In this document: in pieces, positions 1 to 53,833 of the stretch
Position numbering within the stretch: position 1 is the stretch's first letter
How the letters are laid out: each line of letters begins with the position of its first letter
IMG/VR virus record: IMGVR_UViG_3300045988_061461
Reading direction: 5' to 3' (one strand)
Length of the DNA stretch: 53,833 bases
Source of the DNA: a virus
Made by a program: the position numbers and the translations under genes
The notes under the pieces: generated by a model
Seen by the model: the letters and a program-made list of their open reading frames with translations, nothing else
Told to the model about the DNA's origin: nothing
The model's database searches: none

Positions 1-55
1 TGATTCTTCCACCACATTCTGCTAATTTGGTTTCAAAATAACTAGCTACATCTTT
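1..55. repeat. terminal 55-nt exact direct repeat (copy 1), taken as a circular-closure overlap
   Basis: tgattcttccaccacattctgctaatttggtttcaaaataactagctacatcttt occurs at both window ends. Confidence 0.9.
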
Positions 56-82
56 TGCAACATAAGCATAATATTTCATCAT
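1..82 (-). CDS. 5' part of a 62-aa hypothetical protein that spans the circular junction (continues in frame at 53833..53672)
   Basis: ATGATG at 82-77 preceded by AAGGATGG. The frame runs through position 1 and continues at the window end. Bases 1-55 are identical to 53779-53833. Confidence 0.5.
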   Translation of the reverse strand, partial: MMKYYAYVAKDVASYFETKLAECGGRI

Positions 83-99
83 AATGATTCGCCATCCTT

Positions 100-125
100 T
101 CATAAAAGACGGTGAAATTTTCGCG
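100..125 (-). promoter_or_regulatory. CGCGAAAA-N10-TATTATGAG class promoter (P1) driving the junction-spanning ORF and the early block
   Basis: Minus strand reads CGCGAAAATTTCACCGTCTTTTATGA, followed by the SD and the ATG at 82. Confidence 0.55.
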
Positions 126-126
126 A

Positions 127-349
127 AATAAAAAGAAAAGAGAAATCCATGATGGCTATTATAGCCGATAACACCCTCATAGCCCTTTCGGTCCTACACT
201 AATCTAAAATTAGCTTCTTCTGATTACTCATACTGCTATGATATAAGTTAGTCTTCTAGGATTTCACATACCTTACGATATGTTCCGGCATTCAATTATT
301 CCGTTCATCCATCATGTTTTCAGTTAGGATCTTGATGTCCACCTAACTC
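127..349 (-). ncRNA. candidate non-coding transcript (about 215 nt) downstream of P2
   Basis: No SD or ORF after the promoter. Several local hairpins (GUUAGG..CCUAAC, ACAUA..UAUGU, CUAAU..AUUAG, GGCUAU..AUAGCC). Ends in a U-rich tract that abuts P1. Confidence 0.35.
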
Positions 350-355
350 TTTCTC

Positions 356-381
356 TCATAATAGTAACTGTAATTTTCGCG
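356..381 (-). promoter_or_regulatory. CGCGAAAA-N10-TATTATGAG class promoter (P2)
   Basis: Minus strand reads CGCGAAAATTACAGTTACTATTATGA. Part of a 37-nt exact repeat (348-384 equals 482-518). Confidence 0.55.
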
Positions 382-384
382 AGG

Positions 385-483
385 CAAAAAGAAAAAAGAA
401 AGCGCTAATAATCCGTTGATTCGGCCCTAAGTCCTAGTAAGATCCCTGTCCGGCTTTAGTATTTAGCTAAAGTTCGCTCATTC
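385..483 (-). ncRNA. candidate non-coding transcript (about 95 nt) downstream of P3
   Basis: No SD or ORF. Hairpin CUUUAG-CUAAAUA-CUAAAG. The 5' GAGCG can pair with the 3' CGCUU, followed by UCUUUUUUCUUUUU. Confidence 0.35.
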
Positions 484-489
484 TTTCTC

Positions 490-515
490 TCATAATAGTA
501 ACTGTAATTTTCGCG
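490..515 (-). promoter_or_regulatory. CGCGAAAA-N10-TATTATGAG class promoter (P3)
   Basis: Identical to P2. Lies directly 3' of the sigma-factor stop codon. Confidence 0.55.
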
Positions 516-524
516 AGGTAGCTA

Positions 525-1022
525 TTAAATATATTTCTCAAATTTCGGTTTGATTTCGTTCAACAGAATACGACTAATCAGAGATTGCGAAATACCAAGT
601 ATTCTTCCAATTTCTTTCTGATTATATCTGTTTATACGTAAGTATACGATTTTCTTCTCCTTCAAGCTAAGAGAATTCCAGAATCCGTCCCAATCAATAT
701 AATCTATATCTTCCATTCCAACGATGGTGTCACCAAGCGAAACATCGTCCGTATTTTTTAGAATCTCGTCAATACTTCTTGGAGGAATATCAAGATGGCG
801 ACGTTTTGCATTCTGAATTCTAAGATGATGTAAGATTTCATTTTTAATGCATAAACAAGCGTACGTAGAGAATTTAGCAGTATGCAAATCGTATCTTTTG
901 CAAGCTTTCCATAATCCGATAGCCCCAATTTGTCTTATGTCTTCATCGAAATAATACATAGGAAAACGCGTTTTCAGTACCTGATAAATTAGATTTTTAT
1001 TCTCGATAAATAATTCTTCCAT
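525..1022 (-). CDS. phage-encoded sigma-70 family sigma factor (regions 2 and 4 only)
   Basis: Region 2-like IGAIGLWKACKRYD...FSTYACLCIKNEILHHLR. Region 4 HTH NQKEIGRILGISQSLISRIL. SD GGGGAGGA upstream. Confidence 0.85.
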   Translation of the reverse strand: MEELFIENKNLIYQVLKTRFPMYYFDEDIRQIGAIGLWKACKRYDLHTAKFSTYACLCIKNEILHHLRIQNAKRRHLDIPPRSIDEILKNTDDVSLGDTIVGMEDIDYIDWDGFWNSLSLKEKKIVYLRINRYNQKEIGRILGISQSLISRILLNEIKPKFEKYI

Positions 1023-1035
1023 ATAAGTCCTCCCC

Positions 1036-1070
1036 TAGAAAAAGAAGAGGAGCCCCTGTTAGAGCTCCTC
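1036..1070 (-). terminator. intrinsic terminator with the stop codon of the upstream ORF inside the loop
   Basis: Minus strand GAGGAGC-UCUAACAGGG-GCUCCUC followed by UUCUUUUUC. Confidence 0.65.
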
Positions 1071-1259
1071 CGTTTCAGAGATAGTCGATAGTCCTTCTTG
1101 TAGAATATCAATCAATGATTGTACGTCTTCCGGACCAAAATCCAAGCGTTGCGTAACGAGACGCATTTCTCCAGCTTTCGTTGGAGACCACATATTCATC
1201 TCGACAACCACAAGTTTTTGTTCCTTGTTGACATAGACGTTTAATACTTCACCGGACAT
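1059..1259 (-). CDS. hypothetical protein (66 aa, acidic)
   Basis: ORF with SD AAAGGAGGA directly after promoter P4. Confidence 0.6.
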   Translation of the reverse strand: MSGEVLNVYVNKEQKLVVVEMNMWSPTKAGEMRLVTQRLDFGPEDVQSLIDILQEGLSTISETEEL

Positions 1260-1274
1260 TTTAACATCCTCCTT

Positions 1275-1300
1275 TCATATTAGAGAATGTTTTCGACGCG
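1275..1300 (-). promoter_or_regulatory. variant CGCG...TAATATGA promoter (P4) upstream of the 66-aa ORF and the sigma gene
   Basis: Minus strand reads CGCGTCGAAAACATTCTCTAATATGA, with the same spacing as the consensus. Confidence 0.45.
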
Positions 1301-1302
1301 AA

Positions 1303-1524
1303 TCAAATATAAACAATGGCCTCGTACGTATTCTCTTCAACCATTTCATAGATAGAGAACTTTCTTACACGACAGTCAAGCTTCTCATGATTAGGATCAA
1401 TGTCTTTTGCAGGACCTCTATAGATTTCGTTACCTTCTAAATCGAGGACCAACAGAACATTCTTTTTATTTGAGAAACCAAACATGTTGACGAAAATATC
1501 AATTAGTGTTCTAAGATCTTCCAT
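1303..1524 (-). CDS. hypothetical protein (73 aa)
   Basis: ORF in the gene chain with an SD upstream. Confidence 0.6.
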   Translation of the reverse strand: MEDLRTLIDIFVNMFGFSNKKNVLLVLDLEGNEIYRGPAKDIDPNHEKLDCRVRKFSIYEMVEENTYEAIVYI

Positions 1525-1529
1525 CAGCG

Positions 1530-1781
1530 TTATCTCCTTAAAGCAATGGTATTAGACTTCTCCATATAGTAGTCGCATGTGACCTTTAAATTAAGACCTC
1601 GTAATTCAGAGATTTTTAGAATCTTTCCGTCAGAGCCTTTCATTTCGAGATTGGAAGTTTTTTCTAGAAGTTCTTTGAATGATGGTTTCAGTTCACAAAT
1701 ATCAAAGTGTATGCAATTTTCGCAAGGAGAACGTTTTTCAATAGGAATAAAAGGGTTTACTTTATCGGCATTTGTAATCAT
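1530..1781 (-). CDS. hypothetical protein (83 aa) with a Cys cluster CxxC..C
   Basis: ORF. Motif RSPCENCIHFDICE. Confidence 0.6.
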   Translation of the reverse strand: MITNADKVNPFIPIEKRSPCENCIHFDICELKPSFKELLEKTSNLEMKGSDGKILKISELRGLNLKVTCDYYMEKSNTIALRR

Positions 1782-1911
1782 AGTATTCCCGCTCCTTTTC
1801 TCTGGACTCTTCTTCTTTCATGCTTTCCTTGATCATACGTTTCACATTAGCGCGTTCGTACTTGTTAGTCTGTTCTTTGGACTGATAGAGTCGTTTATTA
1901 TCTTTTTTCAT
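1762..1911 (-). CDS. small basic protein (49 aa), not in the ORF track
   Basis: My translation: MKKDNKRLYQSKEQTNKYERANVKRMIKESMKEEESREKEREYYDYKCR. Start overlaps the deaminase stop (ATGA); its end overlaps the next start. Confidence 0.4.
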   Translation of the reverse strand: MKKDNKRLYQSKEQTNKYERANVKRMIKESMKEEESREKEREYYDYKCR

Positions 1912-2372
1912 ATTATGTCTCCAAACCATTCATTAGAATTATTTTGATGATACGAGTTTCTGGTAATAAGATTCTTTATTCCAGCATTAATTATCAATCG
2001 AGAGCATATATCGCAAGGACATACGCTTTCGTCCGTAATCTCTGTTCCAGTATTTGGATCCCAGCACGACAGATACATCGTTGAATCAATCATGTCTTTC
2101 CTAGCAGCAGATATAATACAGTTTTGCTCAGCATGCACCGATTTGCATAATTCATAATTTGATCCGTGCGGAATTTTATGAATCATTCGATAGCAACTTC
2201 CAATATCCGTACAATTCTTACTTCCTCTTGGAGCGCCGTTATATCCGGTGGCAATAATCTCGTCATTCTTGACAATAATAGCACCATAACAACGACGAAG
2301 ACATGTAGAACGTTTTGCTACTGCAAGAGCAATATCAAGATAATATTCTTCTTTACTTATTCGCATTTGCAC
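1908..2372 (-). CDS. dCMP (deoxycytidylate) deaminase
   Basis: Zinc motifs VHAEQNCI and PCDICSRLI; typical size. Confidence 0.85.
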   Translation of the reverse strand: MQMRISKEEYYLDIALAVAKRSTCLRRCYGAIIVKNDEIIATGYNGAPRGSKNCTDIGSCYRMIHKIPHGSNYELCKSVHAEQNCIISAARKDMIDSTMYLSCWDPNTGTEITDESVCPCDICSRLIINAGIKNLITRNSYHQNNSNEWFGDII

Positions 2373-2695
2373 ATCTCTTGTGTTCTAAGTTCTTCTTCAT
2401 TGATTCCTATACAATAGATGAAACGAACATAATTGATTATATCCTGGCACTTTTCGAGAAGATCTTCTTTGTCACAAAAATCGTTTCTCATAACTTTGTC
2501 ACGAAGAGCTGTCAAGTGTTTGGTCATATAACCCCAACAAGTTTGCGCAGCAGTTCCACCTGAAATTTGGGCTCCAGACTCGAAATTATGAAGAGGATTA
2601 TTATACATAGAGTACAATCGATTCTTCTTTTTCAAAGTCTTCAGAGAATTTCCTTCGAGTTCGTCCAGAACTTCTTCAAATCGTTCAACAGTCAT
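2357..2695 (-). CDS. all-alpha MazG/DUF1599-like nucleotide-metabolism-associated protein (start moved to MTVERF)
   Basis: AAGGAGG lies 6 nt before the ATG at 2695. Pattern KKKNRLY..NF..G...RDKV...D.INY resembles DUF1599/MazG-like families (from memory). Confidence 0.45.
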   Translation of the reverse strand: MTVERFEEVLDELEGNSLKTLKKKNRLYSMYNNPLHNFESGAQISGGTAAQTCWGYMTKHLTALRDKVMRNDFCDKEDLLEKCQDIINYVRFIYCIGINEEELRTQEMCKCE

Positions 2696-2849
2696 TTTTT
2701 GCCTCCTTGTAATAAATAGGTTTGTGAGATTCATAGTTGCATGGACTAGCGAGACAATCATTACAGGGATCGTCACCTTCATCCAAGTTTTTGTATTTGC
2801 AGGTTTTGCAATACTGATCGTAATAAACTTCTTTTGTGACTAAATTCAT
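2685..2849 (-). CDS. small Cys-rich (zinc-ribbon-like) protein, 54 aa, not in the track
   Basis: MNLVTKEVYYDQYCKTCKYKNLDEGDDPCNDCLASPCNYESHKPIYYKEAKNDC. ATGA overlap with the upstream stop. Confidence 0.45.
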   Translation of the reverse strand: MNLVTKEVYYDQYCKTCKYKNLDEGDDPCNDCLASPCNYESHKPIYYKEAKNDC

Positions 2850-3199
2850 TTAATAACCTTCTTTCTGTGATAAGATTCTACTGAATTGTATCGATTGCGT
2901 TTGCAGACTTCTTTAAAGATCGCTGGACCCGAGAGTGTTGTATACATAAGAATGTCGTCCCCATAAAAGAAACGTTTTAATGAATTGAACTGGTCCAGAT
3001 AGCGTTTACGAGCATCAACATCATCAGTAGAATTTAGATTCTTGATTACTTTGTCGAGATCCTGAACAGCTTGTAGTATGACCGCAGTTCCAAGCTCAGT
3101 CCAAGGAGTGATAGGTGTTTTGTGATTTTCGTGAGCGCGAATCTTATCAGAGTTAAGAGTTTTTAGTGGTCTGGCCATTTGTTTTATTCCTTTCTTCAT
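2846..3199 (-). CDS. hypothetical protein (117 aa; alternative start at MARPLK)
   Basis: ORF in the gene chain. Confidence 0.6.
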   Translation of the reverse strand: MKKGIKQMARPLKTLNSDKIRAHENHKTPITPWTELGTAVILQAVQDLDKVIKNLNSTDDVDARKRYLDQFNSLKRFFYGDDILMYTTLSGPAIFKEVCKRNRYNSVESYHRKKVIK

Positions 3200-3422
3200 A
3201 TGTAGGTCCGAAAATACAACTCGTTGGTATAGTCCATTCCATTACTTTTCCGCATCGAATACATTTGTTTTTATAATGATATAGACCAGTTTCTTCCCAG
3301 CAATTCAAATATCGATCATTGAATCGATGTCCGCCTAGAATTTTGCATAATATCGGGTGCAAGTTTGTATCCTTTCTCAAGATCGTCCATAAACGCTCTC
3401 GCATTGAAATCTTTCTTGTCAT
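3153..3422 (-). CDS. questionable small protein (89 aa, C..C zinc-ribbon-like)
   Basis: Fills the 116-nt gap between the helicase and the next gene, but overlaps both neighbours (107 and 47 nt). Confidence 0.3.
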   Translation of the reverse strand: MTRKISMRERLWTILRKDTNLHPILCKILGGHRFNDRYLNCWEETGLYHYKNKCIRCGKVMEWTIPTSCIFGPTYEERNKTNGQTTKNS

Positions 3423-4593
3423 TTAGACATTTACGTATACGAATATCAATAGGACTTTTAGATTGTAGATAATAGTAGTAAAGATCCTTGTATGGAGTGT
3501 TCATTCGATCAATACGTCCAGCGGCTTGAGTCATTATTTTGTATGAATGATTCAGCGAATAGAATATAATAGTATCTGTTCGTATACAGTTCCATCCTTC
3601 TGCGCCTGCATTATATTGAACTAAATATACCCATTTATCTCCACTTGGAACCTCCTGATGTTTATGTCCATTCCATTCAGCAACAACAAAATCTTCTCCG
3701 TAGTATAGATTTCTAAGAATATCAAGTTCGTAGTCGAAATTATAGAAAAGTATGATTCTAGGATGATCCTCGACTAATTCTAATAATTTAAGAATTCTAG
3801 ATTCGTCCTTATTCACGACCTTTCTCAATGCGATTCCTATCTCGGAAGCTGTCTTGAATGGTTCTCCTGTTTCGGGATTCATCTTTGTTTTGATTATGTT
3901 CCAAAATTCACGTTTGTCATAATCGACATAAATATCATAGCGATGATAGCGAACGTCTCGTTGGTTCTTCATTTGAATCAGTATATTCTTTCTAAGTCTT
4001 AGAAGTCGTCCAGTATTTATATACCTATCTATTATTGGATAAGGCTGTTTCCCGTATCGCAACACAATATGTTCTCGATAGAATTCGGATCTATTTTTAT
4101 AAAATCCGTTTGCAATAAACACCGGAATATAATCTTTCCAAGAATCTCCTGGAGTTGCTGTCAACAGAATCCAACGATTTTTCTTGGTTATACTGATAAA
4201 CGATTTTACCCAAACTCCAGAACCAACAACTCTTTGCTCGTCAAATATAAAGAATGCATCACGAATGTCCGTGTACTTCTTGATATTATTCCAGGAGTCT
4301 ATAACTACTGTATTTCCATACATATTCTCATTTGTAGACAACATGAACGGAATCATTTCTTCTTCCCATTCGTGTGTATCTCTTTTGAGAGCAGTCGTAA
4401 TAATGTATAGATCGCACGGCGCTCTAGGAAGTGGTTTATAGTTTTTAGTGTTCAATTCTCCGCCCATCAGCTTATAATAATATGCTAGCGAAGTTCTACT
4501 CTTTCCGCTTCCTACACTTCCGCATAGAATACATCCATTTTTCATTTTGTCAATAGCTTCAAGCTGATAATCAGCTAAAATAATACCTGCCAT
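3316..4593 (-). CDS. SF2 (DEAD/SNF2-like) helicase
   Basis: Motif I GSVGSGKS, motif II FDEQR, motif III LLTATPG, motif VI QAAGRIDR. Confidence 0.85.
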   Translation of the reverse strand: MAGIILADYQLEAIDKMKNGCILCGSVGSGKSRTSLAYYYKLMGGELNTKNYKPLPRAPCDLYIITTALKRDTHEWEEEMIPFMLSTNENMYGNTVVIDSWNNIKKYTDIRDAFFIFDEQRVVGSGVWVKSFISITKKNRWILLTATPGDSWKDYIPVFIANGFYKNRSEFYREHIVLRYGKQPYPIIDRYINTGRLLRLRKNILIQMKNQRDVRYHRYDIYVDYDKREFWNIIKTKMNPETGEPFKTASEIGIALRKVVNKDESRILKLLELVEDHPRIILFYNFDYELDILRNLYYGEDFVVAEWNGHKHQEVPSGDKWVYLVQYNAGAEGWNCIRTDTIIFYSLNHSYKIMTQAAGRIDRMNTPYKDLYYYYLQSKSPIDIRIRKCLNDKKDFNARAFMDDLEKGYKLAPDIMQNSRRTSIQ

Positions 4594-4645
4594 AACACCT
4601 CAAAAGATTAAAAGGATCAGGAAATGAATCCCAATCCTTTTTCAA

Positions 4646-4771
4646 TCAGCATAGATTTAATAATAACCAAAATAGTACAATGCATCCAACCATACAAATA
4701 CCGTCTTTAATCAGATCAGTGATTAATTTAGTCTTCTCAACGGATGGATCTTGAATAGTCTTTTTAGCCAT
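4646..4771 (-). CDS. 41-aa membrane peptide with its own promoter, not in the track
   Basis: MAKKTIQDPSVEKTKLITDLIKDGICMVGCIVLFWLLLNLC. SD GAAGGAGG follows promoter P5. Confidence 0.5.
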   Translation of the reverse strand: MAKKTIQDPSVEKTKLITDLIKDGICMVGCIVLFWLLLNLC

Positions 4772-4794
4772 ATTATGAAACCTCCTTCATGATC

Positions 4795-4820
4795 TCATAA
4801 TACAAGATGTTTTTTTCGCG
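4795..4820 (-). promoter_or_regulatory. CGCGAAAA-N10-TATTATGAG class promoter (P5)
   Basis: Minus strand reads CGCGAAAAAAACATCTTGTATTATGA. Confidence 0.6.
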
Positions 4821-4914
4821 ATAAAACCCGGGGAGTGATTTACATCATACAGCAGGATACCTCCAATCATGAGTTATAGTTGCTTCAATTTTGCTTCTCC
4901 CCGGATTATAGGGC

Positions 4915-4971
4915 GTTCAGAGCAGGAATCGAACCTGCAAATATTAAGCGTTGCCATTTCGCCATCTGAAC
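4915..4971 (-). ncRNA. tRNA-like element 1: acceptor stem, D-arm and T-arm, but no anticodon arm (57 nt)
   Basis: Minus strand GTTCAGA-TG-GCG(AAATGGCAA)CGC-TTAATATTT-GCAGG(TTCGATT)CCTGC-TCTGAAC. Perfect 7-bp acceptor and canonical T-loop. Confidence 0.4.
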
Positions 4972-5231
4972 AAATGACGATCCTTAATATTCCGTAATTT
5001 CTTTTCTGCCATGCGTCTCTTGGTTGGATTTATGTTTCATATCCCTAAATTATTTACGCAAATATAAAGGATCGTTGACTAATAGTTTTCAATCGGCTCG
5101 CCTATCGATTTGGACCAGATATATTTTTTAAAATGTTTATATGATTTTTTGCTTCTATCTAATATGATGTAATGTATCCGCTTCGATTAGGGTCATGGCG
5201 CAAATGTCAACTATTAAATCCGAATAGAAGA

Positions 5232-5280
5232 AGGGTCTCTAGGACTCGAACCTCGTAAGTACACCAAGCAGTAAGACCCC
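5232..5280 (-). ncRNA. tRNA-like element 2: acceptor stem, mini D-arm and T-arm, but no anticodon arm (49 nt)
   Basis: Minus strand GGGGTCT-TAC(TGCTTGGT)GTA-CTTA-CGAGG(TTCGAGT)CCTAG-AGACCCT. One G.A mismatch in the T stem and G.U at 1:72. Confidence 0.35.
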
Positions 5281-5304
5281 ATAAGAGGGGACAAAGCCCC
5301 TCAA
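5279..5304 (-). terminator. hairpin after the 108-aa ORF
   Basis: Minus strand GAGGGG-CUUUGU-CCCCUC then UUAU (weak U tract). Confidence 0.45.
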
Positions 5305-5307
5305 ATA

Positions 5308-5634
5308 TTAACGTTTGAACGTAACAGGTGGAAGCTCGTAGATCTCCTTAAGATAAGAACGAACTTCTTGATCTGTTAAATATCCTATGACATCATCCGT
5401 AATCTTCGTATCATAGCATAAGGCGCCTAATTTGAGCACCGCCAATTCCCAAAGATTTTTCTCGTGTCCATAAGAAACGCTATGTTTTACAACAGATGCT
5501 CCATATTCATTCGGAAATTTGAAACGATACATAATACCATCTAAATGGCGTCGTTTTTCGACTTGAAATTCAGACCATTTTCCGGAATCCAATGTTAAAT
5601 TAAATTCAGGATTTAGCGGACTAGTGCAATTCAT
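5308..5634 (-). CDS. hypothetical protein (108 aa)
   Basis: ORF with an SD, downstream of the SSB-like gene. Confidence 0.65.
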   Translation of the reverse strand: MNCTSPLNPEFNLTLDSGKWSEFQVEKRRHLDGIMYRFKFPNEYGASVVKHSVSYGHEKNLWELAVLKLGALCYDTKITDDVIGYLTDQEVRSYLKEIYELPPVTFKR

Positions 5635-5658
5635 ATTTGTCTCCTTTCAAAATATCAA

Positions 5659-6135
5659 TTAAAAGGGTGCTTCTCCGGGATATTCCATTTCAGCATACTT
5701 TGCTGCAAATTCGTCTTCTTCCATAACTACATACATCGTCTTGAGGTATGCGCTGATACCGGTTTTGCCATTAATCGTCCATTCATAAGGTGTAATGATA
5801 AGATCGCAAGACTGAATATCAACAACGTCGAGCTCACCAACTGTCTCTTCGTCGAGCATTCTCTTCTTTCTGGAAGTCATAAGATAGATCCTAGGAGGAA
5901 TGTTCTTGTAGGAAACTTTGACCTGAATATAAGGACGAGGCTCGTCGCCATCGTCTCTAGGGTTAAGCATACGAATGTTCCAACCGTCTTCCTTCAACTT
6001 AGGCGCGATTTCAGGATCAATAAAGACACAGAAGTTTCGATCACCAGCTCTGTTGAAAGCCGTCTGTTCTCCAGAAAAGTTCTTAAAGAAAAGGTGTGCG
6101 TTCTCAATGGCAATAGTTTTACGTTCGTTAGACAT
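5659..6135 (-). CDS. putative ssDNA-binding protein (gp2.5-like); start moved to MSNERK
   Basis: AAAGGAGAA lies 6 nt before the ATG at 6135. Sits immediately after the polymerase gene. Acidic C-terminal tail ending in F (AEMEYPGEAPF). Confidence 0.45.
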   Translation of the reverse strand: MSNERKTIAIENAHLFFKNFSGEQTAFNRAGDRNFCVFIDPEIAPKLKEDGWNIRMLNPRDDGDEPRPYIQVKVSYKNIPPRIYLMTSRKKRMLDEETVGELDVVDIQSCDLIITPYEWTINGKTGISAYLKTMYVVMEEDEFAAKYAEMEYPGEAPF

Positions 6136-6149
6136 TATTAGTTCTCCTT

Positions 6150-9100
6150 TCAATCATTTGCAAATAGTTCAAAATCTCCATAAGCGGAGATTGCATCAAC
6201 TGCTGCGTTCACCAATGCATCGTAATAAGATCTATCGATATCGTCCTCTTTATGGAGTTGTTTTACCATTTCAGATTCCAACCATCGATAACCTTTGGTT
6301 CCGACTACAGTGTCGTATTTAATGTTTCCGTTCTTGTCAAGGGCTTCGCGAACAAGATTTCCACCACCGCATCCTGGTTTCATCGGACAATAAAGACCGA
6401 CTTTACCAACGAATATCAAATGATGTTCGTCTGGTGTCTCTTCATTCATATCAAGATACATGTTAGTAGCTACCTGTTTTGTTTCGCACATATCTTCAAA
6501 TTCAATCTTTTCCTTTGAGAAAAGCTTTTTGAAGACATACGGAACAGCAAACTGAGTACCAGTAGCAGTCCATTCATTTGCATGCTTTCCGCCTTTGTTT
6601 ATGATGCCCTGTTCGTTATACTTTGCAATATATACTGCATTGTTAACAAGGCACATCTTAGCGTACGTAGCCTCATGTTCGAACTCGTACCCGTACATTC
6701 TTCCGAAATCTTTAACAAACTGAATGATTTCAGGAGTTGCATTTGGTATCTTTATAGAGTCCGTCTTTATGTGTGCTACTGTGAATCCGCGTTCCTGAAC
6801 TTCATGTTTCAGATTGATCATGAAGAGAGCGCCTCTCTTTGCTACAATATTATCAATGTTCCTCTTGTCCCTGAACGGATTGTCGAACTTTGCTGAAGTT
6901 AATCCATACACAGAGTTAATTGGCGTCTTTAGAACGTTAGATAAAATATCAGCAAGTTCTTCGGAAGTTAAAAATTTCGCGAGAGCGCCATTCATAATCT
7001 TTCTTGCCTGATCGAAGTCTTTGTGCTTAATCAATATTCGAGCTTGCTTCAATTCGGCAAAGCGTTTCGTATATTCATCGCCAAACAAGTTCTCTGCAAT
7101 TATCGAACTAGGATGCATAGATGCAATATCAAGTAATGCTACGTTCGTATAGATTCCAGGTTCGGCGTATACGTAACCACCTTCTCCAACTTCTTCTCCA
7201 CGATAAGTAGAAACTCCACGTTCAAACTTATATCCCGGAAATACGGGTTGCCCTTTACTATTAAAGACGACATATGAACCGGGTTTAATTGGAATATCAT
7301 CCTCTGCTAGGTTTCGATAATTGAATTGATCCTGAGGATGTTTGTTGTTCCCGAAAATGATCTTGGTTGTCAGACTATTGGTCGTATCATTAACCGTCAT
7401 TCCCGCGATGTCAGCAAGTATTTCTCTCGCCGTCCAATCCGCGTTCAAATAATGGAATGCTGCTTCCGTTGCGTCAACGTCGTTACAACAATATCCAGCA
7501 ACCAAAGGCCATTTATCTTCCGGAACAGGCTGATCCCAATCCATTCCAAGTTCCTGATGATGAATTCCCATCTTAATCTCAAGCTTCTTTAAGCTCATCT
7601 TATTTGATGCAGATGCGAAGTCATAAATATCAGTGTAACTTAGATTATAAGCTTCTCCGAACATGCCGGCGTTACGTTCTCCAGATATTATTTTCTTCGA
7701 GAGTTTATAGATCTGCTCGTTCGTATACCCCATCAATCTTGCATAGAGTATATGATTATCATAACGACGACAGTTAAAACCAACAAGTTTCAGTTGGAGA
7801 AGTTGCTCTATTTGAGCAGAATCGGGATTGTACAATATGGTTCTCTTATCTCCAGCACCATCAAATTTCCATACAACAAGGAGTAAGTTTGGAAATACCT
7901 CGACGTCATAAAACGCCAACCGATCAGATCCAAATTCTTTATTTTCACTTGGTGTATCCGACTTGAAATGCATCTTTGGCACAAGTTTCATACAATAATC
8001 GGACTGATTCGTACTGTTCGCTGCAAAGGCGAAGATTGCACTTCTCATGTCAGATACGTCATATTTCGACCCGTTATTATATGCTTTTTCAAGTGTAGAA
8101 TATATGAAGTCTATCGATGGTTTTGTTGCCGGATGATACTCTTTATTCAGATTTCTTTTGATTATGGTCCTAATAGCTCTCTCATTAAGAACGCTATCAT
8201 AATCGATCACCTTTTTATCTCCTTTCAGCGGTAATCCGGACGCAATTGTAGCAATAGGAATATCATTGCATTTTGTGAGCTTTCTTCTCAATGAGCTATT
8301 GCCCTTGAACACTTTGATCTCAATATTATCGTCATAGATTCTACTTAATTTTGAAGGATCGCCTTTGTAAATATAATGCAAGTGAATTCCAGCACCACTC
8401 TTGCTCAATTCAGCATAAGTTTTTGGCCATTTACTTGCTTCTTTAAGATTCTCTTCAAAGTTTTTCGAACCATCCTTCCCACGAATATCAAAGTCAATCA
8501 CAATATGATGAGTATTGTCTTCAAACTTTAGATAATGAAGTTTAGATGTATCGAGATCTTTAAGTTTTGTTCGGACATTTGCCCATTTGAAGTTTGGAGT
8601 TTCGTCTTCAGTTGCGTATTGCGCCATGCATTCTGCACATTCTTTGTCAAGAATCGAAGGCTGAACTTTAAAATCGATGAACTCTATTTTTTCAACAGAC
8701 TCATCTTTGTCTTCATTCAGACTTTTATCGAACTTATCAAATATAAATCCTTTGTAGTAATTTCGGATTCTTGTCCCATCTTCCAAGACATATCGCTCGA
8801 TATACTCTCTGAAATAGTTCTTCAATTCTTCCTTAAAGACACGCATTGAAGATGTATACCCAACTTTTGCTTCCTCACAATATACCTTATAACGCTCCCA
8901 TGCTGATTTCAACGAAGTTCCGTCGTCGTTCTTGAACACAAAGTAAGAATCTTCGACGAAATTATAGAAATCATTTGATGCGCCCATCATCGTTGTTGGT
9001 ACATAATCGTCATAATATCCAGGCGATTCTTCGTAAACCTTCAAACAATGATCTGCTATATGACCTAATTCGAATTTGATCTTCTCGGTCAACACATTAT

Positions 9101-10049
9101 ACTCTTTTCGACTTACTTTGTTTCCGGTTGGAGAAACATCAATAAGACGACGAATTAGACCAGACTTACCATCTGTAATACGAACAGGACGATTCGTTCC
9201 TAAGAACAAGAAACATTTAAATCTATTTGAATATGTAGATTTAAACTTTTCATTTACCGTCATATATTCGTGGGAGACCAAACTATTAAGTCTAGTGTTA
9301 TCCTCTATTCTAGACAAATCACCATCGTGTTGAATCGCAACCAATGGATTTGTTTTGAATGCTTCGAGAGCAAATGTGTTTGAAGAAGAACCCAATGCTT
9401 TTGCATCGAATACTGAATAATATCCTTCAAATAGTTGTTGAATAATGTTCAGAACTGTTGATTTACCAGTACCAGCTGCACCATACAAAACCATGAATTT
9501 CTGAATATTTCGAGAATCTCCTGAGACAATGGATCCAATTGCCCATTCAATTTTTCGTCTTTCTTCAGGCGCATAAAGCACATTCATTAATGTTTCGTAT
9601 CCGTCGATAGAGCCTTCTTCCAAAGGATACGGGAGTCGTTTGCTGGAATAATCTTTTTTATTCGTTGGACTATTTGAAAATATCAATTTTTCATCGAGCA
9701 TGTGGAACGAATCTCTCATGTCTTTTTGACAGAATCGATGCCATTTGTCTATCATTCGAGTTTCAGCATCCTGTACGTGAAGGACTTGAACATGTCCATC
9801 TAGTCGAGATTCATTCTCTTTAGCATACTTGTCCAGTTCTTGATCGATTAGTTCAATAGCATCTTGTTCGTCGGTGGACCATAACCCTTTATCTTCGATC
9901 CAGATCGCGTAGAAATCACCACCTCGAATCATTAGATCGGAGCTTTTCATAATGTAGAATTTTGGATAGATTTCGATTGTTCCTTTTGACTTTCCAGGCC
10001 TCGTCGAAATTCTCAAAAAATCAAGCATCAGGTCACGTTCCTTTACCAA
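6150..10049 (-). CDS. single-polypeptide replisome: P-loop (SF3/D5-like) NTPase + AEP primase + 3'-5' exonuclease + family B DNA polymerase (1299 aa)
   Basis: Walker A YGAAGTGKST. AEP motifs VIDFDI and SGAGIHLHY. Exo I FYDVEVF, Exo II RRYDNHIL, Exo III YCCNDVD. Pol A DIASMHPS, Pol B KTPINSVYG, Pol C IKTDS. The track start is TTG; the ATG at 10028 is an alternative. Confidence 0.85.
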   Translation of the reverse strand: MVKERDLMLDFLRISTRPGKSKGTIEIYPKFYIMKSSDLMIRGGDFYAIWIEDKGLWSTDEQDAIELIDQELDKYAKENESRLDGHVQVLHVQDAETRMIDKWHRFCQKDMRDSFHMLDEKLIFSNSPTNKKDYSSKRLPYPLEEGSIDGYETLMNVLYAPEERRKIEWAIGSIVSGDSRNIQKFMVLYGAAGTGKSTVLNIIQQLFEGYYSVFDAKALGSSSNTFALEAFKTNPLVAIQHDGDLSRIEDNTRLNSLVSHEYMTVNEKFKSTYSNRFKCFLFLGTNRPVRITDGKSGLIRRLIDVSPTGNKVSRKEYNVLTEKIKFELGHIADHCLKVYEESPGYYDDYVPTTMMGASNDFYNFVEDSYFVFKNDDGTSLKSAWERYKVYCEEAKVGYTSSMRVFKEELKNYFREYIERYVLEDGTRIRNYYKGFIFDKFDKSLNEDKDESVEKIEFIDFKVQPSILDKECAECMAQYATEDETPNFKWANVRTKLKDLDTSKLHYLKFEDNTHHIVIDFDIRGKDGSKNFEENLKEASKWPKTYAELSKSGAGIHLHYIYKGDPSKLSRIYDDNIEIKVFKGNSSLRRKLTKCNDIPIATIASGLPLKGDKKVIDYDSVLNERAIRTIIKRNLNKEYHPATKPSIDFIYSTLEKAYNNGSKYDVSDMRSAIFAFAANSTNQSDYCMKLVPKMHFKSDTPSENKEFGSDRLAFYDVEVFPNLLLVVWKFDGAGDKRTILYNPDSAQIEQLLQLKLVGFNCRRYDNHILYARLMGYTNEQIYKLSKKIISGERNAGMFGEAYNLSYTDIYDFASASNKMSLKKLEIKMGIHHQELGMDWDQPVPEDKWPLVAGYCCNDVDATEAAFHYLNADWTAREILADIAGMTVNDTTNSLTTKIIFGNNKHPQDQFNYRNLAEDDIPIKPGSYVVFNSKGQPVFPGYKFERGVSTYRGEEVGEGGYVYAEPGIYTNVALLDIASMHPSSIIAENLFGDEYTKRFAELKQARILIKHKDFDQARKIMNGALAKFLTSEELADILSNVLKTPINSVYGLTSAKFDNPFRDKRNIDNIVAKRGALFMINLKHEVQERGFTVAHIKTDSIKIPNATPEIIQFVKDFGRMYGYEFEHEATYAKMCLVNNAVYIAKYNEQGIINKGGKHANEWTATGTQFAVPYVFKKLFSKEKIEFEDMCETKQVATNMYLDMNEETPDEHHLIFVGKVGLYCPMKPGCGGGNLVREALDKNGNIKYDTVVGTKGYRWLESEMVKQLHKEDDIDRSYYDALVNAAVDAISAYGDFELFAND

Positions 10050-10600
10050 TTTATTCGTTCATTAATATACCAGTACATCTGCATCCAGATGTTTACTGTA
10101 CGCATGTCTCGTTTCGGATGAGCTACGGTGAACAATCCTCCTTCTCCATTAAACTCATACTTTCTCTTAAGAAAGATTTGAATACGGTTACGTACGTAGC
10201 TTTCGTCAAATACAGAATCATCCATAGTATTGATTTTAAGACTAGTCATCATATCCCAAAACCAAATATCAGTACGATTTCCATATCGAGAATCGAGCAA
10301 AATGGATTCCTCCATCCGGACTGCGATACCTATAATTGCTTCAAGAACGCTGCAAGGACGATTTTGAAAATGTCTATTCATTGAATTAGGATCCATGTTA
10401 TAACCCAATTCATAACAATACCTTTCTCTCAAACTCAATCCATCAGCTTCTCGTGCCTCATCCAAATCTATTAAATACGTGAATGGAATATCATTGAGAC
10501 ATGCGAACAATTTATAGTAAGTTGGTCCTCCATATTCATCCGTAAAAACGAGTTCACACAGCCAATCATAATATTCGCTATACAAACTCTTTTTATTCAT
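10043..10600 (-). CDS. hypothetical protein (185 aa)
   Basis: ORF coupled to its neighbours by overlaps. Confidence 0.65.
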   Translation of the reverse strand: MNKKSLYSEYYDWLCELVFTDEYGGPTYYKLFACLNDIPFTYLIDLDEAREADGLSLRERYCYELGYNMDPNSMNRHFQNRPCSVLEAIIGIAVRMEESILLDSRYGNRTDIWFWDMMTSLKINTMDDSVFDESYVRNRIQIFLKRKYEFNGEGGLFTVAHPKRDMRTVNIWMQMYWYINERINW

Positions 10601-11259
10601 TACGAGTCATAGCCTCCAGGCATCTTAATCACGTCACTAAACTTTCTGAAATCCTGTGTGATCTCATAATCGCACATCAATTCATCGTTACGTACGTGAA
10701 CAGTGTTGGTCTCATATTCCCCGAAATGATTCTTATAGTCACTTCCGACATAGTGTTCTTCGTCATCGACGACGTTGTCAAAGTCATCAGCAAGAACGCC
10801 ATCTGCATAATATATCAATGCAACCAGACTATAATCCATTTCCTCCCCAAGTTCTTCAGGAGTTATGATATAAGGCTTTGTTACATCATGACCGGGTTTC
10901 TCTTCATCTGGATGTTCATTGTATATCTGTCTTAGCTCTTCGTTCTCCTTTCTATCTTGAAGAATTTTAGGAGTCACTTCTTTTTCTTCGTTCGTAGACT
11001 CCTTGGAAGATTTCCAATATTTATCAGGAGATTGTTCAAGCTTATGCTTATAATAATCCATCAATTCGGGTTTGTTTTTATCGAGATAAGCTTTTACTTC
11101 ATTCTCGATATGATCAGGATTACTAATCTTGCGAGTTTTCCCCCAATCTTCCTTCAATTGTTCGATTTCATCTTCGTGAATCTTCTTTGTGATAAAGAAA
11201 GTCGCAGCGGCCCCAGTTAAGAGGCCGGCCACGAAACCCAATACTACTTTATAGTTCAT
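10600..11259 (-). CDS. N-terminally membrane-anchored acidic protein (219 aa)
   Basis: TM helix VVLGFVAGLLTGAAATFFI, then a charged region. Confidence 0.65.
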   Translation of the reverse strand: MNYKVVLGFVAGLLTGAAATFFITKKIHEDEIEQLKEDWGKTRKISNPDHIENEVKAYLDKNKPELMDYYKHKLEQSPDKYWKSSKESTNEEKEVTPKILQDRKENEELRQIYNEHPDEEKPGHDVTKPYIITPEELGEEMDYSLVALIYYADGVLADDFDNVVDDEEHYVGSDYKNHFGEYETNTVHVRNDELMCDYEITQDFRKFSDVIKMPGGYDS

Positions 11260-12233
11260 TATGCAAACCTCCGATCAGCTCTAGGAACTGAATTTCCGAG
11301 CATATCAATGATGACCCCATCAGGATCAAGATCCAACCAAATACAGGGCTCATATCCGTTCACGAAAGCTCTCTTTGTCTTGTCGGACAGATCAAAGATG
11401 TGAAAATCAATCACATTCTTCTTCGTCTTGTCGTCCGGATTGTAAAGCCAACCAACAACCTGGCCCCAAGATGTGCTAGGAAGACCAAGCATGTCGAGAA
11501 CTTCGTTGTAGAAGACATGTCCTTTTGTCCGAAGTCTAAGATTTAGCTGATCCTGAACGCCGCAAAGATACATTTTGCTAAATTCGGGATTATCGTCCCA
11601 TCCAGCACAACCAGGCTCATAGCAAATTGTATAAGCACCATGAGTAGTTGCTTCAGAAATCACCTTCTCAATCTTTTTGTTCTTACCAGTCTCAGGATCA
11701 GTGACTGTTTCTTTTATTTTCTCTGTTTTGACACCGTATGCAATATCATTGGCCGCTTCAGAACCGTATTTCTCCTCTACACGATCCTTGTATTCGTTGA
11801 ATGCTTTATTTACCAAAGCATACGCGGTGCTAATCGCAGCTGTTCTATTCTTTTGAATCGTGTGAGCACCAAGAATACTCGTGATAGAAAGAGCTGCCAA
11901 TCCGACAGAAGGACCATAAAGTTTGACCATGTTCAAAGCAGTTTTAGTATATACTTTGATCAAACCCTTCTGATCTTCTTTCTTAATATCAATACCGGTT
12001 TCCTCAGCATCTTTATTCATCGCTACAATCTCGTTCCGATGCTCTTCCAAACGTTCCGTATGATCTTCGATAACATCGTTCAATTTTGTAGTTGCTTTAC
12101 AGGCCATAACGGTGCTCGTTACGATACCTGTTACACCAGCACCAATCAATATTTCGGGTGCATATTTCTTCAGATAAAGACCTGCTCTACCAAGAACTTT
12201 CTTTGCTACATTTATAATGATTTCAGTATTCAT
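11259..12233 (-). CDS. N-anchored protein, paralog A of a three-member family (324 aa)
   Basis: Shares PEIL..GV.G..T.TV.A.KAT, N(R)..AA..TAY and GL(P/R/D)..G...GW blocks with 13647..14414 and 14813..15514. Confidence 0.7.
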   Translation of the reverse strand: MNTEIIINVAKKVLGRAGLYLKKYAPEILIGAGVTGIVTSTVMACKATTKLNDVIEDHTERLEEHRNEIVAMNKDAEETGIDIKKEDQKGLIKVYTKTALNMVKLYGPSVGLAALSITSILGAHTIQKNRTAAISTAYALVNKAFNEYKDRVEEKYGSEAANDIAYGVKTEKIKETVTDPETGKNKKIEKVISEATTHGAYTICYEPGCAGWDDNPEFSKMYLCGVQDQLNLRLRTKGHVFYNEVLDMLGLPSTSWGQVVGWLYNPDDKTKKNVIDFHIFDLSDKTKRAFVNGYEPCIWLDLDPDGVIIDMLGNSVPRADRRFA

Positions 12234-12254
12234 TAGTTATTTCCTTTCTAAATA

Positions 12255-12881
12255 TCAATCAAGTACAATCATTCTGGGCATACGAATGTAATAACCGCCT
12301 TCCAAAGCGTTTCGTACAACCTTTGCATTACGGATGTCTTTCCATCCATATTTATTGTCCGTAAAATCTCCTGTTACACCAGCCATTTCTTCCAAATCGG
12401 CAAAACTAACAGAACCATAAGTGCTTATGATTTCGTCCATTTTGATCAAAGTGTCTTCAGCATCAGCTCTTGACGGAAATATAAGATCAGACGGACCTTT
12501 CTTAACGTTCAACGTCTGCTCTTTCGCCTCTTCAGATGCCCGTTTCGGAGGCTGATTCAAGGAAGAACTTGCAAAATATCCATTATACTGGGTTCCTCCA
12601 TATGTGATGTTGGATCCAAAAGCGCTAGGACCTTTCTTTCCATATGTTTGTCCCTTGTACAATAGCATATACAAAGCTTCCTGAACCGCGTCAAAGAAGG
12701 TCCGTTTAAGATAAGGGATAATCACTTCTTTTCCGACGTGCTCTTTCATTTTCTGAAAATCTTCCGGATTTATCAACTTTGACAATTTGCTGTCATTGTT
12801 CGTACGTACAATCGCCGAAGTTTTCGCTACCTGACCAACTTTTTTTGCAGACAAATTCGGTGTTTGTTTATTTTCTTCCAT
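12255..12881 (-). CDS. hypothetical protein (208 aa)
   Basis: ORF with an SD. Confidence 0.65.
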   Translation of the reverse strand: MEENKQTPNLSAKKVGQVAKTSAIVRTNNDSKLSKLINPEDFQKMKEHVGKEVIIPYLKRTFFDAVQEALYMLLYKGQTYGKKGPSAFGSNITYGGTQYNGYFASSSLNQPPKRASEEAKEQTLNVKKGPSDLIFPSRADAEDTLIKMDEIISTYGSVSFADLEEMAGVTGDFTDNKYGWKDIRNAKVVRNALEGGYYIRMPRMIVLD

Positions 12882-12884
12882 TAT

Positions 12885-13067
12885 TTACTCCTCTATTTCT
12901 TCCATCCAAGCAAAGGATTTCGGATCGAAACCTGAAATATTAAACCAAATCCGAGCTTCATGTTCACTCATGGCATTTATGAAGACATGATGAATCACTT
13001 CGTTTCCATCTTGATCGATCGAATCAACATAGAATATTTTAAACCGTTTCATTCGTATTCTCCTCAC
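12885..13067 (-). CDS. hypothetical protein (60 aa)
   Basis: ORF in the gene chain. Confidence 0.5.
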   Translation of the reverse strand: MRRIRMKRFKIFYVDSIDQDGNEVIHHVFINAMSEHEARIWFNISGFDPKSFAWMEEIEE

Positions 13068-13290
13068 TTTTATTGGATAAATATTTGCTACTTAATTCGA
13101 TTCTAGCACTGGGAAGAAGACCTAAGGTTCCTTTCGCCTGATATGTGAAATTACGCATAGCTTCTTTTGCAGTCCTAGCCACAGTTGCTCCAGTATAATT
13201 TCCGATTCGAATCCCGAATCTCATTACTGGTCCGTTATAATTCCAGAGTGCCATAGCATCAAAAACGAAAGAGAAGATGCCATGTGGCAT
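13039..13290 (-). CDS. hypothetical protein (83 aa)
   Basis: ORF with SD AAGGGAGG. Confidence 0.55.
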   Translation of the reverse strand: MPHGIFSFVFDAMALWNYNGPVMRFGIRIGNYTGATVARTAKEAMRNFTYQAKGTLGLLPSARIELSSKYLSNKSEENTNETV

Positions 13291-13321
13291 CCTCCCTTAG
13301 GTTCTCCTCCCTTCATACAAT

Positions 13322-13576
13322 TTAGTTCTCAATAGTCACGTCAGCAGTTTCAGCGGCTTTACGTTCTGCTTCTGCATCTTTGACAGCTTTCTTTAACCGA
13401 CGAGCGTCCTGAACCTTGTTCTTGACAAAAGCACCAAACTTGTACGCGCCATATGCGGCGGCACCAAGCAATGCTGCACCAAGACCAATGATTGCAATGT
13501 TCTTGCCAGTTGAAGATTCGTTCTCAACCTCAGCAGTAGTGTCAACGTTTACCATTTCCATGTTCTCGTTTTCCAT
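13322..13576 (-). CDS. small membrane protein (84 aa)
   Basis: TM helix IAIIGLGAALLGAAAYGAY. Own promoter P6. Confidence 0.65.
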   Translation of the reverse strand: MENENMEMVNVDTTAEVENESSTGKNIAIIGLGAALLGAAAYGAYKFGAFVKNKVQDARRLKKAVKDAEAERKAAETADVTIEN

Positions 13577-13615
13577 TTTAATAACTCCTTTGTATTTTAG
13601 TTTGAGGTGTATCCC

Positions 13616-13641
13616 TCATATAATAAACTGTTTTTTTCGCG
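13616..13641 (-). promoter_or_regulatory. CGCGAAAA-N10-TTATATGAG class promoter (P6)
   Basis: Minus strand reads CGCGAAAAAAACAGTTTATTATATGA. Confidence 0.6.
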
Positions 13642-13646
13642 AGGTC

Positions 13647-14414
13647 TTAGTCCATATAATTGGCTTTAGGAGGAACCCTATACTCAAGAACTAAGCACGG
13701 TTTCCCATTCGTAGCCACTTGAGCGCTATAGTAAATATCAATGATACCTTTGTCTATGTTCCATCCTACTTCATCACCAACTCCGGTGGGTCTAAGACCA
13801 AGTTCATAATAGAAATCGTTCAAAGATACGTATGTTTCGTATCGCATACGTCTTGCAAGTTCATTCACGGCCTTATTTATCTCATCCGGATCCTTCGTGA
13901 AATATCTATCCGCCATATAATCGTAACACAACGTCTCGTCTTTACCAAGAACGATTACCTGCTGTTGCTCTACGGGATGATTTTCGACTCGTTCTTTAGC
14001 AATTTCGTTACGAATATCATTGGAACGTTCCTCTCCAAGGGCCTTTTCTGCTTTCTCCGAGAATTCTCGCATAGCAGTCTCGGAGAGTGTATAAGCAGTT
14101 GCCAATGCCGCATTACGTCTATTGTTAGTCGCACTAGCTCCAATAATACAGGCGGCGGATGCTGTCACAGCAGTTGCTGTCGGAAGATAACATTTCCAAC
14201 AAGTTTTGATTGTTTCACCAACCGTCAGTTTATCGACGTTAAGTTCTTCTTTCTTTTCTTCGATCTTCTTCAATGCTTCCGGAGTTGCTTTTACTGCAGT
14301 TACAGTAGCAGTTGCCATACCAACAACTCCCAACGCTGTCAATATTTCTGGGGTGTGCTTCCTCAAAAATATCAATGAAGTTTTGATTGCTGATTGGATC
14401 CATTTAGTGTTCAT
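13647..14414 (-). CDS. N-anchored protein, paralog B (255 aa)
   Basis: See paralog A. N-terminal TM PEILTALGVVGMATATVTAV. Confidence 0.7.
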   Translation of the reverse strand: MNTKWIQSAIKTSLIFLRKHTPEILTALGVVGMATATVTAVKATPEALKKIEEKKEELNVDKLTVGETIKTCWKCYLPTATAVTASAACIIGASATNNRRNAALATAYTLSETAMREFSEKAEKALGEERSNDIRNEIAKERVENHPVEQQQVIVLGKDETLCYDYMADRYFTKDPDEINKAVNELARRMRYETYVSLNDFYYELGLRPTGVGDEVGWNIDKGIIDIYYSAQVATNGKPCLVLEYRVPPKANYMD

Positions 14415-14580
14415 TTTGTTGCTCCTTTCGTTCTTGTACGTCCTTTAAGTTCTTTAAGATTTCGTAAGCTAATTTACATTTAAGTAGATTTTTTTCGATT
14501 ATATCGGCCATCTTATAATCATCGACCGTTACATAGAATCGAAACACACCGTCCTCCAATTTTTGCTGAATATCAAACAT
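14404..14580 (-). CDS. small protein (58 aa), not in the track, translationally coupled to paralog B
   Basis: MFDIQQKLEDGVFRFYVTVDDYKMADIIEKNLLKCKLAYEILKNLKDVQERKEQQNEH. SD GGAGAACAGA upstream. Confidence 0.45.
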   Translation of the reverse strand: MFDIQQKLEDGVFRFYVTVDDYKMADIIEKNLLKCKLAYEILKNLKDVQERKEQQNEH

Positions 14581-14592
14581 TCTGTTCTCCTT

Positions 14593-14626
14593 TTTTAAAA
14601 AGATAAGAGGACCCGTTAGAGTCCCC
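14593..14626 (-). terminator. intrinsic terminator with an embedded stop codon
   Basis: Minus strand GGGGAC-UCUAACGG-GUCCUC then UUAUCUUUUU. Confidence 0.55.
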
Positions 14627-14765
14627 TATCTTTTAATTTCTGTTCTATTTTCTCGTCAATTTCATCAGAATGTTGTTTTTCCTTCACCACGTCAGCTAAT
14701 ACCGAAGCTAACAATCCGATCGCGCTCAACGCAATTCCAATTACTTTAAGCATTTTATTACTCAT
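14616..14765 (-). CDS. 49-aa single-TM peptide, not in the track
   Basis: MSNKMLKVIGIALSAIGLLASVLADVVKEKQHSDEIDEKIEQKLKDRGL. SD AAAGGAGG after promoter P7. Confidence 0.5.
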   Translation of the reverse strand: MSNKMLKVIGIALSAIGLLASVLADVVKEKQHSDEIDEKIEQKLKDRGL

Positions 14766-14783
14766 AGAACCTCCTTTATGTTC

Positions 14784-14809
14784 TCATAATACAAGCTGAA
14801 AAATTCGCG
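14784..14809 (-). promoter_or_regulatory. CGCGAA-N-TATTATGAG class promoter (P7)
   Basis: Minus strand reads CGCGAATTTTTCAGCTTGTATTATGA. Confidence 0.6.
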
Positions 14810-14812
14810 AAC

Positions 14813-15514
14813 CTAGATTTGAACTAATGGAGCATTTGCAAACTCTATTATTTCGCATTCCATGTCATCATCAATTTTTGTAAGAGTGTGACGAAAGTCT
14901 ACCCAGCACATCTGAACCTCAGCGTAAGCCATAAATGACCAGCCAGTAACAGATCCTTCTTCTATCGGATCTAATCCAAGAAAACCGAGCCAATCATTGA
15001 CGCTTGCTTCTCCAAATAGCGCCAGAACTCTGTTCAGATCGTATTCTGCTTGTATGACAGCTTCTCTGGTTGATGTGAAATATTGATGCGAAAAATCGTC
15101 ATAGAATAGAACTTCGTTGTCTTGAATATCAATATCGTCCGTATACTTTTTAGAAACGATGTTCTTTAACGGAGTATCTTCTCCAAGAATTTTTCGTATC
15201 TCGTCTTTATAGTCTCCGAGAGATGCTGTCGCCATGGAAGCAGCTGCAGCCAATGCACTTGCTTTTCCGGCAAATTCCCTTGCAGATAATCCTGCAGATG
15301 CAACACATCCAAGAGCAGCAACAGCCGTTGGTATATATTCTTTTCCTACTACTTTTAACACCTCTTTTTTGGTGAGAGGTTCTCCTTTGTTCTCTTCCGC
15401 TTCTTTTTTCAACTGTTCTGCTTTTGGAGTAGCTTTAATGGCTGTGTAAATCGAGCATACTAGACCAACAGCAACTCCGATAAAACCAAGAACAGCCGTT
15501 CGATTAAATTTCAT
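14813..15514 (-). CDS. N-anchored protein, paralog C (233 aa)
   Basis: See paralog A. TM VLGFIGVAVGLVCSIYTAI. Confidence 0.7.
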   Translation of the reverse strand: MKFNRTAVLGFIGVAVGLVCSIYTAIKATPKAEQLKKEAEENKGEPLTKKEVLKVVGKEYIPTAVAALGCVASAGLSAREFAGKASALAAAASMATASLGDYKDEIRKILGEDTPLKNIVSKKYTDDIDIQDNEVLFYDDFSHQYFTSTREAVIQAEYDLNRVLALFGEASVNDWLGFLGLDPIEEGSVTGWSFMAYAEVQMCWVDFRHTLTKIDDDMECEIIEFANAPLVQI

Positions 15515-15523
15515 ATTGTTCTC

Positions 15524-15559
15524 CTTTCAAAAAATGTAGAAGTCCCTGTTAGGACTCCT
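15524..15559 (-). terminator. intrinsic terminator with an embedded stop codon
   Basis: Minus strand GGAGUCC-UAACAG-GGACUUC then UACAUUUUUUG. Confidence 0.6.
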
Positions 15560-15728
15560 TTGTGACGAACTTTTTCAGTTTATCACGAGCATCGTTAAAT
15601 TTCTCAACAGCTTTGTTCCTTATCTCTGGAATAGACAGAGCTGTCAACGCCAGTGTCATCACTGGTATTGCAACCTGAGTCAACCAGAGTCTACGTTCAC
15701 GTGAAGTTTCGATTTGTCGATAAGTCAT
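15549..15728 (-). CDS. 59-aa membrane peptide, not in the track
   Basis: MTYRQIETSRERRLWLTQVAIPVMTLALTALSIPEIRNKAVEKFNDARDKLKKFVTKES. SD AAAGGAGG after promoter P8. Confidence 0.5.
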   Translation of the reverse strand: MTYRQIETSRERRLWLTQVAIPVMTLALTALSIPEIRNKAVEKFNDARDKLKKFVTKES

Positions 15729-15749
15729 GATAGAACCTCCTTTATGTTC

Positions 15750-15775
15750 TCATAATATAAGCTGAAAATTTCGCG
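15750..15775 (-). promoter_or_regulatory. CGCGAAA-N-TATTATGAG class promoter (P8)
   Basis: Minus strand reads CGCGAAATTTTCAGCTTATATTATGA. Confidence 0.6.
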
Positions 15776-15777
15776 AA

Positions 15778-15804
15778 TATCAAAAGGAAGAGCCTTTGCG
15801 GCTC
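15778..15804 (-). terminator. intrinsic terminator (part of a duplicated 40-nt boundary module)
   Basis: Minus strand GAGCC-GCAAA-GGCUC then UUCCUUUUGAUAUU. Confidence 0.6.
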
Positions 15805-15976
15805 AATCCTTCTTATGTTTCTTAATATTTTTGGAAATAATCCATGCAATAAACAATACACATACGATCACGTCTCCGAATAATACTATTCCGATCGCCC
15901 CTCCTCCTACGAGTACAACGATTGCGGCAATAGTAGCAGCGATAGCCATGAAGATAAGTAAAATAGTCAACAGCAT
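15803..15976 (-). CDS. 57-aa two-TM peptide, not in the track
   Basis: MLLTILLIFMAIAATIAAIVVLVGGGAIGIVLFGDVIVCVLFIAWIISKNIKKHKKD. SD AAAGGAGGAAA after promoter P9. Confidence 0.55.
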   Translation of the reverse strand: MLLTILLIFMAIAATIAAIVVLVGGGAIGIVLFGDVIVCVLFIAWIISKNIKKHKKD

Positions 15977-15999
15977 ATAATGTTTCCTCCTTTATTATT

Positions 16000-16025
16000 T
16001 CATATAGGAGAATGTTTTTTTCGCG
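16000..16025 (-). promoter_or_regulatory. CGCGAAAA-N10-CTATATGA class promoter (P9)
   Basis: Minus strand reads CGCGAAAAAAACATTCTCCTATATGA. Confidence 0.6.
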
Positions 16026-16027
16026 AA

Positions 16028-16054
16028 TATCAAAAGGAAGAGCCTTTGCGGCTC
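16028..16054 (-). terminator. intrinsic terminator (second copy of the 40-nt boundary module)
   Basis: 16021-16060 is identical to 15771-15810. Confidence 0.6.
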
Positions 16055-16289
16055 AATCCTCTTCATAAAGTTTGGTAACACAATTCCACCAAAATTTTAC
16101 TCCCATTGCGACTTCGTAAAATGCTTGTGAAAAATACTCTTTGACTCCAATCTCGAATTTTGACGCAAATATAGTAGTTGGAAATTCAATGATTCCCGAA
16201 ACTATTACCATTAAAATTCGTACTGGAAGAAAAATCGTAGACAACACGACACCGACAGTCTTACAAACAGTTTCTAAAAATTTGGTCAT
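16053..16289 (-). CDS. small membrane protein (78 aa)
   Basis: Two hydrophobic helices. Own promoter P10 and terminator. Confidence 0.65.
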   Translation of the reverse strand: MTKFLETVCKTVGVVLSTIFLPVRILMVIVSGIIEFPTTIFASKFEIGVKEYFSQAFYEVAMGVKFWWNCVTKLYEED

Positions 16290-16311
16290 AACAAAATCCT
16301 CCTTTATGATC

Positions 16312-16336
16312 TCATATAGGAGAATGTTTTTTCGCG
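16312..16336 (-). promoter_or_regulatory. CGCGAAAA-N9-CTATATGAG class promoter (P10)
   Basis: Minus strand reads CGCGAAAAAACATTCTCCTATATGA. Confidence 0.55.
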
Positions 16337-16341
16337 AATAT

Positions 16342-16371
16342 AAAAAGAAAAGGATCTGTAAAAGATCCCTT
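16342..16371 (-). terminator. intrinsic terminator
   Basis: Minus strand GGAUCU-UUUAC-AGAUCC then UUUUCUUUUUAU. Confidence 0.65.
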
Positions 16372-16380
16372 TCTCGGATA

Positions 16381-16716
16381 CTACTTAGATGGTTTCATGT
16401 ACTTGATAACATTCTTGAAAGTCGGAGATGATAACGATCCTGTTTCTTCGAAATTAAATCCCAGTATCGTTAATCCGGTAAATATCAATGCCGGAACAGC
16501 AACTTCGATACAAGTTTTTATGATACCCATTCTTCGTTCTTTTTTCTTTGAATCTTTTTCCGATTCAATTTCTTTTTCACGAAGTTTGAGCTCATATAAC
16601 TTTACGAAGCTCGACTGTGCCTGATCTCTGCTTTCCGAACCAACAAACTGTGCGTTCATTTCCGAACCAACAGATATCAATTCTTTCTCCAGAATTTCAG
16701 AAGATTGTTCAAACAT
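16381..16716 (-). CDS. tail-anchored (C-terminal TM) coiled-coil protein (111 aa)
   Basis: Charged N-terminus and C-terminal helix GIIKTCIEVAVPALIFTGLTILGF. Own promoter P11. Confidence 0.65.
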   Translation of the reverse strand: MFEQSSEILEKELISVGSEMNAQFVGSESRDQAQSSFVKLYELKLREKEIESEKDSKKKERRMGIIKTCIEVAVPALIFTGLTILGFNFEETGSLSSPTFKNVIKYMKPSK

Positions 16717-16742
16717 ACTAATTCTCCTTTCAGTATAGTATT

Positions 16743-16768
16743 CCTTAATAGACTATGTTTTTTTCGCG
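16743..16768 (-). promoter_or_regulatory. CGCGAAAA-N10-TATTAAGG variant promoter (P11)
   Basis: Minus strand reads CGCGAAAAAAACATAGTCTATTAAGG. Confidence 0.5.
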
Positions 16769-16773
16769 ACATT

Positions 16774-16804
16774 TTCAAAAAATAAGAGGGGATGTATCCC
16801 TCTT
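16774..16804 (-). terminator. intrinsic terminator
   Basis: Minus strand AAGAGGG-AUACAUC-CCCUCUU then AUUUUUUG. Confidence 0.7.
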
Positions 16805-17015
16805 ATAAGCGTCCAGTTCGAATCCATTTCAAAGTTCGATCTAAGACTCGTAGTTCAACTTCTCTGTAGAATCCGAGCCACTCCGACAATTCTTCTGTGT
16901 ATTTAATGCCTCCGTATATTCCTCTTACGTAAGCATACAATACCATCAAAAATCTTGTCGGAGTGGACACGATCCAAAGAATGAAAGCGAATAAGAATCT
17001 TAAAGTAATACGCAT
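16803..17015 (-). CDS. small membrane protein (70 aa)
   Basis: TM helices LRFLFAFILWIVS.. and FLMVLYAYV. Own promoter P12. Confidence 0.65.
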   Translation of the reverse strand: MRITLRFLFAFILWIVSTPTRFLMVLYAYVRGIYGGIKYTEELSEWLGFYREVELRVLDRTLKWIRTGRL

Positions 17016-17037
17016 TATAGAATCCTCCCTTATGTTC

Positions 17038-17063
17038 TCATATAGGAGAATGTTTTTTTCGCG
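17038..17063 (-). promoter_or_regulatory. CGCGAAAA-N10-CTATATGAG class promoter (P12)
   Basis: Minus strand reads CGCGAAAAAAACATTCTCCTATATGA, identical to P9. Confidence 0.6.
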
Positions 17064-17064
17064 T

Positions 17065-17382
17065 TTACTTACGAATAGGAAGTTCCTTTACTTTATCCAT
17101 GATTCGTTCGGCGGTTCCGTTTCCACCGAGATCTTTATATGGTTGATACAAATAATGATCTAGATTCTCATATTCGTCCGTACTGATCCATCCTCGTTCA
17201 ATATAGACTGTTCCCTGACTCAATATTCGATCGTGTGCAAGCCCTTTAAGCATTCGTCGTATTGCACTATTCTTGTCTGATCGTTTACTAATAAATGTCC
17301 AGAAACCAGCAGAACCAAGTATCGAAACTGCAATGGTTAGAATGAATTGTAACCACTTTTCTATTTCCATTTTGAATGTCAC
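17065..17382 (-). CDS. N-anchored membrane protein (105 aa), last gene of the late block
   Basis: TM helix WLQFILTIAVSILGSAGFWTFI. Confidence 0.6.
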   Translation of the reverse strand: MTFKMEIEKWLQFILTIAVSILGSAGFWTFISKRSDKNSAIRRMLKGLAHDRILSQGTVYIERGWISTDEYENLDHYLYQPYKDLGGNGTAERIMDKVKELPIRK

Positions 17383-17385
17383 CCC

Positions 17386-18480
17386 TTACCCATTTACATG
17401 CAAATTTCCGTCCGAACCGCATACGTATACAATGCCGATATGTAATGTATTATTACCATCAGACACATAAACAATTCCGTCTTGCATTTGATTATTCTTG
17501 TCTACAACATGTACTATTGACTGAACAGTCCAGTGCGCGTACAAAGTTGTATCTCCTGTCAGATCAACAGTAGATGATTCAGTAATTAAAGTTCCTCCGG
17601 ACAATTGCGTGAACCATCCATCAAATTTGTATCCACTTCGTACAGGAACGGGAAGTTCTCCATAAGTTTCTCCGTACGTAACCGTTTTGGTCGTTGTTGA
17701 AACTGTTCCACCGTTTGGATCGAATGTGACAGTATATGACAATTTTTGCCATACGGCATAAAGTGTCATATTAGTTGTCATTTCAAATGTCTGACCAGGC
17801 TGATATGTTGCCCCAGAAGCATTCGGTGTTCTAGCCCATCCAGCAAATTTGTATCCGTCTTTTGTTGGCTTTACAGTGCTAATCGTTGCGACATAACCGT
17901 TTTCCGAAATATCAACACTTTGGAGATTCGGTGCTCCGATTCCACCGTTTGCGTTGTATTCCAAAGTTAAGGTCTCTGTCTCGACTTGAAGATATGGGTC
18001 ATAAAGTGCACAATAAGTAGTTTTGTCAAATCCACCAAACACCCATGCGCAACTATCTGGAATTGACTGAGAAAAATAGATAGGATTAATATCATGTTCT
18101 CCGCCTCTCCAGTTTTCACAATCTTCAATATATCGATTTGTATACGCGAAGTTTGTAGTAACAGCATTTGCTTTAGGGCCATAATACAGATTGGGGAAAT
18201 ACGATACACCACTTGTCCTTGCTCGAAAAGACATATTCAAGACATGATTGCGACATTTCAACAAGGGAATGTTACCGCCACTACTCTTTTCGAAGAAATA
18301 GGACATCCGATATAAATAAACCTTATTACTACTATTTGTTATACCAACTCGATTCGTTATATCTGTAGGTGTCGTCATTCCAGGATCGGATATAGACTTT
18401 GCTTTATCAACAGCGTCGTCGACGCTGTTACATCGTACGTACCCAATGTAAGATTTCGGATAGAATTTTAATACAGCCAT
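17386..18480 (-). CDS. tail-associated adhesin / receptor-binding candidate with two Listeria-Bacteroides (Flg_new) repeats
   Basis: Repeats NANGG...GYKFAGW...TLYAVW and FDPNGG...GYKFDGWF...TLYAHW. Confidence 0.65.
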   Translation of the reverse strand: MAVLKFYPKSYIGYVRCNSVDDAVDKAKSISDPGMTTPTDITNRVGITNSSNKVYLYRMSYFFEKSSGGNIPLLKCRNHVLNMSFRARTSGVSYFPNLYYGPKANAVTTNFAYTNRYIEDCENWRGGEHDINPIYFSQSIPDSCAWVFGGFDKTTYCALYDPYLQVETETLTLEYNANGGIGAPNLQSVDISENGYVATISTVKPTKDGYKFAGWARTPNASGATYQPGQTFEMTTNMTLYAVWQKLSYTVTFDPNGGTVSTTTKTVTYGETYGELPVPVRSGYKFDGWFTQLSGGTLITESSTVDLTGDTTLYAHWTVQSIVHVVDKNNQMQDGIVYVSDGNNTLHIGIVYVCGSDGNLHVNG

Positions 18481-18491
18481 ATTCTACCTCC

Positions 18492-19247
18492 TTAATCGGG
18501 AAGAGTGGGTACGTAAATATAAATGTCACCTTCTGAAAGTCCGGTCATTGAGGACGGAGCTGTTTTTCCGACAACAATTGTTTTAACCTTTGATTCTAGT
18601 GCAAGCACTCGGTTCGTAAGGTTCGTGGCCACATTATCGTCAAGAATCACCTGAAGATTGTTATACCAATTTTCGAACGATGTTTGTTCATTAGTCATCC
18701 ACTCGTTCCACTGAGCGTTCCACTGAGCGACGATCTCATCAATATCAGTGGACTTTAATACACCCGTCACGTAGGGGCACTCCGTTGTACCAACGGCATT
18801 CTCGATATTCGCCTGAGTAATGCTCGTAGCCCCGGGATCCACTGTGATGTATGCAAGCGGATACTGATAAACTCCTCCGGTCTTTGTCATTGACGGCTTG
18901 GCAGGCTGAGAACTGGGAGTTCCCTTTTTCATCTTCAACTCGTTACGACGTACTGCGTTTGTCGTATTTACCTCAAGAATCACTGCATCAATTCTTTTAA
19001 GCAATACTTCTGCTGTGTCAACGGTCAAAGCGAAATTAGAATCATTGTAGCTCCAGGTTCCGTTAAACCATGCTCTACCAGTTCCAACTGTAATACCCAT
19101 TCCAGTAGCAGCTTTTACTGCAAATTTCTCTCCAATAGAAAGATAGACGCCATCGTTAATGATACCATCGAAAATTCGACTCATGTCGACAGCGTCGTAA
19201 GATCTATCGTTATTAAGAGAATTGTAAAATCCAAAAGTTAAGCTCAT
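18492..19247 (-). CDS. tail tip / baseplate-associated structural protein (251 aa)
   Basis: Position between the Gp37-like protein and the adhesin. N-terminus FYNSLNNDRSYDA..DGV resembles phage tail proteins (from memory). Confidence 0.45.
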   Translation of the reverse strand: MSLTFGFYNSLNNDRSYDAVDMSRIFDGIINDGVYLSIGEKFAVKAATGMGITVGTGRAWFNGTWSYNDSNFALTVDTAEVLLKRIDAVILEVNTTNAVRRNELKMKKGTPSSQPAKPSMTKTGGVYQYPLAYITVDPGATSITQANIENAVGTTECPYVTGVLKSTDIDEIVAQWNAQWNEWMTNEQTSFENWYNNLQVILDDNVATNLTNRVLALESKVKTIVVGKTAPSSMTGLSEGDIYIYVPTLPD

Positions 19248-19258
19248 AAATCCTCCTT

Positions 19259-20344
19259 TTATTCATCTTTAATTGCTTCGAAAGTCGGATAGAACTCTAA
19301 ACCTTCGAGACTTTGAGAATGTATAAATTCTGTAACACGAGACGTCGATTCAAATCCAAATTCATTAGCTATCTGAACAATATCTCCCATGTTGAAATCT
19401 TTGCCATAAATGTTAGTTCTTGTGACATCAACCGATCCTTCAAAGGCCCTTTCGTCCACGTACTCTTCAAGCTTCTCTGATCCTTTTGCTTTTAGAACTT
19501 CGTCATATTCGGCGTCAGTTAGAGTTGCATCTGATGTCTTTTTGGATGTACCCTTTGCATCTACAAATAATTCTCTCCGACCAAGACCACTTGGAATAGT
19601 CGCTGAATCAGGATCTGCTTCGACCGAAGTATATACTCGTTCACTTCCATCGCCTTCACCACCAACAAGAGCTATGGTCTTAAGCTTTTCCTTCGAAGCG
19701 TGATAGTTGCTATTAATCAGATTCTCGAAGTTTGGTGAAAAGACTACGTACGGATTGATCTCTTGATTGTACGAACGATCTACACCAGAATATAAAGAAA
19801 ATACAAACTGATTAGATTCATTCAGAACAATTTTAAATCCTATCTTCTTCTCGTCGCATAGAGTTTTGATGACATCATACAGATTATCACCAGCGAACTG
19901 AGTATCGATCGTCAAAGAAGTGATTGCCGTATCTGTGGACTCCTGAAAAATAAAGTTCGAGATCTTTCTTTGGGTTATAGAAGGATTGATAATTGCCTCT
20001 TCTAGAAGAGTTTTAATTCCATTTTGAAAATTTCCATTCAGTGCCTTATGACCCCAAACGACCCTTCGCTCCAAAATAGATTCAAGAGATCTCCCCGTTA
20101 TTTTTATAGTAGATCCTTCCTCGACATCTGTGTCTATGTCAATATTTTCAACTATCATAGTATGTTCAGATTCTTTAATCCATAAATAATCGTCTAAATC
20201 AACGGACGTTAGAATACTAGAATCCGCTGGAACACATATTTCAAAGTCCCCATAAGCGTTATATCGATCTGTCCAAATAAGCGACGTAAATGTATCTATT
20301 ATATCGACAGCCTCAAATGTCGGCGTTAAAATTAATGGTTCCAT
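19259..20344 (-). CDS. Siphovirus Gp37-like tail tip protein
   Basis: N-terminus IDTFTSLIWTDRYNAYGDFEICVP is typical of the Gp37-like family. Position after Dit. Confidence 0.55.
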   Translation of the reverse strand: MEPLILTPTFEAVDIIDTFTSLIWTDRYNAYGDFEICVPADSSILTSVDLDDYLWIKESEHTMIVENIDIDTDVEEGSTIKITGRSLESILERRVVWGHKALNGNFQNGIKTLLEEAIINPSITQRKISNFIFQESTDTAITSLTIDTQFAGDNLYDVIKTLCDEKKIGFKIVLNESNQFVFSLYSGVDRSYNQEINPYVVFSPNFENLINSNYHASKEKLKTIALVGGEGDGSERVYTSVEADPDSATIPSGLGRRELFVDAKGTSKKTSDATLTDAEYDEVLKAKGSEKLEEYVDERAFEGSVDVTRTNIYGKDFNMGDIVQIANEFGFESTSRVTEFIHSQSLEGLEFYPTFEAIKDE

Positions 20345-20346
20345 TT

Positions 20347-21276
20347 TTATACACCCTCATACAAAATACGATTTTCGATATAGAATTGTAGATTCGTCAG
20401 ACCTTCGTCAGCTACAAATGTAAAGACGTTATCACCTTTTTCCAATTGGAACCAGTCTGCATCCTTATTCAACGCGTTAAGAATATTGGTATAAACACCA
20501 TCTCGAATAATATATGCTGACTTGGATCCTTTTACTGTCGTGATGATTATATCGTCTCCGGTAATGATTCCGCTACTATTCGTAATAGTAGCAATCTTAT
20601 TTGTATCGATTGTCATCTTCTGACGAAGCTCTGTATTGTGAATAGTTATGTTCTTTGCCGGTCCAAGAGCATGAATTCGTATGTATACACCGGTCATAGC
20701 GTCGCCAGTATACCATACTGTATTCTCACTCATGTTTTGGATCTCTCCAAGAACAATTTTCTTTTCAGTCAACGATTCATTGGAAAATGGGAATGTAAAA
20801 GAATGCTTTATTCCGTAGAAATCAGTTTTCTGCAAACTTCTATCTTTCCCAGCTTCATAGAAATATGGATCTGGACAGATTATAGAAATCTGAGCACTTT
20901 CTTCTTGACTAAATATCTCTGGTTCGTTCGATTCGACATAACCCGTCGTCTCTAGCCATCGATTGTCGGTTTTGACTATAATCGCGACTTCTCGTTTAAT
21001 AGCAAAGAATTTATAAGATTTCTGACGAATATCTTCAATCATCTCTCCAGTCTCAGTCGAAACAAATCCTATTGTAAAAACAATATTTCTGCTTTCGAGT
21101 CGAGAAGAATTGAAGAAAGATCCATCATACGTTGCAACTTCCGTCGAGTTAATAGTTGCTTTTGCAGGGCCCAGTCCTGTGACATCTTTGATGAGGAAGC
21201 CAGAGACTTCCGGCCTCCTCAAATCAACGTCTATACTGTCCCCTCGGAAGTTAGTGAAAGTAAATCCATTTATCAT
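20347..21276 (-). CDS. distal tail protein (Dit)
   Basis: Overlaps the tape-measure stop. About 300 aa with a phage-tail-family N-terminus. Confidence 0.65.
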   Translation of the reverse strand: MINGFTFTNFRGDSIDVDLRRPEVSGFLIKDVTGLGPAKATINSTEVATYDGSFFNSSRLESRNIVFTIGFVSTETGEMIEDIRQKSYKFFAIKREVAIIVKTDNRWLETTGYVESNEPEIFSQEESAQISIICPDPYFYEAGKDRSLQKTDFYGIKHSFTFPFSNESLTEKKIVLGEIQNMSENTVWYTGDAMTGVYIRIHALGPAKNITIHNTELRQKMTIDTNKIATITNSSGIITGDDIIITTVKGSKSAYIIRDGVYTNILNALNKDADWFQLEKGDNVFTFVADEGLTNLQFYIENRILYEGV

Positions 21277-24200
21277 ACCATGGTAGCTCCTTTCAATGCA
21301 GAGAATTGGTTCTTGGTCTGACGATAGATTTCTATGCGACTAAGAGCCTTGGGGGAGTAATTATTTTGTACAAAATTGTAAGATGGACCGCTCTTTGTAG
21401 ATCCATTTTGATTTTCCGTTTCGACTGCCGTTTGCCTCTTTGTCCGAATAGCATCAACAGCTAATGCTCTATTTCTAGAGAACATCGAATCAAGCGTTGT
21501 GACCCCATTTTGCACATCCGACAAATCAAGAACTGGACGAATAACCGGATGATCAGACACTTTTCCCTCAATGGTATCTCGAACTGTCGACAAAGCATCG
21601 TCAAGGCCTTGAGTTGCTTTTCGACCCATATTCCAAGACTCGTCATAAACTTCTCCAGATTTATTTCGAAGTGTATTTACGAGACCCGCAATGATATATC
21701 GAGCGGTTTCTATAGTGGCTTTAGAAGGAGAGTTTACTTGAGCACCCTGTGCACAAGCTGATACAGCTGCTTCACCAACTGCTTTAGCAGTATTTTTGAC
21801 AGTTTCGATTTTATCGTTAATACCTTTGACGAGACCATCACAGATATTTGTACCAATTCCCTTAGCTGCGTCGAAAATAGATTGACCGCCTTCTGATATA
21901 GCAGTTCCGGTTTTGCTAAGAAAATCTCCAACACCGGACGACATTGAGGAGAATACGGAACCGTTTTCGGAGAACGTATCAGTGATAGCGCCGCTTATAA
22001 GATTGTTCAGTTTTTCTTTGATATCAGTACCAGCCGAGGTTAAATCCACAGCTGACTCTGCCCCAGAGGTTGCTTCTTCTCCGCCGAGAGTCAAAAGAGA
22101 TTCTCCAAGCTCTTTAATCTTTGAAGAAAATTGCGTTATATTAGTGTAGTCGAAACCGGTCAGACTGTCTGAGAAGGATTGGATTGTCTTGCCCAACGAA
22201 GTTAATTTTCCTTCGATCGGAGTAATATCAATGTCCATACCCTCTTTGAAACCGGCAAACGCTATTCCTATATTAGCGAGAGCATTCGCTATCGTAGAAG
22301 CTTTGCTGACTTGTGATCCATCGATTTCAGATATTGCAACAGCAAATATTCCGAACTGTCGTCCAATCTGGCCTAAACCGGTAAGACCGTTTTCACCGAA
22401 GATCTTTTGCCAGGTCCCTCCAGTTTTAGGCAAGGATTTTGCCGAACTTGCAATACCGGCGATTACATCTCCAATAATCTTAGCAACACTTACTGGATCT
22501 CTTCCTGTAAGAGCGTCGTCATAAGCATCACACATTGCACCAAGATTACGGATAACATCATCTAGATCATCGGTATAATCGCCAAGGGTTTGAGTCTCTC
22601 CAATAAAGTCAGTTATACTACCACCAGTTCGCCCAATCTGTCCAGAACCAGATGTTATAGAACTAATAACATCTCCGATAGCAGCAGCAACTGTCTTGGC
22701 CTTTGTTCCCTTATCTTTAAGAAAACCGAGTTCGTCAGCCGTTTGGACCATATATTGGATGTTACGGACAGCATCACTTAGATTATCGGTGAATTTCGCA
22801 AGATCGGTTTCACCCATAATATCTTGCAGCCATCCGCCGCTAGCAGTAATATTGCTCGTGAATTGAGATAGATCTAATCCAAATAAACCTTTCTTATCGT
22901 CTCCGTTACCAGCTATCCCTTCGGTTATAAGTTTAATAATATCAACAATGCCTTGAGCGGCCGTGAGACCAGAGGCAATATTGGTAAAGTTACTACCCAG
23001 TGACCCCATATCTTTTGCAATATCCGGAAGTTTGGAACAGAGATCTTTAAGATCATCAAGGTTCTTTACATTTTTGGATTCTTTAGCAGCAGATACAATT
23101 CCAGCAATCGCAGTTGAAAGATTCGCAACTTTCTCAAGATTACCAGCAGATATAATACCAACCGAATCAGCAAAAGCCTTCAGAGAAGACATAAAATCTT
23201 CAGAAGAAAGATCCTTAAGCATGTTCTGAAGATTGATCATGTTATTCTTGTTCGGAGGATCTTTCAAGCCATCAGAAAGACCTCTGATTGCCGCGGCAAA
23301 GTTGGTAATATTGGATTTCATATTCGGATCCATCTTACTGCAAGCTTCGCCAAACGAAGCCATTTGTTCAAGAAGACCGCCAGTCTTCGTAATATCAGCA
23401 AGAACTTCAGTTACTTTGTCGGTTCCTCTTCCAGTGAAGAATTCGACTACCATTCCAGCCCAGCCTTCACCAGCAGCAACTTTAAGTCCTGCTATTCCAA
23501 CAATCGCTTGAAGAACAGCAACAATATTATCCGCTCCGATAGGTTGAATCTGAGCAGCAATATCCATGGCATCCTTAATGTTCTGTGCAACATTTTTGAA
23601 TCCAGCGGTAAAGCTGACTACAGTTTGAATCATAGCGGAACCAATCGCGTCCGCTATCCCGACCAGGACGATCTTTAAGCCATCCATGAAAGCTTTCATA
23701 TTAGCAAGATCTTCTTCGGTCATGCTCATAAGTCCGGAGACCCAACGAATCAATAGGGTTAAGCCCACTAACGCAATAACCAAAACGGTAAATATCCCAA
23801 CGCCAGCAAGACCAGCGATTCCGAACGTTCCAGCAACACCCAAGAGTATACAGGCAGCAGAGAGAGCCAGAACCATAGTAGAGATCGCAACTGCTGCTGT
23901 TATAGCACCTTCTACTTGTCCAGTGCTGGAAAGAAGAAGACCAAGCATCGTACCCAAACCAATGGCAAGGGCTCCAAGAATCGATACTGATAGTATAGCT
24001 TCTGGAGCAATCTTCCCAGCAAATTGTAGTAGCAAACAAGCTCCTGTTATAGCACCAAGAAGAATGGATACACCAACAACCAACGGAAGAACAGATTTGG
24101 GATCGGTCATACCGCTGAATTTTCCAACAACAGCAGTAAGACCTGCCGCAATAACGGCAAGCAGTCCAACCGTTATGGATATTTTCTTAATATTTTTGTT

Positions 24201-27200
24201 TCCGAAGGTTGTTTTTGAAAGCAATATCACACAGGCTGAAATTGCACCAAGAAGAATGGATACCGATAGAGCAAGTGTTATAGCGCCACCCGGATTTTCA
24301 ATGTTTCCGAATGCAGCTATCATCCCGCCCATTATGAATGCGACAGTTGTTAATATCATAACGCTGTCAATAATTTTATCCAACGACTTATTCGCAAAAG
24401 TCGACTTAGATAGGACAACAGCACATTGGCTTATTACGTATAACAACAGAGAAACAGATTCAGCAAGGATTATTGCTCCAATAGGATTCTGAATATCATT
24501 GAAGATACTAACAAGGACACCCATTGCAAACGCAATAGCTGTGAATGCGGCCATGGTGGTGTAAAGTTTACCCATCATTTTCCAGGATCTGCTGAATTTA
24601 GCTTTAGATACGATAGCGAGAACTTGAGATAATGCTAGGATTAAAATTCCAACACTCCCGGCGAGCGAAATCGCACCTTTTACATCATCAATCTCCCCGA
24701 ACATCTTTATCATGGCACCAAAACCCCATATGACGCCAGTTAAAAGAGCAATGGTTAGCATGACAGATCCGCTAATCTTTTCCATACTACTGATCGTTCT
24801 AAGAAGTATAGCCAAAACCAAACTTATTGCTGCAAGTCCTCCGAGACCAATTAGTGCTGACTTCCAGTCTAACAAAGATATCAAAGAAACGGCGGCGAAC
24901 ATCATGGTTATCATAGTTCCAATAAGAACTATCTTTGCGGCCCCGCCTTTATTAACACCGGCAACCCCTCGAAGCATTATACCAAACGCGATAATGAACG
25001 CTGCTACTGTGGCGGCCCCTTTCACCAGACGATCTGTATCCATTCCTCCTAAAATATAAATAGCAGGTATCAGAATGTATAGAGAAAGGGCAAGACTCAT
25101 AATTGCAAGACCTGCTCGTCCAGCATATTGTCCAGAGAATTTACTGAGAGCCATAAAAACAGAAAAAGCAAGAGCTACTAATCCAGCATTTGCAGCGCCT
25201 TTTTTGAAAACCTCTTTCGGAATATTAGCAAATTTCTTGATGGCTACATACGCTATATATAACGATGCGGCTAACGAAACAATCGCTAAACCACCTTTTG
25301 CTGCGTTCTTAGATCCGCCTATCGATAGGGATAACATAACGATACCAAGAGCTATAGCTAAACCTTGAAATAGACGTACCTTTTCTTTAGAGCCCTCTAA
25401 CGCAGAAGAATCAATTTTCTTGAAAACATCAACTAATTTCTGCATAACATATGCTATTCCAAGAAGAGTGGCGACAGCTCCTAATTTAACCCCTTTAGAA
25501 GCTCTCATGGCGAGCGCCATTGCGGCAATTAGACCGCCAATCATAACAATGGCTTTGATGTTTCCTTTTACATCAAATCCTTGAAGGTCTTTTAAGGTAT
25601 CCACTATCATCTTCAAGGAGAGTGCAATTCCAATGGCAGACATAAATCCACCAATACCAGTACCCTTGCTTGCTCTGGCCATGATTGTAGCAGCCGTGGT
25701 AAGTGCAACCATTAAAGCGGCAAACATGAGTATTTCGGGCCCCATACTAGCAAAATCCATATCTTGGATTTTCTTAAGCGCCACAACCGTCATTAAAATT
25801 GCAGCACCCATTGCGGCCATTGAATAACCAACGTTTTTAAAATCGGCAGCCTTAGAAAATACAGATATTAAAATTGTAAAAACACTAACCGCAGCCCCTA
25901 TCGCGCCTAAGACTAAAACAGATTCCCATAACCTATCAGCAGGTATGTTTGCCAATATCGCAAGGGATGCAGATAGCATTAGGATACCCGTGGCAATACT
26001 TTTAAAAGTATCTCCTGGACTATCCTTTGAAATTTGTATAAGCGTATCGGCTACTAATTTCGGAAGATCCGCTATAGTTTTAGCCAACGAAGTTATAACT
26101 TTTGCCGGACCATCGAGAATGGTTAAAAATTTATCGACAAGTTTTCCGATCCCACGAAAAATAGAAATTATTACAATCAAACCAGCAAAGACTGCAATAG
26201 AAGTCCAATTAATTTCTTTTATTTTCTCGCCAATCCAAGCAATTGCGTTGCCAGCAAGAGTCTTCAGTTTTTCAAAACCACTAGATGCACTTTCGACGCT
26301 CGTATTGATGGATTTTCCAATCCCATTCCAAGAATTAACGATCCAATCCTTTACTGCGCTGACTTTTTCTCCGATTTTGTAGAAGATTTCTCCAAATCCT
26401 TCAAAGGAAATATTAATTGCACCGAAAGAATCAATAACTTCTTTACCAACGGCCTTTACAGATTTAAAGAAATTTGTAAACGAGGAGAAGTCTATTTTTT
26501 TAAAACTAAGTTTCGATAAAGCGGAGGAAATTCCGTCGAATATTGGCTTAACGCCCTTCAAATTCTTAAATTTCTCCCAGTAACTGTTAAGAACGACAAT
26601 GCCATTTTGAATTTCCGTTTTCACTGAAACTAGAAATTCTCGAATTGCTTCTCCGCCGCGAAGCTGTGCTCTTAAATTAGTTATTCCTTGACCTACATTC
26701 GAAAGGAAATCGAAGATACTTTGAGGAATTCCGTCAAAAGCATCCCCAATAAGATCGTCCTTAATAAACTTAAAGATTCCTGTAGCGAAATCTTTTACAA
26801 TTCCTAGAATGCTAAATGCACCCGTGAAAATGTTAGAAAATTTTTCTTGATTAACGTCGAGATTAATGAAATCGGTCATTGACTTCGTTAGATTTCGAAC
26901 GCTTTCCAAGGCATTCTTTAATTGTTTCGCCGTTATAGGCGGAAACACATTTTTGAAACCTTTCTTGACAGCATTTAGTATCCCTAGAATAGAATCAAAC
27001 GTATTGTAGAAACCTTCAACTAAGAATTTACGTCCGCTACCTGTTATTTCGCTAATTATACTTAGAATCTCGGTGTCTCCAGATTCTACTTTTTTTACAA
27101 AATCATCCCATATAGGATTTCTACGTTTATTCTTAAAGGCTTTTTTCATATAATCATCATACGCCAAAACAGCTTGTTTGATGATTTTTTCGTCTGCCCA

Positions 27201-28532
27201 ACCACTAGTTAAACTTTTAGCAAGACTTCCGGCATCCTTGATCATCTGATCCGTTAGAACTCCGTTAGCCTTTCCTACTTGTTCAAGAGTCTTTTCAAAC
27301 TGATTTACATCGCCCCCAGTATCTGTTATGACTCTTCGAAGACGTTCCCAGTTCGTCACAGCAAAAGACTCTTCTAAAAATTCATTTCTCGCTTCTGCAG
27401 GCCCAGCAAAAATATCATAAAGATAATTTGCCATGTCGGTCCATAGAACTTTCTGCTGTTCATAATTACCGAGAATCTTCTCAAAACTATTCATCCAGCC
27501 AGTAGCAACTGCATCTTTTACAGAATCAATTACATCGTTAAAAGTCTTGGCTTCCTGCGCTGATCGAAAAGCTTTTAGTCCAAATGCATCGACGCTATTT
27601 CCGAGTTCTTCAATCGCCTGCGATGCGGTAATACCGTGTTCTTCCGTATATTCATAAATCTGATTGACAGCTTCAGAATATCTTTTGAAGGCTTTCATCA
27701 TTACTTCAGAAGTAGCCCAAGCATCGTCTGTTAAATGATTGGGAAGCTGACTTGTGCTGAATTCTTTAGAAGAAGCAGTTAATGATTTATATGCGTCATC
27801 TCCAATTTTTTCAAGAGTTCCTAATTCAACACCGGCTTCTATAAGATTTTTTCGAAACTCTAATGTATCCATGTTAGCATTCTGGATAGACATATAGTCT
27901 TGCTTTCGAAGCTGTCCAGAACCCATGGCCTGAGAAATTTGATACATAGCACGACTGGCTGTTTGAGCATTCTGACCAGACAAGGCTGCCCAGTTGGCAA
28001 TACCCATCATTGCTTCGACAGAATCTTCTAGACTTTGACCAGATGCTGTGAACATACCAATGTTCTTTACCATATCCGTAAAGTTATAGCTGGTTTCATC
28101 AGTAAACCAATTCAGTCTCTCTAACTGTTTGGTTACTTCATCCATGTTATAGCCTTGGGATATCAATGTTGCAACTGCAGTGGTCTTCTCAGCATACTTA
28201 TCCCAGCCAGCTGCAATATTGTCGACGCTAAGAGATTTTATCAAATTCTTTCCGGTTGTGATTGCTTGGTCACTAATTCTCTTAAGAGCCGTATAACCAG
28301 CTATCTGTAAAGCACTAAATTTTACCGTGACTTGCTGAACAGCCTGACCTAAAATACCCGGATTAACTTTTTCAATCTCTCGGTTTAACTGACGCATGCT
28401 CTTCGAAGCATCATCCATTTTAAAAGCATGTTTAAGTTTATCAAGAGTCGACATGCTAGTTTTGACATTTTTCTCAAAATTACTATTGTCAAATTGCATT
28501 TCAACAATTCTTGAATCGACGGTCTTACTCAT
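21273..28532 (-). CDS. tail tape measure protein, 2419 aa, with a roughly 700-aa polytopic hydrophobic core
   Basis: Position after the chaperones. Coiled/Ala-Gly-rich arms. At least 5 tandem repeats of about 64 aa in the hydrophobic core. Confidence 0.85.
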   Translation of the reverse strand: MSKTVDSRIVEMQFDNSNFEKNVKTSMSTLDKLKHAFKMDDASKSMRQLNREIEKVNPGILGQAVQQVTVKFSALQIAGYTALKRISDQAITTGKNLIKSLSVDNIAAGWDKYAEKTTAVATLISQGYNMDEVTKQLERLNWFTDETSYNFTDMVKNIGMFTASGQSLEDSVEAMMGIANWAALSGQNAQTASRAMYQISQAMGSGQLRKQDYMSIQNANMDTLEFRKNLIEAGVELGTLEKIGDDAYKSLTASSKEFSTSQLPNHLTDDAWATSEVMMKAFKRYSEAVNQIYEYTEEHGITASQAIEELGNSVDAFGLKAFRSAQEAKTFNDVIDSVKDAVATGWMNSFEKILGNYEQQKVLWTDMANYLYDIFAGPAEARNEFLEESFAVTNWERLRRVITDTGGDVNQFEKTLEQVGKANGVLTDQMIKDAGSLAKSLTSGWADEKIIKQAVLAYDDYMKKAFKNKRRNPIWDDFVKKVESGDTEILSIISEITGSGRKFLVEGFYNTFDSILGILNAVKKGFKNVFPPITAKQLKNALESVRNLTKSMTDFINLDVNQEKFSNIFTGAFSILGIVKDFATGIFKFIKDDLIGDAFDGIPQSIFDFLSNVGQGITNLRAQLRGGEAIREFLVSVKTEIQNGIVVLNSYWEKFKNLKGVKPIFDGISSALSKLSFKKIDFSSFTNFFKSVKAVGKEVIDSFGAINISFEGFGEIFYKIGEKVSAVKDWIVNSWNGIGKSINTSVESASSGFEKLKTLAGNAIAWIGEKIKEINWTSIAVFAGLIVIISIFRGIGKLVDKFLTILDGPAKVITSLAKTIADLPKLVADTLIQISKDSPGDTFKSIATGILMLSASLAILANIPADRLWESVLVLGAIGAAVSVFTILISVFSKAADFKNVGYSMAAMGAAILMTVVALKKIQDMDFASMGPEILMFAALMVALTTAATIMARASKGTGIGGFMSAIGIALSLKMIVDTLKDLQGFDVKGNIKAIVMIGGLIAAMALAMRASKGVKLGAVATLLGIAYVMQKLVDVFKKIDSSALEGSKEKVRLFQGLAIALGIVMLSLSIGGSKNAAKGGLAIVSLAASLYIAYVAIKKFANIPKEVFKKGAANAGLVALAFSVFMALSKFSGQYAGRAGLAIMSLALSLYILIPAIYILGGMDTDRLVKGAATVAAFIIAFGIMLRGVAGVNKGGAAKIVLIGTMITMMFAAVSLISLLDWKSALIGLGGLAAISLVLAILLRTISSMEKISGSVMLTIALLTGVIWGFGAMIKMFGEIDDVKGAISLAGSVGILILALSQVLAIVSKAKFSRSWKMMGKLYTTMAAFTAIAFAMGVLVSIFNDIQNPIGAIILAESVSLLLYVISQCAVVLSKSTFANKSLDKIIDSVMILTTVAFIMGGMIAAFGNIENPGGAITLALSVSILLGAISACVILLSKTTFGNKNIKKISITVGLLAVIAAGLTAVVGKFSGMTDPKSVLPLVVGVSILLGAITGACLLLQFAGKIAPEAILSVSILGALAIGLGTMLGLLLSSTGQVEGAITAAVAISTMVLALSAACILLGVAGTFGIAGLAGVGIFTVLVIALVGLTLLIRWVSGLMSMTEEDLANMKAFMDGLKIVLVGIADAIGSAMIQTVVSFTAGFKNVAQNIKDAMDIAAQIQPIGADNIVAVLQAIVGIAGLKVAAGEGWAGMVVEFFTGRGTDKVTEVLADITKTGGLLEQMASFGEACSKMDPNMKSNITNFAAAIRGLSDGLKDPPNKNNMINLQNMLKDLSSEDFMSSLKAFADSVGIISAGNLEKVANLSTAIAGIVSAAKESKNVKNLDDLKDLCSKLPDIAKDMGSLGSNFTNIASGLTAAQGIVDIIKLITEGIAGNGDDKKGLFGLDLSQFTSNITASGGWLQDIMGETDLAKFTDNLSDAVRNIQYMVQTADELGFLKDKGTKAKTVAAAIGDVISSITSGSGQIGRTGGSITDFIGETQTLGDYTDDLDDVIRNLGAMCDAYDDALTGRDPVSVAKIIGDVIAGIASSAKSLPKTGGTWQKIFGENGLTGLGQIGRQFGIFAVAISEIDGSQVSKASTIANALANIGIAFAGFKEGMDIDITPIEGKLTSLGKTIQSFSDSLTGFDYTNITQFSSKIKELGESLLTLGGEEATSGAESAVDLTSAGTDIKEKLNNLISGAITDTFSENGSVFSSMSSGVGDFLSKTGTAISEGGQSIFDAAKGIGTNICDGLVKGINDKIETVKNTAKAVGEAAVSACAQGAQVNSPSKATIETARYIIAGLVNTLRNKSGEVYDESWNMGRKATQGLDDALSTVRDTIEGKVSDHPVIRPVLDLSDVQNGVTTLDSMFSRNRALAVDAIRTKRQTAVETENQNGSTKSGPSYNFVQNNYSPKALSRIEIYRQTKNQFSALKGATMV

Positions 28533-28906
28533 ACTCTAATAACCTCCTCCCATGCTTTTTTAACCATTTCGTCAAATAGAGGCTGGACCGCAGGATTAAT
28601 GTAATCTCTCCCTTCGACCCATCCTCCATTACGAGTCGCATGTCCATACTGTAATATCACAGCAATATTAACATATTTATTAATATTATCGTTGACAAAA
28701 ATAATAGAAGATGAATTTGGACCAGTCTCTATCTCGTATCGCCAAGAGTCGGCAGTACGTCCTGTATCTTTAGGAGTAGCTGCTGCTAAAGCCTCTACTC
28801 CTTGTTTTCCATATTTATCAAGAATCTGAAGATACTTTTTCTGCGTTAATCGTTTAAAATATCGTTCAGCTCTTTTATAATCGCCTTTAATCTTGAACGT
28901 TATCAT
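28529..28906 (-). CDS. HK97 gp10-like (tail completion / neck) protein
   Basis: Motif TPKDTGRTADSWRYEI, size 125 aa. Confidence 0.5.
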   Translation of the reverse strand: MITFKIKGDYKRAERYFKRLTQKKYLQILDKYGKQGVEALAAATPKDTGRTADSWRYEIETGPNSSSIIFVNDNINKYVNIAVILQYGHATRNGGWVEGRDYINPAVQPLFDEMVKKAWEEVIRV

Positions 28907-28912
28907 TGATTA

Positions 28913-29458
28913 TCACCCCCGCGATCCAGCTTTCTTTCTACGAGCAGCGTTAATCGCCGCATTCTGTTTCATAATATCACGCTGAGACATCTTCTTAGCG
29001 GGTCCATTCTTTATTTCGCAAACCTGTATCAGCGTTAAAAGACGATTTAAATGCCACTTTTGACATTCACCAAAGGGTATATTAAGAGAGACCATCCAGT
29101 AATATATAAGTTCACTCGTAATAATCTCCCTAGAACCATGTTTCTTTTGATCGTTAAAAGTTGTAGCGGTCATCGGATTCGCGATATACTCATTGACAAC
29201 TTCCAAATCTTTATTCGTTAAGAATCGATATAGATACTCTGGAACATTCTGTGTAATTGTCATGCATTTTATGTAGTCCAGAGTTTCTTCATATGTTTTT
29301 TCTTCTCTTCCGAGAAAGGCTTTATGCCATTTGGATTCCCATTTTGAAATTGAGACCAGAGAGTGCTCCAGAACAATTTCATGATCACGATTCTGTCCAA
29401 TGAAACACTCGTTATTCTCATCCCACATCTCGACTTCATGGATTGTCAAACGAAGCAT
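28913..29458 (-). CDS. putative tail assembly chaperone-associated protein (181 aa)
   Basis: Position upstream of the tape measure. LEHSLVSISKWESKW motif recalled from phage TAC-region proteins. Confidence 0.4.
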   Translation of the reverse strand: MLRLTIHEVEMWDENNECFIGQNRDHEIVLEHSLVSISKWESKWHKAFLGREEKTYEETLDYIKCMTITQNVPEYLYRFLTNKDLEVVNEYIANPMTATTFNDQKKHGSREIITSELIYYWMVSLNIPFGECQKWHLNRLLTLIQVCEIKNGPAKKMSQRDIMKQNAAINAARRKKAGSRG

Positions 29459-29481
29459 TCTCTGATCTCCTCTCTTCTAGA

Positions 29482-29886
29482 TTACTGGACCGGAGTAAGA
29501 TTTACCGGTCGGCTAATTTCTTTACCATCTACATTGGGCATGATCCCGTTTACAAATGCCGCAGCCTTGTCCGCATCAGTGATGAGTTCCATGAAAATCT
29601 CGGAATATGCTTCAGTCTGTTCGAAAGCATCATAAAGTTCTTCGCTCTTGATGAATCGACGACCATCGGCACTCTTGACACCGTAAGACTTCTTAATAAG
29701 TTCACGGAACAACTTAATCAGTTCGGGAGCATTCTTGGAATCGGTAACAGCCTTAATTCGGCCGGTCAAACCGCCAGGAATACTGAGTTCCCACCCCATA
29801 AGTTCGGCCTTAGTGAGATTGAAACGGAATTCTTCGGTGTATTCAACGCCATTATAGTCGGTAGTAGTAATAGTCTTTGTAATCAT
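29482..29886 (-). CDS. tail assembly chaperone
   Basis: Position. Motif FNLTKAEL...SYG.KS.DGRRFIK...AY recalled from the TAC family. Confidence 0.55.
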   Translation of the reverse strand: MITKTITTTDYNGVEYTEEFRFNLTKAELMGWELSIPGGLTGRIKAVTDSKNAPELIKLFRELIKKSYGVKSADGRRFIKSEELYDAFEQTEAYSEIFMELITDADKAAAFVNGIMPNVDGKEISRPVNLTPVQ

Positions 29887-29915
29887 AATTGTCTCCTTTC
29901 AATAATTAAAAATAT

Positions 29916-30503
29916 TTATTCCCCAGCTGGTACTGGTACTGATTCGATTAACTCAAAAGGTGCAATGACCAAATTGTCTGCTTCTATTAAGTTAAGATTC
30001 GAATAAGAGTAGCTTCCATCGTCGTATACGATAGGGAGAAGTTGGCTTGTTTCTGCAAAGACCTGAGCTGAAACTTTCATGTATCCAAAAGGAGTCACAA
30101 GCCCCACGTTCTCTAGATTAACACAGGTTGATTTATTTGTCAAATTGTCCGAACTTATTATTGATTTTATAATTAATGGATTAGATTGCATCACTTTGTT
30201 CATATCAGCATTTGACAGTAAATATATATCTGAAAAACTGCATCCATCAAATGGAACAATACCACCTATATATATGCCATTATTCTCCGATGTTAATATT
30301 TCATCTCCGAGAGAATTTTTAAAGTTATATATAGGGATAATTATAGGGCGTCGTGCATATAGCTCAACCGAATCTTTTAGACTCGATATACCGAGATTAA
30401 ATGATCTTTTTTTCGCAGATGCCGATTTCCAGTCTAATATCACCTCGACGGGTTCTGCTGGTTCTGTTGGTTTTTCTGCTTTATAGAATCCTGCACTATC
30501 CAT
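29916..30503 (-). CDS. hypothetical structural protein (195 aa)
   Basis: ORF between the major tail and chaperone genes. Confidence 0.5.
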   Translation of the reverse strand: MDSAGFYKAEKPTEPAEPVEVILDWKSASAKKRSFNLGISSLKDSVELYARRPIIIPIYNFKNSLGDEILTSENNGIYIGGIVPFDGCSFSDIYLLSNADMNKVMQSNPLIIKSIISSDNLTNKSTCVNLENVGLVTPFGYMKVSAQVFAETSQLLPIVYDDGSYSYSNLNLIEADNLVIAPFELIESVPVPAGE

Positions 30504-30511
30504 TTTGAATT

Positions 30512-30544
30512 TACCAAAGAGGGGCCCGCGCTAACAGACCCCTC
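30512..30544 (-). terminator. hairpin / attenuator after the major tail gene
   Basis: Minus strand GAGGGG-(14 nt)-CCCCUC then UUUGG (weak U tract). Confidence 0.4.
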
Positions 30545-30560
30545 GATCCTTTCTTTCGAT

Positions 30561-31250
30561 TTAGGACTTGGGATTCTCAGTAATAATAGCAATTACTTCG
30601 TCAGGCATGAGGATCTTAGGATCCGTTGCAGCGGTATCTTCGCCATTCTTACCATACAGAGCATCCTCGATAGCAGTCAGAGCCGCTTCGCTGATCTTGG
30701 TAGTGTCGATTACCAGACAGGAAGTAGGCTTATGATTAGTTACGTTAACGGGAGTAGAGTTTACTTCCCAAGAGAACGTAATGGCATCAGGAGAATCGTT
30801 AATAGTCTGATAGTTCTTCTCGGAAGGAGAGCACTTACAGCCATAAACGATGTGAATCTTATCACCATGTTCGTTACCATCGGTGTCGTTACCAACCTTG
30901 GTGCGATAGCAGAAGCCAAAACCCTTACGAGTCTGCTGACCAATGGTCACACCATCGGCAACGTTAGCGGAACCATCACACTCTGCGAATTCATCGGGGT
31001 ACATATAAGCTTCGATAGTACCACCGAAAGTTTCTGCAGACTGCATGCTCAAATACTTAATATTGTCAGCATAGAGGTCGGTGTTCTCGGCACCAGAAGG
31101 ACTTTCCGTGAAAGCGGTCAGACCATTCCAAGCAACACCCTTCTGATACTGACCATTAGAAATAGGATACAGTACGCCCTTCTCAATACCAGTTTCATAG
31201 AGCCTTTCGCCGCTCTTATCCCATTCGATACGTTTAGTTACAACAGCCAT
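30561..31250 (-). CDS. major tail (tube) protein
   Basis: Position. YETGIEKGVLYP...AWNGL..F.E.P.G...DLYADN pattern is typical of siphovirus major tail proteins. Confidence 0.7.
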   Translation of the reverse strand: MAVVTKRIEWDKSGERLYETGIEKGVLYPISNGQYQKGVAWNGLTAFTESPSGAENTDLYADNIKYLSMQSAETFGGTIEAYMYPDEFAECDGSANVADGVTIGQQTRKGFGFCYRTKVGNDTDGNEHGDKIHIVYGCKCSPSEKNYQTINDSPDAITFSWEVNSTPVNVTNHKPTSCLVIDTTKISEAALTAIEDALYGKNGEDTAATDPKILMPDEVIAIITENPKS

Positions 31251-31262
31251 GAATTATTCCTC

Positions 31263-31616
31263 CTAAAAATATAATACAAATATGTCATGATTAAGATTGT
31301 CCGCAGTATAGTGTCTGTCAAATCGACACATAGGAAGTTTTGAAATATCTTCAACAAACTTGCTATCTGGATTCTTATCAACAACTATAATCTGATACTC
31401 GTGAGTTCTAATATACGGAAGATTATCGGCATTAATTTTATCAATGTCACTCCGACGATAGATAATACACGGATACTTGAGACGAACACTTTCTGTGGGT
31501 TGGTAATAAACATTGCGAGAACCAAGAATCTTACACAAAATTTCGTGAAGCTCAAGACGATTGTTCATTCCAAACACCCCCAAGAGAAAGTTTAAGTCTC
31601 GGATACTGAATATCAA
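31263..31616 (-). CDS. head-tail joining / tail completion protein candidate
   Basis: Position and size. Confidence 0.4.
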   Translation of the reverse strand: MIFSIRDLNFLLGVFGMNNRLELHEILCKILGSRNVYYQPTESVRLKYPCIIYRRSDIDKINADNLPYIRTHEYQIIVVDKNPDSKFVEDISKLPMCRFDRHYTADNLNHDIFVLYF

Positions 31617-31875
31617 TGCTGTTCACTTTCCACTTTACACCCATATAAGTTGCATACTTAATGTTTGCACAGTTACAGCATAGAAACGGATCTCCGACGA
31701 CAGAAAGTTCATTTGAAATATTCAGATCGTCGTTAAGATTCTCCGAATTCTGCCACTTCATGAAGTTTCGAATTACTTCTCCTCTATAGATCTTTTCTAT
31801 GATTTTATCAGTCCAAACTCCAGGAGCGGTTTCTTCGGGCATTGCGAAACCTATCGCGCCGCAATATTTAGCCAT
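31552..31875 (-). CDS. head-tail joining protein candidate
   Basis: Position and size. Confidence 0.4.
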   Translation of the reverse strand: MAKYCGAIGFAMPEETAPGVWTDKIIEKIYRGEVIRNFMKWQNSENLNDDLNISNELSVVGDPFLCCNCANIKYATYMGVKWKVNSIDIQYPRLKLSLGGVWNEQSS

Positions 31876-31883
31876 TTTGATTT

Positions 31884-32192
31884 TTACGCGTCAGCGTAAT
31901 CGGAGCTCTTGACTACCTTTGCACTAAGTGCATCAGAAGCGCCGAGAGCAATACAAACGAGCTTACAGCCTGCAGATGCACCTGCAACAAGAGTCACAGG
32001 AACGTACTGAGTGGTGGAATCCTTAACAATAACACCATTCAGGAAAAGATCTTCCAAAAGCTTACCGTTGATCGTATCAGTACCGACAACAGCTACATTG
32101 CCAGAGTTCAAACCAATAACATATTTAGCAACAAACTTGTCCTCGGCTCGATTAAATACGAGAGGAACATCCTTCTTAAGAACATTAGCCAT
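31884..32192 (-). CDS. small head-associated protein (102 aa)
   Basis: Immediately follows the capsid gene. Confidence 0.4.
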   Translation of the reverse strand: MANVLKKDVPLVFNRAEDKFVAKYVIGLNSGNVAVVGTDTINGKLLEDLFLNGVIVKDSTTQYVPVTLVAGASAGCKLVCIALGASDALSAKVVKSSDYADA

Positions 32193-32220
32193 AACTAATT
32201 ACCTCCTAATGCTTTTTCTT

Positions 32221-33915
32221 TTATGCCTGAGCCATTTCAATGGCAATGGCACTGTAAGGCTTATTCAGAGAACCAGAGCAACGAGTCTCGATCAGATACT
32301 TCTGCTGGTTGTAATCGATATCGAAATCGTCGAACATGTTCACTTCGCCACCCTTATCGGCGCCAAAGGTATAGTCTTTCATGTTGACGATAATAGCAAC
32401 CAGAGTACCACCAAGCTTACCAGTGAGATTCTCCATCACGGGAACAGTTACGATACGAGATACACGCAGTTTCCGAGCCAGCTTCTCTTCGGATTCATAG
32501 AGGTCACGACCAGTAGTATCCGTCATGAGCAGCATGTTAGTCAGCATGTCTTCAGTAGTGAACATGATGGGGCTGCCGGAACCCTTATAGTCCTTACGAG
32601 CCTTAATCGCGGCACGAATGACCAGCTTAGCCTTATCATCGTCAGTAGCATTAGCGCTATAAGTAACCTTGGTCTTGATAGTGTACAGATCCTCATCGTT
32701 GTAGATAGGACGAATGCACTGAGTGTTAATATGATCGTCATCAGAGGTGCTACGACCATCGCCAACCAGAGCCGCACGAGCAATTTCTTCGTCCAGCATC
32801 ATGCGCATCTCGGTCTTCAACATTGCGGCAACATTGAAATCGGTAATATCAAGCATGTCGTCCCGATCCATCTTCTGCTTCTTATAGATGCTCGTAGGAC
32901 TGGTCGTACGCTTCAAAAGAGTGAAGACTTCTTCCTTCTTCATGTTGCCCTTAATATAACCCTTAGCGCGAGCTTCATCTTCGGTAATGTTTGCATAGAT
33001 GGACTTAATGCGGGAGAACGCAGTGTGAGTAGCACCATTCATGACAACGCTCACCCAGTCCATATTCCGAGAAATAAAATCAATGTTGTTAGAAGTGGTG
33101 CGAGCATCGGGGAAGAGATATTCCACGTTCTCGATACCATGAGCCAGAGAGCTCTCCTTCAGGGAGCCATACTTCTTGATGTCGTTAAAAACGGCCACAA
33201 CATCACTATGCTGGATCACATCTTCCTGCTGCTGTTCATTGTTATTGTCAAATACATTGTGCTTCACTACGGTTCCCCCCTCGTCATTTTTAGATTCATT
33301 TTGATTTTTTCCTTCTTCGAGCGCTTTTTTAACAAGAGCCCAGAGAACTTTCTGCTGCTCCTCGGTCATATCATCAATAACATCCCCAACAGTACGCTCT
33401 TTCTTTTCTTCAGACATATCGGCCTTTTCCTCCATACTTTCTTTTTTATCTGCATGCTCAAGTTCTATCTCGATCGGCATACCAGTATAAATTTGTCCTT
33501 CAAATTCAGCATCATCAGCATGGGCCATAACATCATCGATGTAGGCTCCAGGATTAGCTCCAGCAAGGACCAGACTAACTTCTCTAATATTACCGTGAAT
33601 AACATTAGATCCGTTCTGACGAAGCTGATTGGCCCAAATAGACAAATATTCAACATCGCCATGTTTTACAAGAGACTTCGCGGTCTGACCATTCTCAGTA
33701 TCGTTAAATTTGCCATAAATACGAACACCTTCGCCCATATTTTTGAGAATGCCATGACCAAGAACATCGTTTACAGAATTATGCTGATGGTTCCATACGA
33801 TGGGAACTACAGCACCATCGTTTTCCTTGAAAGCATCATGCATAATGACTCGACCATCGCTACACTTAAGATTTGCTCGTGTAGCCCAGCCGGCGAAATC
33901 ATATTCCTTAGCCAT
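32221..33915 (-). CDS. fused HK97-type prohead protease, acidic scaffold-like linker and HK97-fold major capsid protein
   Basis: N-terminus FAGWA..VPIVWNHQH..EVSLVLAGANPGA (S78-like protease). Linker EKADMSEEKKER...EEQQK. C-terminal roughly 330 aa is capsid-like. Confidence 0.75.
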   Translation of the reverse strand: MAKEYDFAGWATRANLKCSDGRVIMHDAFKENDGAVVPIVWNHQHNSVNDVLGHGILKNMGEGVRIYGKFNDTENGQTAKSLVKHGDVEYLSIWANQLRQNGSNVIHGNIREVSLVLAGANPGAYIDDVMAHADDAEFEGQIYTGMPIEIELEHADKKESMEEKADMSEEKKERTVGDVIDDMTEEQQKVLWALVKKALEEGKNQNESKNDEGGTVVKHNVFDNNNEQQQEDVIQHSDVVAVFNDIKKYGSLKESSLAHGIENVEYLFPDARTTSNNIDFISRNMDWVSVVMNGATHTAFSRIKSIYANITEDEARAKGYIKGNMKKEEVFTLLKRTTSPTSIYKKQKMDRDDMLDITDFNVAAMLKTEMRMMLDEEIARAALVGDGRSTSDDDHINTQCIRPIYNDEDLYTIKTKVTYSANATDDDKAKLVIRAAIKARKDYKGSGSPIMFTTEDMLTNMLLMTDTTGRDLYESEEKLARKLRVSRIVTVPVMENLTGKLGGTLVAIIVNMKDYTFGADKGGEVNMFDDFDIDYNQQKYLIETRCSGSLNKPYSAIAIEMAQA

Positions 33916-35158
33916 TATTATCTTTCACCTCTTCTTTATTTTCGTTTACAATGTCCACAGTCTCGGTATCCTTAGGTTTGGACAAATTCTTATTCCGAAG
34001 TTCATCAGCTTCTGGATCAGCAGAAGGTTTGAGACCAATAACCTGACGAATTTCGTTAGATGTCATAATCTCGTTTCTTGTGAATTTGTCGGCCATTTCA
34101 GCCAACTGAGATGTGGGTGTAAGTTTAAACGGATCTACGAAATATCGAATTGCTTGGCCCTGTGTTCTCGCAGTTTTAGTCAGGAATTTTCGTTCCAGCT
34201 CGTCTGTTATTGCAGATATCACAGGTTCTATAGTTCTAGACATATAGTTCAAGCTTACATTTTCTTCGGCAGTTCCATCCAACAAGCTCTGAGTGATACC
34301 TAACTGGCTATATAGCATACTCGTTAAATATTCAATCTGACTCATTAGATTGTTGTTTACCGAACGATTAAGCTGAGTTATACGTTCTGTGCCATCAGTA
34401 TAAGCAATACCGTACTTCGATCCAGCGAGTTGGTCTTCGATTTGAGCTCTCCTCTTTTCAGCCTGTTCTCGCTTTAGATCTGTTTTTATGACATAGGGAA
34501 GCTGAATTATCAAGTCAAGTTTTCCAGCTCCACTCTGTTCATCGATTACATCCAGAAGATTGAGTTTTCTAATCAATCTCTGGAGAGTTGAATTTGGTTC
34601 GTTCATGACAGCATAAAGTGGGTTTTCGATAATTCCGACAACTTTCTTCGGATATATAACGTCTTCCCTTTTACCTGTCCTTTCGTTATAAACTGAGACT
34701 TTAACGTGTTGAGGATACCATTCGATTATCCTTCCGGTTCGAAGATTCCAAATATCATAGGAATTAGTCTTTCTTGGATCAAAACTGGTCTCGATCGGAC
34801 AAACAGCTACAGAACCTTCATCAAACATCGACATTACGACATCCTGTATAAAAGATCTAGCTGTTTGATCGATGTTTGGTTCACAAGTCAAACAATAATT
34901 CAAAGGAGAATCGATGTCTTCTTTGTAACGATCATTTTGATCTAATCGAACATGTTTTATGTCGATTGCTGCTACATCCATACCTATACGATTGAATATA
35001 GCTGTTACAATTGATCGCTCGTTTCCTTTAGTCAAACGAATTCTGTCGGAACGATATGTTGATCCAAATGTGTAACCGCCAAGATCTTTCAGATATTCGT
35101 CTTTACCGGAGAATACATTCCACGCACGCCTAAGTCTTTCGGAAAGACTATCCGCCAT
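33908..35158 (-). CDS. portal protein
   Basis: Position between the TerL region and the protease-capsid gene; 416 aa. Confidence 0.7.
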   Translation of the reverse strand: MADSLSERLRRAWNVFSGKDEYLKDLGGYTFGSTYRSDRIRLTKGNERSIVTAIFNRIGMDVAAIDIKHVRLDQNDRYKEDIDSPLNYCLTCEPNIDQTARSFIQDVVMSMFDEGSVAVCPIETSFDPRKTNSYDIWNLRTGRIIEWYPQHVKVSVYNERTGKREDVIYPKKVVGIIENPLYAVMNEPNSTLQRLIRKLNLLDVIDEQSGAGKLDLIIQLPYVIKTDLKREQAEKRRAQIEDQLAGSKYGIAYTDGTERITQLNRSVNNNLMSQIEYLTSMLYSQLGITQSLLDGTAEENVSLNYMSRTIEPVISAITDELERKFLTKTARTQGQAIRYFVDPFKLTPTSQLAEMADKFTRNEIMTSNEIRQVIGLKPSADPEADELRNKNLSKPKDTETVDIVNENKEEVKDNNG

Positions 35159-35185
35159 GTAAAAGCCTCCTTATCACAATGTCAC

Positions 35186-36115
35186 TTAGTTCCATTCGAC
35201 CTCGTAGAGCCAATCTTTAAGTATTTTTGCATAATCGTCTGTTCCCGGAAGACCTTCAGATTTCGCAACTAATCTAAAGAATTCTGATTTTTCGCTTTCA
35301 GATAGATCATGAAAGCCTTTTCCTTGTGTTCGATTCATAAAATTTTTCCATATACTCTTTCCAAACTGTCCGCTTCTTGGATCATAGCCACCTTCATTTT
35401 GAAAAAAGTAATAATAATGATATACCTTACCCAAGGTATCGACGATTTGTCGTGTCTTTGGGTCGGCGTTATCCCAATATCTATTCTGTCCCTCCTTTTC
35501 AAGACTATAGTAAATTTTGTCTCTCATCGCTTGCGTGTCAGGATCATATTTTCCATGATCTTCCTTTTCGTATTCTTTCATAAATTCATCAACTATTGCT
35601 CGCTGATTTGCTTTACTATAGAAATTGATTAATTCTTTTGCTGTTTTTTTAAAACTGGGAATCGAATCTTTAAAGATCTGAAGTTTTTCTGGATCATATA
35701 TCGAATCATTGTACCATTCTAAAGCTTTGTAATCATTCAACATTTTGCGCGTTTCCAAATCGTCCGGAAGTTGGAGTTTGGAAAGTATTATTTTATCAGC
35801 TTCTTTTGCATACTTGTCGTAGATCTTCATCGATTTTTCGAGTTTTACAATATCGCTACCGCTTCCGTCTATAATTTCATATGCATTGTTTCTTTTCAAT
35901 TCCTCTTTTCTTTTCTTTCGAAGACGATCAAGATCTTTTCCAGCAGCTTTTTTAACGTCAGAATAAAAAGTGCTTCGATCACGTTTGTATTTATCTTGAG
36001 TACCATACCCATAATGTATACGTCCAGCAGGAGTTAAAGACCCGTCTTCATTCTGCCATCGACGTACATGCCACTTTTGACCTCTAACTCCATAATGATA
36101 AAGTTCATTCGTCAT
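35186..36115 (-). CDS. protein with an N-terminal MTNELYHYG..DGSLTPAGR motif (paralogous N-terminus with 37886..38587)
   Basis: The track ORF starts at GTG 36127; the ATG at 36115 gives MTNELYHYGVRGQKWHVRRWQNEDGSLTPAGRIHYG. Confidence 0.6.
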   Translation of the reverse strand: MTNELYHYGVRGQKWHVRRWQNEDGSLTPAGRIHYGYGTQDKYKRDRSTFYSDVKKAAGKDLDRLRKKRKEELKRNNAYEIIDGSGSDIVKLEKSMKIYDKYAKEADKIILSKLQLPDDLETRKMLNDYKALEWYNDSIYDPEKLQIFKDSIPSFKKTAKELINFYSKANQRAIVDEFMKEYEKEDHGKYDPDTQAMRDKIYYSLEKEGQNRYWDNADPKTRQIVDTLGKVYHYYYFFQNEGGYDPRSGQFGKSIWKNFMNRTQGKGFHDLSESEKSEFFRLVAKSEGLPGTDDYAKILKDWLYEVEWN

Positions 36116-36127
36116 GTCATCACCCAC

Positions 36128-37870
36128 TTACTTAAATAATTCTCGATTTAACTTAAATGCTATGAAAGCATCCATCATTGCGGCGACCGCATCAATCTTC
36201 TGTTCATAACGTTTTTTGTAAAGTTTGCGATTTCCGTTCGTATCTTGTAAAGCTATGCAATTTCCCATAGCATAAGTCATTAGCTCTTGATCAAATATCA
36301 ACATTCTTTCTTCAGCTAAATTCTTTAACTCCCCAAGCGGAACTGATTCTGTTTTAGATCCCTGTATTACTTTTTCTATACCATAAGGACCATTTTCGCT
36401 AGACCATTTTTCGATAAATTCTTTGGCGTTATATGGATCGTATCCTACACAACTCACATCATAATTCTGCTGAGTAATAAAATTATCAAGTTCTTCGTAT
36501 ACGTCAAGCATCTCAAGAACAGCGCCTTCCATAACGACAAGACTATCTTCATCAATAAATTCTTGGTATTTCAATCGGCCAGCTGTCGGAAGCTTATTAA
36601 ATGTAAACCGAGTAATATAACAACGAGTCTTAACACCGAAACTTCCATCCGGAAGAGGAAACAGAAATGTGAATGCACAGAAGTCGTCACCTTGAGATAA
36701 GTCGCATCCCATAGAACATGGCATACCATTAAAATTCTGATGATGATGGCGAATGGTTTCTTCATAAGTAAAGAAATACGTAAAACCTTCACATGGAATC
36801 CCAAATCTTTTAGCTAGAATATCATTTCTGCTAGCAGGAGCTTTTTCCGCTCTCTCCACGTCCAACTGATAGGTTTCATAAGTAACAGTTTTTCCTATAT
36901 TAGGATTACATTTCGGCCACATTGCGGGATTAGATACTTCCGAAATATCATCAAGCTTATAGTAAAAAATTGAAACATGAGGATTAATATATTCCCCTTT
37001 CAAAATTTTCATAAGCTCTAGTTTAATAGTATCTCCTGGACCATTTCGAACAGTGCCTTCGGATGATGTAGCTATAATAATGTAGTCGTCAACTTTGCTC
37101 GCACCCTGCTCAATAGCACCAATAACATCCTCACGAATATCACATGAAAGCCATTCATCCAGCGAGGATACTTTAGCACGAAGTCCCTGAAGCTTGTCAA
37201 TACTCATCGGTTTTACTTCAAGGATTGAATTAGTTAAGGAATTCTCGATACCTTTCTTGCTAGAAAATAGTTTTGGTCGAATGGCTTTGTTTCTAGTAGA
37301 TTGAGCAGATCCTTCAGTCAAAAGCTGAAACAAAGGCCCTTTTGCTCTTGTGATTGCGGTTCGAAATGGGGAAAGAACTTCGTCCGCTTGATGCATAGTG
37401 GGTGCTGTTGTTATCTGTTTCGTGGTACTCGCATCCAATATCAATTCGTATGCTTGAACGCACGTATCATATAATGATTTGGCTGCTCCTCGACCAACTA
37501 TAAGAAACTGTTTGTTAATCAATCGTTTCTTTTTTGGTTTTCGCACAAACCGACCTGGAACACCATTTCCTCCGTGAATATAAACTTTTCGATATTCGTA
37601 ATAGTACCATCCAAACAGCTGCTCTCCCCATAATTTAAAGCTATCCAAAAGTTTTAAATCTCCTCCGTCAACTAGAGTTAGTTCTCCTTCACAAAATTCG
37701 ACCCATCCTTCTACAACGGAGGGATCATAGTAAACTCCGGGATTCGCTATAAGATCATCGATTCGACACATCTCCATAGCAATCTCTCGGTTCACTGGTA
37801 TCTCTCCTCTGAGAACCGATTCTCTGAATTCCCCGTAATATTTAGGAACTGCTGTGTTAGAAAGAGCCAT
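36128..37870 (-). CDS. terL: terminase large subunit
   Basis: Walker A-like VGRGAAKS; 580 aa; typical terminase architecture and position. Confidence 0.85.
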   Translation of the reverse strand: MALSNTAVPKYYGEFRESVLRGEIPVNREIAMEMCRIDDLIANPGVYYDPSVVEGWVEFCEGELTLVDGGDLKLLDSFKLWGEQLFGWYYYEYRKVYIHGGNGVPGRFVRKPKKKRLINKQFLIVGRGAAKSLYDTCVQAYELILDASTTKQITTAPTMHQADEVLSPFRTAITRAKGPLFQLLTEGSAQSTRNKAIRPKLFSSKKGIENSLTNSILEVKPMSIDKLQGLRAKVSSLDEWLSCDIREDVIGAIEQGASKVDDYIIIATSSEGTVRNGPGDTIKLELMKILKGEYINPHVSIFYYKLDDISEVSNPAMWPKCNPNIGKTVTYETYQLDVERAEKAPASRNDILAKRFGIPCEGFTYFFTYEETIRHHHQNFNGMPCSMGCDLSQGDDFCAFTFLFPLPDGSFGVKTRCYITRFTFNKLPTAGRLKYQEFIDEDSLVVMEGAVLEMLDVYEELDNFITQQNYDVSCVGYDPYNAKEFIEKWSSENGPYGIEKVIQGSKTESVPLGELKNLAEERMLIFDQELMTYAMGNCIALQDTNGNRKLYKKRYEQKIDAVAAMMDAFIAFKLNRELFK

Positions 37871-37885
37871 GATTACGACACTCCA

Positions 37886-38587
37886 TTATTTCTTCTTTTT
37901 CTTTTTAGCAACAACTGTGGGACCATTTGAAACTTTTGTCTCAGGTTGTTTCTTTTCTTTAGAGCTCATATATTCAGGGATATTCGCTTGAATCCATCGA
38001 TTTTTAGCGATCTCTGTCTTAATACGTTCTTCTTCAGATTGGTTCTTCAAACGATCCATTTTAGAAAATGCTTTTTGCAATTTTTCAGAAACTTTATTAG
38101 CCCCATCAGTAGCAGCTTTCTTTTGTTGTTCAGTCTTGAGACCCAGTTTAGTCTTAGCATAATCCATAGTTTTGTCGACAAGTAGTTCGCCAAGTTTCTG
38201 AGCACCGTAAGTTCCAAGTTTATTGATTAACTCATTTCGACTCTTTTCGAAAAATTTTCTAGTTGCGCTTTTGTCTTCTTGAGATAACTTTGAAATAGCC
38301 TCTTTGTACTGTGTCTCAAGTCGATAACGATTCAAAAAATCGTTAATTTCTTGATCACTCATTTCGCTAACAGGTTTATAAGTTTTTTTCTCTTCTTTTG
38401 AATTTCGAGACGTTGACGTCTTCTTAGAAGTTTTCTTTCTAAAAATTCCCCATCTACTTTTATCTCTAGCTGGTCCTACTCCATACCGTTCTCGACCAGC
38501 AGGAGTTAGAGATCCGTCTAAATTCTGAAAACGTCTGATACCGTGCTTCTGTCCATCTATACCATGATGGTAAAGTTCGTTAGTCAT
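37886..38587 (-). CDS. basic protein with an N-terminal MTNELYHHG..DGSLTPAGR motif
   Basis: AAAGGAGGAAA lies before the ATG at 38587. C-terminal poly-Lys. Confidence 0.6.
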   Translation of the reverse strand: MTNELYHHGIDGQKHGIRRFQNLDGSLTPAGRERYGVGPARDKSRWGIFRKKTSKKTSTSRNSKEEKKTYKPVSEMSDQEINDFLNRYRLETQYKEAISKLSQEDKSATRKFFEKSRNELINKLGTYGAQKLGELLVDKTMDYAKTKLGLKTEQQKKAATDGANKVSEKLQKAFSKMDRLKNQSEEERIKTEIAKNRWIQANIPEYMSSKEKKQPETKVSNGPTVVAKKKKKK

Positions 38588-38660
38588 TTTGAATTTTCCT
38601 CCTTTCCTCTCGGAGTATTTATTCAATGGACTTCGCGCTCTTTTCTAATTATTCTAAAAC

Positions 38661-39098
38661 TCAAATGTTTCCGGTTACTTCACTCCAACCGTAAACACCA
38701 GGTTCCCAAACATTATCATTTACATCGCTGATCCATTTTTTATTATTATGAGTACATTTCGCATTCTTTGGATAGGAGGTTTCCGCAGAAATCGGCTGTA
38801 CCCATTCTGGATACTCATCCAGAGATATCTGTTTCCACAACGCCGGCACAGCGTGTGGTTCCCAACCTGCTTGAGATGTATGAGGAGTGATTAATTCGTA
38901 TAGATTATTATCAGTTGGATCAATTACTCTGACTGGAGTTGAATCTTCCAGTTTGCTATACGTCGTGTTAATTTTCCATTTTGAATAAAGCGCTTTCACT
39001 TGAAGTGCTTGTTCATCTGTTAGAAAATCTCTAGCTTTTTTCCATGCCTTTTGTTTTTCTGAAAGGGCGCCTAGAATATTTTCGATTCTGCTACTCAT
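38661..39098 (-). CDS. protein with a C-terminal CBM5/12-like carbohydrate-binding motif
   Basis: YPKNAKCTHNNKKWISDVNDNVWEPGVYGWSEV resembles the aromatic pattern of CBM5/12. Confidence 0.45.
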   Translation of the reverse strand: MSSRIENILGALSEKQKAWKKARDFLTDEQALQVKALYSKWKINTTYSKLEDSTPVRVIDPTDNNLYELITPHTSQAGWEPHAVPALWKQISLDEYPEWVQPISAETSYPKNAKCTHNNKKWISDVNDNVWEPGVYGWSEVTGNI

Positions 39099-39393
39099 TT
39101 AGCATAGTCTCCAAGCCGGTAAGTATTTGTTCAATATTGTTTTCACAAGTGCTAAGACGTCGTTCTGTTTCGCTATCGTGTTCGATCTCTGGTTCCTTCG
39201 GAATCGGATCATGAACATACTCGCCATTAACATACTTATAATCATGAACATCTCCCTCTGGAAAACTATCTACTATAATGGCGCCTTCTTCCGCGAACTG
39301 TTCGAACGTTACCGACAATATGCGATTATCGGAATCCAATTTCAATGCATATCTCACTCCTACTTTATCCCCCAAATCTGGTACAAGATGCAT
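39091..39393 (-). CDS. hypothetical protein (100 aa)
   Basis: ORF in the gene chain. Confidence 0.5.
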   Translation of the reverse strand: MHLVPDLGDKVGVRYALKLDSDNRILSVTFEQFAEEGAIIVDSFPEGDVHDYKYVNGEYVHDPIPKEPEIEHDSETERRLSTCENNIEQILTGLETMLNE

Positions 39394-39962
39394 TCTGTAT
39401 TATCCTGCTTTGTGTTCATTTTCCCACTGTCGACATTGAAGTCATAGCCGTAAGCATTGTTGATATGTACCTTGCCCCCGGCCACTCGGTGAATAGCCCT
39501 CGTTTGTAATGTGACATGGAGATTATTGCCAATAGTCGTCCATCTCGATTGAGTTAGTACGCCTCCCCGCTCGGTGTTGTCGAGTACAAATCCGCCGTTT
39601 GTACCCACGCATAGAAGGAACGGATAGGTGTCGTCAATTGCTATATCCTGTGCCACGAGTGTTGATGTCGGAGAAGCATTGGTCCACAACAAAACTGGCT
39701 TCTGAAGAAAACTATCTGGATCGATGCCAATATTTTGTTGAGCTTGCTTCTTTTCTGTGTCTGTTAAGTTCTGGACTTCTCCGTATAGGACTGGGGTCAT
39801 TGTTCCAGTAATAATGTTCCCATCTGGTCCGTGAGCTTTAATGCCTTTAAGTAAATTAGAAGGTTGAACTGTATCTCCGGTTAAATCAATTTTAATATCG
39901 CCGTTTAGAACAACTTTATTAATTGGCTTTGTAGATTCTGGAAATCTGAGTGGACCGGCCAT
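39360..39962 (-). CDS. fibre-like structural protein (paralogous N-terminus with 39965..40567)
   Basis: INKVVLNGDIKIDLTGDTVQPSNLLKGIKAHGPDGNIITGT compared with INKVILGTEVKLDLTGDDIKPEHLKKNIKAHDKSGAPIVGT. Confidence 0.55.
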   Translation of the reverse strand: MAGPLRFPESTKPINKVVLNGDIKIDLTGDTVQPSNLLKGIKAHGPDGNIITGTMTPVLYGEVQNLTDTEKKQAQQNIGIDPDSFLQKPVLLWTNASPTSTLVAQDIAIDDTYPFLLCVGTNGGFVLDNTERGGVLTQSRWTTIGNNLHVTLQTRAIHRVAGGKVHINNAYGYDFNVDSGKMNTKQDNTECILYQIWGIK

Positions 39963-39964
39963 TT

Positions 39965-40567
39965 TTAACCTCCGATAGTAAGAGTTTTGCCTCCAAAGTC
40001 ATTGTCCACTTCACTATAGGGAATTGCCGCTACAGTCACTTCTGACAAACAGTTATATCCTTCATCTGGAGAAATTACCTGTGCCTCGAAAGTAGGAGTA
40101 ACATTCTTTGCCTGAGGTTTCATACCTTCAGAACCAGACATGTTACCAGTAACACCAAGAATGGTAATGCCTTCTCGAATATTCTTAGGTATAATCTTAG
40201 CTGCTTCAACAGAATCTACAGCTGCATCACCAGATCCGTCGTGATATCCTCCCTGAATAGTTACGGGAGTATCGAGTTTGCTGATCTTAAGATGCTGTGC
40301 GCCTCTATTAGGCATGCTACCAACTACCTTAGCTCCATTTACATAAGCTGTCTTTGTCGCCAAAATTTCAGCAGCAGTTGCTGTAGCATCAGTAGTATCG
40401 GCGTCATATGTATTCGTACCAACAATAGGCGCACCGCTTTTATCATGAGCCTTAATATTTTTCTTTAGATGTTCTGGTTTAATATCGTCCCCGGTTAAAT
40501 CCAGTTTAACTTCGGTTCCAAGAATAACTTTATTAATATAAGTATTAGGCATAATATTCCTCCCCAA
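39965..40567 (-). CDS. fibre-like structural protein
   Basis: Shared N-terminal module. C-terminal NVTPTFEAQVISPDEGYNCLSEVTVAAIP motif. Confidence 0.55.
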   Translation of the reverse strand: MGRNIMPNTYINKVILGTEVKLDLTGDDIKPEHLKKNIKAHDKSGAPIVGTNTYDADTTDATATAAEILATKTAYVNGAKVVGSMPNRGAQHLKISKLDTPVTIQGGYHDGSGDAAVDSVEAAKIIPKNIREGITILGVTGNMSGSEGMKPQAKNVTPTFEAQVISPDEGYNCLSEVTVAAIPYSEVDNDFGGKTLTIGG

Positions 40568-40829
40568 GAATTAGAGTTGTTCCCCCAGCACTATTGCTAA
40601 CATACGTCTGCGGGTATTGTTTAACATTTACGTCTTCTTTCATACATTTTGATTTTGTTTGAAGACCGATGTCATTGTAAGTGCTTGGTGTTACGACATA
40701 CGGTCCTTCATACGGATCGGAAGCTCCAACATTTATTCGAACGTTTTCTAGCGACATTCGAACTTCTTTTCGACGATGCAAACCGATCGCAATATTACGT
40801 TTCTTACGTACATCGAACACTACTCTCAT
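40545..40829 (-). CDS. small structural protein related to the fibre-like family
   Basis: TAAGGAGA lies before the ATG at 40829. VVTPSTYNDIGLQTKSKCMKEDVNVKQYP motif. Confidence 0.5.
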   Translation of the reverse strand: MRVVFDVRKKRNIAIGLHRRKEVRMSLENVRINVGASDPYEGPYVVTPSTYNDIGLQTKSKCMKEDVNVKQYPQTYVSNSAGGTTLILGEEYYA

Positions 40830-41161
40830 CACAGTATCTCCTTAGACACGCTATCTTCTACGATAGTGCGAGGACCTTTACATCCGACAACTGAATCTTC
40901 CCCCTGAAAAGAAATTCGTGCCTGAATTCTAGTTCCGCCCTCTCTTAACTTGAATGTGTCTTCCTGCGAAAAAGGAATTAGAAAAACCCCGTTTTCTTCA
41001 TCCCATTTCCCAACATCGGGATAAACTTTTCTTGTGTTTCCAAGAATAAACTCGATTTTAGACACTTCGGAATTTGTAATCTTTTTACCGGTTTCTTCAT
41101 CGTAGAACGCAAATTCTATAGGATAACTGTCCCCTTGCATAATGTGAAAACATTTGTCCAT
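40829..41161 (-). CDS. hypothetical structural protein (110 aa)
   Basis: ORF in the late block. Confidence 0.5.
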   Translation of the reverse strand: MDKCFHIMQGDSYPIEFAFYDEETGKKITNSEVSKIEFILGNTRKVYPDVGKWDEENGVFLIPFSQEDTFKLREGGTRIQARISFQGEDSVVGCKGPRTIVEDSVSKEIL

Positions 41162-41170
41162 GAGAACCTC

Positions 41171-41509
41171 CTATTTCTTATCTGCTACTACTTGAATTCT
41201 CCAAGTTAACTCTTTGAGTTCCTCTTGAATCATTGTGACCAAAAATCCATTTGATGGAGGATCAAACTTTAATTGAACATCCTTCTCTACATATGATTTG
41301 ATCAGATTTAGTCGCTTATCATCTCCAGCAAGATCTGCCCACGTTTCAGAAGTTCCCGTGATAGCAAATCCTTCGTCCGGCCCAACTCCAAGCTGCCATA
41401 ATTTGGAAATAGCTGAATTAATGTCGGACACTAGTTCTCGATCATAAGCGTAGTTATCATCCTCAATGTTTCGAAGAGCCTTAATGTCTGATAGAATGCT
41501 ATTTTCCAT
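41171..41509 (-). CDS. gp6-like head-tail connector candidate
   Basis: N-terminal IKALRNIEDDNYAYDRELVSDINSA pattern resembles connector/adaptor proteins (from memory). Confidence 0.35.
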   Translation of the reverse strand: MENSILSDIKALRNIEDDNYAYDRELVSDINSAISKLWQLGVGPDEGFAITGTSETWADLAGDDKRLNLIKSYVEKDVQLKFDPPSNGFLVTMIQEELKELTWRIQVVADKK

Positions 41510-41511
41510 AA

Positions 41512-41727
41512 TTACTCCTCGCTAAGTTTAATATAGTGACCTTGACAAAAGCCCGTGATTCCGCAAGGAAGACAGATTTCAACAAAGAAATCGTCTGTCG
41601 TTCCATACAGGATCTCAATCTCAGAGCCAACAGATATAGTTGCTAAAATATCTGAGTTTTTGTCTCTATCCGAATAAATCGGAACGCCATCAACGGGGCC
41701 TCTTTTTATGTAGCCATGTCTGCTCAT
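41512..41727 (-). CDS. small SH3-like protein (71 aa)
   Basis: G.VDGVPIYSDRDKNSDILATISVGSEIEIL pattern. Confidence 0.35.
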   Translation of the reverse strand: MSRHGYIKRGPVDGVPIYSDRDKNSDILATISVGSEIEILYGTTDDFFVEICLPCGITGFCQGHYIKLSEE

Positions 41728-41728
41728 T

Positions 41729-42160
41729 TTATCTCCTAATATTTTTCCACGGGCATGTATCGCCTGAATATCTAACGATTGGATCTCTAGGAAGCATCTC
41801 TATGTTTCCATAATGTATTGCTCGATGAGTATTCTCCGTAGTCGTTATGGTATTGTTAGGATCCATAAGCACACTAGGATCTTTTAGAAAAGCATCGATA
41901 TCAATTGGATTAAGATGATGAATTCTAAGAATCCTTCCTTCTAGAATAGGATGATCTTCGCAACCTAAATCACATGCATTATCTCGACGTGCTATGTATT
42001 TACGAAAATCAAGCCATTCCTTACTTTTAAGAAACTTTTGATAGACCCAACGATCGACTCCGAAAGAAATGGATCCAACCGCTTGCGACAATTTACAATA
42101 ATTGTATCGCTCATCAAAAGTTTCAAACTGTATTAGTTCTTTATAACTCTTCCGTATCAT
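41729..42160 (-). CDS. HNH endonuclease
   Basis: IHHLNPI ... NTITTTENTHRAIH (H-N-H). Confidence 0.8.
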   Translation of the reverse strand: MIRKSYKELIQFETFDERYNYCKLSQAVGSISFGVDRWVYQKFLKSKEWLDFRKYIARRDNACDLGCEDHPILEGRILRIHHLNPIDIDAFLKDPSVLMDPNNTITTTENTHRAIHYGNIEMLPRDPIVRYSGDTCPWKNIRR

Positions 42161-42455
42161 CGTCCACTGCTCCAGTATATCTACGAATAGCGTCCAAAGC
42201 TTTCATATAGGTTTCGTCAGAGGATCGAGTCGCTCTGATCGATTCTATTTTCGCTTCAATAAGCTCAATCTGTTTCTCCAAAAGTTTTCGTTTCGCTTGT
42301 TCTACTGGCGAACTAATTTGTAGATAATGAGTTATAATCTGAGAAGAGGCGGTTCCGTCTAAAAGTTTCTGCTCTGCCAGAGCAACAGCCGCCTCTGCCA
42401 ATTGGTTTTCTCTACCTTGTGGCGTAGTAGCTGGTCGTCTCTTTTTCGCAGCCAT
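42141..42455 (-). CDS. coiled-coil protein, possible small terminase subunit
   Basis: Basic N-terminus MAAKKRRPATTPQGR. Adjacent to the HNH gene. Not adjacent to TerL. Confidence 0.3.
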   Translation of the reverse strand: MAAKKRRPATTPQGRENQLAEAAVALAEQKLLDGTASSQIITHYLQISSPVEQAKRKLLEKQIELIEAKIESIRATRSSDETYMKALDAIRRYTGAVDDDTEEL

Positions 42456-42479
42456 TAGGAACGCCTCCTCTCTTTAAAT

Positions 42480-42776
42480 TCATTTTGAACTGTTGAGCTT
42501 GTATACTTCGGATTCGATAAGAGCATCAACACTATCGATGTCCATCGTAATCCCTCTCTTCTTAAGAAACTCCAACACATATTCTTTCTTAACTTCACCC
42601 ATTCCGCTCTCATTGTAAATCTGTTCTGCTGCGTTTACAGCAATTCGAACCCATTTACTAATGTCTTTAAACTTTTCTTCTCCAACTTTGCTTTTAACAA
42701 ATGGAATAAGAAAAATTCCAATGATTGCGAAAACCATACTTACGAATGCTATCACAATAGGTGTAATGTCAGTCAT
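42480..42776 (-). CDS. holin, LL-H-like
   Basis: N-terminal TM helix plus KWVRIAVNAAEQ...GEVKKEYV...IESEV pattern; next to the endolysin. Confidence 0.6.
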   Translation of the reverse strand: MTDITPIVIAFVSMVFAIIGIFLIPFVKSKVGEEKFKDISKWVRIAVNAAEQIYNESGMGEVKKEYVLEFLKKRGITMDIDSVDALIESEVYKLNSSK

Positions 42777-43039
42777 TCTGCATCTCCTTCCTGTTCAGTA
42801 GAACACATAGAAATTTTTTCTTTCATACCATACTTTGCAAGATTCTCTGCTCTTGCTTTCCATTCGTAGAATCCTACGACAATTCCCGCAAGACCAGTTA
42901 CAACTCCTGCCAATCCAGCCGCATCAGATCTATCCAAAAGAATCCATGCGACGACAATTGTAACTAAAAGAATCCCACACACAATGAGTGTTCCGAATAG
43001 AACTTTTTTTGTAGTACACAATTTTTTCATTCTATCCAT
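42773..43039 (-). CDS. two-TM holin-like membrane protein
   Basis: Two hydrophobic helices. Overlaps the endolysin stop. Confidence 0.5.
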   Translation of the reverse strand: MDRMKKLCTTKKVLFGTLIVCGILLVTIVVAWILLDRSDAAGLAGVVTGLAGIVVGFYEWKARAENLAKYGMKEKISMCSTEQEGDAE

Positions 43040-43821
43040 TTTCCTCCTAATGCTTCGATTGTTCTCTTACCAGCAATACCGTCCCATTCCTTGTGATCCG
43101 AGAAGACAGTCTTCTGAAATTTAATTACGGTCGCTTTTGTCTTGCTTCGATAATTTCCGTTGTTAATATCAAGATTATCGAATCCTTTTTTAGCAAGAAG
43201 TTTTTTAAGTTCTTTAACTTCCGTTTTGTAAGGAGAACCGTATTTCAAGTTGTGAGAAAATTCGAATTCACTAGTACCAGGCTTCGACGGATTGACTGGT
43301 TTGATAGAATCGGTTTTAAGACCTGGATAAAGACCCATCTTATGCCAATATCTTTTATTATACTTTTCTTTTACAACTCCGTAAGCTCGTCCTTTAGCGT
43401 GGTACTGATAGCCGTTGTAATAAACACCAACATGCGTCTCATCGTTCGGGTTAGATGGGTTTACTCTAAACAAGAGTGTGAAATTTTCGAGTTTGTCTGT
43501 TCGTGTACATTTACTCCAGAGTGCATCGCAATCTCCTCGTCTAGTTCTAAGTCCCGACGATATCAAAGCTTTTGAAATGTAACCGGAACAATCGAAACCG
43601 TATACTTCAGTAGCACCTTTTTCGAAAAGAGCTTCTACAAACTTAACAGCGTTGTTCCGATTAATCCCAGGTGCTTCTTTTTTGTTGATTACAGCGATAT
43701 AATTCGCTTTTGTCATCTTAGTTTCGGTTCCACCCCATATGTAAGGCTGCCCAACAAACTTTTCAATGTAACTTATGAACCGGTTCTGAACAATTGTCAT
43801 TATCAATCCACCTACTTTCAT
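43027..43821 (-). CDS. endolysin: NlpC/P60 endopeptidase + PG_binding_1 domain
   Basis: Catalytic GFDCSGYIS and THVGVYY. C-terminal TKATVIKFQK...DGIAGKRTIEAL. SD GGAGG lies 7 nt upstream. Confidence 0.85.
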   Translation of the reverse strand: MKVGGLIMTIVQNRFISYIEKFVGQPYIWGGTETKMTKANYIAVINKKEAPGINRNNAVKFVEALFEKGATEVYGFDCSGYISKALISSGLRTRRGDCDALWSKCTRTDKLENFTLLFRVNPSNPNDETHVGVYYNGYQYHAKGRAYGVVKEKYNKRYWHKMGLYPGLKTDSIKPVNPSKPGTSEFEFSHNLKYGSPYKTEVKELKKLLAKKGFDNLDINNGNYRSKTKATVIKFQKTVFSDHKEWDGIAGKRTIEALGGKWIE

Positions 43822-43842
43822 GAGGTTTCCTCCGTGTAATTA

Positions 43843-43962
43843 CCAGACTGAGTAGACTTTAGGGGTCTTTTCGAAAGGATAGGACGGCTTGTTTACTGAA
43901 AGGAGAACTTTGGAAGAGAACAAAGGAGAATTTCAAAGACCCCTAAAGTCTACTCAGTCTGG
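43843..43962. repeat. 28-bp perfect inverted repeat with a 64-nt loop, directly upstream of the endolysin SD
   Basis: 43843-43870 ccagactgagtagactttaggggtcttt is the exact reverse complement of 43935-43962. Confidence 0.9.
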
Positions 43963-44190
43963 GGAATATCAAACAACTCTCCAAAAATCCCTCTGCGGGG
44001 TTTTTTCGAAGAGGCCGGCGACGACTAGGGGGTGGGTTATCCGCGACCCCCTCCCTACCCTCCTTTTATATTGGTATTGGTGGGTGTGGAGAGTTCATTC
44101 AAACAATTACAATTAATTTCTAAGAACAAACACAAAGTCTTTTCATTTAAATGTTTTTCTTTCCTGATGAAATTCATTGAAAGAATTGCT

Positions 44191-44529
44191 TTAATCAACA
44201 AGCTTTGACAATTCTTTCTCAACTACGATCTCTTCATTCGGGTTCAAAGGAAGAGAAGTTTCATCGTCAAGATCTTTAGTAACCTTCAAATAAATGTTTT
44301 GAAAGTCATACTTAATAATTTCGTCAATTGCTTCTTCAATTGCTTCTTGGTATTCAATGTCAGTAAATGAATTTGAAGTCTTCACTATTCGACCTAGAAA
44401 GGCAGAAGAATGGTAACCTTTTAATTCATCATACATATACCAGTGATAGAAATCCTCAAAAGGATCATAAGGATTATCCTTCGTAGTAATCATCGATTGA
44501 CGCATCAATTTCACTCTCCTTTCTTTCAT
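44191..44529 (-). CDS. hypothetical protein (start probably ATG 44505, MRQSMITT...)
   Basis: AAAGGAGAG lies before the ATG at 44505. Overlaps the 3' end of the RNAP gene. Confidence 0.55.
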   Translation of the reverse strand: MKERRVKLMRQSMITTKDNPYDPFEDFYHWYMYDELKGYHSSAFLGRIVKTSNSFTDIEYQEAIEEAIDEIIKYDFQNIYLKVTKDLDDETSLPLNPNEEIVVEKELSKLVD

Positions 44530-47335
44530 AATCTCGATCTTTCAAATACTTTCCAACAGTTGCCGAAGAAACGCCCAACGCTTTTGCGATTTCGATTAAA
44601 GTATAGTTATTTGAAGCGGCCATAGTTTTCATCTTATTAATCTGCCAAGGACGTAGTTGTTTTCGTTCTTTCGGCATGGATAGATCTTTTAATCGATCGG
44701 TGTCAGTATATTTCAGAATGCTATTGAGCTTACTGGCTGATATAGCTCCTTTCTGGATAGCTTCCCACTCCCTATCGCTTATGGTTATGGGAACACGTTT
44801 AGCACCGACATGCAGTCTCGCTTTAGTCAACTCCCTCTGACGTATCTTACGGAGTTGCTTTTTGTCATCTGCCAGATCCGGATTGTCGTTTATGAGTGAC
44901 TGAACTTTTGCGGCTGTTGTTACTTGCGCCATTCGTTCTCTAGGGTCATTCAACTTAGCCTTTGCCAGCTGGGCCATTAATGAATCGTATTCCTTCTGGT
45001 ATGTTGACTTGGCAACGGGATCATATTTCATGTCCTTGGTATGGACTATTTCAAGCCGGGCCTGGTTCGCTAGGGATTTCATCTTATTAGCATAGTCGGC
45101 ATAAGCTTGTTCTTGAGGGGTATTGTATTCCGAGATAAGTGTTCTTGCATCAGAGGTCTCCAGCATCTTATTACTACGCTGAGTTCTCTTCTTAAACTTT
45201 CCTGTTGGTATGGTTTTCTTTCCTGTTACAGGATCTTTCTTCTTTACCTCGTAATACAGATCATCAGCCGTCTTCCAAATAAGTTCTCCTGTTTCAGGAT
45301 TAATAGTGGGCGAACCTTGACGCTTGTCGACTGTTTGCTGAGATTTAGCTCTCGACAGCAACGTTGCCGCAGCACCGTAACTACCATCAGGTTTCTTCTG
45401 CCACTTTCGTTTCAATCCATCAATGTCGTTCTCATATTCAGATCTCTTGTAATCGAGTTTGTGTTTTTCTGCATCAATTACAACCATACTATGTTTAACA
45501 GCTCTTGCGATTTCATCTTCACCAGCACCTTCAATAGTCATGTCAATAATCAGGTTTGTAATTACGCCCATTTCTTTTTGAGTTCCTGCTTTCGTCATTA
45601 CTTTCATACCTGGACGAGCAGCATATTCAACGTGCGGGTCGAAACCTTTAAGCTGTTCTAGAGGTTTGCTGTAAGAAATGTTAATACCATTCTTTCCAGT
45701 TGGAATGACCAAAGCTGTATCGCCGTCGTAATCGGCGCCAGATAGCTGTTGAGCAACCTTTGAATTAATACCAACTCCATCTGGAGAATCAGCACCAATA
45801 AGTTTTGCCCCTTCCCTATTCTTATTATTCACCTTAAGTTTTGGTATCTCGAAAATTCCTCCATGAGGAAACCGAACGAGACAAACTTCTTCTCCATCTT
45901 CATAGCCAGGAGCATATATTTCGTTGTCCTTTAATGATGGAACAGGAAGTAACACATGGTATTTTTGTCTGGGAAGGGCGGCTGCCTGAAGATGATAGGA
46001 AGCAGAGTCACAGTCTTTAGCAAAAGAATCTAATAGATACTTTCTCAAAGTCGGATTACTTACAGACATAATATCGTCGAACTCTGATTGTTTATCGGCT
46101 TTTGCCAAATTAAGCTGTCTGTTTATAAGTTTAATGTTCTGCTTTCCAAGAAATTGTGAAGGAAGCTTCGCTGAATAATCAGCCCAATCTCCTTCTTCTC
46201 TCATCTTATTAATCGGAGAAAGAACTTTTTCGCCCTTTTCATTTTCATAATAAGACTGTCCGTTTGGTTTAATGTATGCTCCAAATGGATTGTCCGGATC
46301 GTCATTCTTTATTGGTTTGAGAACAGTGTTGTCTTTTGGCCCAAGCATAGGTGTTCCTTTAGATTTGTTGGTATTAAACCGTATGTCTACGCCATCAGGA
46401 AGATCATCCGAATAGACCGCCATTCCCTTTAAGTAATGCGTTCCGTCAACAAGTATTCGAACCTGTGCATAGTTAGCGTTTCCGAGAGAGAGATCTGGAA
46501 CTCCTCGACGAAGTTCAATAACACCGTCACGATCAACACCGCCGTCTTCAGCATATTTGATCTGAATGCGCTTCGAATCTACACTACTCGGATACTTATA
46601 TGCATGAAAGGTTTCACCATCATCATTAGTCGCATAATCAGTAATCGAATGAATCTTGCTGTAATCATAGCTGTCTTTATAAGGAGTTCCTTTAGGACAA
46701 ATGACCTGAAGATTCGTTTTCTGATCTGGATTGGTTGCCTGATTTACAGAAGAATTGTAGACCGGATATCCTTCTCTTTCAAGAATATAAAGTGCCTGCT
46801 GAAGTTTCTCAGGACTTAAATTTCCAAGTTCTCGTTCAACACCAGTACCAACCATAATAATACCCTTTTCTTCAATCTGCTTTCTTATGAAGTCAGCGGT
46901 ATTATGAGCGGACATCATTCTACGTTCAGCGTCTTCATCTAAAAGACCTCGAACGGTTGACTCGTTCTTTAATCCAAGTCTCTTCGCAATCTCTCCATTA
47001 GAAAGACCTTCAGCTTTAAGTTTCTTAACATCAGCAACTGTTCGCATTCTTTCTTCTGCTTGTTCGACTGCAAGAATCTTTCTGTAAACACCAGAATTCA
47101 ACCCAAGAGATGCGGCGATAGCATTCTCTCCAGTAAGAACTTTTCCGTTCTCAACGAAAGTAATGTTTTCTGCTCGCAACTGTTTGACTCGTGCAAGAAA
47201 ATCGCCAGAATGCTGATAAGGATTTTCTCCTGAGCCCCAAGGATATCTTCCTGAATGTCGCTTAGTTCCATAATGAACGACATCGTCATCTACGAAAATA
47301 TCATAGTAAGAGACGAAATCCTCTTCATAGTTCAT
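44474..47335 (-). CDS. single-chain two-barrel (DPBB) RNA polymerase, YonO-like, with N- and C-terminal HTH domains
   Basis: Beta-like GTHYLKGMAVYSDDLPDGVDIRFNTN (aa 298-322). Beta-prime-like LVRFPHGGIFEIP...GADYDGDTALV (aa 486-543). HTHs LSNGEIAKRLGLKNESTVRGLL and YTLIEIAKALGVSSATVGKYL. Confidence 0.7.
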   Translation of the reverse strand: MNYEEDFVSYYDIFVDDDVVHYGTKRHSGRYPWGSGENPYQHSGDFLARVKQLRAENITFVENGKVLTGENAIAASLGLNSGVYRKILAVEQAEERMRTVADVKKLKAEGLSNGEIAKRLGLKNESTVRGLLDEDAERRMMSAHNTADFIRKQIEEKGIIMVGTGVERELGNLSPEKLQQALYILEREGYPVYNSSVNQATNPDQKTNLQVICPKGTPYKDSYDYSKIHSITDYATNDDGETFHAYKYPSSVDSKRIQIKYAEDGGVDRDGVIELRRGVPDLSLGNANYAQVRILVDGTHYLKGMAVYSDDLPDGVDIRFNTNKSKGTPMLGPKDNTVLKPIKNDDPDNPFGAYIKPNGQSYYENEKGEKVLSPINKMREEGDWADYSAKLPSQFLGKQNIKLINRQLNLAKADKQSEFDDIMSVSNPTLRKYLLDSFAKDCDSASYHLQAAALPRQKYHVLLPVPSLKDNEIYAPGYEDGEEVCLVRFPHGGIFEIPKLKVNNKNREGAKLIGADSPDGVGINSKVAQQLSGADYDGDTALVIPTGKNGINISYSKPLEQLKGFDPHVEYAARPGMKVMTKAGTQKEMGVITNLIIDMTIEGAGEDEIARAVKHSMVVIDAEKHKLDYKRSEYENDIDGLKRKWQKKPDGSYGAAATLLSRAKSQQTVDKRQGSPTINPETGELIWKTADDLYYEVKKKDPVTGKKTIPTGKFKKRTQRSNKMLETSDARTLISEYNTPQEQAYADYANKMKSLANQARLEIVHTKDMKYDPVAKSTYQKEYDSLMAQLAKAKLNDPRERMAQVTTAAKVQSLINDNPDLADDKKQLRKIRQRELTKARLHVGAKRVPITISDREWEAIQKGAISASKLNSILKYTDTDRLKDLSMPKERKQLRPWQINKMKTMAASNNYTLIEIAKALGVSSATVGKYLKDRDYERKESEIDASIDDYYEG

Positions 47336-47338
47336 AGC

Positions 47339-47896
47339 TTATTCCTCCTGTTTCTTTACTTTGTCAACGATCTTGTCGCTTAAAACAATTCTATTTATAA
47401 TATCGATAATTATTTCCGGTTCTGGATTAGCAATTAGTATATCATCATTTTGATAGATTCTCAATTCGTGTTTGATCGCCGTCGGTTTAAAATCATATTC
47501 CAAACAGAAAAGAGCATCATAAATCATAAGCTGCTCTATATGAGCTGGAATACTTCCTGTCTTTAGATCGTGGATTCTTAGAATCCCATCGTTAAAAGAA
47601 ATAGTATCGGCGGTTCCAAAACAATTGTCCGAATAATATAATATTTGTTCCGGCGTCATTCGAAAGCCAATAGCATCGTTAACATACATATTAAGAGTCT
47701 TTCTAATTCTCGGAAGCTTCTGTTTCAAACGAATACATGTTGCTGCAAATTCGTGAATCTCGGTTCCTCTTTGAGCAGCCAAGAAATTCTTGTAAGCCTC
47801 AGCAACTTTCTCATCAGAATAATTGATCCAATGATACTTACTTGCTCCCAAGAATGCATGCATTCCTTCAAGATTCGAATGCCTGTTGAATTTCAT
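47339..47896 (-). CDS. PD-(D/E)XK family nuclease
   Basis: AAGGAGGA lies before the ATG at 47896. Motifs GTEIHEF, ADTISF and RIHDLKTG. Confidence 0.6.
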   Translation of the reverse strand: MKFNRHSNLEGMHAFLGASKYHWINYSDEKVAEAYKNFLAAQRGTEIHEFAATCIRLKQKLPRIRKTLNMYVNDAIGFRMTPEQILYYSDNCFGTADTISFNDGILRIHDLKTGSIPAHIEQLMIYDALFCLEYDFKPTAIKHELRIYQNDDILIANPEPEIIIDIINRIVLSDKIVDKVKKQEE

Positions 47897-48158
47897 TAAG
47901 TACGTCCTCCTTGTTCTCTGGGTATATAAAAGATGCATAACTCATTTCGTTCATCGTTTTGACGTAATAGTCTTGATTCGGACGATGAGAGGCATTCTTA
48001 TTTTTCTTTCCTTCCAAGGCCGCCCATTTATTCTTATATAGAATCAAAAGATCTGGAACGCCTTGTCTTTCTGTCGGATCCAGATGAAAAACATAAGAGC
48101 CTGGAAATCGTTTTTCAATTTCTTTGATCAGGTTCGTTTTAAATTTGTTCTCCAACAT
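47868..48158 (-). CDS. VRR-NUC domain nuclease
   Basis: GVPDLLILYKNKWAALEGKK...RPNQ (D-E-K plus Q). Confidence 0.6.
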   Translation of the reverse strand: MLENKFKTNLIKEIEKRFPGSYVFHLDPTERQGVPDLLILYKNKWAALEGKKNKNASHRPNQDYYVKTMNEMSYASFIYPENKEDVLNEIQQAFES

Positions 48159-48210
48159 AATGAGACTCCTTAATAATAAAATTAATAGGAAAGGTCCTAT
48201 TCTACCCTCT

Positions 48211-48237
48211 CCTATAAAAGGGGATGTTTTTCTCGCG
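48211..48237 (-). promoter_or_regulatory. variant CGCGAGAA-N10-TTTTATAGG promoter (P13) for the nuclease-RNAP operon
   Basis: Minus strand reads CGCGAGAAAAACATCCCCTTTTATAGG. Confidence 0.4.
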
Positions 48238-48255
48238 AGGTACCCACACTCTTAC

Positions 48256-48330
48256 CAATCGTCCGTACAGTCTTATAATTCTTCACAATCGTTCGTACAG
48301 TCTTATAACTCACCGCAAGCATCCGTACAT
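48256..48330. repeat. 30-bp-period direct repeats CAATCGT(C/T)CGTACAGTCTTATAA x2, plus a partial third copy
   Basis: 48256-48278 and 48286-48308 differ at 1 position. CATCCGTACAT at 48320. Confidence 0.8.
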
Positions 48331-48371
48331 TTGCAGCTCCCGCAAATCGACAAAAATTCACTGAAAACCCG

Positions 48372-48642
48372 TTTGCCCAGTTTGCCCAGTTTTTTTCTCC
48401 AGTTATATATAAATATATATATATTTTTTCGCGTAATAAGAAAAAAAAGTGGGCAAAGTGGGCAGAGGCCTAATTTTTCCCTAAATATCTAGGTTTTTTC
48501 ATGCCCACTTTTGTTTTTAAAACTGGGCAAATGCCCACTTTTTCTGGGCAAAAATTCAAAAATTTTCAAAAATTCTATCTAAAATTTTAAAAATTTCTAA
48601 AAATTCAAAAACAAAAGTGGGCAGAGAAATAAAAAGTGGGCA
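48372..48642. repeat. iteron cluster: 10 copies of the core TGGGCA (mostly AAGTGGGCA) in both orientations, flanking AT-rich phased A-tracts; candidate replication origin
   Basis: Copies at about 48372, 48381 (rc), 48447, 48456, 48501 (rc), 48521, 48531 (rc), 48543, 48615 and 48634. A/T tract 48550-48612. TA run 48405-48428. Confidence 0.6.
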
Positions 48643-48691
48643 AAAAAGAAGAGGAGCTGCAGCAGTCGCGACCCCATCTTCTCTTCGTTTT

Positions 48692-49033
48692 TTAGTTCTT
48701 TTCAGTATCGATTCTCTTCAAAGAGTCTTCGTACGTAAACCCGTTAGGATATCTTTTCCGCAATTTGTTGATGTTCATCCTAGCAATTGTTTCCAAATCA
48801 ACACCCAACTCATGTGCCGTAATCGCCAAATACCAGAGCACATCTCCGAGTTCTTGCTCCAAGTTATATATGTCTAATCCGTGTCCTTGAAAGAGGAATT
48901 TTTTAATAATATCAAGCGCTTCTCCAGATTCGCTATTCATTCCCATGATACCTTCTTCAAGGCGTCTGTAAGGCTCTAGAATGGCCTTATTTTGGGTTTT
49001 CAGGGCTTCTCTTTGGTACTCGTTTAGATTCAT
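48692..49033 (-). CDS. MazG-like nucleoside triphosphate pyrophosphohydrolase
   Basis: EESGEALD...ELGDVLWYLAITAHELGVDLE...NINKLRKRY. Confidence 0.8.
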   Translation of the reverse strand: MNLNEYQREALKTQNKAILEPYRRLEEGIMGMNSESGEALDIIKKFLFQGHGLDIYNLEQELGDVLWYLAITAHELGVDLETIARMNINKLRKRYPNGFTYEDSLKRIDTEKN

Positions 49034-49051
49034 TTTATCTCCTTTTTATGA

Positions 49052-49744
49052 TCAAATATTGGGCCAGTGTTCGATTTCTTTGTAGAATGCATGATAAAGC
49101 AGCGTCACTCTCGTTACCGGTCCGATTCCACCACGGAAAGGTGTACGAGCAAGCCAACTATCGGTGTCTTCGAAATTATTACCAATATCAAACAGAACTA
49201 TTTTTTCAGCATTTTCTGGCGTGTCAAAGTATACATAATTAGGAGCCGCTGAAACAATGATATCAGCATTACTCAGTTTTTCTTCAAGATTCTTTGTGAA
49301 GGAATGACAAAGTGTAACCGTTGCATTTTGCTGATTCAGAAGTTCGAAGATAGCTTTTCCGACATTATCAGATCGACCGATTATACAGACGTCTTTACCC
49401 TTGACATTAATTTTCCAGAATTTAAGCAAATGAGCAAGAGCTTCCGCGGTACAACCAAACATCTGTCCTCCGTCAAGATCTTTAGCCGGATCAACTGCAG
49501 TGGACTTATCGATGCAGATTTCTCCCGAAGCTTCTCTGTTTTTGTATTCTCTGGCATTGAATATAGCGATTCCGACTTCGTTTCCGTATTGTTTAATACC
49601 CCTGTAATACGGATCACGAATATCTTCGCAATAGACTTTAATAGAGGGATTGAACGCCGGATTCAATTGTTTTCGAAGTTTGATCGCTTCTTTGAGATCT
49701 TCAAGACCTCTCTTTGCCAGTTCGGTTCCACGAATATAATACAT
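49052..49744 (-). CDS. folD: FolD-like methylene-tetrahydrofolate dehydrogenase/cyclohydrolase (shortened N-domain)
   Basis: CTAEALAHLL..VKGKDVCIIGRSDNVGKAI..ATVTLCHSFTKNL...ADIIVSA...TPFRGGIGPVTRVTL parallels E. coli FolD. YRGIK matches the YxxxK motif. Confidence 0.8.
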   Translation of the reverse strand: MYYIRGTELAKRGLEDLKEAIKLRKQLNPAFNPSIKVYCEDIRDPYYRGIKQYGNEVGIAIFNAREYKNREASGEICIDKSTAVDPAKDLDGGQMFGCTAEALAHLLKFWKINVKGKDVCIIGRSDNVGKAIFELLNQQNATVTLCHSFTKNLEEKLSNADIIVSAAPNYVYFDTPENAEKIVLFDIGNNFEDTDSWLARTPFRGGIGPVTRVTLLYHAFYKEIEHWPNI

Positions 49745-49905
49745 TATTTATTGTCCTTTCTTTTTGCGTAAGCTTCGCCAAAGTTATTTAAGAACAAGAA
49801 AAGCTGAATAGCGAATCCTAGTGACCAAAGAATCCAGAAAATTATTCCAGGATCGCTCATTGTATTAATGGCAATATACAATATCAATGCGTACAGTATG
49901 ATCAT
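49744..49905 (-). CDS. 53-aa two-TM peptide, not in the track
   Basis: MIILYALILYIAINTMSDPGIIFWILWSLGFAIQLFLFLNNFGEAYAKRKDNK. ATGA and TAATG overlaps with its neighbours. Confidence 0.45.
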   Translation of the reverse strand: MIILYALILYIAINTMSDPGIIFWILWSLGFAIQLFLFLNNFGEAYAKRKDNK

Positions 49906-50132
49906 TTCTCAACCTCCAAATTTTGAGTTATTTCGAGAGTGTCACGATATGTTTGAAGTCTGAGCTTTTCAGAATATTTACACAAACTTTCGATTCGTTT
50001 TTCGTAGTTCCGTTGCATTATATCTTTCTCTCTTTGAAGGTTCTTGAGAGCCGTTTCAAGAGCGATTCTACGATCTTTCTCATAAGAATAAAGATTGATC
50101 CAAGCGCATATGCAATCATTCGCCGTCTTCAT
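49902..50132 (-). CDS. hypothetical coiled-coil protein (76 aa)
   Basis: ORF in the gene chain. Confidence 0.55.
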   Translation of the reverse strand: MKTANDCICAWINLYSYEKDRRIALETALKNLQREKDIMQRNYEKRIESLCKYSEKLRLQTYRDTLEITQNLEVEK

Positions 50133-50403
50133 GTCTGATGAACTCCTTATACAAAATTAATAGAAAATTTATTTTTGTTTGACAAATGAGAATGTCTTCA
50201 TGCCAATTCTGAATTTGTTCGTCCGTAGGGTCTGACACACTTGATAGTTCATAGAGGACATCGTTCCATTTACTCTGAACAAGTTTTGTCTTTTTAGAAA
50301 TCCAATCTTTAAGTTTATATCGGTTGATAAGAGATCCTATGAACAAACCAAGAATTAAAAAGCTTCCTGAGAATATCAATGCCTGAATTAGCGTGAGTTG
50401 CAT
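50116..50403 (-). CDS. N-anchored membrane protein (95 aa)
   Basis: TM helix LIQALIFSGSFLILGLFIGSLI. Confidence 0.55.
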   Translation of the reverse strand: MQLTLIQALIFSGSFLILGLFIGSLINRYKLKDWISKKTKLVQSKWNDVLYELSSVSDPTDEQIQNWHEDILICQTKINFLLILYKEFIRHEDGE

Positions 50404-51107
50404 ACAGCTTCCCTTTCTCTGAATTCGTCTTCATCAATTTCTTTCCAGCCAGATTCTTCATTAGAATCTTCTTTATAGAATTTATGAATGATGTCCTCTG
50501 ATCCGTCCGGAAATCTCACAGACCAGACAGCGATAGTATCAAAGTCTCCACCTTTTTCGGGATCAAACAAAATCTCGGACATTTTGACAACATAAGGTTT
50601 GTTTTCAGGAATATACGGAAAAGTAATCGGATACATTTTGTCAATAAGTCTGGAAGCTACGCCTGAATACCAAGGAATATCAGGATTTTCAGAATTAACG
50701 ACGTTTGCTATGACTCGGTTAATATCATGATATCGAACTGTTCCATCCGAAAATATATCTTTAGATAACGATGACATCCTCGTGCACTGATAAGATTCAT
50801 AACCCAGATGTTTGGAATTTAATCGATAATTCCAAACATCAGGTGTATCCTCGATAGGAGTAAGCGGCTTGCCGTCAATAAGACGGCTTAAAAACCGTTT
50901 TGTGATCATGATAGACGTTCCACTATGTTCGTCTTCATAAAGGGATTTAAGGGCCTTTAAAGCGCTCTCATAGCATGCTATAGTGTAATCCAGGAACTCG
51001 TGATCACCCTCTTGTTCAGCACTGGCCTTTTCTCTGTTAATTGCAATTTCGATTTCTTTCTTTGCCCATTCAAGAATATCCATATTTTTATTCTCCCATC
51101 TTATCAA
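50388..51107 (-). CDS. hypothetical protein (239 aa)
   Basis: ORF in the gene chain. Confidence 0.65.
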   Translation of the reverse strand: MIRWENKNMDILEWAKKEIEIAINREKASAEQEGDHEFLDYTIACYESALKALKSLYEDEHSGTSIMITKRFLSRLIDGKPLTPIEDTPDVWNYRLNSKHLGYESYQCTRMSSLSKDIFSDGTVRYHDINRVIANVVNSENPDIPWYSGVASRLIDKMYPITFPYIPENKPYVVKMSEILFDPEKGGDFDTIAVWSVRFPDGSEDIIHKFYKEDSNEESGWKEIDEDEFREREAVCNSR

Positions 51108-51435
51108 TATCGTCAGTCATGTTAATAAGTGTCAGATTTTCAGGAGCTACATAGTAAACTGCAGATTTTCCAGACACCTGAATCATCGCAACTTCGAACA
51201 TCCCAGTATCTTTATGATAAACACATCCACTGAGTCGCTTTGTCATTACATATCCATCCATAAATCTAACTTCAGCTCGAACAAAGTCGCCCGTAAGATT
51301 GACAATATTGTCGTCAGCTGTTTTGGAGTCTTTTTTGTCAATCGTAGTTCCGAGGAACATTCCTACAGTAAATGCGATTACAATCAATCCGAGAAATACA
51401 TAGATAAGAAATCCTGGCATGTTATGATGTTCCAT
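51088..51435 (-). CDS. N-anchored membrane protein (start moved to MEHHNMPG)
   Basis: AAAGGAGAACTAAAA lies before the ATG at 51435. TM helix FLIYVFLGLIVIAFTVGMFLG. Confidence 0.6.
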   Translation of the reverse strand: MEHHNMPGFLIYVFLGLIVIAFTVGMFLGTTIDKKDSKTADDNIVNLTGDFVRAEVRFMDGYVMTKRLSGCVYHKDTGMFEVAMIQVSGKSAVYYVAPENLTLINMTDDIDKMGE

Positions 51436-51545
51436 TTTTAGTTCTCCTTTCATTTTTAGAAAATTAGGCGATATCCTCCGCCATATCATACATCATTTGA
51501 GCGCCCGTCTTAATAGACTCAGTAAGATAAGTGCGATATTGCTCA

Positions 51546-52286
51546 CTAGTCATTATTTATCTCCTTACCAGTAATCAACTCACTATACGGCAGATCCTCG
51601 ATCCAGTCACAGAATGTATGCCACTCATCAAGTTTATGGTTCCGACGAGACTTGTAGATATTGGTCAAGACTTCATAGTTCAGCATGATTGTCCGACGCT
51701 GATTATAAGAACTCGGAAGAAGCTGGATCATCTGCCACCAGTCCTGCTTATCCTTGGTTTCAAGGTAACTTTTGCGATATGCATTTAACGTCTCAATCGT
51801 GCATCTAAGAATATCAAGAGGCGTCATCCATACCTTGTGTGAAGAAGTAATGTCTTCATCGACAATAGCACTCTCGATCCAGTCACGATGATAGGGTTCA
51901 TCATTCAGATGTTCGCAACTAAAATCATTCAGCGTAAACTCTTTATCCGCAATCTTGTGCATCGTAGAGCAAGAGTTTGCAACTGTACCAACTTTGTAAG
52001 TGTCGAACTCCTTCCACCAGTACAATGGTGCCGTAATATCAAGATAAACGGTAATCATCCGCATAAATTTACGATGATCTGTACCGGAATTACGAAGACG
52101 AGTCATTAGGTCGAGATCGTTTTCTCCAAGAAGAAACGCGGTTTCATCGCTGATCATAACAGCTTTTGTAGAGTCGTATAAATAGCTCCAATGACTATCA
52201 CTCTTCTTCCAAGAGTTCATCGGATTACGCATGCCTCTGATGGCTGCCTCCCAACCCATAACGTCAACGTTTTCAATTTTCAGCAT
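51546..52286 (-). CDS. ThyX-fold (flavin-dependent thymidylate synthase-like) protein with a non-canonical active-site motif
   Basis: APLYWWKEFDTYKVGTVANSCSTMH aligns with canonical APIFVARQW.RHR..S....S.RY. The C-terminal N.EVL..IY..R block is also ThyX-like. Confidence 0.6.
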   Translation of the reverse strand: MLKIENVDVMGWEAAIRGMRNPMNSWKKSDSHWSYLYDSTKAVMISDETAFLLGENDLDLMTRLRNSGTDHRKFMRMITVYLDITAPLYWWKEFDTYKVGTVANSCSTMHKIADKEFTLNDFSCEHLNDEPYHRDWIESAIVDEDITSSHKVWMTPLDILRCTIETLNAYRKSYLETKDKQDWWQMIQLLPSSYNQRRTIMLNYEVLTNIYKSRRNHKLDEWHTFCDWIEDLPYSELITGKEINND

Positions 52287-52320
52287 CTTCGTTCTCCTTT
52301 CAGTATGAAATTAATTATCC

Positions 52321-52755
52321 TTAAATGATAGGCCTGTTATCTGGCTCTTTATTAATAATCTTCACCTTATATCCAAGTTCTTTCTCAATATCGTCGAGAG
52401 TCATTTCTCTAGAAGCATACTCTGTGATAATATCAAAACAACAGCCAGGCTCTTTAACACCTCGCTCAATCGCAAGATCGCAAATAGAATCGTGTAGAGG
52501 CATTGAGTCGATACAATTTATATAAGGAAGCTCTGATAAACTTCTAGTTATCTTTGATCCAGTTTGTGAATAAGGTTGCAGTCTACTAATATACGGCAAA
52601 CCTCTCTGTTGAAATGGTATTGCAGCTTTAGGAATTATAGCCGTATGCTTATTTCCCTTCTCATCTTCGTATTTATAGACTAACTTAAGATACCAGAACC
52701 CATCCTCCTTAAAAGGAACAATACTAGAAAGCTCAGCGTTATTTCTATTCATCAA
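52321..52755 (-). CDS. hypothetical protein (144 aa)
   Basis: ORF with an SD. Confidence 0.65.
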   Translation of the reverse strand: MMNRNNAELSSIVPFKEDGFWYLKLVYKYEDEKGNKHTAIIPKAAIPFQQRGLPYISRLQPYSQTGSKITRSLSELPYINCIDSMPLHDSICDLAIERGVKEPGCCFDIITEYASREMTLDDIEKELGYKVKIINKEPDNRPII

Positions 52756-52843
52756 ATATCAAATCCTTTCTCTAATTTAATTTTAATAAATATTCCGTAC
52801 TCACCGTCATCGGTAGCAAGAGTTTTGCCCATAAAAAGAATTG

Positions 52844-53047
52844 TTAGCCATTATTTTTATTCTCCTCACTACGTTTAAGATATCTATAAAGAGCCTCACA
52901 CTTGTAGCAGTTCTTACATTTGACGATTGTGTCACCAATAAAACCATGTGGTTCGTTATCAACGTATAATAATTCAGGTCGAGCTGTTACACAAGGCTCG
53001 AATTCCACGCAGTTCTGGCAATACTCACATACATCAAGTTTAATCAT
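52844..53047 (-). CDS. Cys-rich zinc-ribbon-like protein (67 aa)
   Basis: CEYCQNC..EPC ... CKNCYKC. Confidence 0.6.
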   Translation of the reverse strand: MIKLDVCEYCQNCVEFEPCVTARPELLYVDNEPHGFIGDTIVKCKNCYKCEALYRYLKRSEENKNNG

Positions 53048-53240
53048 CTTTGTTCTCCTTTTTAAAACACTGAACTACAAAGTTTGCTCCTACAAACATT
53101 TCTCCGTCTTCCATTCTTTCTAGAATATCAATAAATCTCTGACCAGAAACATCTTCTTTGTTAGTCAAAGTCATCCTAGCTGCCGCGATAGCAGGATTAG
53201 AATAAGGTGTGCTACGATGATTAATTGTTAACATGTACAT
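53040..53240 (-). CDS. hypothetical protein (66 aa)
   Basis: ORF in the gene chain. Confidence 0.55.
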   Translation of the reverse strand: MYMLTINHRSTPYSNPAIAAARMTLTNKEDVSGQRFIDILERMEDGEMFVGANFVVQCFKKENKDD

Positions 53241-53242
53241 AA

Positions 53243-53629
53243 TTAGTTCTCCTTTTCCTCCTGAGTTGCAAAATGCTTAACAATTGTTTCGTATCGTTTT
53301 TCTTTAGCGATTTTATAGATCGTTTCCAATTCTTCAAAGGTAAGAGTTACTGACAAATTGTTTAGACATTTTGCTTTCTCAGTCGAATCGTCATATTGAC
53401 AGATATCAATCGTAATACCTTTTCCCCAACTGGTGCCCAACACCTCTTGCCAAAGTAGAATGTCGTTGAACGAAATAGCTATGTCATTTGAGATGTGCTT
53501 ATGCGAATAGACTTCTGCTTTTTCTTTGAGCAAGCCTGTCCATCCGGTGCTAGGTATACTGGATGTCTTCCATCCAAACTTTCTTCTGAGCTTGTTCTGC
53601 TGGTTCTTTCTCTTCTTAGTCATTTTCAT
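53243..53629 (-). CDS. hypothetical basic protein (start moved to MKMTKKRKN)
   Basis: AAAGGAGAACTAAAA lies before the ATG at 53629. The 32-nt leader is identical to that of 51088..51435. Confidence 0.6.
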   Translation of the reverse strand: MKMTKKRKNQQNKLRRKFGWKTSSIPSTGWTGLLKEKAEVYSHKHISNDIAISFNDILLWQEVLGTSWGKGITIDICQYDDSTEKAKCLNNLSVTLTFEELETIYKIAKEKRYETIVKHFATQEEKEN

Positions 53630-53654
53630 TTTTAGTTCTCCTTTCATTTTTAGA

Positions 53655-53683
53655 AAATCAAAAGAAGGAGCCTAAGCCCCTTC
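53655..53683 (-). terminator. intrinsic terminator with an embedded stop codon
   Basis: Minus strand AAGGGGC-UUAG-GCUCCUU then CUUUUGAUUUUC. Confidence 0.55.
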
Positions 53684-53833
53684 AATTTCAAATTTTGGAT
53701 CAATGATTCCATCTTTTGCTTCTACTACATAATAGTATAATACTTCGCCATTATTAACTAAAACCAATTTGCGTTTTATGATTCTTCCACCACATTCTGC
53801 TAATTTGGTTTCAAAATAACTAGCTACATCTTT
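53672..53833 (-). CDS. 3' part of the junction-spanning 62-aa hypothetical protein
   Basis: Full product MMKYYAYVAKDVASYFETKLAECGGRIIKRKLVLVNNGEVLYYYVVEAKDGIIDPKFEIEGA when the circle is closed. Confidence 0.5.
   Translation of the reverse strand, partial: KDVASYFETKLAECGGRIIKRKLVLVNNGEVLYYYVVEAKDGIIDPKFEIEGA
53779..53833. repeat. terminal 55-nt exact direct repeat (copy 2)
   Basis: Identical to 1-55. Confidence 0.9.

Follow-up and report, generated by a model that had tools for sequence, protein, structure and literature searches.

A recurrent, co-oriented 28-nt motif in a gut phage as a candidate promoter for a phage-encoded single-chain RNA polymerase

Described phage systems and the present locus

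The promoter of phage T7 reads ...CACTATA, then GGGAGA from the start site. A 28-nt signal found ahead of genes of a gut phage, with 13 copies in the window (the whole 53,833-nucleotide stretch of viral DNA analysed), is of similar build, reading ...CTATAT, then GAGA in the window and ...ACACTATAGTAGAA in Lactococcus phage 1706. Like promoters of the T7/SP6 type, it is one contiguous conserved block of 23-28 bp ending at the start site (placed here from flanking genes), with an upstream part for duplex recognition, then a TATA-like, AT-rich stretch covering roughly -6 to -1, and a start rich in purines. Both occur as many co-oriented copies before gene cassettes and need no -35/-10 spacing. 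However, the window has no gene for a T7-like (Pol I-fold) polymerase, and the candidate enzyme would be of the unrelated two-barrel class, making this a likeness of design and not of family.

Sigma cascades are well known in phages, examples being SPO1 gp28 and gp33/34 and phiEco32 gp36. As in those phages, a gene of the sigma-70 family and non-sigma-A motifs before genes are found together in the window. In contrast, many relatives retain the motif but have no detectable homologue of the window's sigma factor, and the geometry of the motif is unfit for sigma recognition.

YonO of the Bacillus prophage SPbeta is a single-chain two-barrel protein shown by experiment to be an RNA polymerase (PMC5467207). 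The window's candidate shares with it a single siphophage-encoded polypeptide of 840-950 aa, the catalytic loop D-x-DGD-x-AL-(I/V)-I at residue 535 (DYDGDTALVI in the window, DNDGDKALII in YonO), a gene placed ahead of the structural genes, and a non-coding RNA adjoining the promoter (PMC5467207), which is a predicted one in our case. YonO differs in apparently having no terminal HTH domains, judging by its sequence, and hhalign found nothing between the two proteins. Moreover, it uses one late promoter, whereas 10-15 promoters are predicted here, mostly in the non-structural region. The YonO promoter itself was stated to be an open question (PMC5467207); no motif copy was seen upstream of yonK, and a covariance model of the motif had no match in the SPbeta region scanned.

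The late promoters of non-virion RNA polymerases are T-3 A T G+1 in phiKZ and A-11 ACA-N6-TA/G+1 in AR9 (reviewed in PMC7598289). These two-barrel enzymes work without sigma, as proposed here, and the principal element of their promoters overlaps the start site; TATG is present in 11 of the 13 window copies, the G being the presumed start, and many copies also fit AACA-N6-TA. However, these enzymes have four or five subunits, that of AR9 needs gp226 and uracil-containing DNA, the likeness fails across the family (TAATG in Arthrobacter phage Circum, TAGTA in phage 1706) and the conserved upstream part of the window motif is much longer.

The phage-specific promoter motifs of P23-45 were recognised because they occur together with the polymerase gene and are missing from relatives that lack the polymerase (PMC10770324), and our own co-occurrence argument follows that logic. 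The single-chain two-barrel enzymes of P23-45 (gp96/gp64) and crAss-like phage (gp66) differ in being carried in the virion or having their genes in the pre-early set. The motifs of those systems, one AT-rich and one GC-rich, are unrelated to the present one, and their starts were mapped, whereas ours are deduced from sequence. No published description of the motif as a promoter was found.

Copies of the motif in the window

The consensus TCGCGAAAWWWWCA-N5-YWTWAT-GAGA was refined to T-CGCG-A(A/T)6-CA-N5-(T/C)(A/T)T(A/T)AT-GAGA. Its register is constant at 28 nt, with the exceptions of the copy at 16312 (one A fewer) and that at 1275 (TCG replaces AAA). The copies are as follows.

98-125, minus strand: copy CGCGAAAATTTCACCGTCTTTTATGAAA, upstream of an ORF spanning the circular junction of the contig
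354-381, minus strand: copy CGCGAAAATTACAGTTACTATTATGAGA, ahead of a non-coding stretch of about 230 nt (128-357) ending in a T-tract
488-515, minus strand: copy identical to 354-381, ahead of a non-coding stretch of about 108 nt (384-491) ending in a T-tract
1273-1300, minus strand: copy CGCGTCGAAAACATTCTCTAATATGAAA, upstream of a 66-aa ORF (1059-1259) and then the sigma gene
4793-4820, minus strand: exact consensus match, upstream of a 41-aa ORF and then a helicase gene (3316-4593)
13614-13641, minus strand: copy upstream of an 84-aa ORF (13322-13576)
14782-14809, minus strand: copy upstream of a 49-aa ORF (14616-14765)
15748-15775, minus strand: copy immediately past a terminator hairpin, upstream of a 59-aa ORF (15549-15728)
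15998-16025, minus strand: copy immediately past a terminator hairpin, upstream of a 57-aa ORF (15803-15976)
16310-16336, minus strand: copy one A shorter, immediately past a terminator, upstream of a 78-aa ORF (16053-16289)
16741-16768, minus strand: divergent copy (hexamer CTATTA, then AGGAA), past a terminator, upstream of a 111-aa ORF (16381-16716)
17036-17063, minus strand: exact consensus match at the end of the structural block, upstream of a 70-aa ORF (16803-17015)
48210-48237, minus strand: copy CGCGAGAAAAACATCCCCTTTTATAGGA, upstream of the endonuclease-exonuclease-polymerase operon

The 13 sites had been listed in an earlier, sequence-only reading; all lie on the minus (coding) strand, and the positions given there were accurate to 1-2 nt. 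That reading was also correct that no copy occurs in 17.4-43.8 kb. Its statement that copies are usually found just downstream of a terminator was borne out for about six of the 13 and not for the remainder. CGCG, which it called otherwise rare, occurs 53 times in the window, 13 of these inside the motif. All 13 copies fall wholly within non-coding DNA, which makes up 6.7% of the window (chance probability approximately 6e-16), and their ends are 13-51 nt from the next start codon.

Against the 13 copies present, chance would give none, and pattern counts exceed expectation throughout: the exact pattern CTCATWATA-N8-12-TTTTCGCG gave 3 matches in the window (0.00 expected), TTTTCGCG alone gave 10 (2.4 expected), and the 28-nt consensus with up to 3 mismatches gave 8 (0.00 expected), all 8 on the minus strand. 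A PWM scan of both strands recovered exactly the 13 copies, as did a calibrated sequence-only covariance model (E 4e-8 to 1.6e-5). Both were trained on the same 13 sites, hence they show the absence of a 14th copy on either strand of the window and not independent significance. A 14th TTTTCGCG, at 48426-48433, is without the downstream half and sits in an origin-like repeat region. The ends of the window carry a 55-nt terminal direct repeat.

The polymerase-like gene and the motif in related phages

The candidate RNA polymerase gene of the earlier reading is present, at the end of the operon that follows the last copy.

44474-47335, minus strand: gene for a 953-aa single-chain polymerase-like protein with an SGAD(Y/F)DGDT loop and two HTHs, the proposed reader of the motif
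47339-47938, minus strand: gene for a DUF2800/Cas4-like exonuclease (within 47339-48158)
47868-48158, minus strand: gene for a VRR-Nuc-like endonuclease (within 47339-48158)

One HTH is N-terminal (approximately residues 98-131) and the other C-terminal and sigma-region-4-like (approximately residues 898-933). The SGAD(Y/F)DGDT loop is invariant across homologues of 40-58% identity, and the gene is spread over phage genera in the same way as the primase-polymerase gene. By our own tests the assignment as a polymerase is weak. Pfam returned a weak RdRP match below threshold (E 0.0067), and sequence searches against solved structures matched the HTH domains only. The AlphaFold model was poor (pLDDT 64), and Foldseek with this model gave no significant match, the top non-significant ones being the largest subunits of cellular and viral RNA polymerases. 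A preprint (10.1101/842583) gives an HHpred value of 95.7% to PF05183 and HTH domains at both ends.

The two nuclease genes and the polymerase gene are probably co-transcribed from the predicted promoter at 48210-48237. This is the positionally conserved copy, with a counterpart ahead of the nuclease-polymerase operon in essentially all relatives; the same gene order is found in Faecalibacterium phage FP_oengus, Circum and Gordonia phage Tanis, and loci with polymerase homologues of 55-57% identity have a copy about 940 nt upstream of the polymerase gene. Relatives with the motif comprise gut metagenome phages, FP_oengus (at least 13 copies, polymerase 48% identical, genome GC 49%), Circum (at least 9 copies of the form TCGCGTAAATTACA-N5-TATAAT-GAGA), Tanis (at least 10 copies) and phage 1706 (at least 12 copies of the variant TTTTACA-N5-TATAGT-AGAA). 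In these phages the motif is likewise co-oriented and intergenic, and their polymerase-like protein is 40-58% identical to that of the window. In 861 kb of relatives the covariance model made 75 matches, every one on the gene strand. A degenerate-motif scan of 185,579 species genomes found 77 loci, mostly in gut Clostridia, in which the covariance model recognised 185 copies; approximately 38 loci hold several copies, always co-oriented, and 37 of the 77 have homologues of window proteins within 4 kb.

The motif and the gene for the 953-aa polymerase-like protein go together in phages of both Actinobacteria and Firmicutes. The motif is best read as a probable family-wide promoter of a 'supercluster' spanning phages of both phyla (Lactococcus phage 1706, Faecalibacterium phage FP_oengus and the Arthrobacter AM/AU, Gordonia DJ and Streptomyces BI clusters), and not as peculiar to the window phage. 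Every polymerase-bearing relative shares many other genes too, and therefore co-occurrence cannot single out the polymerase from other conserved phage proteins.

Start-site geometry, rival readings and the proposed regulon

At eight loci in relatives a tRNA-like gene starts 1-5 nt past the AT-rich hexamer. The G next to the hexamer is the first base of the acceptor stem, which is paired to a 3' end running into a T-tract. Moreover, an SD lies 1-2 nt past the hexamer, with the start codon at +17, in the window copy at 1275 (where AAGGAGG begins 2 nt past it) and at L088:12796, FP_oengus:2286 and 1706:26236. These positions point to the purine next to the hexamer as the start, the hexamer then covering -6 to -1. 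The sequence-only reading had proposed a start about 7 nt downstream of its -10-like element; such a start, of the sigma-70 type, would truncate the tRNA-like genes and SDs and is therefore contradicted. The geometry, as far as these flanking genes define it, fits no sigma-70-type promoter. TANNNT is also absent from the FP_oengus hexamer CTTTAT and from window copies with CTATATG. In the resulting layout, CGCG would occupy -24 to -21 and be followed by an A/T run (-20 to -14), an invariant CA (-13/-12), five bases that vary freely (-11 to -7), YWTWAT (-6 to -1) and a purine-rich GAGA (+1 to +4), with initiation at a purine, usually G.

We favour, with a probability of roughly 0.6, a compact promoter spanning about 28 bp, whose reader would be the phage-encoded single-chain RNA polymerase with its DxDGD motif and HTH domains. 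The core of the earlier proposal, a phage-specific promoter unlike those of sigma-A, is supported by position, strict co-orientation and conservation in distant relatives. That proposal allowed either the polymerase or the phage sigma factor as the reader, but the evidence does not favour the two alike.

525-1022, minus strand: gene for a 165-aa factor of the sigma-70 family (regions 2 and 4), lying behind the motif copy at 1273-1300

The sigma gene is genuine (Pfam Sigma70_r2 4.8e-11, r4 4.8e-6), phages do run sigma cascades and the motif has two conserved blocks, so that host core RNA polymerase with this factor might read CGCGAAAA as a -35-like and TATTATGAG as a -10-like element. We consider this very improbable. 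The motif is found in FP_oengus, Circum, Tanis, 1706 and dozens of gut relatives without a detectable sigma homologue, tblastn and phmmer finding none in the genome parts searched, and it tracks the polymerase gene. Homologues in the phage collection came from Bacillus, Clostridium and Enterocloster phages and from none of the motif-bearing genera, and in IMG/VR the factor is present in only one sister contig; the gene is accessory and specific to the lineage of the window phage. It also lies behind a motif copy, which would therefore govern it, and is probably not what reads the motif. Moreover, the blocks are 13 bp apart, not 16-18, and a hexamer at -6 to -1 would be unusable by sigma region 2.

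Transcription by host sigma-A holoenzyme, alone or recruited by a phage activator bound to CGCG...ACA in place of a -35 element, is unlikely but carries appreciable weight. The motif would then be an early/middle class resembling the T4 middle promoters with MotA/AsiA, and would express a polymerase that transcribes late genes only, as YonO does in confining itself to the SPbeta late operon (PMC5467207). The bootstrapping problem of a motif-bearing polymerase operon would disappear, and the actinophage hexamer in Circum and Tanis is a perfect TATAAT, in principle usable by host sigma-A. Cassettes are also followed by intrinsic-type terminators (hairpin and T-tract), a signal best known for the host polymerase. 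Both observations speak against the polymerase reading. However, a -35-like hexamer at 16-18 bp is missing from most window copies, TANNNT is missing from the FP_oengus copies and from several in the window, and the tRNA-like genes and SDs 1-5 nt past the hexamer leave no room for initiation about 7 nt beyond it. Sigma-A would not need some 28 bp, the ACA box and the GAGA start among them, to be conserved over two phyla, and two counts of sigma-70-like sites in the window showed no enrichment (46 with 56 expected, 46 with 48 expected). Hardly any weight falls on a role other than promoter, as a binding site for a phage DNA-binding protein or a leader element acting at the RNA level. Cluster A mycobacteriophages have oriented 'stoperators' which are asymmetric, co-oriented and intergenic like the motif (PMC9283540), and several HTH proteins are encoded by phages of the present family. 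Yet about half of the copies lie directly past terminators, where no transcription is left to stop, and the motif keeps a constant distance to the RNA or SD that follows. With tRNA-like RNAs beginning exactly past the hexamer, the motif falls outside the RNA, and free variation in the N5 segment precludes any conserved RNA pairing. The family consists mostly of lytic phages without a repressor (PMC5513430, PMC7302621).

If the motif is read by the phage polymerase, the reader would be a distant relative of cellular two-barrel polymerases, using the DxDGD loop for catalysis. More speculatively, its two fused HTH domains could bind CGCG and ACA as duplex boxes one helical turn apart, and the AT-rich hexamer would then melt beside the start site. 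The predicted regulon would take in the small-gene cassettes after the tail genes, replication genes, the sigma-factor gene, two short predicted non-coding transcripts and the polymerase's own operon. This last member implies positive feedback, and the first polymerase molecules therefore need another source; a host promoter or read-through could supply them, a virion-packaged polymerase being another, speculative option. The motif-free structural block lies directly downstream of the polymerase operon, and its transcription may come by read-through or via the extra sigma factor.

Distribution of the motif in the window and in related phages

All 13 promoter-like sites listed by the sequence-only reading were recovered, each on the minus strand, where all genes of the window lie. 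They align in a fixed 28-nt register with the consensus T-CGCG-A(A/T)6-CA-N5-(T/C)(A/T)T(A/T)AT-GAGA, in which CGCG, CA and the TA at bases 3 and 4 of the AT-rich hexamer are invariant. An exact-pattern search of the window returned 3 matches against 0.00 expected, and the 28-mer consensus with up to three mismatches returned 8 against 0.00 expected, on the minus strand only. Scanning with a PWM and with a calibrated, sequence-only covariance model gave exactly these 13 copies each time and nothing further in the window; as the two were trained on the same copies, this means that there is no fourteenth copy and is not an independent measure of significance. All 13 lie wholly inside non-coding DNA, which makes up 6.7% of the window (chance probability ~6e-16), with 13-51 nt between the end of the motif and the next start codon. 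The structural block (17.4-43.8 kb) is indeed free of copies. The copies had also been said to follow a terminator as a rule, which holds for about 6 of the 13, where a hairpin and T-tract directly precede the motif.

The window is a complete, circularly closed phage genome of ~53.78 kb that has every gene on the same strand, the terminal direct repeat marking it as a circular assembly. The motif precedes small ORFs of unassigned function, replication genes, two short non-coding stretches, a sigma factor gene and the operon of the phage's own polymerase-like gene. Copy 98-125 is, by its position, the predicted promoter of an ORF that crosses the circular junction. The presence of the motif on the polymerase operon implies, if the polymerase reads it, a positive feedback on that operon, and a first round of expression would then have to come from the host.

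Terminal repeat and ORF-less stretches of the window
1-55 and 53779-53833, both ends: identical 55-nt direct repeat
128-357, minus strand: ORF-less stretch (~230 nt) behind motif copy 354-381, ending in a T-tract
384-491, minus strand: ORF-less stretch (~108 nt) behind motif copy 488-515 (identical to 354-381), ending in a T-tract

Both putative non-coding transcripts have a 5′ end, GAGAGAAAGA, that pairs with the U-rich 3′ end. Neither folds significantly better than shuffled sequence (z -1.9 for ~230 nt and -0.9 for ~108 nt) or matches an Rfam family. Both cassettes are missing from the sister phage L088 (IMGVR_UViG_3300045988_070935), which is 94-97% identical elsewhere and which carries, at L088:12796 and L088:13276, two promoter-plus-small-gene cassettes that are missing from the window (~52.0-52.3 kb). 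Motif-driven cassettes thus act as exchangeable modules.

Searching the phage collection for near-identical DNA gave no match, and relatives were therefore reached through proteins. Gut loci in IMG/VR whose polymerase is 55-57% identical have a copy (GCGCGAAAAAWACATNCCCTTTTATGAAG) ~940 nt upstream of the polymerase gene, the positional equivalent of window 48210-48237, and often a second copy further upstream. Faecalibacterium phage FP_oengus (genome GC 49%) has at least 13 copies of the form RCGCGAAAAAWWCA-N5-CTTTAT-GGAR, which precede small genes and an endonuclease-exonuclease-polymerase operon. At least 9 copies of TCGCGTAAATTACA-N5-TATAAT-GAGA were found in Arthrobacter phage Circum (GC 45%, host 63%), at least 10 of TCGCAGGGAATACA-CGTCC-TATAAT-GAGACCCC in Gordonia phage Tanis, and at least 12 of a variant without CGCG, TTTTACA-N5-TATAGT-AGAA, in Lactococcus phage 1706; in MT835495, GCGCTTTAAAAACATACCCTTTTATGAGA lies upstream of the polymerase operon. 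Common to all is a core of A/T run, ACA, N5, a hexamer with T or C first and T last, and a purine-rich continuation. The hexamer ends in AT throughout, except for GT in phage 1706.

A covariance model built from the window alone gave 75 matches in 861 kb of relatives, all on the gene strand, and 0 in the examined region of the Bacillus prophage SPbeta. A degenerate-motif scan of one genome per species (185,579 species) found 77 loci against ~9 expected by a rough estimate, mostly from gut Clostridia (Faecalibacterium, Gemmiger, Clostridium leptum, Lachnospiraceae, Oscillospiraceae). The covariance model detects 185 copies in these 77 loci; in about 38 of them there are 2-11 copies each, co-oriented without exception, and homologues of window proteins lie within 4 kb in 37 of the 77. 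As judged from these genomes, the motif is a character of the phage family and not of the window phage alone.

Proposed position of the transcription start and comparison with known promoters

Transcription had been proposed to start about 7 nt past the -10-like hexamer. The genes that flank the motif argue otherwise. In eight independent loci, FP_oengus (L082) and seven motif-bearing loci from bacterial assemblies, a tRNA-like gene starts 1-5 nt past the hexamer, and in 3 of the 8 it begins at the first base past it.

tRNA-like RNAs behind motif copies (ARAGORN)
L082:2935-3006
L096:1205-1278
L110:200-274
L123:3392-3465
L140:6138-6212
L147:4931-5003
L151:3427-3499
L163:807-877

The acceptor stem consists of a purine-rich 5′ end (GGAGGAG..., GAGAGAC...) and a pyrimidine 3′ end that continues into a T-tract. 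ARAGORN labels the recurrent RNA of the relatives 'tRNA-???' with a two-base anticodon, that is, a six-base anticodon loop. The window itself has no such tRNA-like gene, no tRNA genes and no Rfam families. An SD sequence lies 1-2 nt past the hexamer, with the start codon at +17, at window 1273-1300, L088:12796, FP_oengus:2286 and 1706:26236. Sigma-70-family factors start 7 nt downstream of the hexamer; a start at that distance would remove both the acceptor stems and the ribosome-binding sites. Because the tRNA-like genes and SD sequences begin within 1-5 and 1-2 nt of the hexamer, respectively, the simplest reading is that transcription would start at the G of TATG.

Layout of the motif on the proposed start
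-24 to -21: CGCG
-20 to -14: A/T run
-13/-12: CA
-11 to -7: free bases (N5)
-6 to -1: hexamer
+1 to +4: purine-rich start, GAGA

On the proposed start, the geometry does not fit a sigma-70-type promoter. At 16-18 bp from the -10 element, where a TTGACA-like -35 would lie, the sequence is unconserved; a TTGATA-like hexamer is found in a few copies only, where a terminator tail supplies one, at a spacing of 18-20 bp, and the copies at 515, 13641, 17063 and 48237 have nothing resembling a -35 hexamer. Nor, when the start is taken from the flanking genes, is there a TANNNT hexamer between -12 and -7 that would put the start ~7 nt further on. TANNNT is absent altogether from the FP_oengus copies (CTTTATGG; hexamer CTTTAT) and from the window copies with CTATATGAGA (CTATATG). 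One candidate sigma-70-like site, TTTAGA-18-TAGAAT, lies upstream of the polymerase operon (48601-48572); such sites occur no more often than by chance.

A contiguous conserved block that abuts the proposed start and recurs in many co-oriented intergenic copies per genome is the mark of a compact promoter of a phage polymerase, and this is the arrangement seen here. As in promoters of phage single-polypeptide polymerases, the block ends at the start, an AT-rich stretch precedes +1 and the start is purine-rich. The phage 1706 form ACACTATAGTAGAA resembles the SP6 and T7 promoters; a T7-type polymerase gene is absent. The motif does not fit the AR9/phiKZ kind of non-virion late promoter, whose consensus is AACA-N6-TA(+1) on uracil DNA, or TATG(+1), and whose enzyme has split beta/beta-prime subunits: no genes for such subunits were seen, and the likeness to that consensus, present in the window, is absent in Circum and 1706.

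Candidate readers of the motif

Both genes that had been put forward as possible readers are present in the window.

Candidate reader genes
525-1022, minus strand: sigma factor gene
44474-47335, minus strand: ORF of 953 aa, candidate RNA polymerase

The 953-aa protein has a catalytic-type loop, SGADYDGDTALVI, at residue 535. Its context is invariant as SGAD(Y/F)DGDT among 18 and among 6 aligned homologues, in agreement with DxDGD, and the loop reads DYDGDTALVI against DNDGDKALII in YonO, the proven single-chain RNA polymerase of SPbeta, at residue 535 in both. Weak HTH matches lie near residues 98-131 and 898-933. Pfam PF05183 (RdRP) was hit with E 0.0067 and 15.6 bits, under the 23.8 cut-off, and hhalign against YonO returned a probability of 0.07%, i.e. 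no match. The AlphaFold model is of low confidence (pLDDT 64), and Foldseek with it found nothing at E<0.8, the top matches being RNA polymerase largest subunits; phmmer and a profile search against the sequences of solved structures matched HTH domains alone. Direct support for polymerase identity from these profile and structure comparisons is weak.

Homologues that are 40-58% identical were found in 250 phage records, which include 95 from Arthrobacter, 55 from Gordonia, 54 from Streptomyces and 13 from Lactococcus, as well as FP_oengus and the gut 'Siphovirus contig89'. More than 8000 metagenome protein clusters match, one of them with 5951 members. These phages constitute the Actinobacteria-Firmicutes 'supercluster' of preprint 10.1101/842583, where the same protein is described as a putative polymerase (HHpred 95.7% to PF05183, DxDGD loop, HTH at both ends) and promoters go unmentioned. 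Motif and polymerase gene co-occur across the related genomes; since the phage collection holds no polymerase-less close relative, the co-occurrence argument is one without a negative control, and the primase-polymerase gene has the same distribution as the polymerase gene.

The sigma gene is present as claimed, with Sigma70_r2 (E 4.8e-11) and Sigma70_r4 (E 4.8e-6) both past their cut-offs. Its homologues in the phage collection come from Bacillus, Clostridium, Clostridioides and Enterocloster phages and unplaced faecal contigs, and none from the motif-bearing genera. A tblastn search of 80 relatives found no homologue, nor did phmmer against all ORFs of the examined parts of FP_oengus, Tanis, Circum, 1706 and MT835495; the only IMG/VR carrier is one sister contig. 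A sigma factor with no detectable homologue in motif-bearing relatives is an unlikely reader of their shared motif, and on this comparative evidence we rejected it. The restricted distribution of the gene, and its place as the second behind motif copy 1273-1300, make it look like a lineage-specific addition expressed under control of the motif. The sigma factor may act on the late genes.

Because the 953-aa protein is the product of the sole polymerase-like gene that travels with the motif, and has a YonO-like catalytic loop, we consider it the probable initiator at the motif, with a probability of roughly 60%. The main rival reading, in which the host holoenzyme reads the motif, alone or helped by a phage activator, and the phage polymerase is reserved for late genes as in SPbeta, would solve the bootstrapping problem of a polymerase operon that carries the motif. 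Neither the start-site geometry nor the missing TANNNT agrees with it, and we regard it as unlikely. In the stretch upstream of yonK in SPbeta, taken as the region of the mapped YonO start, no similar motif was seen; the promoter of YonO and any need for an accessory factor are stated as unknown in PMC5467207.

If the 953-aa protein is the initiator, its two HTH domains might, speculatively, read the CGCG and ACA boxes, whose centres lie ~10 bp apart. An alignment of six sequences, compared by eye, gave no clear covariation between HTH residues and promoter variants. In its fullest form, which we put forward tentatively and hold to be somewhat less probable than not, the protein would be a self-sufficient single-chain two-barrel polymerase, a natural 'polymerase with a built-in sigma', whose N-terminal HTH and C-terminal sigma-region-4-like HTH read CGCG and ACA one helical turn apart and which starts at the G past the AT-rich hexamer. 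This grammar would have been kept from phages of Arthrobacter and Streptomyces to abundant phages of human-gut Clostridia, and some transcripts, the tRNA-like RNAs, would obtain their mature 5′ end by initiation.

On the favoured reading, the motif would be the promoter class of a family of single-chain two-barrel polymerases that is as yet uncharacterised. The phage group and the putative polymerase are already published; the promoter appears undescribed in the literature searched, which covered YonO promoters, phage 1706, Arthrobacter AM/AU, Microbacterium EL, Rhodococcus Pepy6 and two-barrel phage polymerases, apart from the original phage 1706 and ReqiPepy6 papers. How single-chain relatives of cellular RNA polymerases find their promoters is an open question, to which this phage family offers a testable answer: each genome supplies dozens of natural promoter copies, the polymerase has DNA-binding domains fused to it, and natural sequence variants are available from cultured phages that infect Arthrobacter, Gordonia, Streptomyces, Lactococcus and Faecalibacterium. 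The family is very common and occurs widely in gut metagenomes, so that a promoter-polymerase pair, once defined, would aid in annotating the expression programmes of many gut phages. Such a pair could also yield an orthogonal expression system for Gram-positive bacteria, and may explain why the GC content of the phages is 20-30% below that of their actinobacterial hosts.

Other sequence features

The heptamer TGATATT is strongly polar, with 66 copies on the coding strand and 1 on the other over the whole window (e.g. 785-792, 5650-5657, 12250-12257, 43964-43971), and TGATATTY occurs 43 times against 9.9 expected. Within genes, 61 copies compare with 17.7 +/- 3.4 after synonymous-codon shuffling, about 80% of them in the reading xxT-GAT-ATT, and the complement AATATCA is depleted (1 observed against 7.6). 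FP_oengus (39:2) and, with CATATTY, Tanis (48:0) share this polarity, which is unclear in Circum and 1706. TGATATT might act as a polar signal in replication or priming, or might be recognised by the polymerase. A further reading, with TGATATT/GATATT as a second -10 class of the host type, was set aside because many copies abut or sit within the SD-to-start spacer or lie in coding sequence.

Additional features of the window
43822-44054: 233-nt gap that separates the polymerase operon from the first gene of the structural block, with GC-rich GGAGGGGGTCGCGGATAACCCACCCCC and a 28-nt inverted repeat, CCAGACTGAGTAGACTTTAGGGGTCTTT ... AAAGACCCCTAAAGTCTACTCAGTCTGG, arms ~75 nt apart
48390-48660: non-coding region just upstream of the polymerase-operon promoter, with at least 6 copies of TGCCCACTTTT (two as an inverted pair) and a (TA)n-rich tract
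48250-48310, minus strand: tandem pair of 25-nt direct repeats, TTATAAGACTGTACG(A/G)ACGATTG, immediately upstream of the polymerase-operon promoter
~5232-5280, minus strand: tRNA-like fragment GGGGTCTTACTGCTTGGTGTACTTACGAGGTTCGAGTCCTAGAGACCC in the 714-nt gap 4594-5307
11259-12233, 13647-14414 and 14813-15514, minus strand: three paralogous DUF6353 genes (Pfam E 3e-76 to 8e-37)

By its repeats, 48390-48660 looks like a replication origin with iterons, and 43822-44054 may be a cos or packaging region. The words GCCCACTTTT and AAAAGTGGGC recur at the place equivalent to the former in gut relatives, Circum and phage 1706, and the genome ends of Circum lie at the place equivalent to the latter. 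The tRNA-like fragment combines an acceptor-like stem with a T-arm that contains GGTTCGAGTCC, has no D or anticodon arm and is not called by ARAGORN. The word ATTCAAAATGGA, not seen in the window, recurs in the relatives L034, L040, L042, L065, L073, L074 and L086 and may be a shared start-codon context. In MT835495, TCAAAATGG is present in 11 copies and AAAATGG is strand-biased (30:0). FP_oengus likewise has several DUF6353 genes, as do many of the motif-bearing loci of bacterial genomes.

Follow-up and report, generated by a model that had tools for sequence, protein, structure and literature searches.

An uncultured phage very probably encodes a GP55-type four-in-one replicase with KTDS as motif C of its family B DNA polymerase

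The fusion of a helicase, a primase and a polymerase into a single phage protein was first pointed out by Kazlauskas et al. (NAR 2016, PMC4889955), and helicase, RNA primase, polymerase and exonuclease activities were later demonstrated by Zhang et al. (NAR 2025, PMC12205980) for one such protein, GP55 of the Lactococcus phage 1706. In the latter study, the K189A substitution abolished unwinding, D509A abolished priming, for which Y655 and F667 were also essential, D712A/E714A abolished the exonuclease activity and D949A was polymerase-dead. The helicase module was shown to use UTP or dTTP and to mediate dimerisation, and the N-terminal region was included in the ‘helicase domain’ (deletion 1-439). 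Apart from GP55, the authors name GP66 alone as a replication protein of phage 1706. An SF3 helicase (DUF5906/D5-type) and a primase are also joined in one chain in P4 gp-alpha, poxvirus D5, NrS-1 and pRN1 ORF904, and the standalone family B polymerases (PolBs) known as ‘PolIIphages’ have NTDG as their published signature (Kazlauskas and Venclovas, NAR 2011, PMC3201878). In this study, which was based on a viral sequence of 53,833 nucleotides (IMG/VR record IMGVR_UViG_3300045988_061461, hereafter the window), we found an open reading frame that very probably encodes a GP55-type ‘four-in-one’ phage replicase, i.e., an SF3 helicase, an archaeo-eukaryotic primase (AEP) with its alpha-helix accessory domain (aHD), an exonuclease and a PolB. 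The replicase is thus not new but an additional member of a known and biochemically tested family.

The preliminary description of this DNA had reported one uninterrupted reading frame, which agrees with the ORF listing: the mechanical ORF lies on the minus strand at 6150..10049, extends to a TTG at 10049 and encodes 1299 aa. All of the motifs quoted there were recovered from its translation, from YGAAGTGKST (aa 189-198) through VIDFDI (517-522), SGAGIHLHY (551-559), FYDVEVF (713-719), RRYDNHIL (761-768), YCCNDVD (853-859), DIASMHPS (974-981) and KTPINSVYG (1041-1049) to HIKTDS (1093-1098), in the 1299-aa numbering. The true start, however, is most likely the ATG at 10028 (M8), because an AAGGA ribosome-binding site precedes it by 10 nt, the database proteins that are 97-99% identical to the replicase all have 1292 aa, and other family members begin at an M-x-D-F that is equivalent to M8. 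The predicted replicase CDS would therefore span 6150..10028 (minus strand, stop codon 6150-6152) and encode 1292 aa. Positions 1-1286 of the 1304 in the PHROG 4210 profile cover aa 9-1298 with E = 0, and because of this near-complete match the identity of the ORF is far from a chance assignment.

A BLASTP comparison with GP55 showed 39% identity between aa 13-1292 of the replicase and residues 10-1298 of GP55 (860 bits). Both proteins have the same collinear architecture, in which the N-terminal region and the SF3 helicase are followed by a PriS-like AEP, the aHD, the exonuclease and the PolB. Moreover, the residues whose mutation inactivates GP55 are all conserved (K189 as K196, D509 as D521, Y655 as Y663, F667 as F675, D712/E714 as D715/E717 and D949 as D974). 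The two proteins differ in an insertion of approximately 50 residues near the C-terminus of GP55, which is absent here, and in one of approximately 19 residues before the palm, which is found here. A search of cultured-phage records returned 327 matches to the replicase; in 252 of them the homologue spans 80% or more of its length, and most of these carry the annotation DNA primase/polymerase. Hence the fusion, which had been called uncommon, is indeed of an unusual architectural type, but the rarity that this implied was overstated as the family is abundant. The host probably differs from that of phage 1706, the nearest cultured relative being a Faecalibacterium phage, FP_oengus, whose helicase/polymerase (AUV56521.1) is a full-length homologue with 59.5% identity and the same motifs. 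Full-length homologues with 44-52% identity and the motifs in common are also found in Arthrobacter, Gordonia, Streptomyces and Microbacterium phages as ‘DNA primase/polymerase’. The phage of the window belongs to the same phage supercluster as FP_oengus and these Actinobacteria phages, which has a YonO-like RNA polymerase gene (preprint 10.1101/842583). A megablast search of positions 1-25000 of the window against cultured phages gave no match and the relatedness is seen at the protein level only; the window represents an uncultured lineage with less than 60% protein identity to cultured phages.

The N-terminal domain (aa 8-165; 9555..10028, minus strand) has the conserved residues D10, F11, P29, W50 and W57, and a Pfam search with it gave no match. 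It is followed by the SF3 helicase core and its C-terminal helical region (aa 166-450; 8700..9554, minus strand), which were delimited using DUF5906, PHROG and motif conservation. The NTPase module that had been noted from its P-loop can now be named as a D5/P4-type SF3 helicase: Pfam DUF5906 matched aa 188-300 with 50.6 bits (cutoff 27.6; 3.5e-13), and aa 127-447 were aligned by PHROG primase-helicase families on the C-terminal halves of primase-helicases. The SF3 motifs comprise the Walker A residues G190..G195-K196-S197, the Walker B D242, the sensor 1 N286 and the arginine finger R300/R301; K196, D242, N286 and R300/R301 are invariant or near-invariant in the family alignment, with a lysine at K196 of the Walker A P-loop YGAAGTGKST (9456..9485, minus strand) in 127 of 127 aligned representatives. 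By analogy with GP55 and its conserved residues, this module would unwind DNA and drive strand displacement. The nucleotides preferred by the helicase and the sequence recognised by the primase may not be those of GP55.

The AEP (PriS-like) catalytic domain (aa ~455-620; 8190..8687, minus strand) was delimited using its invariant motifs, an AF2 model and Foldseek. Its motifs are D519-F-D521, S551-G-x-G-x-H556, E577-x-K579 and R588-R589, with D519/D521, H556 and E577 invariant in the family alignments. A model that was built from a 54-sequence alignment of divergent representatives reached a pLDDT of 94.2 (an earlier AlphaFold model from 15 close homologues, with a pLDDT of 53, was discarded). 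In a Foldseek search of the PDB, its top seven matches were the NrS-1 and pRN1 primase-polymerases (E 4e-5 to 8e-4, probability at least 0.99), and these were the sole significant neighbours, the next match being at E = 0.49. The closest structural relatives of the AEP domain are NrS-1 N300 and the pRN1 primase. Together, the invariant DxD, sGxGxH and E-x-K motifs and the model bear out the AEP-like primase module that was proposed from the sequence. Pfam gave sub-threshold matches only on this segment (Prim-Pol, which was seen in seven of ten members, and AEP-TOTE), and a PDB profile search with the AEP and aHD alignment found no significant primase, NrS-1 (7rr3/7rr4) appearing at E = 1.6. 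Because these sequence-only searches stayed below threshold, the AEP assignment rests on the structural evidence and the biochemistry of GP55. The top match in that profile search, the four-helix Lactococcin-A immunity protein (E = 0.016, on the aHD segment), was regarded as helical-repeat noise. The aHD itself (aa ~621-700; 7950..8189, minus strand) comprises four helices in the predicted model (aa ~623-634, 642-658, 666-677 and 683-692). Among 150 representatives, Y663 is Y or F in 145 and F675 is F in 137. If the module acts as in GP55, the AEP (D519/D521, H556) and the aHD (Y663, F675) would make short RNA primers de novo on a single-stranded template. With the helicase at aa ~166-450 and the AEP after it, the domain order is reversed relative to P4/D5, as had been observed before, and relative to NrS-1 and pRN1 as well; in addition to this, a proofreading PolB is fused downstream, and the helix-bundle/PriL-type accessory domain of these proteins is absent, the unrelated four-helix aHD being found instead.

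The 3'-5' proofreading exonuclease subdomain (aa ~705-900; 7350..7937, minus strand) was recognised by its invariant residues, i.e., D715/E717 in Exo I, Y763-D764-N765-H766 in Exo II and Y853..D857 in Exo III, and by analogy with GP55 it is expected to proofread through D715/E717. The palm, fingers and thumb of the PolB module follow (aa ~935-1299; 6153..7247, minus strand), as determined using a PDB profile search and PHROG 1252 (‘DNA polymerase’, 6.6e-48). Pfam DNA_pol_B (PF00136) scored 14.1 bits, which is under the gathering cutoff of 23, and a single-sequence search of the PDB gave only marginal PolB matches (E = 0.017), so that a profile was required. With the family profile, Sulfolobus PolB1 (1e-12), Pol alpha (6e-12), Thermococcus PolB (8e-12) and E. 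coli Pol II (2e-11) were matched. Since solved PolBs are matched at E = 1e-12, we classify the module from its sequence profile as a divergent but true PolB despite the sub-cutoff Pfam score, and because of that score the assignment rests on the profile evidence together with the biochemistry of GP55. The residues D715, E717, D764, D857, D974, K1041, N1045 and D1097 are conserved wherever they could be aligned (147-150 of the 150 representatives) with the exception of one E717S, which agrees with the exonuclease and PolB modules that were claimed earlier. By analogy with GP55, the PolB would extend the RNA primers with dNTPs using D974 of motif A and D1097 of motif C. No phi29-type chain was found among the best 60 of the 94 PDB profile matches, and the RNA primase encoded in cis argues against protein priming.

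Three canonical PolB signatures, namely DTDS/DTDG with both aspartates, the tyrosine of DxxSLYPS and KxY, are not found in this module. In motif C (H1093-I-K1095-T-D1097-S; 6756..6773, minus strand), the first Asp of DTDS is replaced by Lys and the catalytic second Asp is kept. The preliminary description had correctly read the motif as HIKTDS, although the coordinates that it gave, 6756-6767, cover KTDS only. The replacement itself stands: KTDS aligns to the DTDS/DTDG of solved PolBs, and the Lys codon is AAG at 6765-6767. In motif A (D974-I-A-S-M-H979-P-S-S; 7104..7130, minus strand), which aligns with the DxxSLYPS of solved PolBs, the catalytic Asp is kept (150 of 150) and the steric-gate Tyr is replaced by His (149 of 150). 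The strand equivalent to KxY (N-N-A1138-V-Y1140; 6630..6644, minus strand) aligns to the KKNY/KKKY of solved PolBs and has no Lys, the position being Ala in 124 representatives, Ser in 23 and Thr in three. Motif B (K1041-x3-N1045-S-x-Y1048-G; 6903..6929, minus strand, from the family alignment) has K1041 and N1045 in all 150 and Y1048 in 149. These residue counts were obtained from a MAFFT alignment of 150 mutually divergent representatives, one for each 50%-identity cluster. At the first position of motif C, Lys was found in 146 and Ser in four, with Asp in none, while D1097 and H1093 were present in 150/150. Moreover, K-T-D-S was found in 120/120 close homologues. The suggestion that KTDS marks a clade was thus confirmed by the motif counts. 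GP55 has HVKTDS as its motif C and the same motif A His (SLHPHS there, SMHPSS here); KTDS is therefore compatible with efficient polymerisation and, by analogy, can be considered the regular motif C of the GP55-type subfamily and fit for catalysis. The metal ligands that are required would be only the motif A Asp and the second Asp of DTD.

It could be argued that the departure from the textbook motif, or even the long fused ORF, arose from errors in sequencing or assembly. Nothing but that departure speaks for it, and we consider it to have practically no probability: AAG is two substitutions away from an Asp codon (GAY), proteins with 97-99% identity are encoded on contigs of 54-57 kb from several ENA and Logan assemblies that are independent of one another, KTDS and the motif C Lys are conserved in the close and divergent homologues counted above, KTDS is found in isolated and sequenced phages of at least five host genera, and the architecture is collinear in 252 phage records. 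Sequencing error and assembly chimerism were ruled out by this conservation across independent assemblies and phages. The three non-canonical positions and the sub-cutoff Pfam DNA_pol_B score could also be taken to signify a degenerate pseudo-polymerase in a protein whose role is limited to that of a helicase-primase or primase-polymerase while another polymerase carries out elongation. This is very improbable, as the identical three substitutions are present in GP55, which extends primers at an enzyme concentration of 1.25 nM and copies 7.2 kb ssM13 in 0.2 min, a synthesis that is lost in its motif A mutant D949A (PMC12205980). Additionally, strong purifying selection has kept the metal-ligand Asp pair, motif B and the Exo residues unchanged, and no second DNA polymerase was found among the window ORFs that were screened.

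A functional GP55-type polymerase might still work with a chemistry unlike that of other PolBs, and comparison with the NTDG clade bears on this question. That clade (e.g., Enterococcus Efquatrovirus, Staphylococcus phiST9-C, Nonagvirus JenP1 and crAss-like cr272_1) has a homologous Exo and Pol module that is 16-25% identical where Pol or Exo+Pol could be aligned, and it likewise lacks the first motif C Asp and the KxY Lys. However, its members are standalone proteins of approximately 580-760 aa with NTDG or NTDA (NTD[G/A] in 11/11 of those sampled), the steric-gate Tyr kept, and DVNNY rather than VNxAVY. By this signature, the GP55-type lineage would be a sister or derived group relative to the NTDG subgroup and not a member of it, and the first motif C position had probably already changed to Asn in the parental NTDG clade of phage PolBs, with Lys arising in the fusion lineage. 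Three linked active-site differences thus separate the fusion subclade from the standalone relatives: Lys for Asn in motif C, His for the steric-gate Tyr in motif A, and AVY in place of NNY at the KxY position. They seem to have been undiscussed so far; a literature search for a ‘KTDS’ DNA polymerase or the first DTDS Asp brought up no paper that concerns the GP55-type family, and the GP55 paper, in its text and supplements, mentions neither KTDS or DTDS nor the steric gate, rNTP discrimination or Mn2+ (PMC12205980). Their co-occurrence, their near-invariance across representatives from separate 50%-identity clusters and this silence leave some room for the idea that the trio co-evolved with the cis-fused RNA primase and altered the polymerase chemistry or substrate handling. 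We regard both the altered chemistry and this co-evolution as unlikely, if conceivable. In its published assays GP55 looks like any faithful DNA polymerase that depends on Mg2+, and restriction enzymes cut the DNA that it makes (PMC12205980). Ser is tolerated for Lys in four representatives, in which motifs A, B and KxY show no obvious change that would compensate for it. If the idea were true, Lys1095 could possibly contact the primer terminus (the role of the KxY Lys) or an incoming phosphate, and metal usage could be changed, sugar selectivity relaxed or altered, or the takeover of cis-made RNA primers made easier.

That one polypeptide can combine helicase, primase, polymerase and proofreading functions was already established, and this locus adds breadth rather than a new principle. 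For annotation, the ORF and thousands of unnamed metagenomic relatives, in which Pfam at present recognises only DUF5906, can be named confidently as GP55-type helicase-primase-polymerase replicases. Of small enzymological interest is that this very large PolB lineage, whose activity has been demonstrated, does without the first motif C Asp and the KxY Lys and has a steric-gate His, so that nature itself offers a test of which ‘universal’ PolB residues are indispensable. The genome is that of a complete phage in which an SSB-like and an SF2 helicase gene adjoin the replicase. The single polypeptide and the adjacent SSB-like protein would probably supply most of the replisome of this siphovirus-like phage of ~53.8 kb. 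The SSB-like gene lies immediately downstream (5659..6153, minus strand; phrog_4787, E 1.3e-64); by analogy with phage 1706, which also has an SSB-like gene close to its replicase gene, its product is a probable partner of the replicase, and it shares its PHROG annotation with gp66.

The replicase of this phage, which joins an SF3 helicase, an AEP primase, a four-helix accessory domain (aHD), an exonuclease (Exo) and a family B polymerase (PolB), adds a new, uncultured member to a family that has already been published and characterised biochemically. Its novelty is low, as it is 39% identical to GP55, the four-in-one replicase of Lactococcus phage 1706 (aa 13-1292 against 10-1298 of GP55, 860 bits), and less than 60% identical to the protein of any cultured phage. 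The ORF runs uninterrupted on the minus strand (6150..10049) and encodes 1299 aa from a TTG, to which our residue numbers refer; every motif quoted in the preliminary description was found in its translation, where it had been placed. Translation probably begins at the ATG at 10028, which would give a protein of 1292 aa, because this codon is preceded by AAGGA, the database proteins that are 97-99% identical to the replicase are all 1292 aa long and the equivalent M-x-D-F is the start of other family members. The ORF is real and non-random. PHROG 4210 ('DNA polymerase', profile length 1304) covers aa 9-1298 with E = 0, and matches were found using tblastn in 327 of the 50,697 phage records, with at least 80% of the protein covered in 252. 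These phages, whose proteins are mostly annotated as 'DNA primase/polymerase', infect Arthrobacter, Gordonia, Streptomyces, Microbacterium, Curtobacterium and Lactococcus or are human oral and gut siphoviruses, and the top match was Faecalibacterium phage FP_oengus (59.5% identity). Moreover, independent ENA and Logan assemblies yielded near-identical proteins, and the ORF is therefore not an assembly chimera.

Kazlauskas et al. (NAR 2016, PMC4889955) were the first to note this fusion. The activities of this family are known from the study by Zhang et al. (NAR 2025, PMC12205980), who purified GP55 (1317 aa) and found it to be a dimer that rapidly replicates ssM13 de novo. The authors showed that its DNA polymerase activity was abolished by D949A and its 3'-5' exonuclease by D712A/E714A, that the helicase and strand displacement activities depended on UTP/dTTP and were lost in K189A, and that the RNA primase, which prefers GTP and acts at 5'-CCAAC-3', was lost in D509A. 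A new alpha-helix domain, in which Y655 and F667 are essential, was also needed for priming. The same work counted more than 1000 homologues, chiefly in human-associated phages, and tabulated FP_oengus. All of the residues mutated in GP55 are kept in the replicase (K196, D521, Y663, F675, D715/E717 and D974). Given this biochemistry and these residues, the four-domain interpretation of the preliminary description was right, and our domain searches agreed with it; the four-in-one reading is, however, already textbook for the family.

Profile searches of the individual domains placed Pfam DUF5906 (the D5/P4-type SF3 P-loop) at aa 188-300 with 50.6 bits, above the cutoff of 27.6, and the C-terminal helicase halves of PHROG 'DNA primase' families aligned with aa 127-447. 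Walker A K196, Walker B D242, sensor 1 N286 and R300/R301 are kept in the helicase. For the AEP segment, sequence comparison by itself pointed only weakly to a primase: PHROG matches had E = 8e-5 and 8e-4, Pfam Prim-Pol was matched below threshold by 7 of 10 members of the replicase family and NrS-1 was matched in the sequence-only PDB search at E = 1.6. The assignment was carried by nearly invariant motifs (D519-x-D521, S/G551-G-x-G-x-H556, E577-x-K579 and R588-R589) and by an AlphaFold2 model of aa 455-705, which was based on an alignment of 54 divergent relatives and had a pLDDT of 94.2. The only significant PDB neighbours of this model were the AEP primase-polymerases of phage NrS-1 (6jop, 7rr3, 6a9w, 7rr4, 6jon and 6k9a) and plasmid pRN1 (9aam), all at a probability of at least 0.99 and with E between 4e-5 and 8e-4; the next PDB match had E = 0.49. 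Four helices (aa ~623-692) that correspond to the aHD close the model. For the family profile of the aHD segment (aa 612-681, nt ~8007-8216), the only PDB sequences that matched, and these marginally (E = 0.016-0.04), were those of Lactococcin-A immunity protein (5lfi and 8hfs), which also has four helices; the aHD was reported as having no known homologue, and the likeness is probably helical-bundle noise. In the Exo domain, D715 and E717 (Exo I), Y763-D764-N-H (Exo II) and Y853..D857 (Exo III) are invariant, as are D974 (motif A), K1041/N1045/Y1048 (motif B) and D1097 (motif C) in the polymerase. The Exo-Pol profile matched the solved PolBs of Sulfolobus (PolB1, 1e-12), Pol alpha (6e-12), Thermococcus (8e-12) and E. 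coli Pol II (2e-11).

By analogy with GP55 and from the conserved residues, the helicase module would unwind the DNA, the AEP and aHD would lay down RNA primers and the PolB would extend them and proofread, with D974 and D1097 as the likely metal ligands in catalysis. The single-stranded DNA may be coated by an SSB-like protein (phrog_4787), whose gene lies directly downstream (5659-6153, minus strand).

The residual interest of the replicase lies only in the functional meaning of its Lys/His/Ala signature. The preliminary description had claimed one fused ORF with KTDS in place of DTDS, and this is borne out: the four codons lie at 6756-6767 and the full HIKTDS at 6756-6773 (minus strand), and the Lys codon is AAG. 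In the alignment with solved PolBs, the first Asp of DTDS/DTDG corresponds to K1095, the steric-gate Tyr of SLYPS to H979 and the KxY Lys to A1138. When the Exo-Pol module was used as the query of an exhaustive HMMER search, 1483 clusters (50% identity) were found at E up to 1e-3 and 384 at E up to 1e-30. Among the best 150 of the 1483, of which 128 have at least 1200 aa and are full fusions, the first position of motif C is K in 146, S in four and D in none; H1093, T1096 and D1097 show (almost) no variation, His occupies the steric gate in 149 and every one of the 150 has A, S or T where KxY has its Lys. In the four natural S variants, motifs A, B and KxY show no evident compensating change, an argument against a strict requirement for the Lys. 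GP55 shares both KTDS and the motif A His (HVKTDS and SLHPHS), and the Lys can thus occur in a polymerase that is fast, faithful and Mg2+-dependent. In contrast, N-T-D-[G/A], a motif A Tyr and DVNNY at KxY were found in 11/11 sampled standalone Exo-Pol relatives, which occur in more than 1000 phage records; those sampled were phages of Staphylococcus (2), Enterococcus, Weissella, Escherichia (PDP46 and JenP1), Vibrio, Klebsiella, Rheinheimera and Pseudomonas (JG054) and the crAss-like cr272_1. NTDG was published in 2011 as the hallmark of the 'PolIIphages' subgroup (PMC3201878). The standalone parent clade had therefore already lost the first Asp, and N was replaced by K in the fusion lineage. 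In the text and supplements of the GP55 paper (PMC12205980), there is no mention of KTDS or DTDS, of Mn2+, of rNTP discrimination or of a steric gate. Searching the literature for KTDS also gave nothing relevant; the co-occurrence of K/H/A-V-Y as opposed to N/Y/N-N-Y appears to be undiscussed in the searchable literature.

The window is probably a complete phage genome of ~53.8 kb, since its ends (1-55 and 53779-53833) carry an exact 55-bp direct repeat, of the kind that assembler overlap typically leaves when a genome is circular or circularly permuted. The minus strand carries all identified genes, the GC skew is negative throughout and no tRNA genes were found in the window. Besides terminase, portal, Dit-like and minor tail proteins and an SF2 helicase, it encodes a 953-aa homologue of the YonO/crAss-like single-subunit RNA polymerase (44474-47335, minus strand), which matches phrog_4291 (labelled 'RNA-dependent RNA polymerase') end to end with E = 0 and also has an N-terminal HTH match. 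This polymerase was proposed as a signature of an Actinobacteria-Firmicutes phage supercluster (preprint 10.1101/842583). The very long tape measure protein (21273-28532, minus strand, 2419 aa) is covered by phrog_4372 only over its first ~1040 residues; its C-terminal ~270 residues match other tape measure families, and for the ~1100 aa in between nothing matched at an E-value limit of 1e-5. A 564-aa ORF (32221-33915, minus strand), apparently a protease-capsid fusion, matches phrog_3270 (head maturation protease) over its full length (4e-213); its C-terminal half resembles a major head protein family. Two ORFs that flank the large terminase gene (35186-36127 and 37886-38626, both minus strand) are similar to phrog_32444 (annotated 'unknown function') over the first ~40-60 residues of that family and may be paralogous N-terminal modules. 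The C-terminal half of a 230-aa ORF (49052-49744, minus strand) matches the PHROG 'tetrahydrofolate dehydrogenase and cyclohydrolase' (3.8e-23), and this ORF may act in nucleotide or folate metabolism; ThyX is present in the early region of FP_oengus. Positions 1-25000 had no nucleotide-level match to the 50,697 deposited phage genomes using megablast. Near-identical contigs are frequent in metagenome assemblies, with one 90%-identity cluster comprising 185 member sequences.

Follow-up and report, generated by a model that had tools for sequence, protein, structure and literature searches.

A 953-residue protein encoded in the window, the 53,833-nt stretch of viral DNA analyzed here (IMG/VR record IMGVR_UViG_3300045988_061461), can, from sequence comparisons and a structure model, be taken with high probability for a small RNA polymerase (RNAP) in one chain that is related to cellular RNA polymerases. 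We put at about 0.5 the probability of the fuller reading that we prefer, namely, that the protein is a competent single-chain two-barrel RNAP of the family found in Lactococcus phage 1706, FP_oengus, and the actinophage supercluster, that it is flanked by helix-turn-helix (HTH) modules, and that it reads its own promoter of ∼30 bp on the double-stranded phage DNA. The interpretation as an HTH-flanked two-barrel RNAP is not new: a YonO-like nature was predicted for the family in 2010, and HTH-flanked, RdRP-like proteins with a DxDGD motif were described in 2021 (PMC2919709; bioRxiv 10.1101/842583). New here are the closed circular genome, the position of cos, a 30-nt motif present in 13 copies, and the variants of this motif in relatives; neither of those two publications mentions the promoter-like motif, where cos lies, or the structured leader, all of which are described below.

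Conserved catalytic signatures in the 953-residue protein

An earlier note, made from the letters of this DNA alone, had proposed a 953-aa open reading frame (ORF) at 44474 to 47335. This ORF indeed runs from ATG to stop, on the minus strand, which the note had left unstated, and the peptides quoted there as polymerase-like were found in place (aa 298 to 323, GTHYLKGMAVYSDDLPDGVDIRFNTN; aa 486 to 498, LVRFPHGGIFEIP; aa 533 to 543, GADYDGDTALV). The gene and the parts of its product are as follows.

44474-47335, minus strand: predicted two-barrel RNA polymerase gene, PHROG 4291 family, 953 aa (ATG-to-stop ORF, PHROG, AF2 plus Foldseek)
47228-47275, minus strand: invariant N-terminal peptide HYGTKRHSGRYPWGSG, aa 21-36, predicted disordered (conservation, pLDDT)
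46865-47200, minus strand: predicted N-terminal helical DNA-binding module, aa 46-157, with HTH core at aa 111-131 (Pfam, AF2)
46364-46567, minus strand: predicted beta-subunit-like double-psi beta-barrel, aa 257-324, with D270-G271, R293, K303-G304, and FNTNK (strands E257-321, invariants)
45698-45964, minus strand: predicted beta-prime-like double-psi beta-barrel, aa 458-546, with R488-x-P490-H491 (strands E458-546, invariants, hhalign, Pfam)
45719-45733, minus strand: putative metal-binding D535-Y-D537-G-D539 in the beta-prime-like barrel
45461-45592, minus strand: two long conserved helices, aa 582-625, MG..NLI.DMT...AV.HSM..ID..KH (helices H582-602 and H606-625, conservation)
44540-44776, minus strand: predicted C-terminal helical DNA-binding module, aa 854-932 (Pfam matches below cutoff, helices H854-932)

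Conservation was read from an alignment of 150 representatives with mutual identities of at most 50% and identities to the window protein of 42 to 56%. D270 and G271, R293, K303 and G304, R488, P490, and H491, and D535, D537, G538, and D539 were each at least 97% conserved, which argues that the resemblances to polymerase motifs are not due to chance. The same held for G23, S28, G29, R30, G34, S35, and G36 of the N-terminal peptide. In the superfamily, the beta-like barrel carries an invariant acidic residue and two lysines, D837, K979, and K987 of Rpb2 (PMC2919709). By motif context (NFEDS-like RDGVIE; GxxxKG), the invariant D270 and K303 fit as equivalents, and K324 or K340 is a candidate for the second lysine, by sequence without structural superposition. 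The position of the helices at aa 582 to 625 would suit a bridge-helix-like element.

By sequence, the window protein is a member of PHROG 4291 ("RNA-dependent RNA polymerase"), which it matches over its full length (E = 0, 1,138 bits, aa 16 to 934 against positions 9 to 908 of the 909-column profile). The match to Pfam RdRP (PF05183) was weak and confined to the DYDGD region (aa 526 to 628), its 15.6 bits falling short of the gathering threshold of 23.8.

Fold prediction and HTH modules

The AlphaFold2 (AF2) model (pLDDT 76, pTM 0.67) contains two beta-rich blocks, at aa 257 to 321 and aa 458 to 546; pLDDT is below 50 at aa 1 to 44 and ∼80 in the helices of the N-terminal module. The structure prediction and Foldseek search that the earlier note had suggested as a check placed a two-barrel RNA polymerase, RDR2, on top (7eu1_M, E 1.2e-5; 7roz, 6.9e-5; 7w88, 4.5e-4; probability 1.0), with TM-scores of only ∼0.25 over ∼540 columns. 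Bacterial RNAP beta-prime chains ranked next with nonsignificant E values of 0.1 to 0.3, QDE-1 was absent among the 50 Foldseek matches listed, and phage "RdRP" models in BFVD matched the AF2 model. As in the superfamily at large, the predicted beta-like barrel lies N-terminal to the beta-prime-like one, and R-x-P and D-x-D-G-D are invariant and aligned with their YonO equivalents.

Because the motifs are at least 97% conserved and Foldseek matches the model to RDR2, the reading of the protein as an HTH-flanked single-chain two-barrel RNAP is upheld. The proposed architecture, in which one chain carries a beta-like and then a beta-prime-like barrel, an intact D-x-DGD, and an HTH at both ends, agrees with the invariant residues, AF2 and Foldseek, PHROG 4291, and the weak Pfam RdRP match. 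Our search of the literature found no published assay of RNA synthesis for the PHROG 4291 family.

The HTH matches are genuine but generic, all of them under Pfam cutoffs. The N-terminal module matched HTH_23 (E 6.6e-5, aa 98 to 131), HTH_38, and GerE, and may hold a second HTH at aa 69 to 87. The core of its main HTH was located at aa 111 to 122, within the aa 111 to 131 listed above. The HTH that the note had placed near the C terminus was confirmed, with its core at aa 911 to 931; it follows a three-helix unit, EW.AIQ.GAIS, and this module matched Sigma70_r4_2 (E 1.4e-4, aa 913 to 932), HTH_3, and HTH_7. The description of the N-terminal HTH (aa 110 to 132) as sigma-region-4-like did not hold up as a specific assignment, its best scores, all below cutoff, being of homeodomain or transposase type. 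Sigma-70 region 4 cutoffs were missed (Sigma70_r4_2, 21.9 versus 25.7; Sigma70_r4, 12.6 versus 24.1), and the Sigma70_r4_2 match falls on the C-terminal HTH rather than on aa 110 to 132, with many unrelated HTH families scoring alike.

Operon context, cos, and the start of the late block

As assembled, the genome closes into a circle of 53.8 kb, on which the polymerase operon is the last transcription unit before cos.

47868-48158, minus strand: VRR-NUC-like endonuclease, operon gene 1 (PHROG 93, E 4.5e-14; annotated VRR-Nuc in relatives)
47339-47938, minus strand: Cas4/RecB-like exonuclease, operon gene 2 (PHROG 3953, E 2e-77; conserved synteny)
44191-44505, minus strand: small ORF of 104 aa, PHROG 4303 (E 1.3e-30), function unknown
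44012-44051, minus strand: cos element GGGGGTC...ACCCCC...TCGCCGGCCT, physical genome end (unique match)
43843-43962, minus strand: structured leader opening the late block, with a perfect stem of 28 bp around a loop containing TTCTCCTTTCAG (inverted repeat, fold z-score −6.4)

The order VRR-NUC, Cas4, polymerase, small ORF, cos is shared by the window and nine annotated relatives. The small ORF follows the polymerase gene in all relatives examined (FP_oengus, Circum, RosaAsantewaa, Conley, ReqiPoco6, Count, P118, Egad, and 1706) and may encode an accessory factor. An iteron-rich, origin-like region lies just upstream of the operon, and the genome also encodes a primase-polymerase (PHROG 4210, primase matches).

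The cos element sits between the polymerase operon and the endolysin gene with the other late genes. In Circum, a phage with a 3′ overhang of 9 bases (PMC5513430), the same element is found at the annotated right end. Of 19 related contigs that break off 288 to 543 nt past the end of the polymerase gene, about a dozen do so in or just after this element. Since cos separates the operon from the endolysin gene, the two lie at opposite ends of the virion DNA. The earlier statement that the polymerase gene sits immediately upstream of the late block is thus correct for the circular map and incorrect for virion DNA, in which cos (44012 to 44051) intervenes.

The late block (43821 to 17386) spans 26 kb with almost no intergenic gaps. 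Its leader begins ∼50 nt after cos and is conserved as a structure: 27 pairs were predicted in 16 relatives, 25 of them with compensatory changes, and many G-U pairs occur on the late-sense strand, that is, strand specifically. We counted these G-U pairs and the nearness to cos in favor of read-through into the late block.

A 30-nt promoter-like motif ahead of early and middle genes

A 30-nt motif, TCGCGAAAAAAACA-N6-TATTATGAGA, whose box reads TAT(T/A)ATGAGA in consensus, occurs in 13 copies ahead of early and middle genes and of the polymerase operon. Twelve are PWM matches and one is a spacer variant, all on the coding strand; neither the opposite strand nor shuffled sequences gave any match. 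Each copy stands directly upstream of an RBS and start codon, and no full copy was found in the late block. No other promoter-like element was found in repeated form.

48208-48238, minus strand: copy TCGCGAGAAAAACATCCCCTTTTATAGGAGA before the VRR-NUC/Cas4/polymerase/small-ORF operon (PWM score 35.4)
17034-17064, minus strand: copy (PWM scan)
16739-16769, minus strand: copy (PWM scan)
16308-16337, minus strand: copy with a spacer 1 nt shorter
15996-16026, minus strand: copy (PWM scan)
15746-15776, minus strand: copy (PWM scan)
14780-14810, minus strand: copy (PWM scan)
13612-13642, minus strand: copy upstream of the replication gene block (PWM scan)
4791-4821, minus strand: copy upstream of the helicase gene (PWM scan)
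1271-1301, minus strand: copy (PWM scan)
486-516, minus strand: copy (PWM scan)
352-382, minus strand: copy (PWM scan)
96-126, minus strand: copy (PWM scan)

The motif extends to related phages. In 80 related IMG/VR loci, we found 96 matches on the polymerase strand and none on the opposite strand (1.2 expected); 60 of these loci, and also phage Circum, have the element at ∼940 nt upstream of the polymerase gene. Homologues of window phage proteins are encoded by 105 of the 118 IMG/VR stretches that carry the motif. Arthrobacter phage Circum has 8 copies in the 50-kb locus examined, and its polymerase operon is preceded, at identical spacing, by a variant with CGCT for CGCG. Lactococcus phage 1706, whose polymerase is the most divergent, has 11 variant copies that keep TTTACA-N5-TATAGT-AGAA and differ in the upstream half. 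We infer from this distribution that the motif is the polymerase's own promoter.

The motif contains no −35 box at sigma-70 spacing and, in the window genome, no TGn extension; the best-conserved copy, TTTTAT, lacks an A at the −11-equivalent position, and a sigma-70-type scan showed no enrichment. In Circum, the TATAAT-like box is perfect in all copies and has a G at −14 ahead of it, so that, in Actinobacteria at least, these promoters could be recognized by the host sigma-A. A conserved purine-rich stretch follows the TATA-like box. Promoters of other phage polymerases (T7, SP6) have conserved initial transcribed sequences, to which this stretch may be likened.

A model of transcription and its alternatives

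In the reading that we prefer, a catalytic core at about aa 250 to 650 would copy the double-stranded phage DNA, as YonO does, and the N- and C-terminal HTH modules would let the polymerase find its own promoters. These would be the family-specific ∼30-bp element, TCGCGAAAAAAACA-N6-TAT(T/A)ATGAGA, before 13 early and middle units including the polymerase operon, and as the motif also precedes this operon, expression would be under positive feedback. Once the cos ends are joined, transcription started at the promoter of the polymerase operon would cross cos and the structured leader into the 26-kb late block. Weak transcription by the host or enzyme brought in with the virion would supply the first polymerase molecules. 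Several points weigh against this model: if the enzyme depends on its own promoter for being made, a source of the first molecules is required, a different conserved DNA-binding protein of the phage could use the motif as its site, and host sigma-A could read the TATAAT-like box. In addition, YonO, the closest characterized analogue, transcribes the late operon only, from a single promoter; the closest solved structures are RNA-dependent enzymes; and host-driven early transcription is the norm for temperate prophages such as FP_oengus (PMC5883640).

We consider it rather improbable that the enzyme is instead a late polymerase in the manner of YonO, with host RNAP reading the 13 motif promoters early in infection, the one before the polymerase operon included, and the phage enzyme then transcribing the late block as one operon from a single distinct promoter between cos and the endolysin gene, close to the structured leader or to an A/T-flanked CCCCGGGGG-like element. 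As with yonO in SPbeta, no further large gene separates the polymerase gene from the late block on the circular map, and this block is free of motif copies, almost gapless, and headed exactly at its start by conserved sequence and the covarying leader. No candidate late promoter could be defined, however, and although host sigma-A might use the TATAAT-like box, the missing −35 box and TGn extension and the unenriched sigma-70-type scan speak against it. Host sigma factors alone would also hardly explain a 30-nt noncoding element common to phages of Firmicutes and Actinobacteria.

That the polymerase is made late, packaged, and injected to read the motif-bearing early genes without host RNAP, as in N4, crAss-like phages, and P23-45, appears more doubtful still. 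ORF75 of Lactococcus phage 1706 is labeled "structural protein" in GenBank, which is echoed in the ReqiPoco6 record, but this label may reflect contamination, because orf62 and orf71 of 1706, outside the structural region, carry it as well. The N-terminal peptide, invariant and predicted to be disordered, could act as a signal for packaging or ejection, yet it has no detectable relation to the DUF7211-like N termini of two terminase-adjacent proteins. On the circular map, the operon and the late block adjoin, and relatives share the promoter subclass that is the operon's own, CATgCCCTTTTATGAAGAGAG. Phages that inject a polymerase typically have an early-promoter motif that is strongly conserved (bioRxiv 10.1101/2022.12.01.518664); the temperate lifestyle of FP_oengus (PMC5883640) argues in the opposite direction. 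We regard as very unlikely that the protein is no transcriptase at all, being either an HTH DNA-binding regulator whose barrel core is a relic or a two-barrel enzyme that serves priming or RNA-templated synthesis at the neighboring origin-like region. GenBank names are mostly of HTH DNA-binding type, with one LuxR-type regulator, but they stem from automatic HTH domain matches only; a relic core is argued against by the conservation of every catalytic signature residue at 97% or more in thousands of homologues. The iteron-rich region just upstream, the nucleases as operon partners, and the RNA-dependent polymerases as closest solved folds would suit a priming or RNA-templated role; against such a role, the genome already has a primase-polymerase.

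A wider reading, which we advance tentatively, is that of a self-sufficient, sigma-independent two-barrel polymerase that is perhaps carried in the virion, whose HTH modules read a dedicated ∼30-bp promoter, and whose promoter specificity coevolves with the polymerase lineage. Lineage promoters would then be of CGCG type in gut and actinobacterial phages and of CACA type in Lactococcus phage 1706, and if the enzyme is carried in the virion, these siphoviruses could run most or all of their transcription without host RNA polymerase. The family is very large (at least 3,725 clusters at 50% identity and 250 sequenced phages) yet almost universally misannotated, in most records as an HTH DNA-binding protein or LuxR-type regulator, and up to 40% of the human gut virome samples analyzed in one study are reported to contain a member, the prophage Oengus (PMC5883640). 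If active and equipped with promoter recognition of its own, the enzyme would be smaller than any other promoter-specific relative of cellular RNA polymerases now known, a useful model of how two-barrel enzymes initiate when sigma or TFB-like factors are absent, and a candidate for an orthogonal transcription tool. With the conserved motif, a concrete template is at hand for testing the predicted polymerase directly.

Comparison with known systems

Within PHROG 4291, ORF75 of phage 1706, the FP_oengus "putative RNA polymerase," and the actinophage "HTH DNA-binding domain protein" align over their full lengths at 37 to 49% identity, with the same HTH-core-HTH layout and the same operon context (VRR-NUC, Cas4, polymerase, small ORF, cos). 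With tblastn, the window protein covered 249 phage records at 80% or more. The window phage itself is absent from GenBank phage records, where the best match has 49% identity; a 99% identical protein is known only from metagenome assemblies. The names given in GenBank are mostly "helix-turn-helix DNA-binding domain protein," and one NCBI record reads LuxR-type regulator.

The YonO-like architecture claimed in the earlier note stands as a two-barrel chain with D-x-DGD and does not extend to membership in the YonO family, given disjoint tblastn sets and a match by hhalign that is local only. Strict membership was rejected, as the 40 records found with YonO (Bacillus, Clostridium, Enterocloster, and others) share none with the 250 of the window protein. 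Alignment by hhalign to YonO alone found nothing, and a 6-member YonO alignment matched with a probability of 39.8% (E 3e-4) over 82 columns around R-P-H...DxDGD, with the motifs in register. YonO is experimentally proven to be a processive DNA-dependent RNAP, with promoter determinants unknown (PMC5467207). Both YonO and the predicted window enzyme are minimal two-barrel polymerases in a single chain with a mass near 100 kDa, the genes of both lie just upstream of phage late genes, and the residue numbers are nearly equal (R492, P494, and D535 to D539 in YonO; R488, P490, and D535 to D539 here). HTH modules are unmentioned for YonO (PMC5467207), whereas the window protein has predicted ones at both ends.

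Among the cellular RdRPs (Arabidopsis and maize RDR2, Neurospora QDE-1), RDR2 is the closest solved fold and shares the D-Y-DGD spelling of the metal loop. Unlike these enzymes, the window protein is encoded by a double-stranded DNA phage and flanked by predicted DNA-binding HTH modules, which makes a DNA template more likely. Sigma-independent two-barrel polymerases of other phages, gp66 of phi14:2 (a crAss-like phage) and gp64 and gp96 of Thermus phage P23-45, co-occur among relatives with strongly conserved phage-specific promoter motifs (bioRxiv 10.1101/2022.12.01.518664). These three have no detectable sequence or Foldseek match to the window protein and have no HTH modules at their termini; gp66 and gp96 are proven to associate with virions, which for PHROG 4291 is only hinted at. 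The T7-type single-subunit polymerases, with their unrelated right-hand fold, are functional analogues only. As in T7, T3, and SP6, one polypeptide would read a conserved promoter of ∼23 to 30 bp in which an A/T-rich melting box is followed by a purine-rich start, with promoter variants that track polymerase lineages. A T7-like use of promoters is what we infer for the PHROG 4291 family, in which motif variants likewise differ between lineages.

Membership in a predicted polymerase family

The earlier note had placed an ORF at 44474-47335 and read its product as a single-chain RNA polymerase with two HTH domains. We confirmed this ATG-to-stop ORF of 953 codons, which lies on the minus strand, found the quoted peptides where they had been claimed (GTHYLKGMAVYSDDLPDGVDIRFNTN at aa 298-323, LVRFPHGGIFEIP at aa 486-498, and GADYDGDTALV at aa 533-543), and located both HTH cores, at aa 111-122 and aa 911-931. 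The window has a G+C content of 39%, and greedy ORF tiling assigned essentially all of its coding capacity to the minus strand. Positions 1-55 recur identically at 53779-53833 (55 bases), which shows that the assembly is circular and closed and holds a complete phage genome of 53,778 bp.

Against PHROGs, the polymerase matched phrog_4291, "RNA-dependent RNA polymerase," from end to end (E=0, 1138 bits). All Pfam matches were sub-threshold; they comprised generic HTH families at both ends of the protein and the RdRP family PF05183 over aa 526-628 (E 0.0067, 15.6 bits vs a cut-off of 23.8). NCBIfam likewise returned only sub-threshold HTH and sigma-family matches. PDB sequence searches with the single sequence and with a profile gave nothing significant, the only match being a jumbo-phage beta-prime over the DxDGD region (E 0.12). 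Megablast with the gene as query matched nothing among GenBank phages. Using tblastn, we detected full-length homologues with 37-49% identity in 250 GenBank phage records, mostly from phages of Arthrobacter (95), Gordonia (55), Streptomyces (54), and Lactococcus (13), with smaller groups that include Curtobacterium, Microbacterium, and Rhodococcus phages, the Faecalibacterium phage FP_oengus, and human gut contigs. Clustered at 90% identity, the family comprises at least 8,000 clusters, and at 50% identity at least 3,725; a 99% identical protein occurred in metagenome assemblies only.

Most commonly, the homologues are labeled "helix-turn-helix DNA-binding domain protein" in GenBank; other labels are "hypothetical protein," "putative transcription factor D5," and "LuxR C-terminal-related transcriptional regulator," and "RNA polymerase" is used in RefSeq and for FP_oengus. 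Domain-based annotation systematically misses the polymerase core of these proteins. The interpretation in the earlier note was essentially right but is already in print as a prediction: Koert et al. (bioRxiv 10.1101/842583) described the same family, with HTH domains at both ends, a DxDGD loop, and an HHpred match to the Pfam RdRP family (95.7%), and presented the gene as a signature of an actinophage/Lactococcus/Faecalibacterium supercluster. Searching the literature, we came across no experiments on the PHROG 4291 family. Altogether, the assignment of the window protein to this known, so far only predicted polymerase family is well supported.

Support for a two-barrel fold

We aligned the polymerase with 150 representatives that were at most 50% identical to one another and recorded positions conserved in at least 97% of sequences. 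These were D270-G271, R293, K303-G304, P313, G315, D317, and N321 in the beta-like segment, R488, P490, H491, D519, S532-G-A-D535, D537-G-D539, and P545 in the beta-prime-like segment, and a long helical stretch, MG..NLI.DM...A..ID..KH. The conserved residues match the universal signature of Ruprich-Robert and Thuriaux (PMC2919709), with a less certain placement in the window protein for the second beta-barrel lysine. An AlphaFold2 model built with 53 family sequences (pLDDT 76, pTM 0.67) showed two blocks rich in beta strands, aa 257-321 and aa 458-546, with two long helices after them. In a Foldseek search of the PDB, the top three matches were RDR2 structures (E 1.2e-5 to 4.5e-4, probability 1.0, ∼540 aligned columns), followed by a series of bacterial RNAP beta-prime chains (E 0.1-0.3); among viral models, the best matches were other phage "RdRP" predictions. 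The low TM-scores (∼0.25) are what one would expect when a common core carries different decorations. Together, the conserved residues, the model, and the Foldseek matches support the predicted two-barrel fold.

A cos site between polymerase operon and late genes

According to PHROG annotation, the genes run along the direction of transcription from small genes to a replication block (1299-aa primase-polymerase, helicase) and then to nucleotide metabolism genes (ThyX-like, FolD-like, and MazG), the ThyX-like call resting on sequence and synteny. The polymerase operon follows (VRR-NUC endonuclease, Cas4-like exonuclease, polymerase, and a small conserved ORF of PHROG 4303), and then the late block, with endolysin, holin, HNH endonuclease, terminase, portal, a fused protease-capsid protein, and tail genes, among them a 2419-aa ORF in the place taken by the tape measure gene in Arthrobacter phage Circum. 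The four-gene polymerase block is kept in nearly all annotated relatives examined, and in Actinobacteria phages it is the final block before the right genome end. The corresponding end element is present in the window:

44012-44051, cos end element GGGGGTCGCGGATAACCCACCCCCTAGTCGTCGCCGGCCT, the same element as the right end of Circum, ...GGGGGTCTCGCAAAAGGTACCCCCCCTCTGCATCGCCGGCCT

Furthermore, 19 related IMG/VR contigs stop 288-543 nt past the polymerase gene, ∼12 of them in or just after the cos element. The shared end element and these contig stops indicate that the polymerase operon and the late genes lie on opposite sides of cos and adjoin each other only after circularization or in concatemers.

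Directly after cos, at 43985-44011, lies a conserved A-run / CCCCG..GGG / T-run element (GAAAAAACCCCGCAGAGGGATTTTT; in relatives, AAAAATTCCCCGGGGGTATTTTT). It may act as a terminator or late promoter, or as a terminase or cos-binding site. Within the late block, a 564-aa protein (32221-33915, minus strand) matches profiles for head maturation proteases as well as for major head proteins and is a protease-capsid fusion of the kind noted for Arthrobacter cluster AM/AU phages (PMC5513430). On either side of the large terminase gene, the proteins encoded at 35186-36127 and 37886-38626 (minus strand) share the N-terminal sequence ELYHYG.xGQKWGxRRxQNxDGSLTPAGR; these N-termini belong to PHROG 32444 and weakly match DUF7211, and the related contig MT835495 has three genes of this type (locus L004, 7206, 7749, and 11151). 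We considered whether the invariant N-terminal peptide of the polymerase, HYGTKRHSGRYPWGSG, is akin to these ELYHYGV.GQKWG.RR N-termini as a shared capsid-targeting signal. This was rejected, since an HMM of polymerase N-termini scored the two terminase-flanking proteins at E 5.5 and 39.

A promoter-like motif tracks the polymerase

Repeat analysis yielded a 30-nt coding-strand element, TCGCGAAAAAAACA-N6-TAT(T/A)ATGAGA. A position weight matrix found 12 copies in the window, to which one with a spacer 1 nt shorter can be added, and none on the other strand or in shuffles. All copies lie directly upstream of a ribosome-binding site. Copies are found ahead of the replication block, the helicase gene, genes that lead into the nucleotide-metabolism block, and the polymerase operon (the copy at 48208-48238), as well as ahead of the small genes located after the tail genes; the 26-kb late block contains no full copy. 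The motif has no -35 box at sigma-70 spacing, and its best-conserved copy reads TTTTAT, not TATAAT. A sigma-70 promoter and terminator scan around the polymerase gene showed no enrichment of promoter-like sites.

In 80 related IMG/VR loci (1.19 Mb), a loose version of the pattern matched 96 times on the polymerase strand and never on the opposite one (1.2 expected), with at least one match in 60 of the 80, typically ∼940 nt upstream of the polymerase gene. Circum infects a host of another phylum; within a 50-kb locus, it carries TCGCGTAAATTACA-N5-TATAATGAGA 8 times, and a variant with CGCT for CGCG precedes its polymerase operon. Lactococcus phage 1706, which has the most divergent polymerase, carries 11 coding-strand copies of CACAnGTTTTACA-N5-CTATAGTAGAAAG, in which the downstream half of the window motif is kept and the upstream half differs. 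An exact-pattern scan of IMG/VR retrieved at least 118 stretches, 105 of the 118 encoding homologues of the window phage's proteins. A blastn search of GenBank phages with a 35-nt consensus was too insensitive; apart from chance matches to Listeria phages, it recovered just FP_oengus and MT835495. Long, strand-specific conservation that tracks a lineage is the look of phage-polymerase promoters. On this basis, we infer that the motif is a promoter recognized by the polymerase via its HTH modules; the same style of reasoning was applied to P23-45 (bioRxiv 10.1101/2022.12.01.518664).

Upstream of the operon, 48446-48641 holds all six exact window copies of GCCCACTTT, in both orientations (0.33 expected), beside an A/T-rich stretch, and looks like a replication origin with iterons. 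In Circum, the same TGCCCACTTT/AAGTGGCCA repeats occupy the corresponding site, ahead of its VRR-NUC gene (locus L003, 3690-3930). Two tandem ∼27-nt copies, GAGTTATAAGACTGTACGAACGATTG and GAATTATAAGACTGTACGGACGATTGG, sit between the origin-like region and the polymerase-operon motif (48255-48345, minus strand). Elsewhere, a 714-nt gene-free gap (4594-5307, minus strand) contains two GGTTCGA(G/T)TCC strings. Such strings are typical of tRNA T-arms; ARAGORN predicted no tRNA, and they may be tRNA remnants or part of another structured RNA.

A structured late leader and possible orders of transcription

About 50 nt after cos, where the late block begins, 43843-43870 and 43935-43962 form a perfect 28-bp stem (fold z = -6.4). 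The equivalent helix in 16 relatives has 27 pairs, 25 of them with compensatory changes, and many G-U pairs that occur in the late-sense strand only. It encloses a near-invariant TTCTCCTTTCRG in its loop, and the loop in the window carries UUCUCCUUUC. The same hairpin just follows a cos-like element in related loci L021, L025, L026, L042, L055, and others. The loop sequence TTCTCCTTTCRG resembles the 16S rRNA 3' end (anti-Shine-Dalgarno). Rfam matched no family anywhere in the window, leader included. The compensatory changes and sense-strand G-U pairs point to a leader RNA whose transcription begins at cos or before it, and the hairpin could act in antitermination, stability, or translational control.

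Two orderings of transcription are possible. Host RNA polymerase may read the motif, making the phage enzyme an early or middle product that, most plausibly and by analogy with YonO, would start late transcription after cos. Alternatively, the phage enzyme itself may read the motif, with its first molecules supplied by weak host transcription or by the virion; read-through that starts at the polymerase-operon promoter and crosses the joined cos would then serve the late genes. The conserved structured leader ∼50 nt after cos fits such read-through. A virion source is hinted at by phage 1706, in which the polymerase homologue, ORF75, is a "structural protein" in GenBank, a label also given to orf62 and orf71, in a non-structural region; if it derives from virion mass spectrometry, the 1706 polymerase may be packaged. 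The cos placement, the family-wide promoter-like motif, and the structured late leader are new here and together convert a "putative RNA polymerase" into a model that can be tested directly.

Relation to YonO

SPbeta YonO (839 aa) is encoded just upstream of the SPbeta late genes. The tblastn sets of the YonO family (40 records) and of the window protein's family were disjoint, and when an 11-member window-family alignment was compared by hhalign with YonO alone, nothing meaningful aligned. Comparison with a 6-member YonO alignment yielded a single match of 82 columns (probability 39.8%, E 3e-4), which brought R-x-P-H and D-x-D-G-D into register between window aa 464-549 and YonO aa 469-547. 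Thus, the proposed likeness to YonO held for the catalytic core but not for the family. The window protein's family corresponds to the "phage 1706" group, one of five YonO-like groups (PMC2919709), and the two proteins, as judged from their aligned motifs, appear alike at the level of the catalytic core while belonging to separate families.
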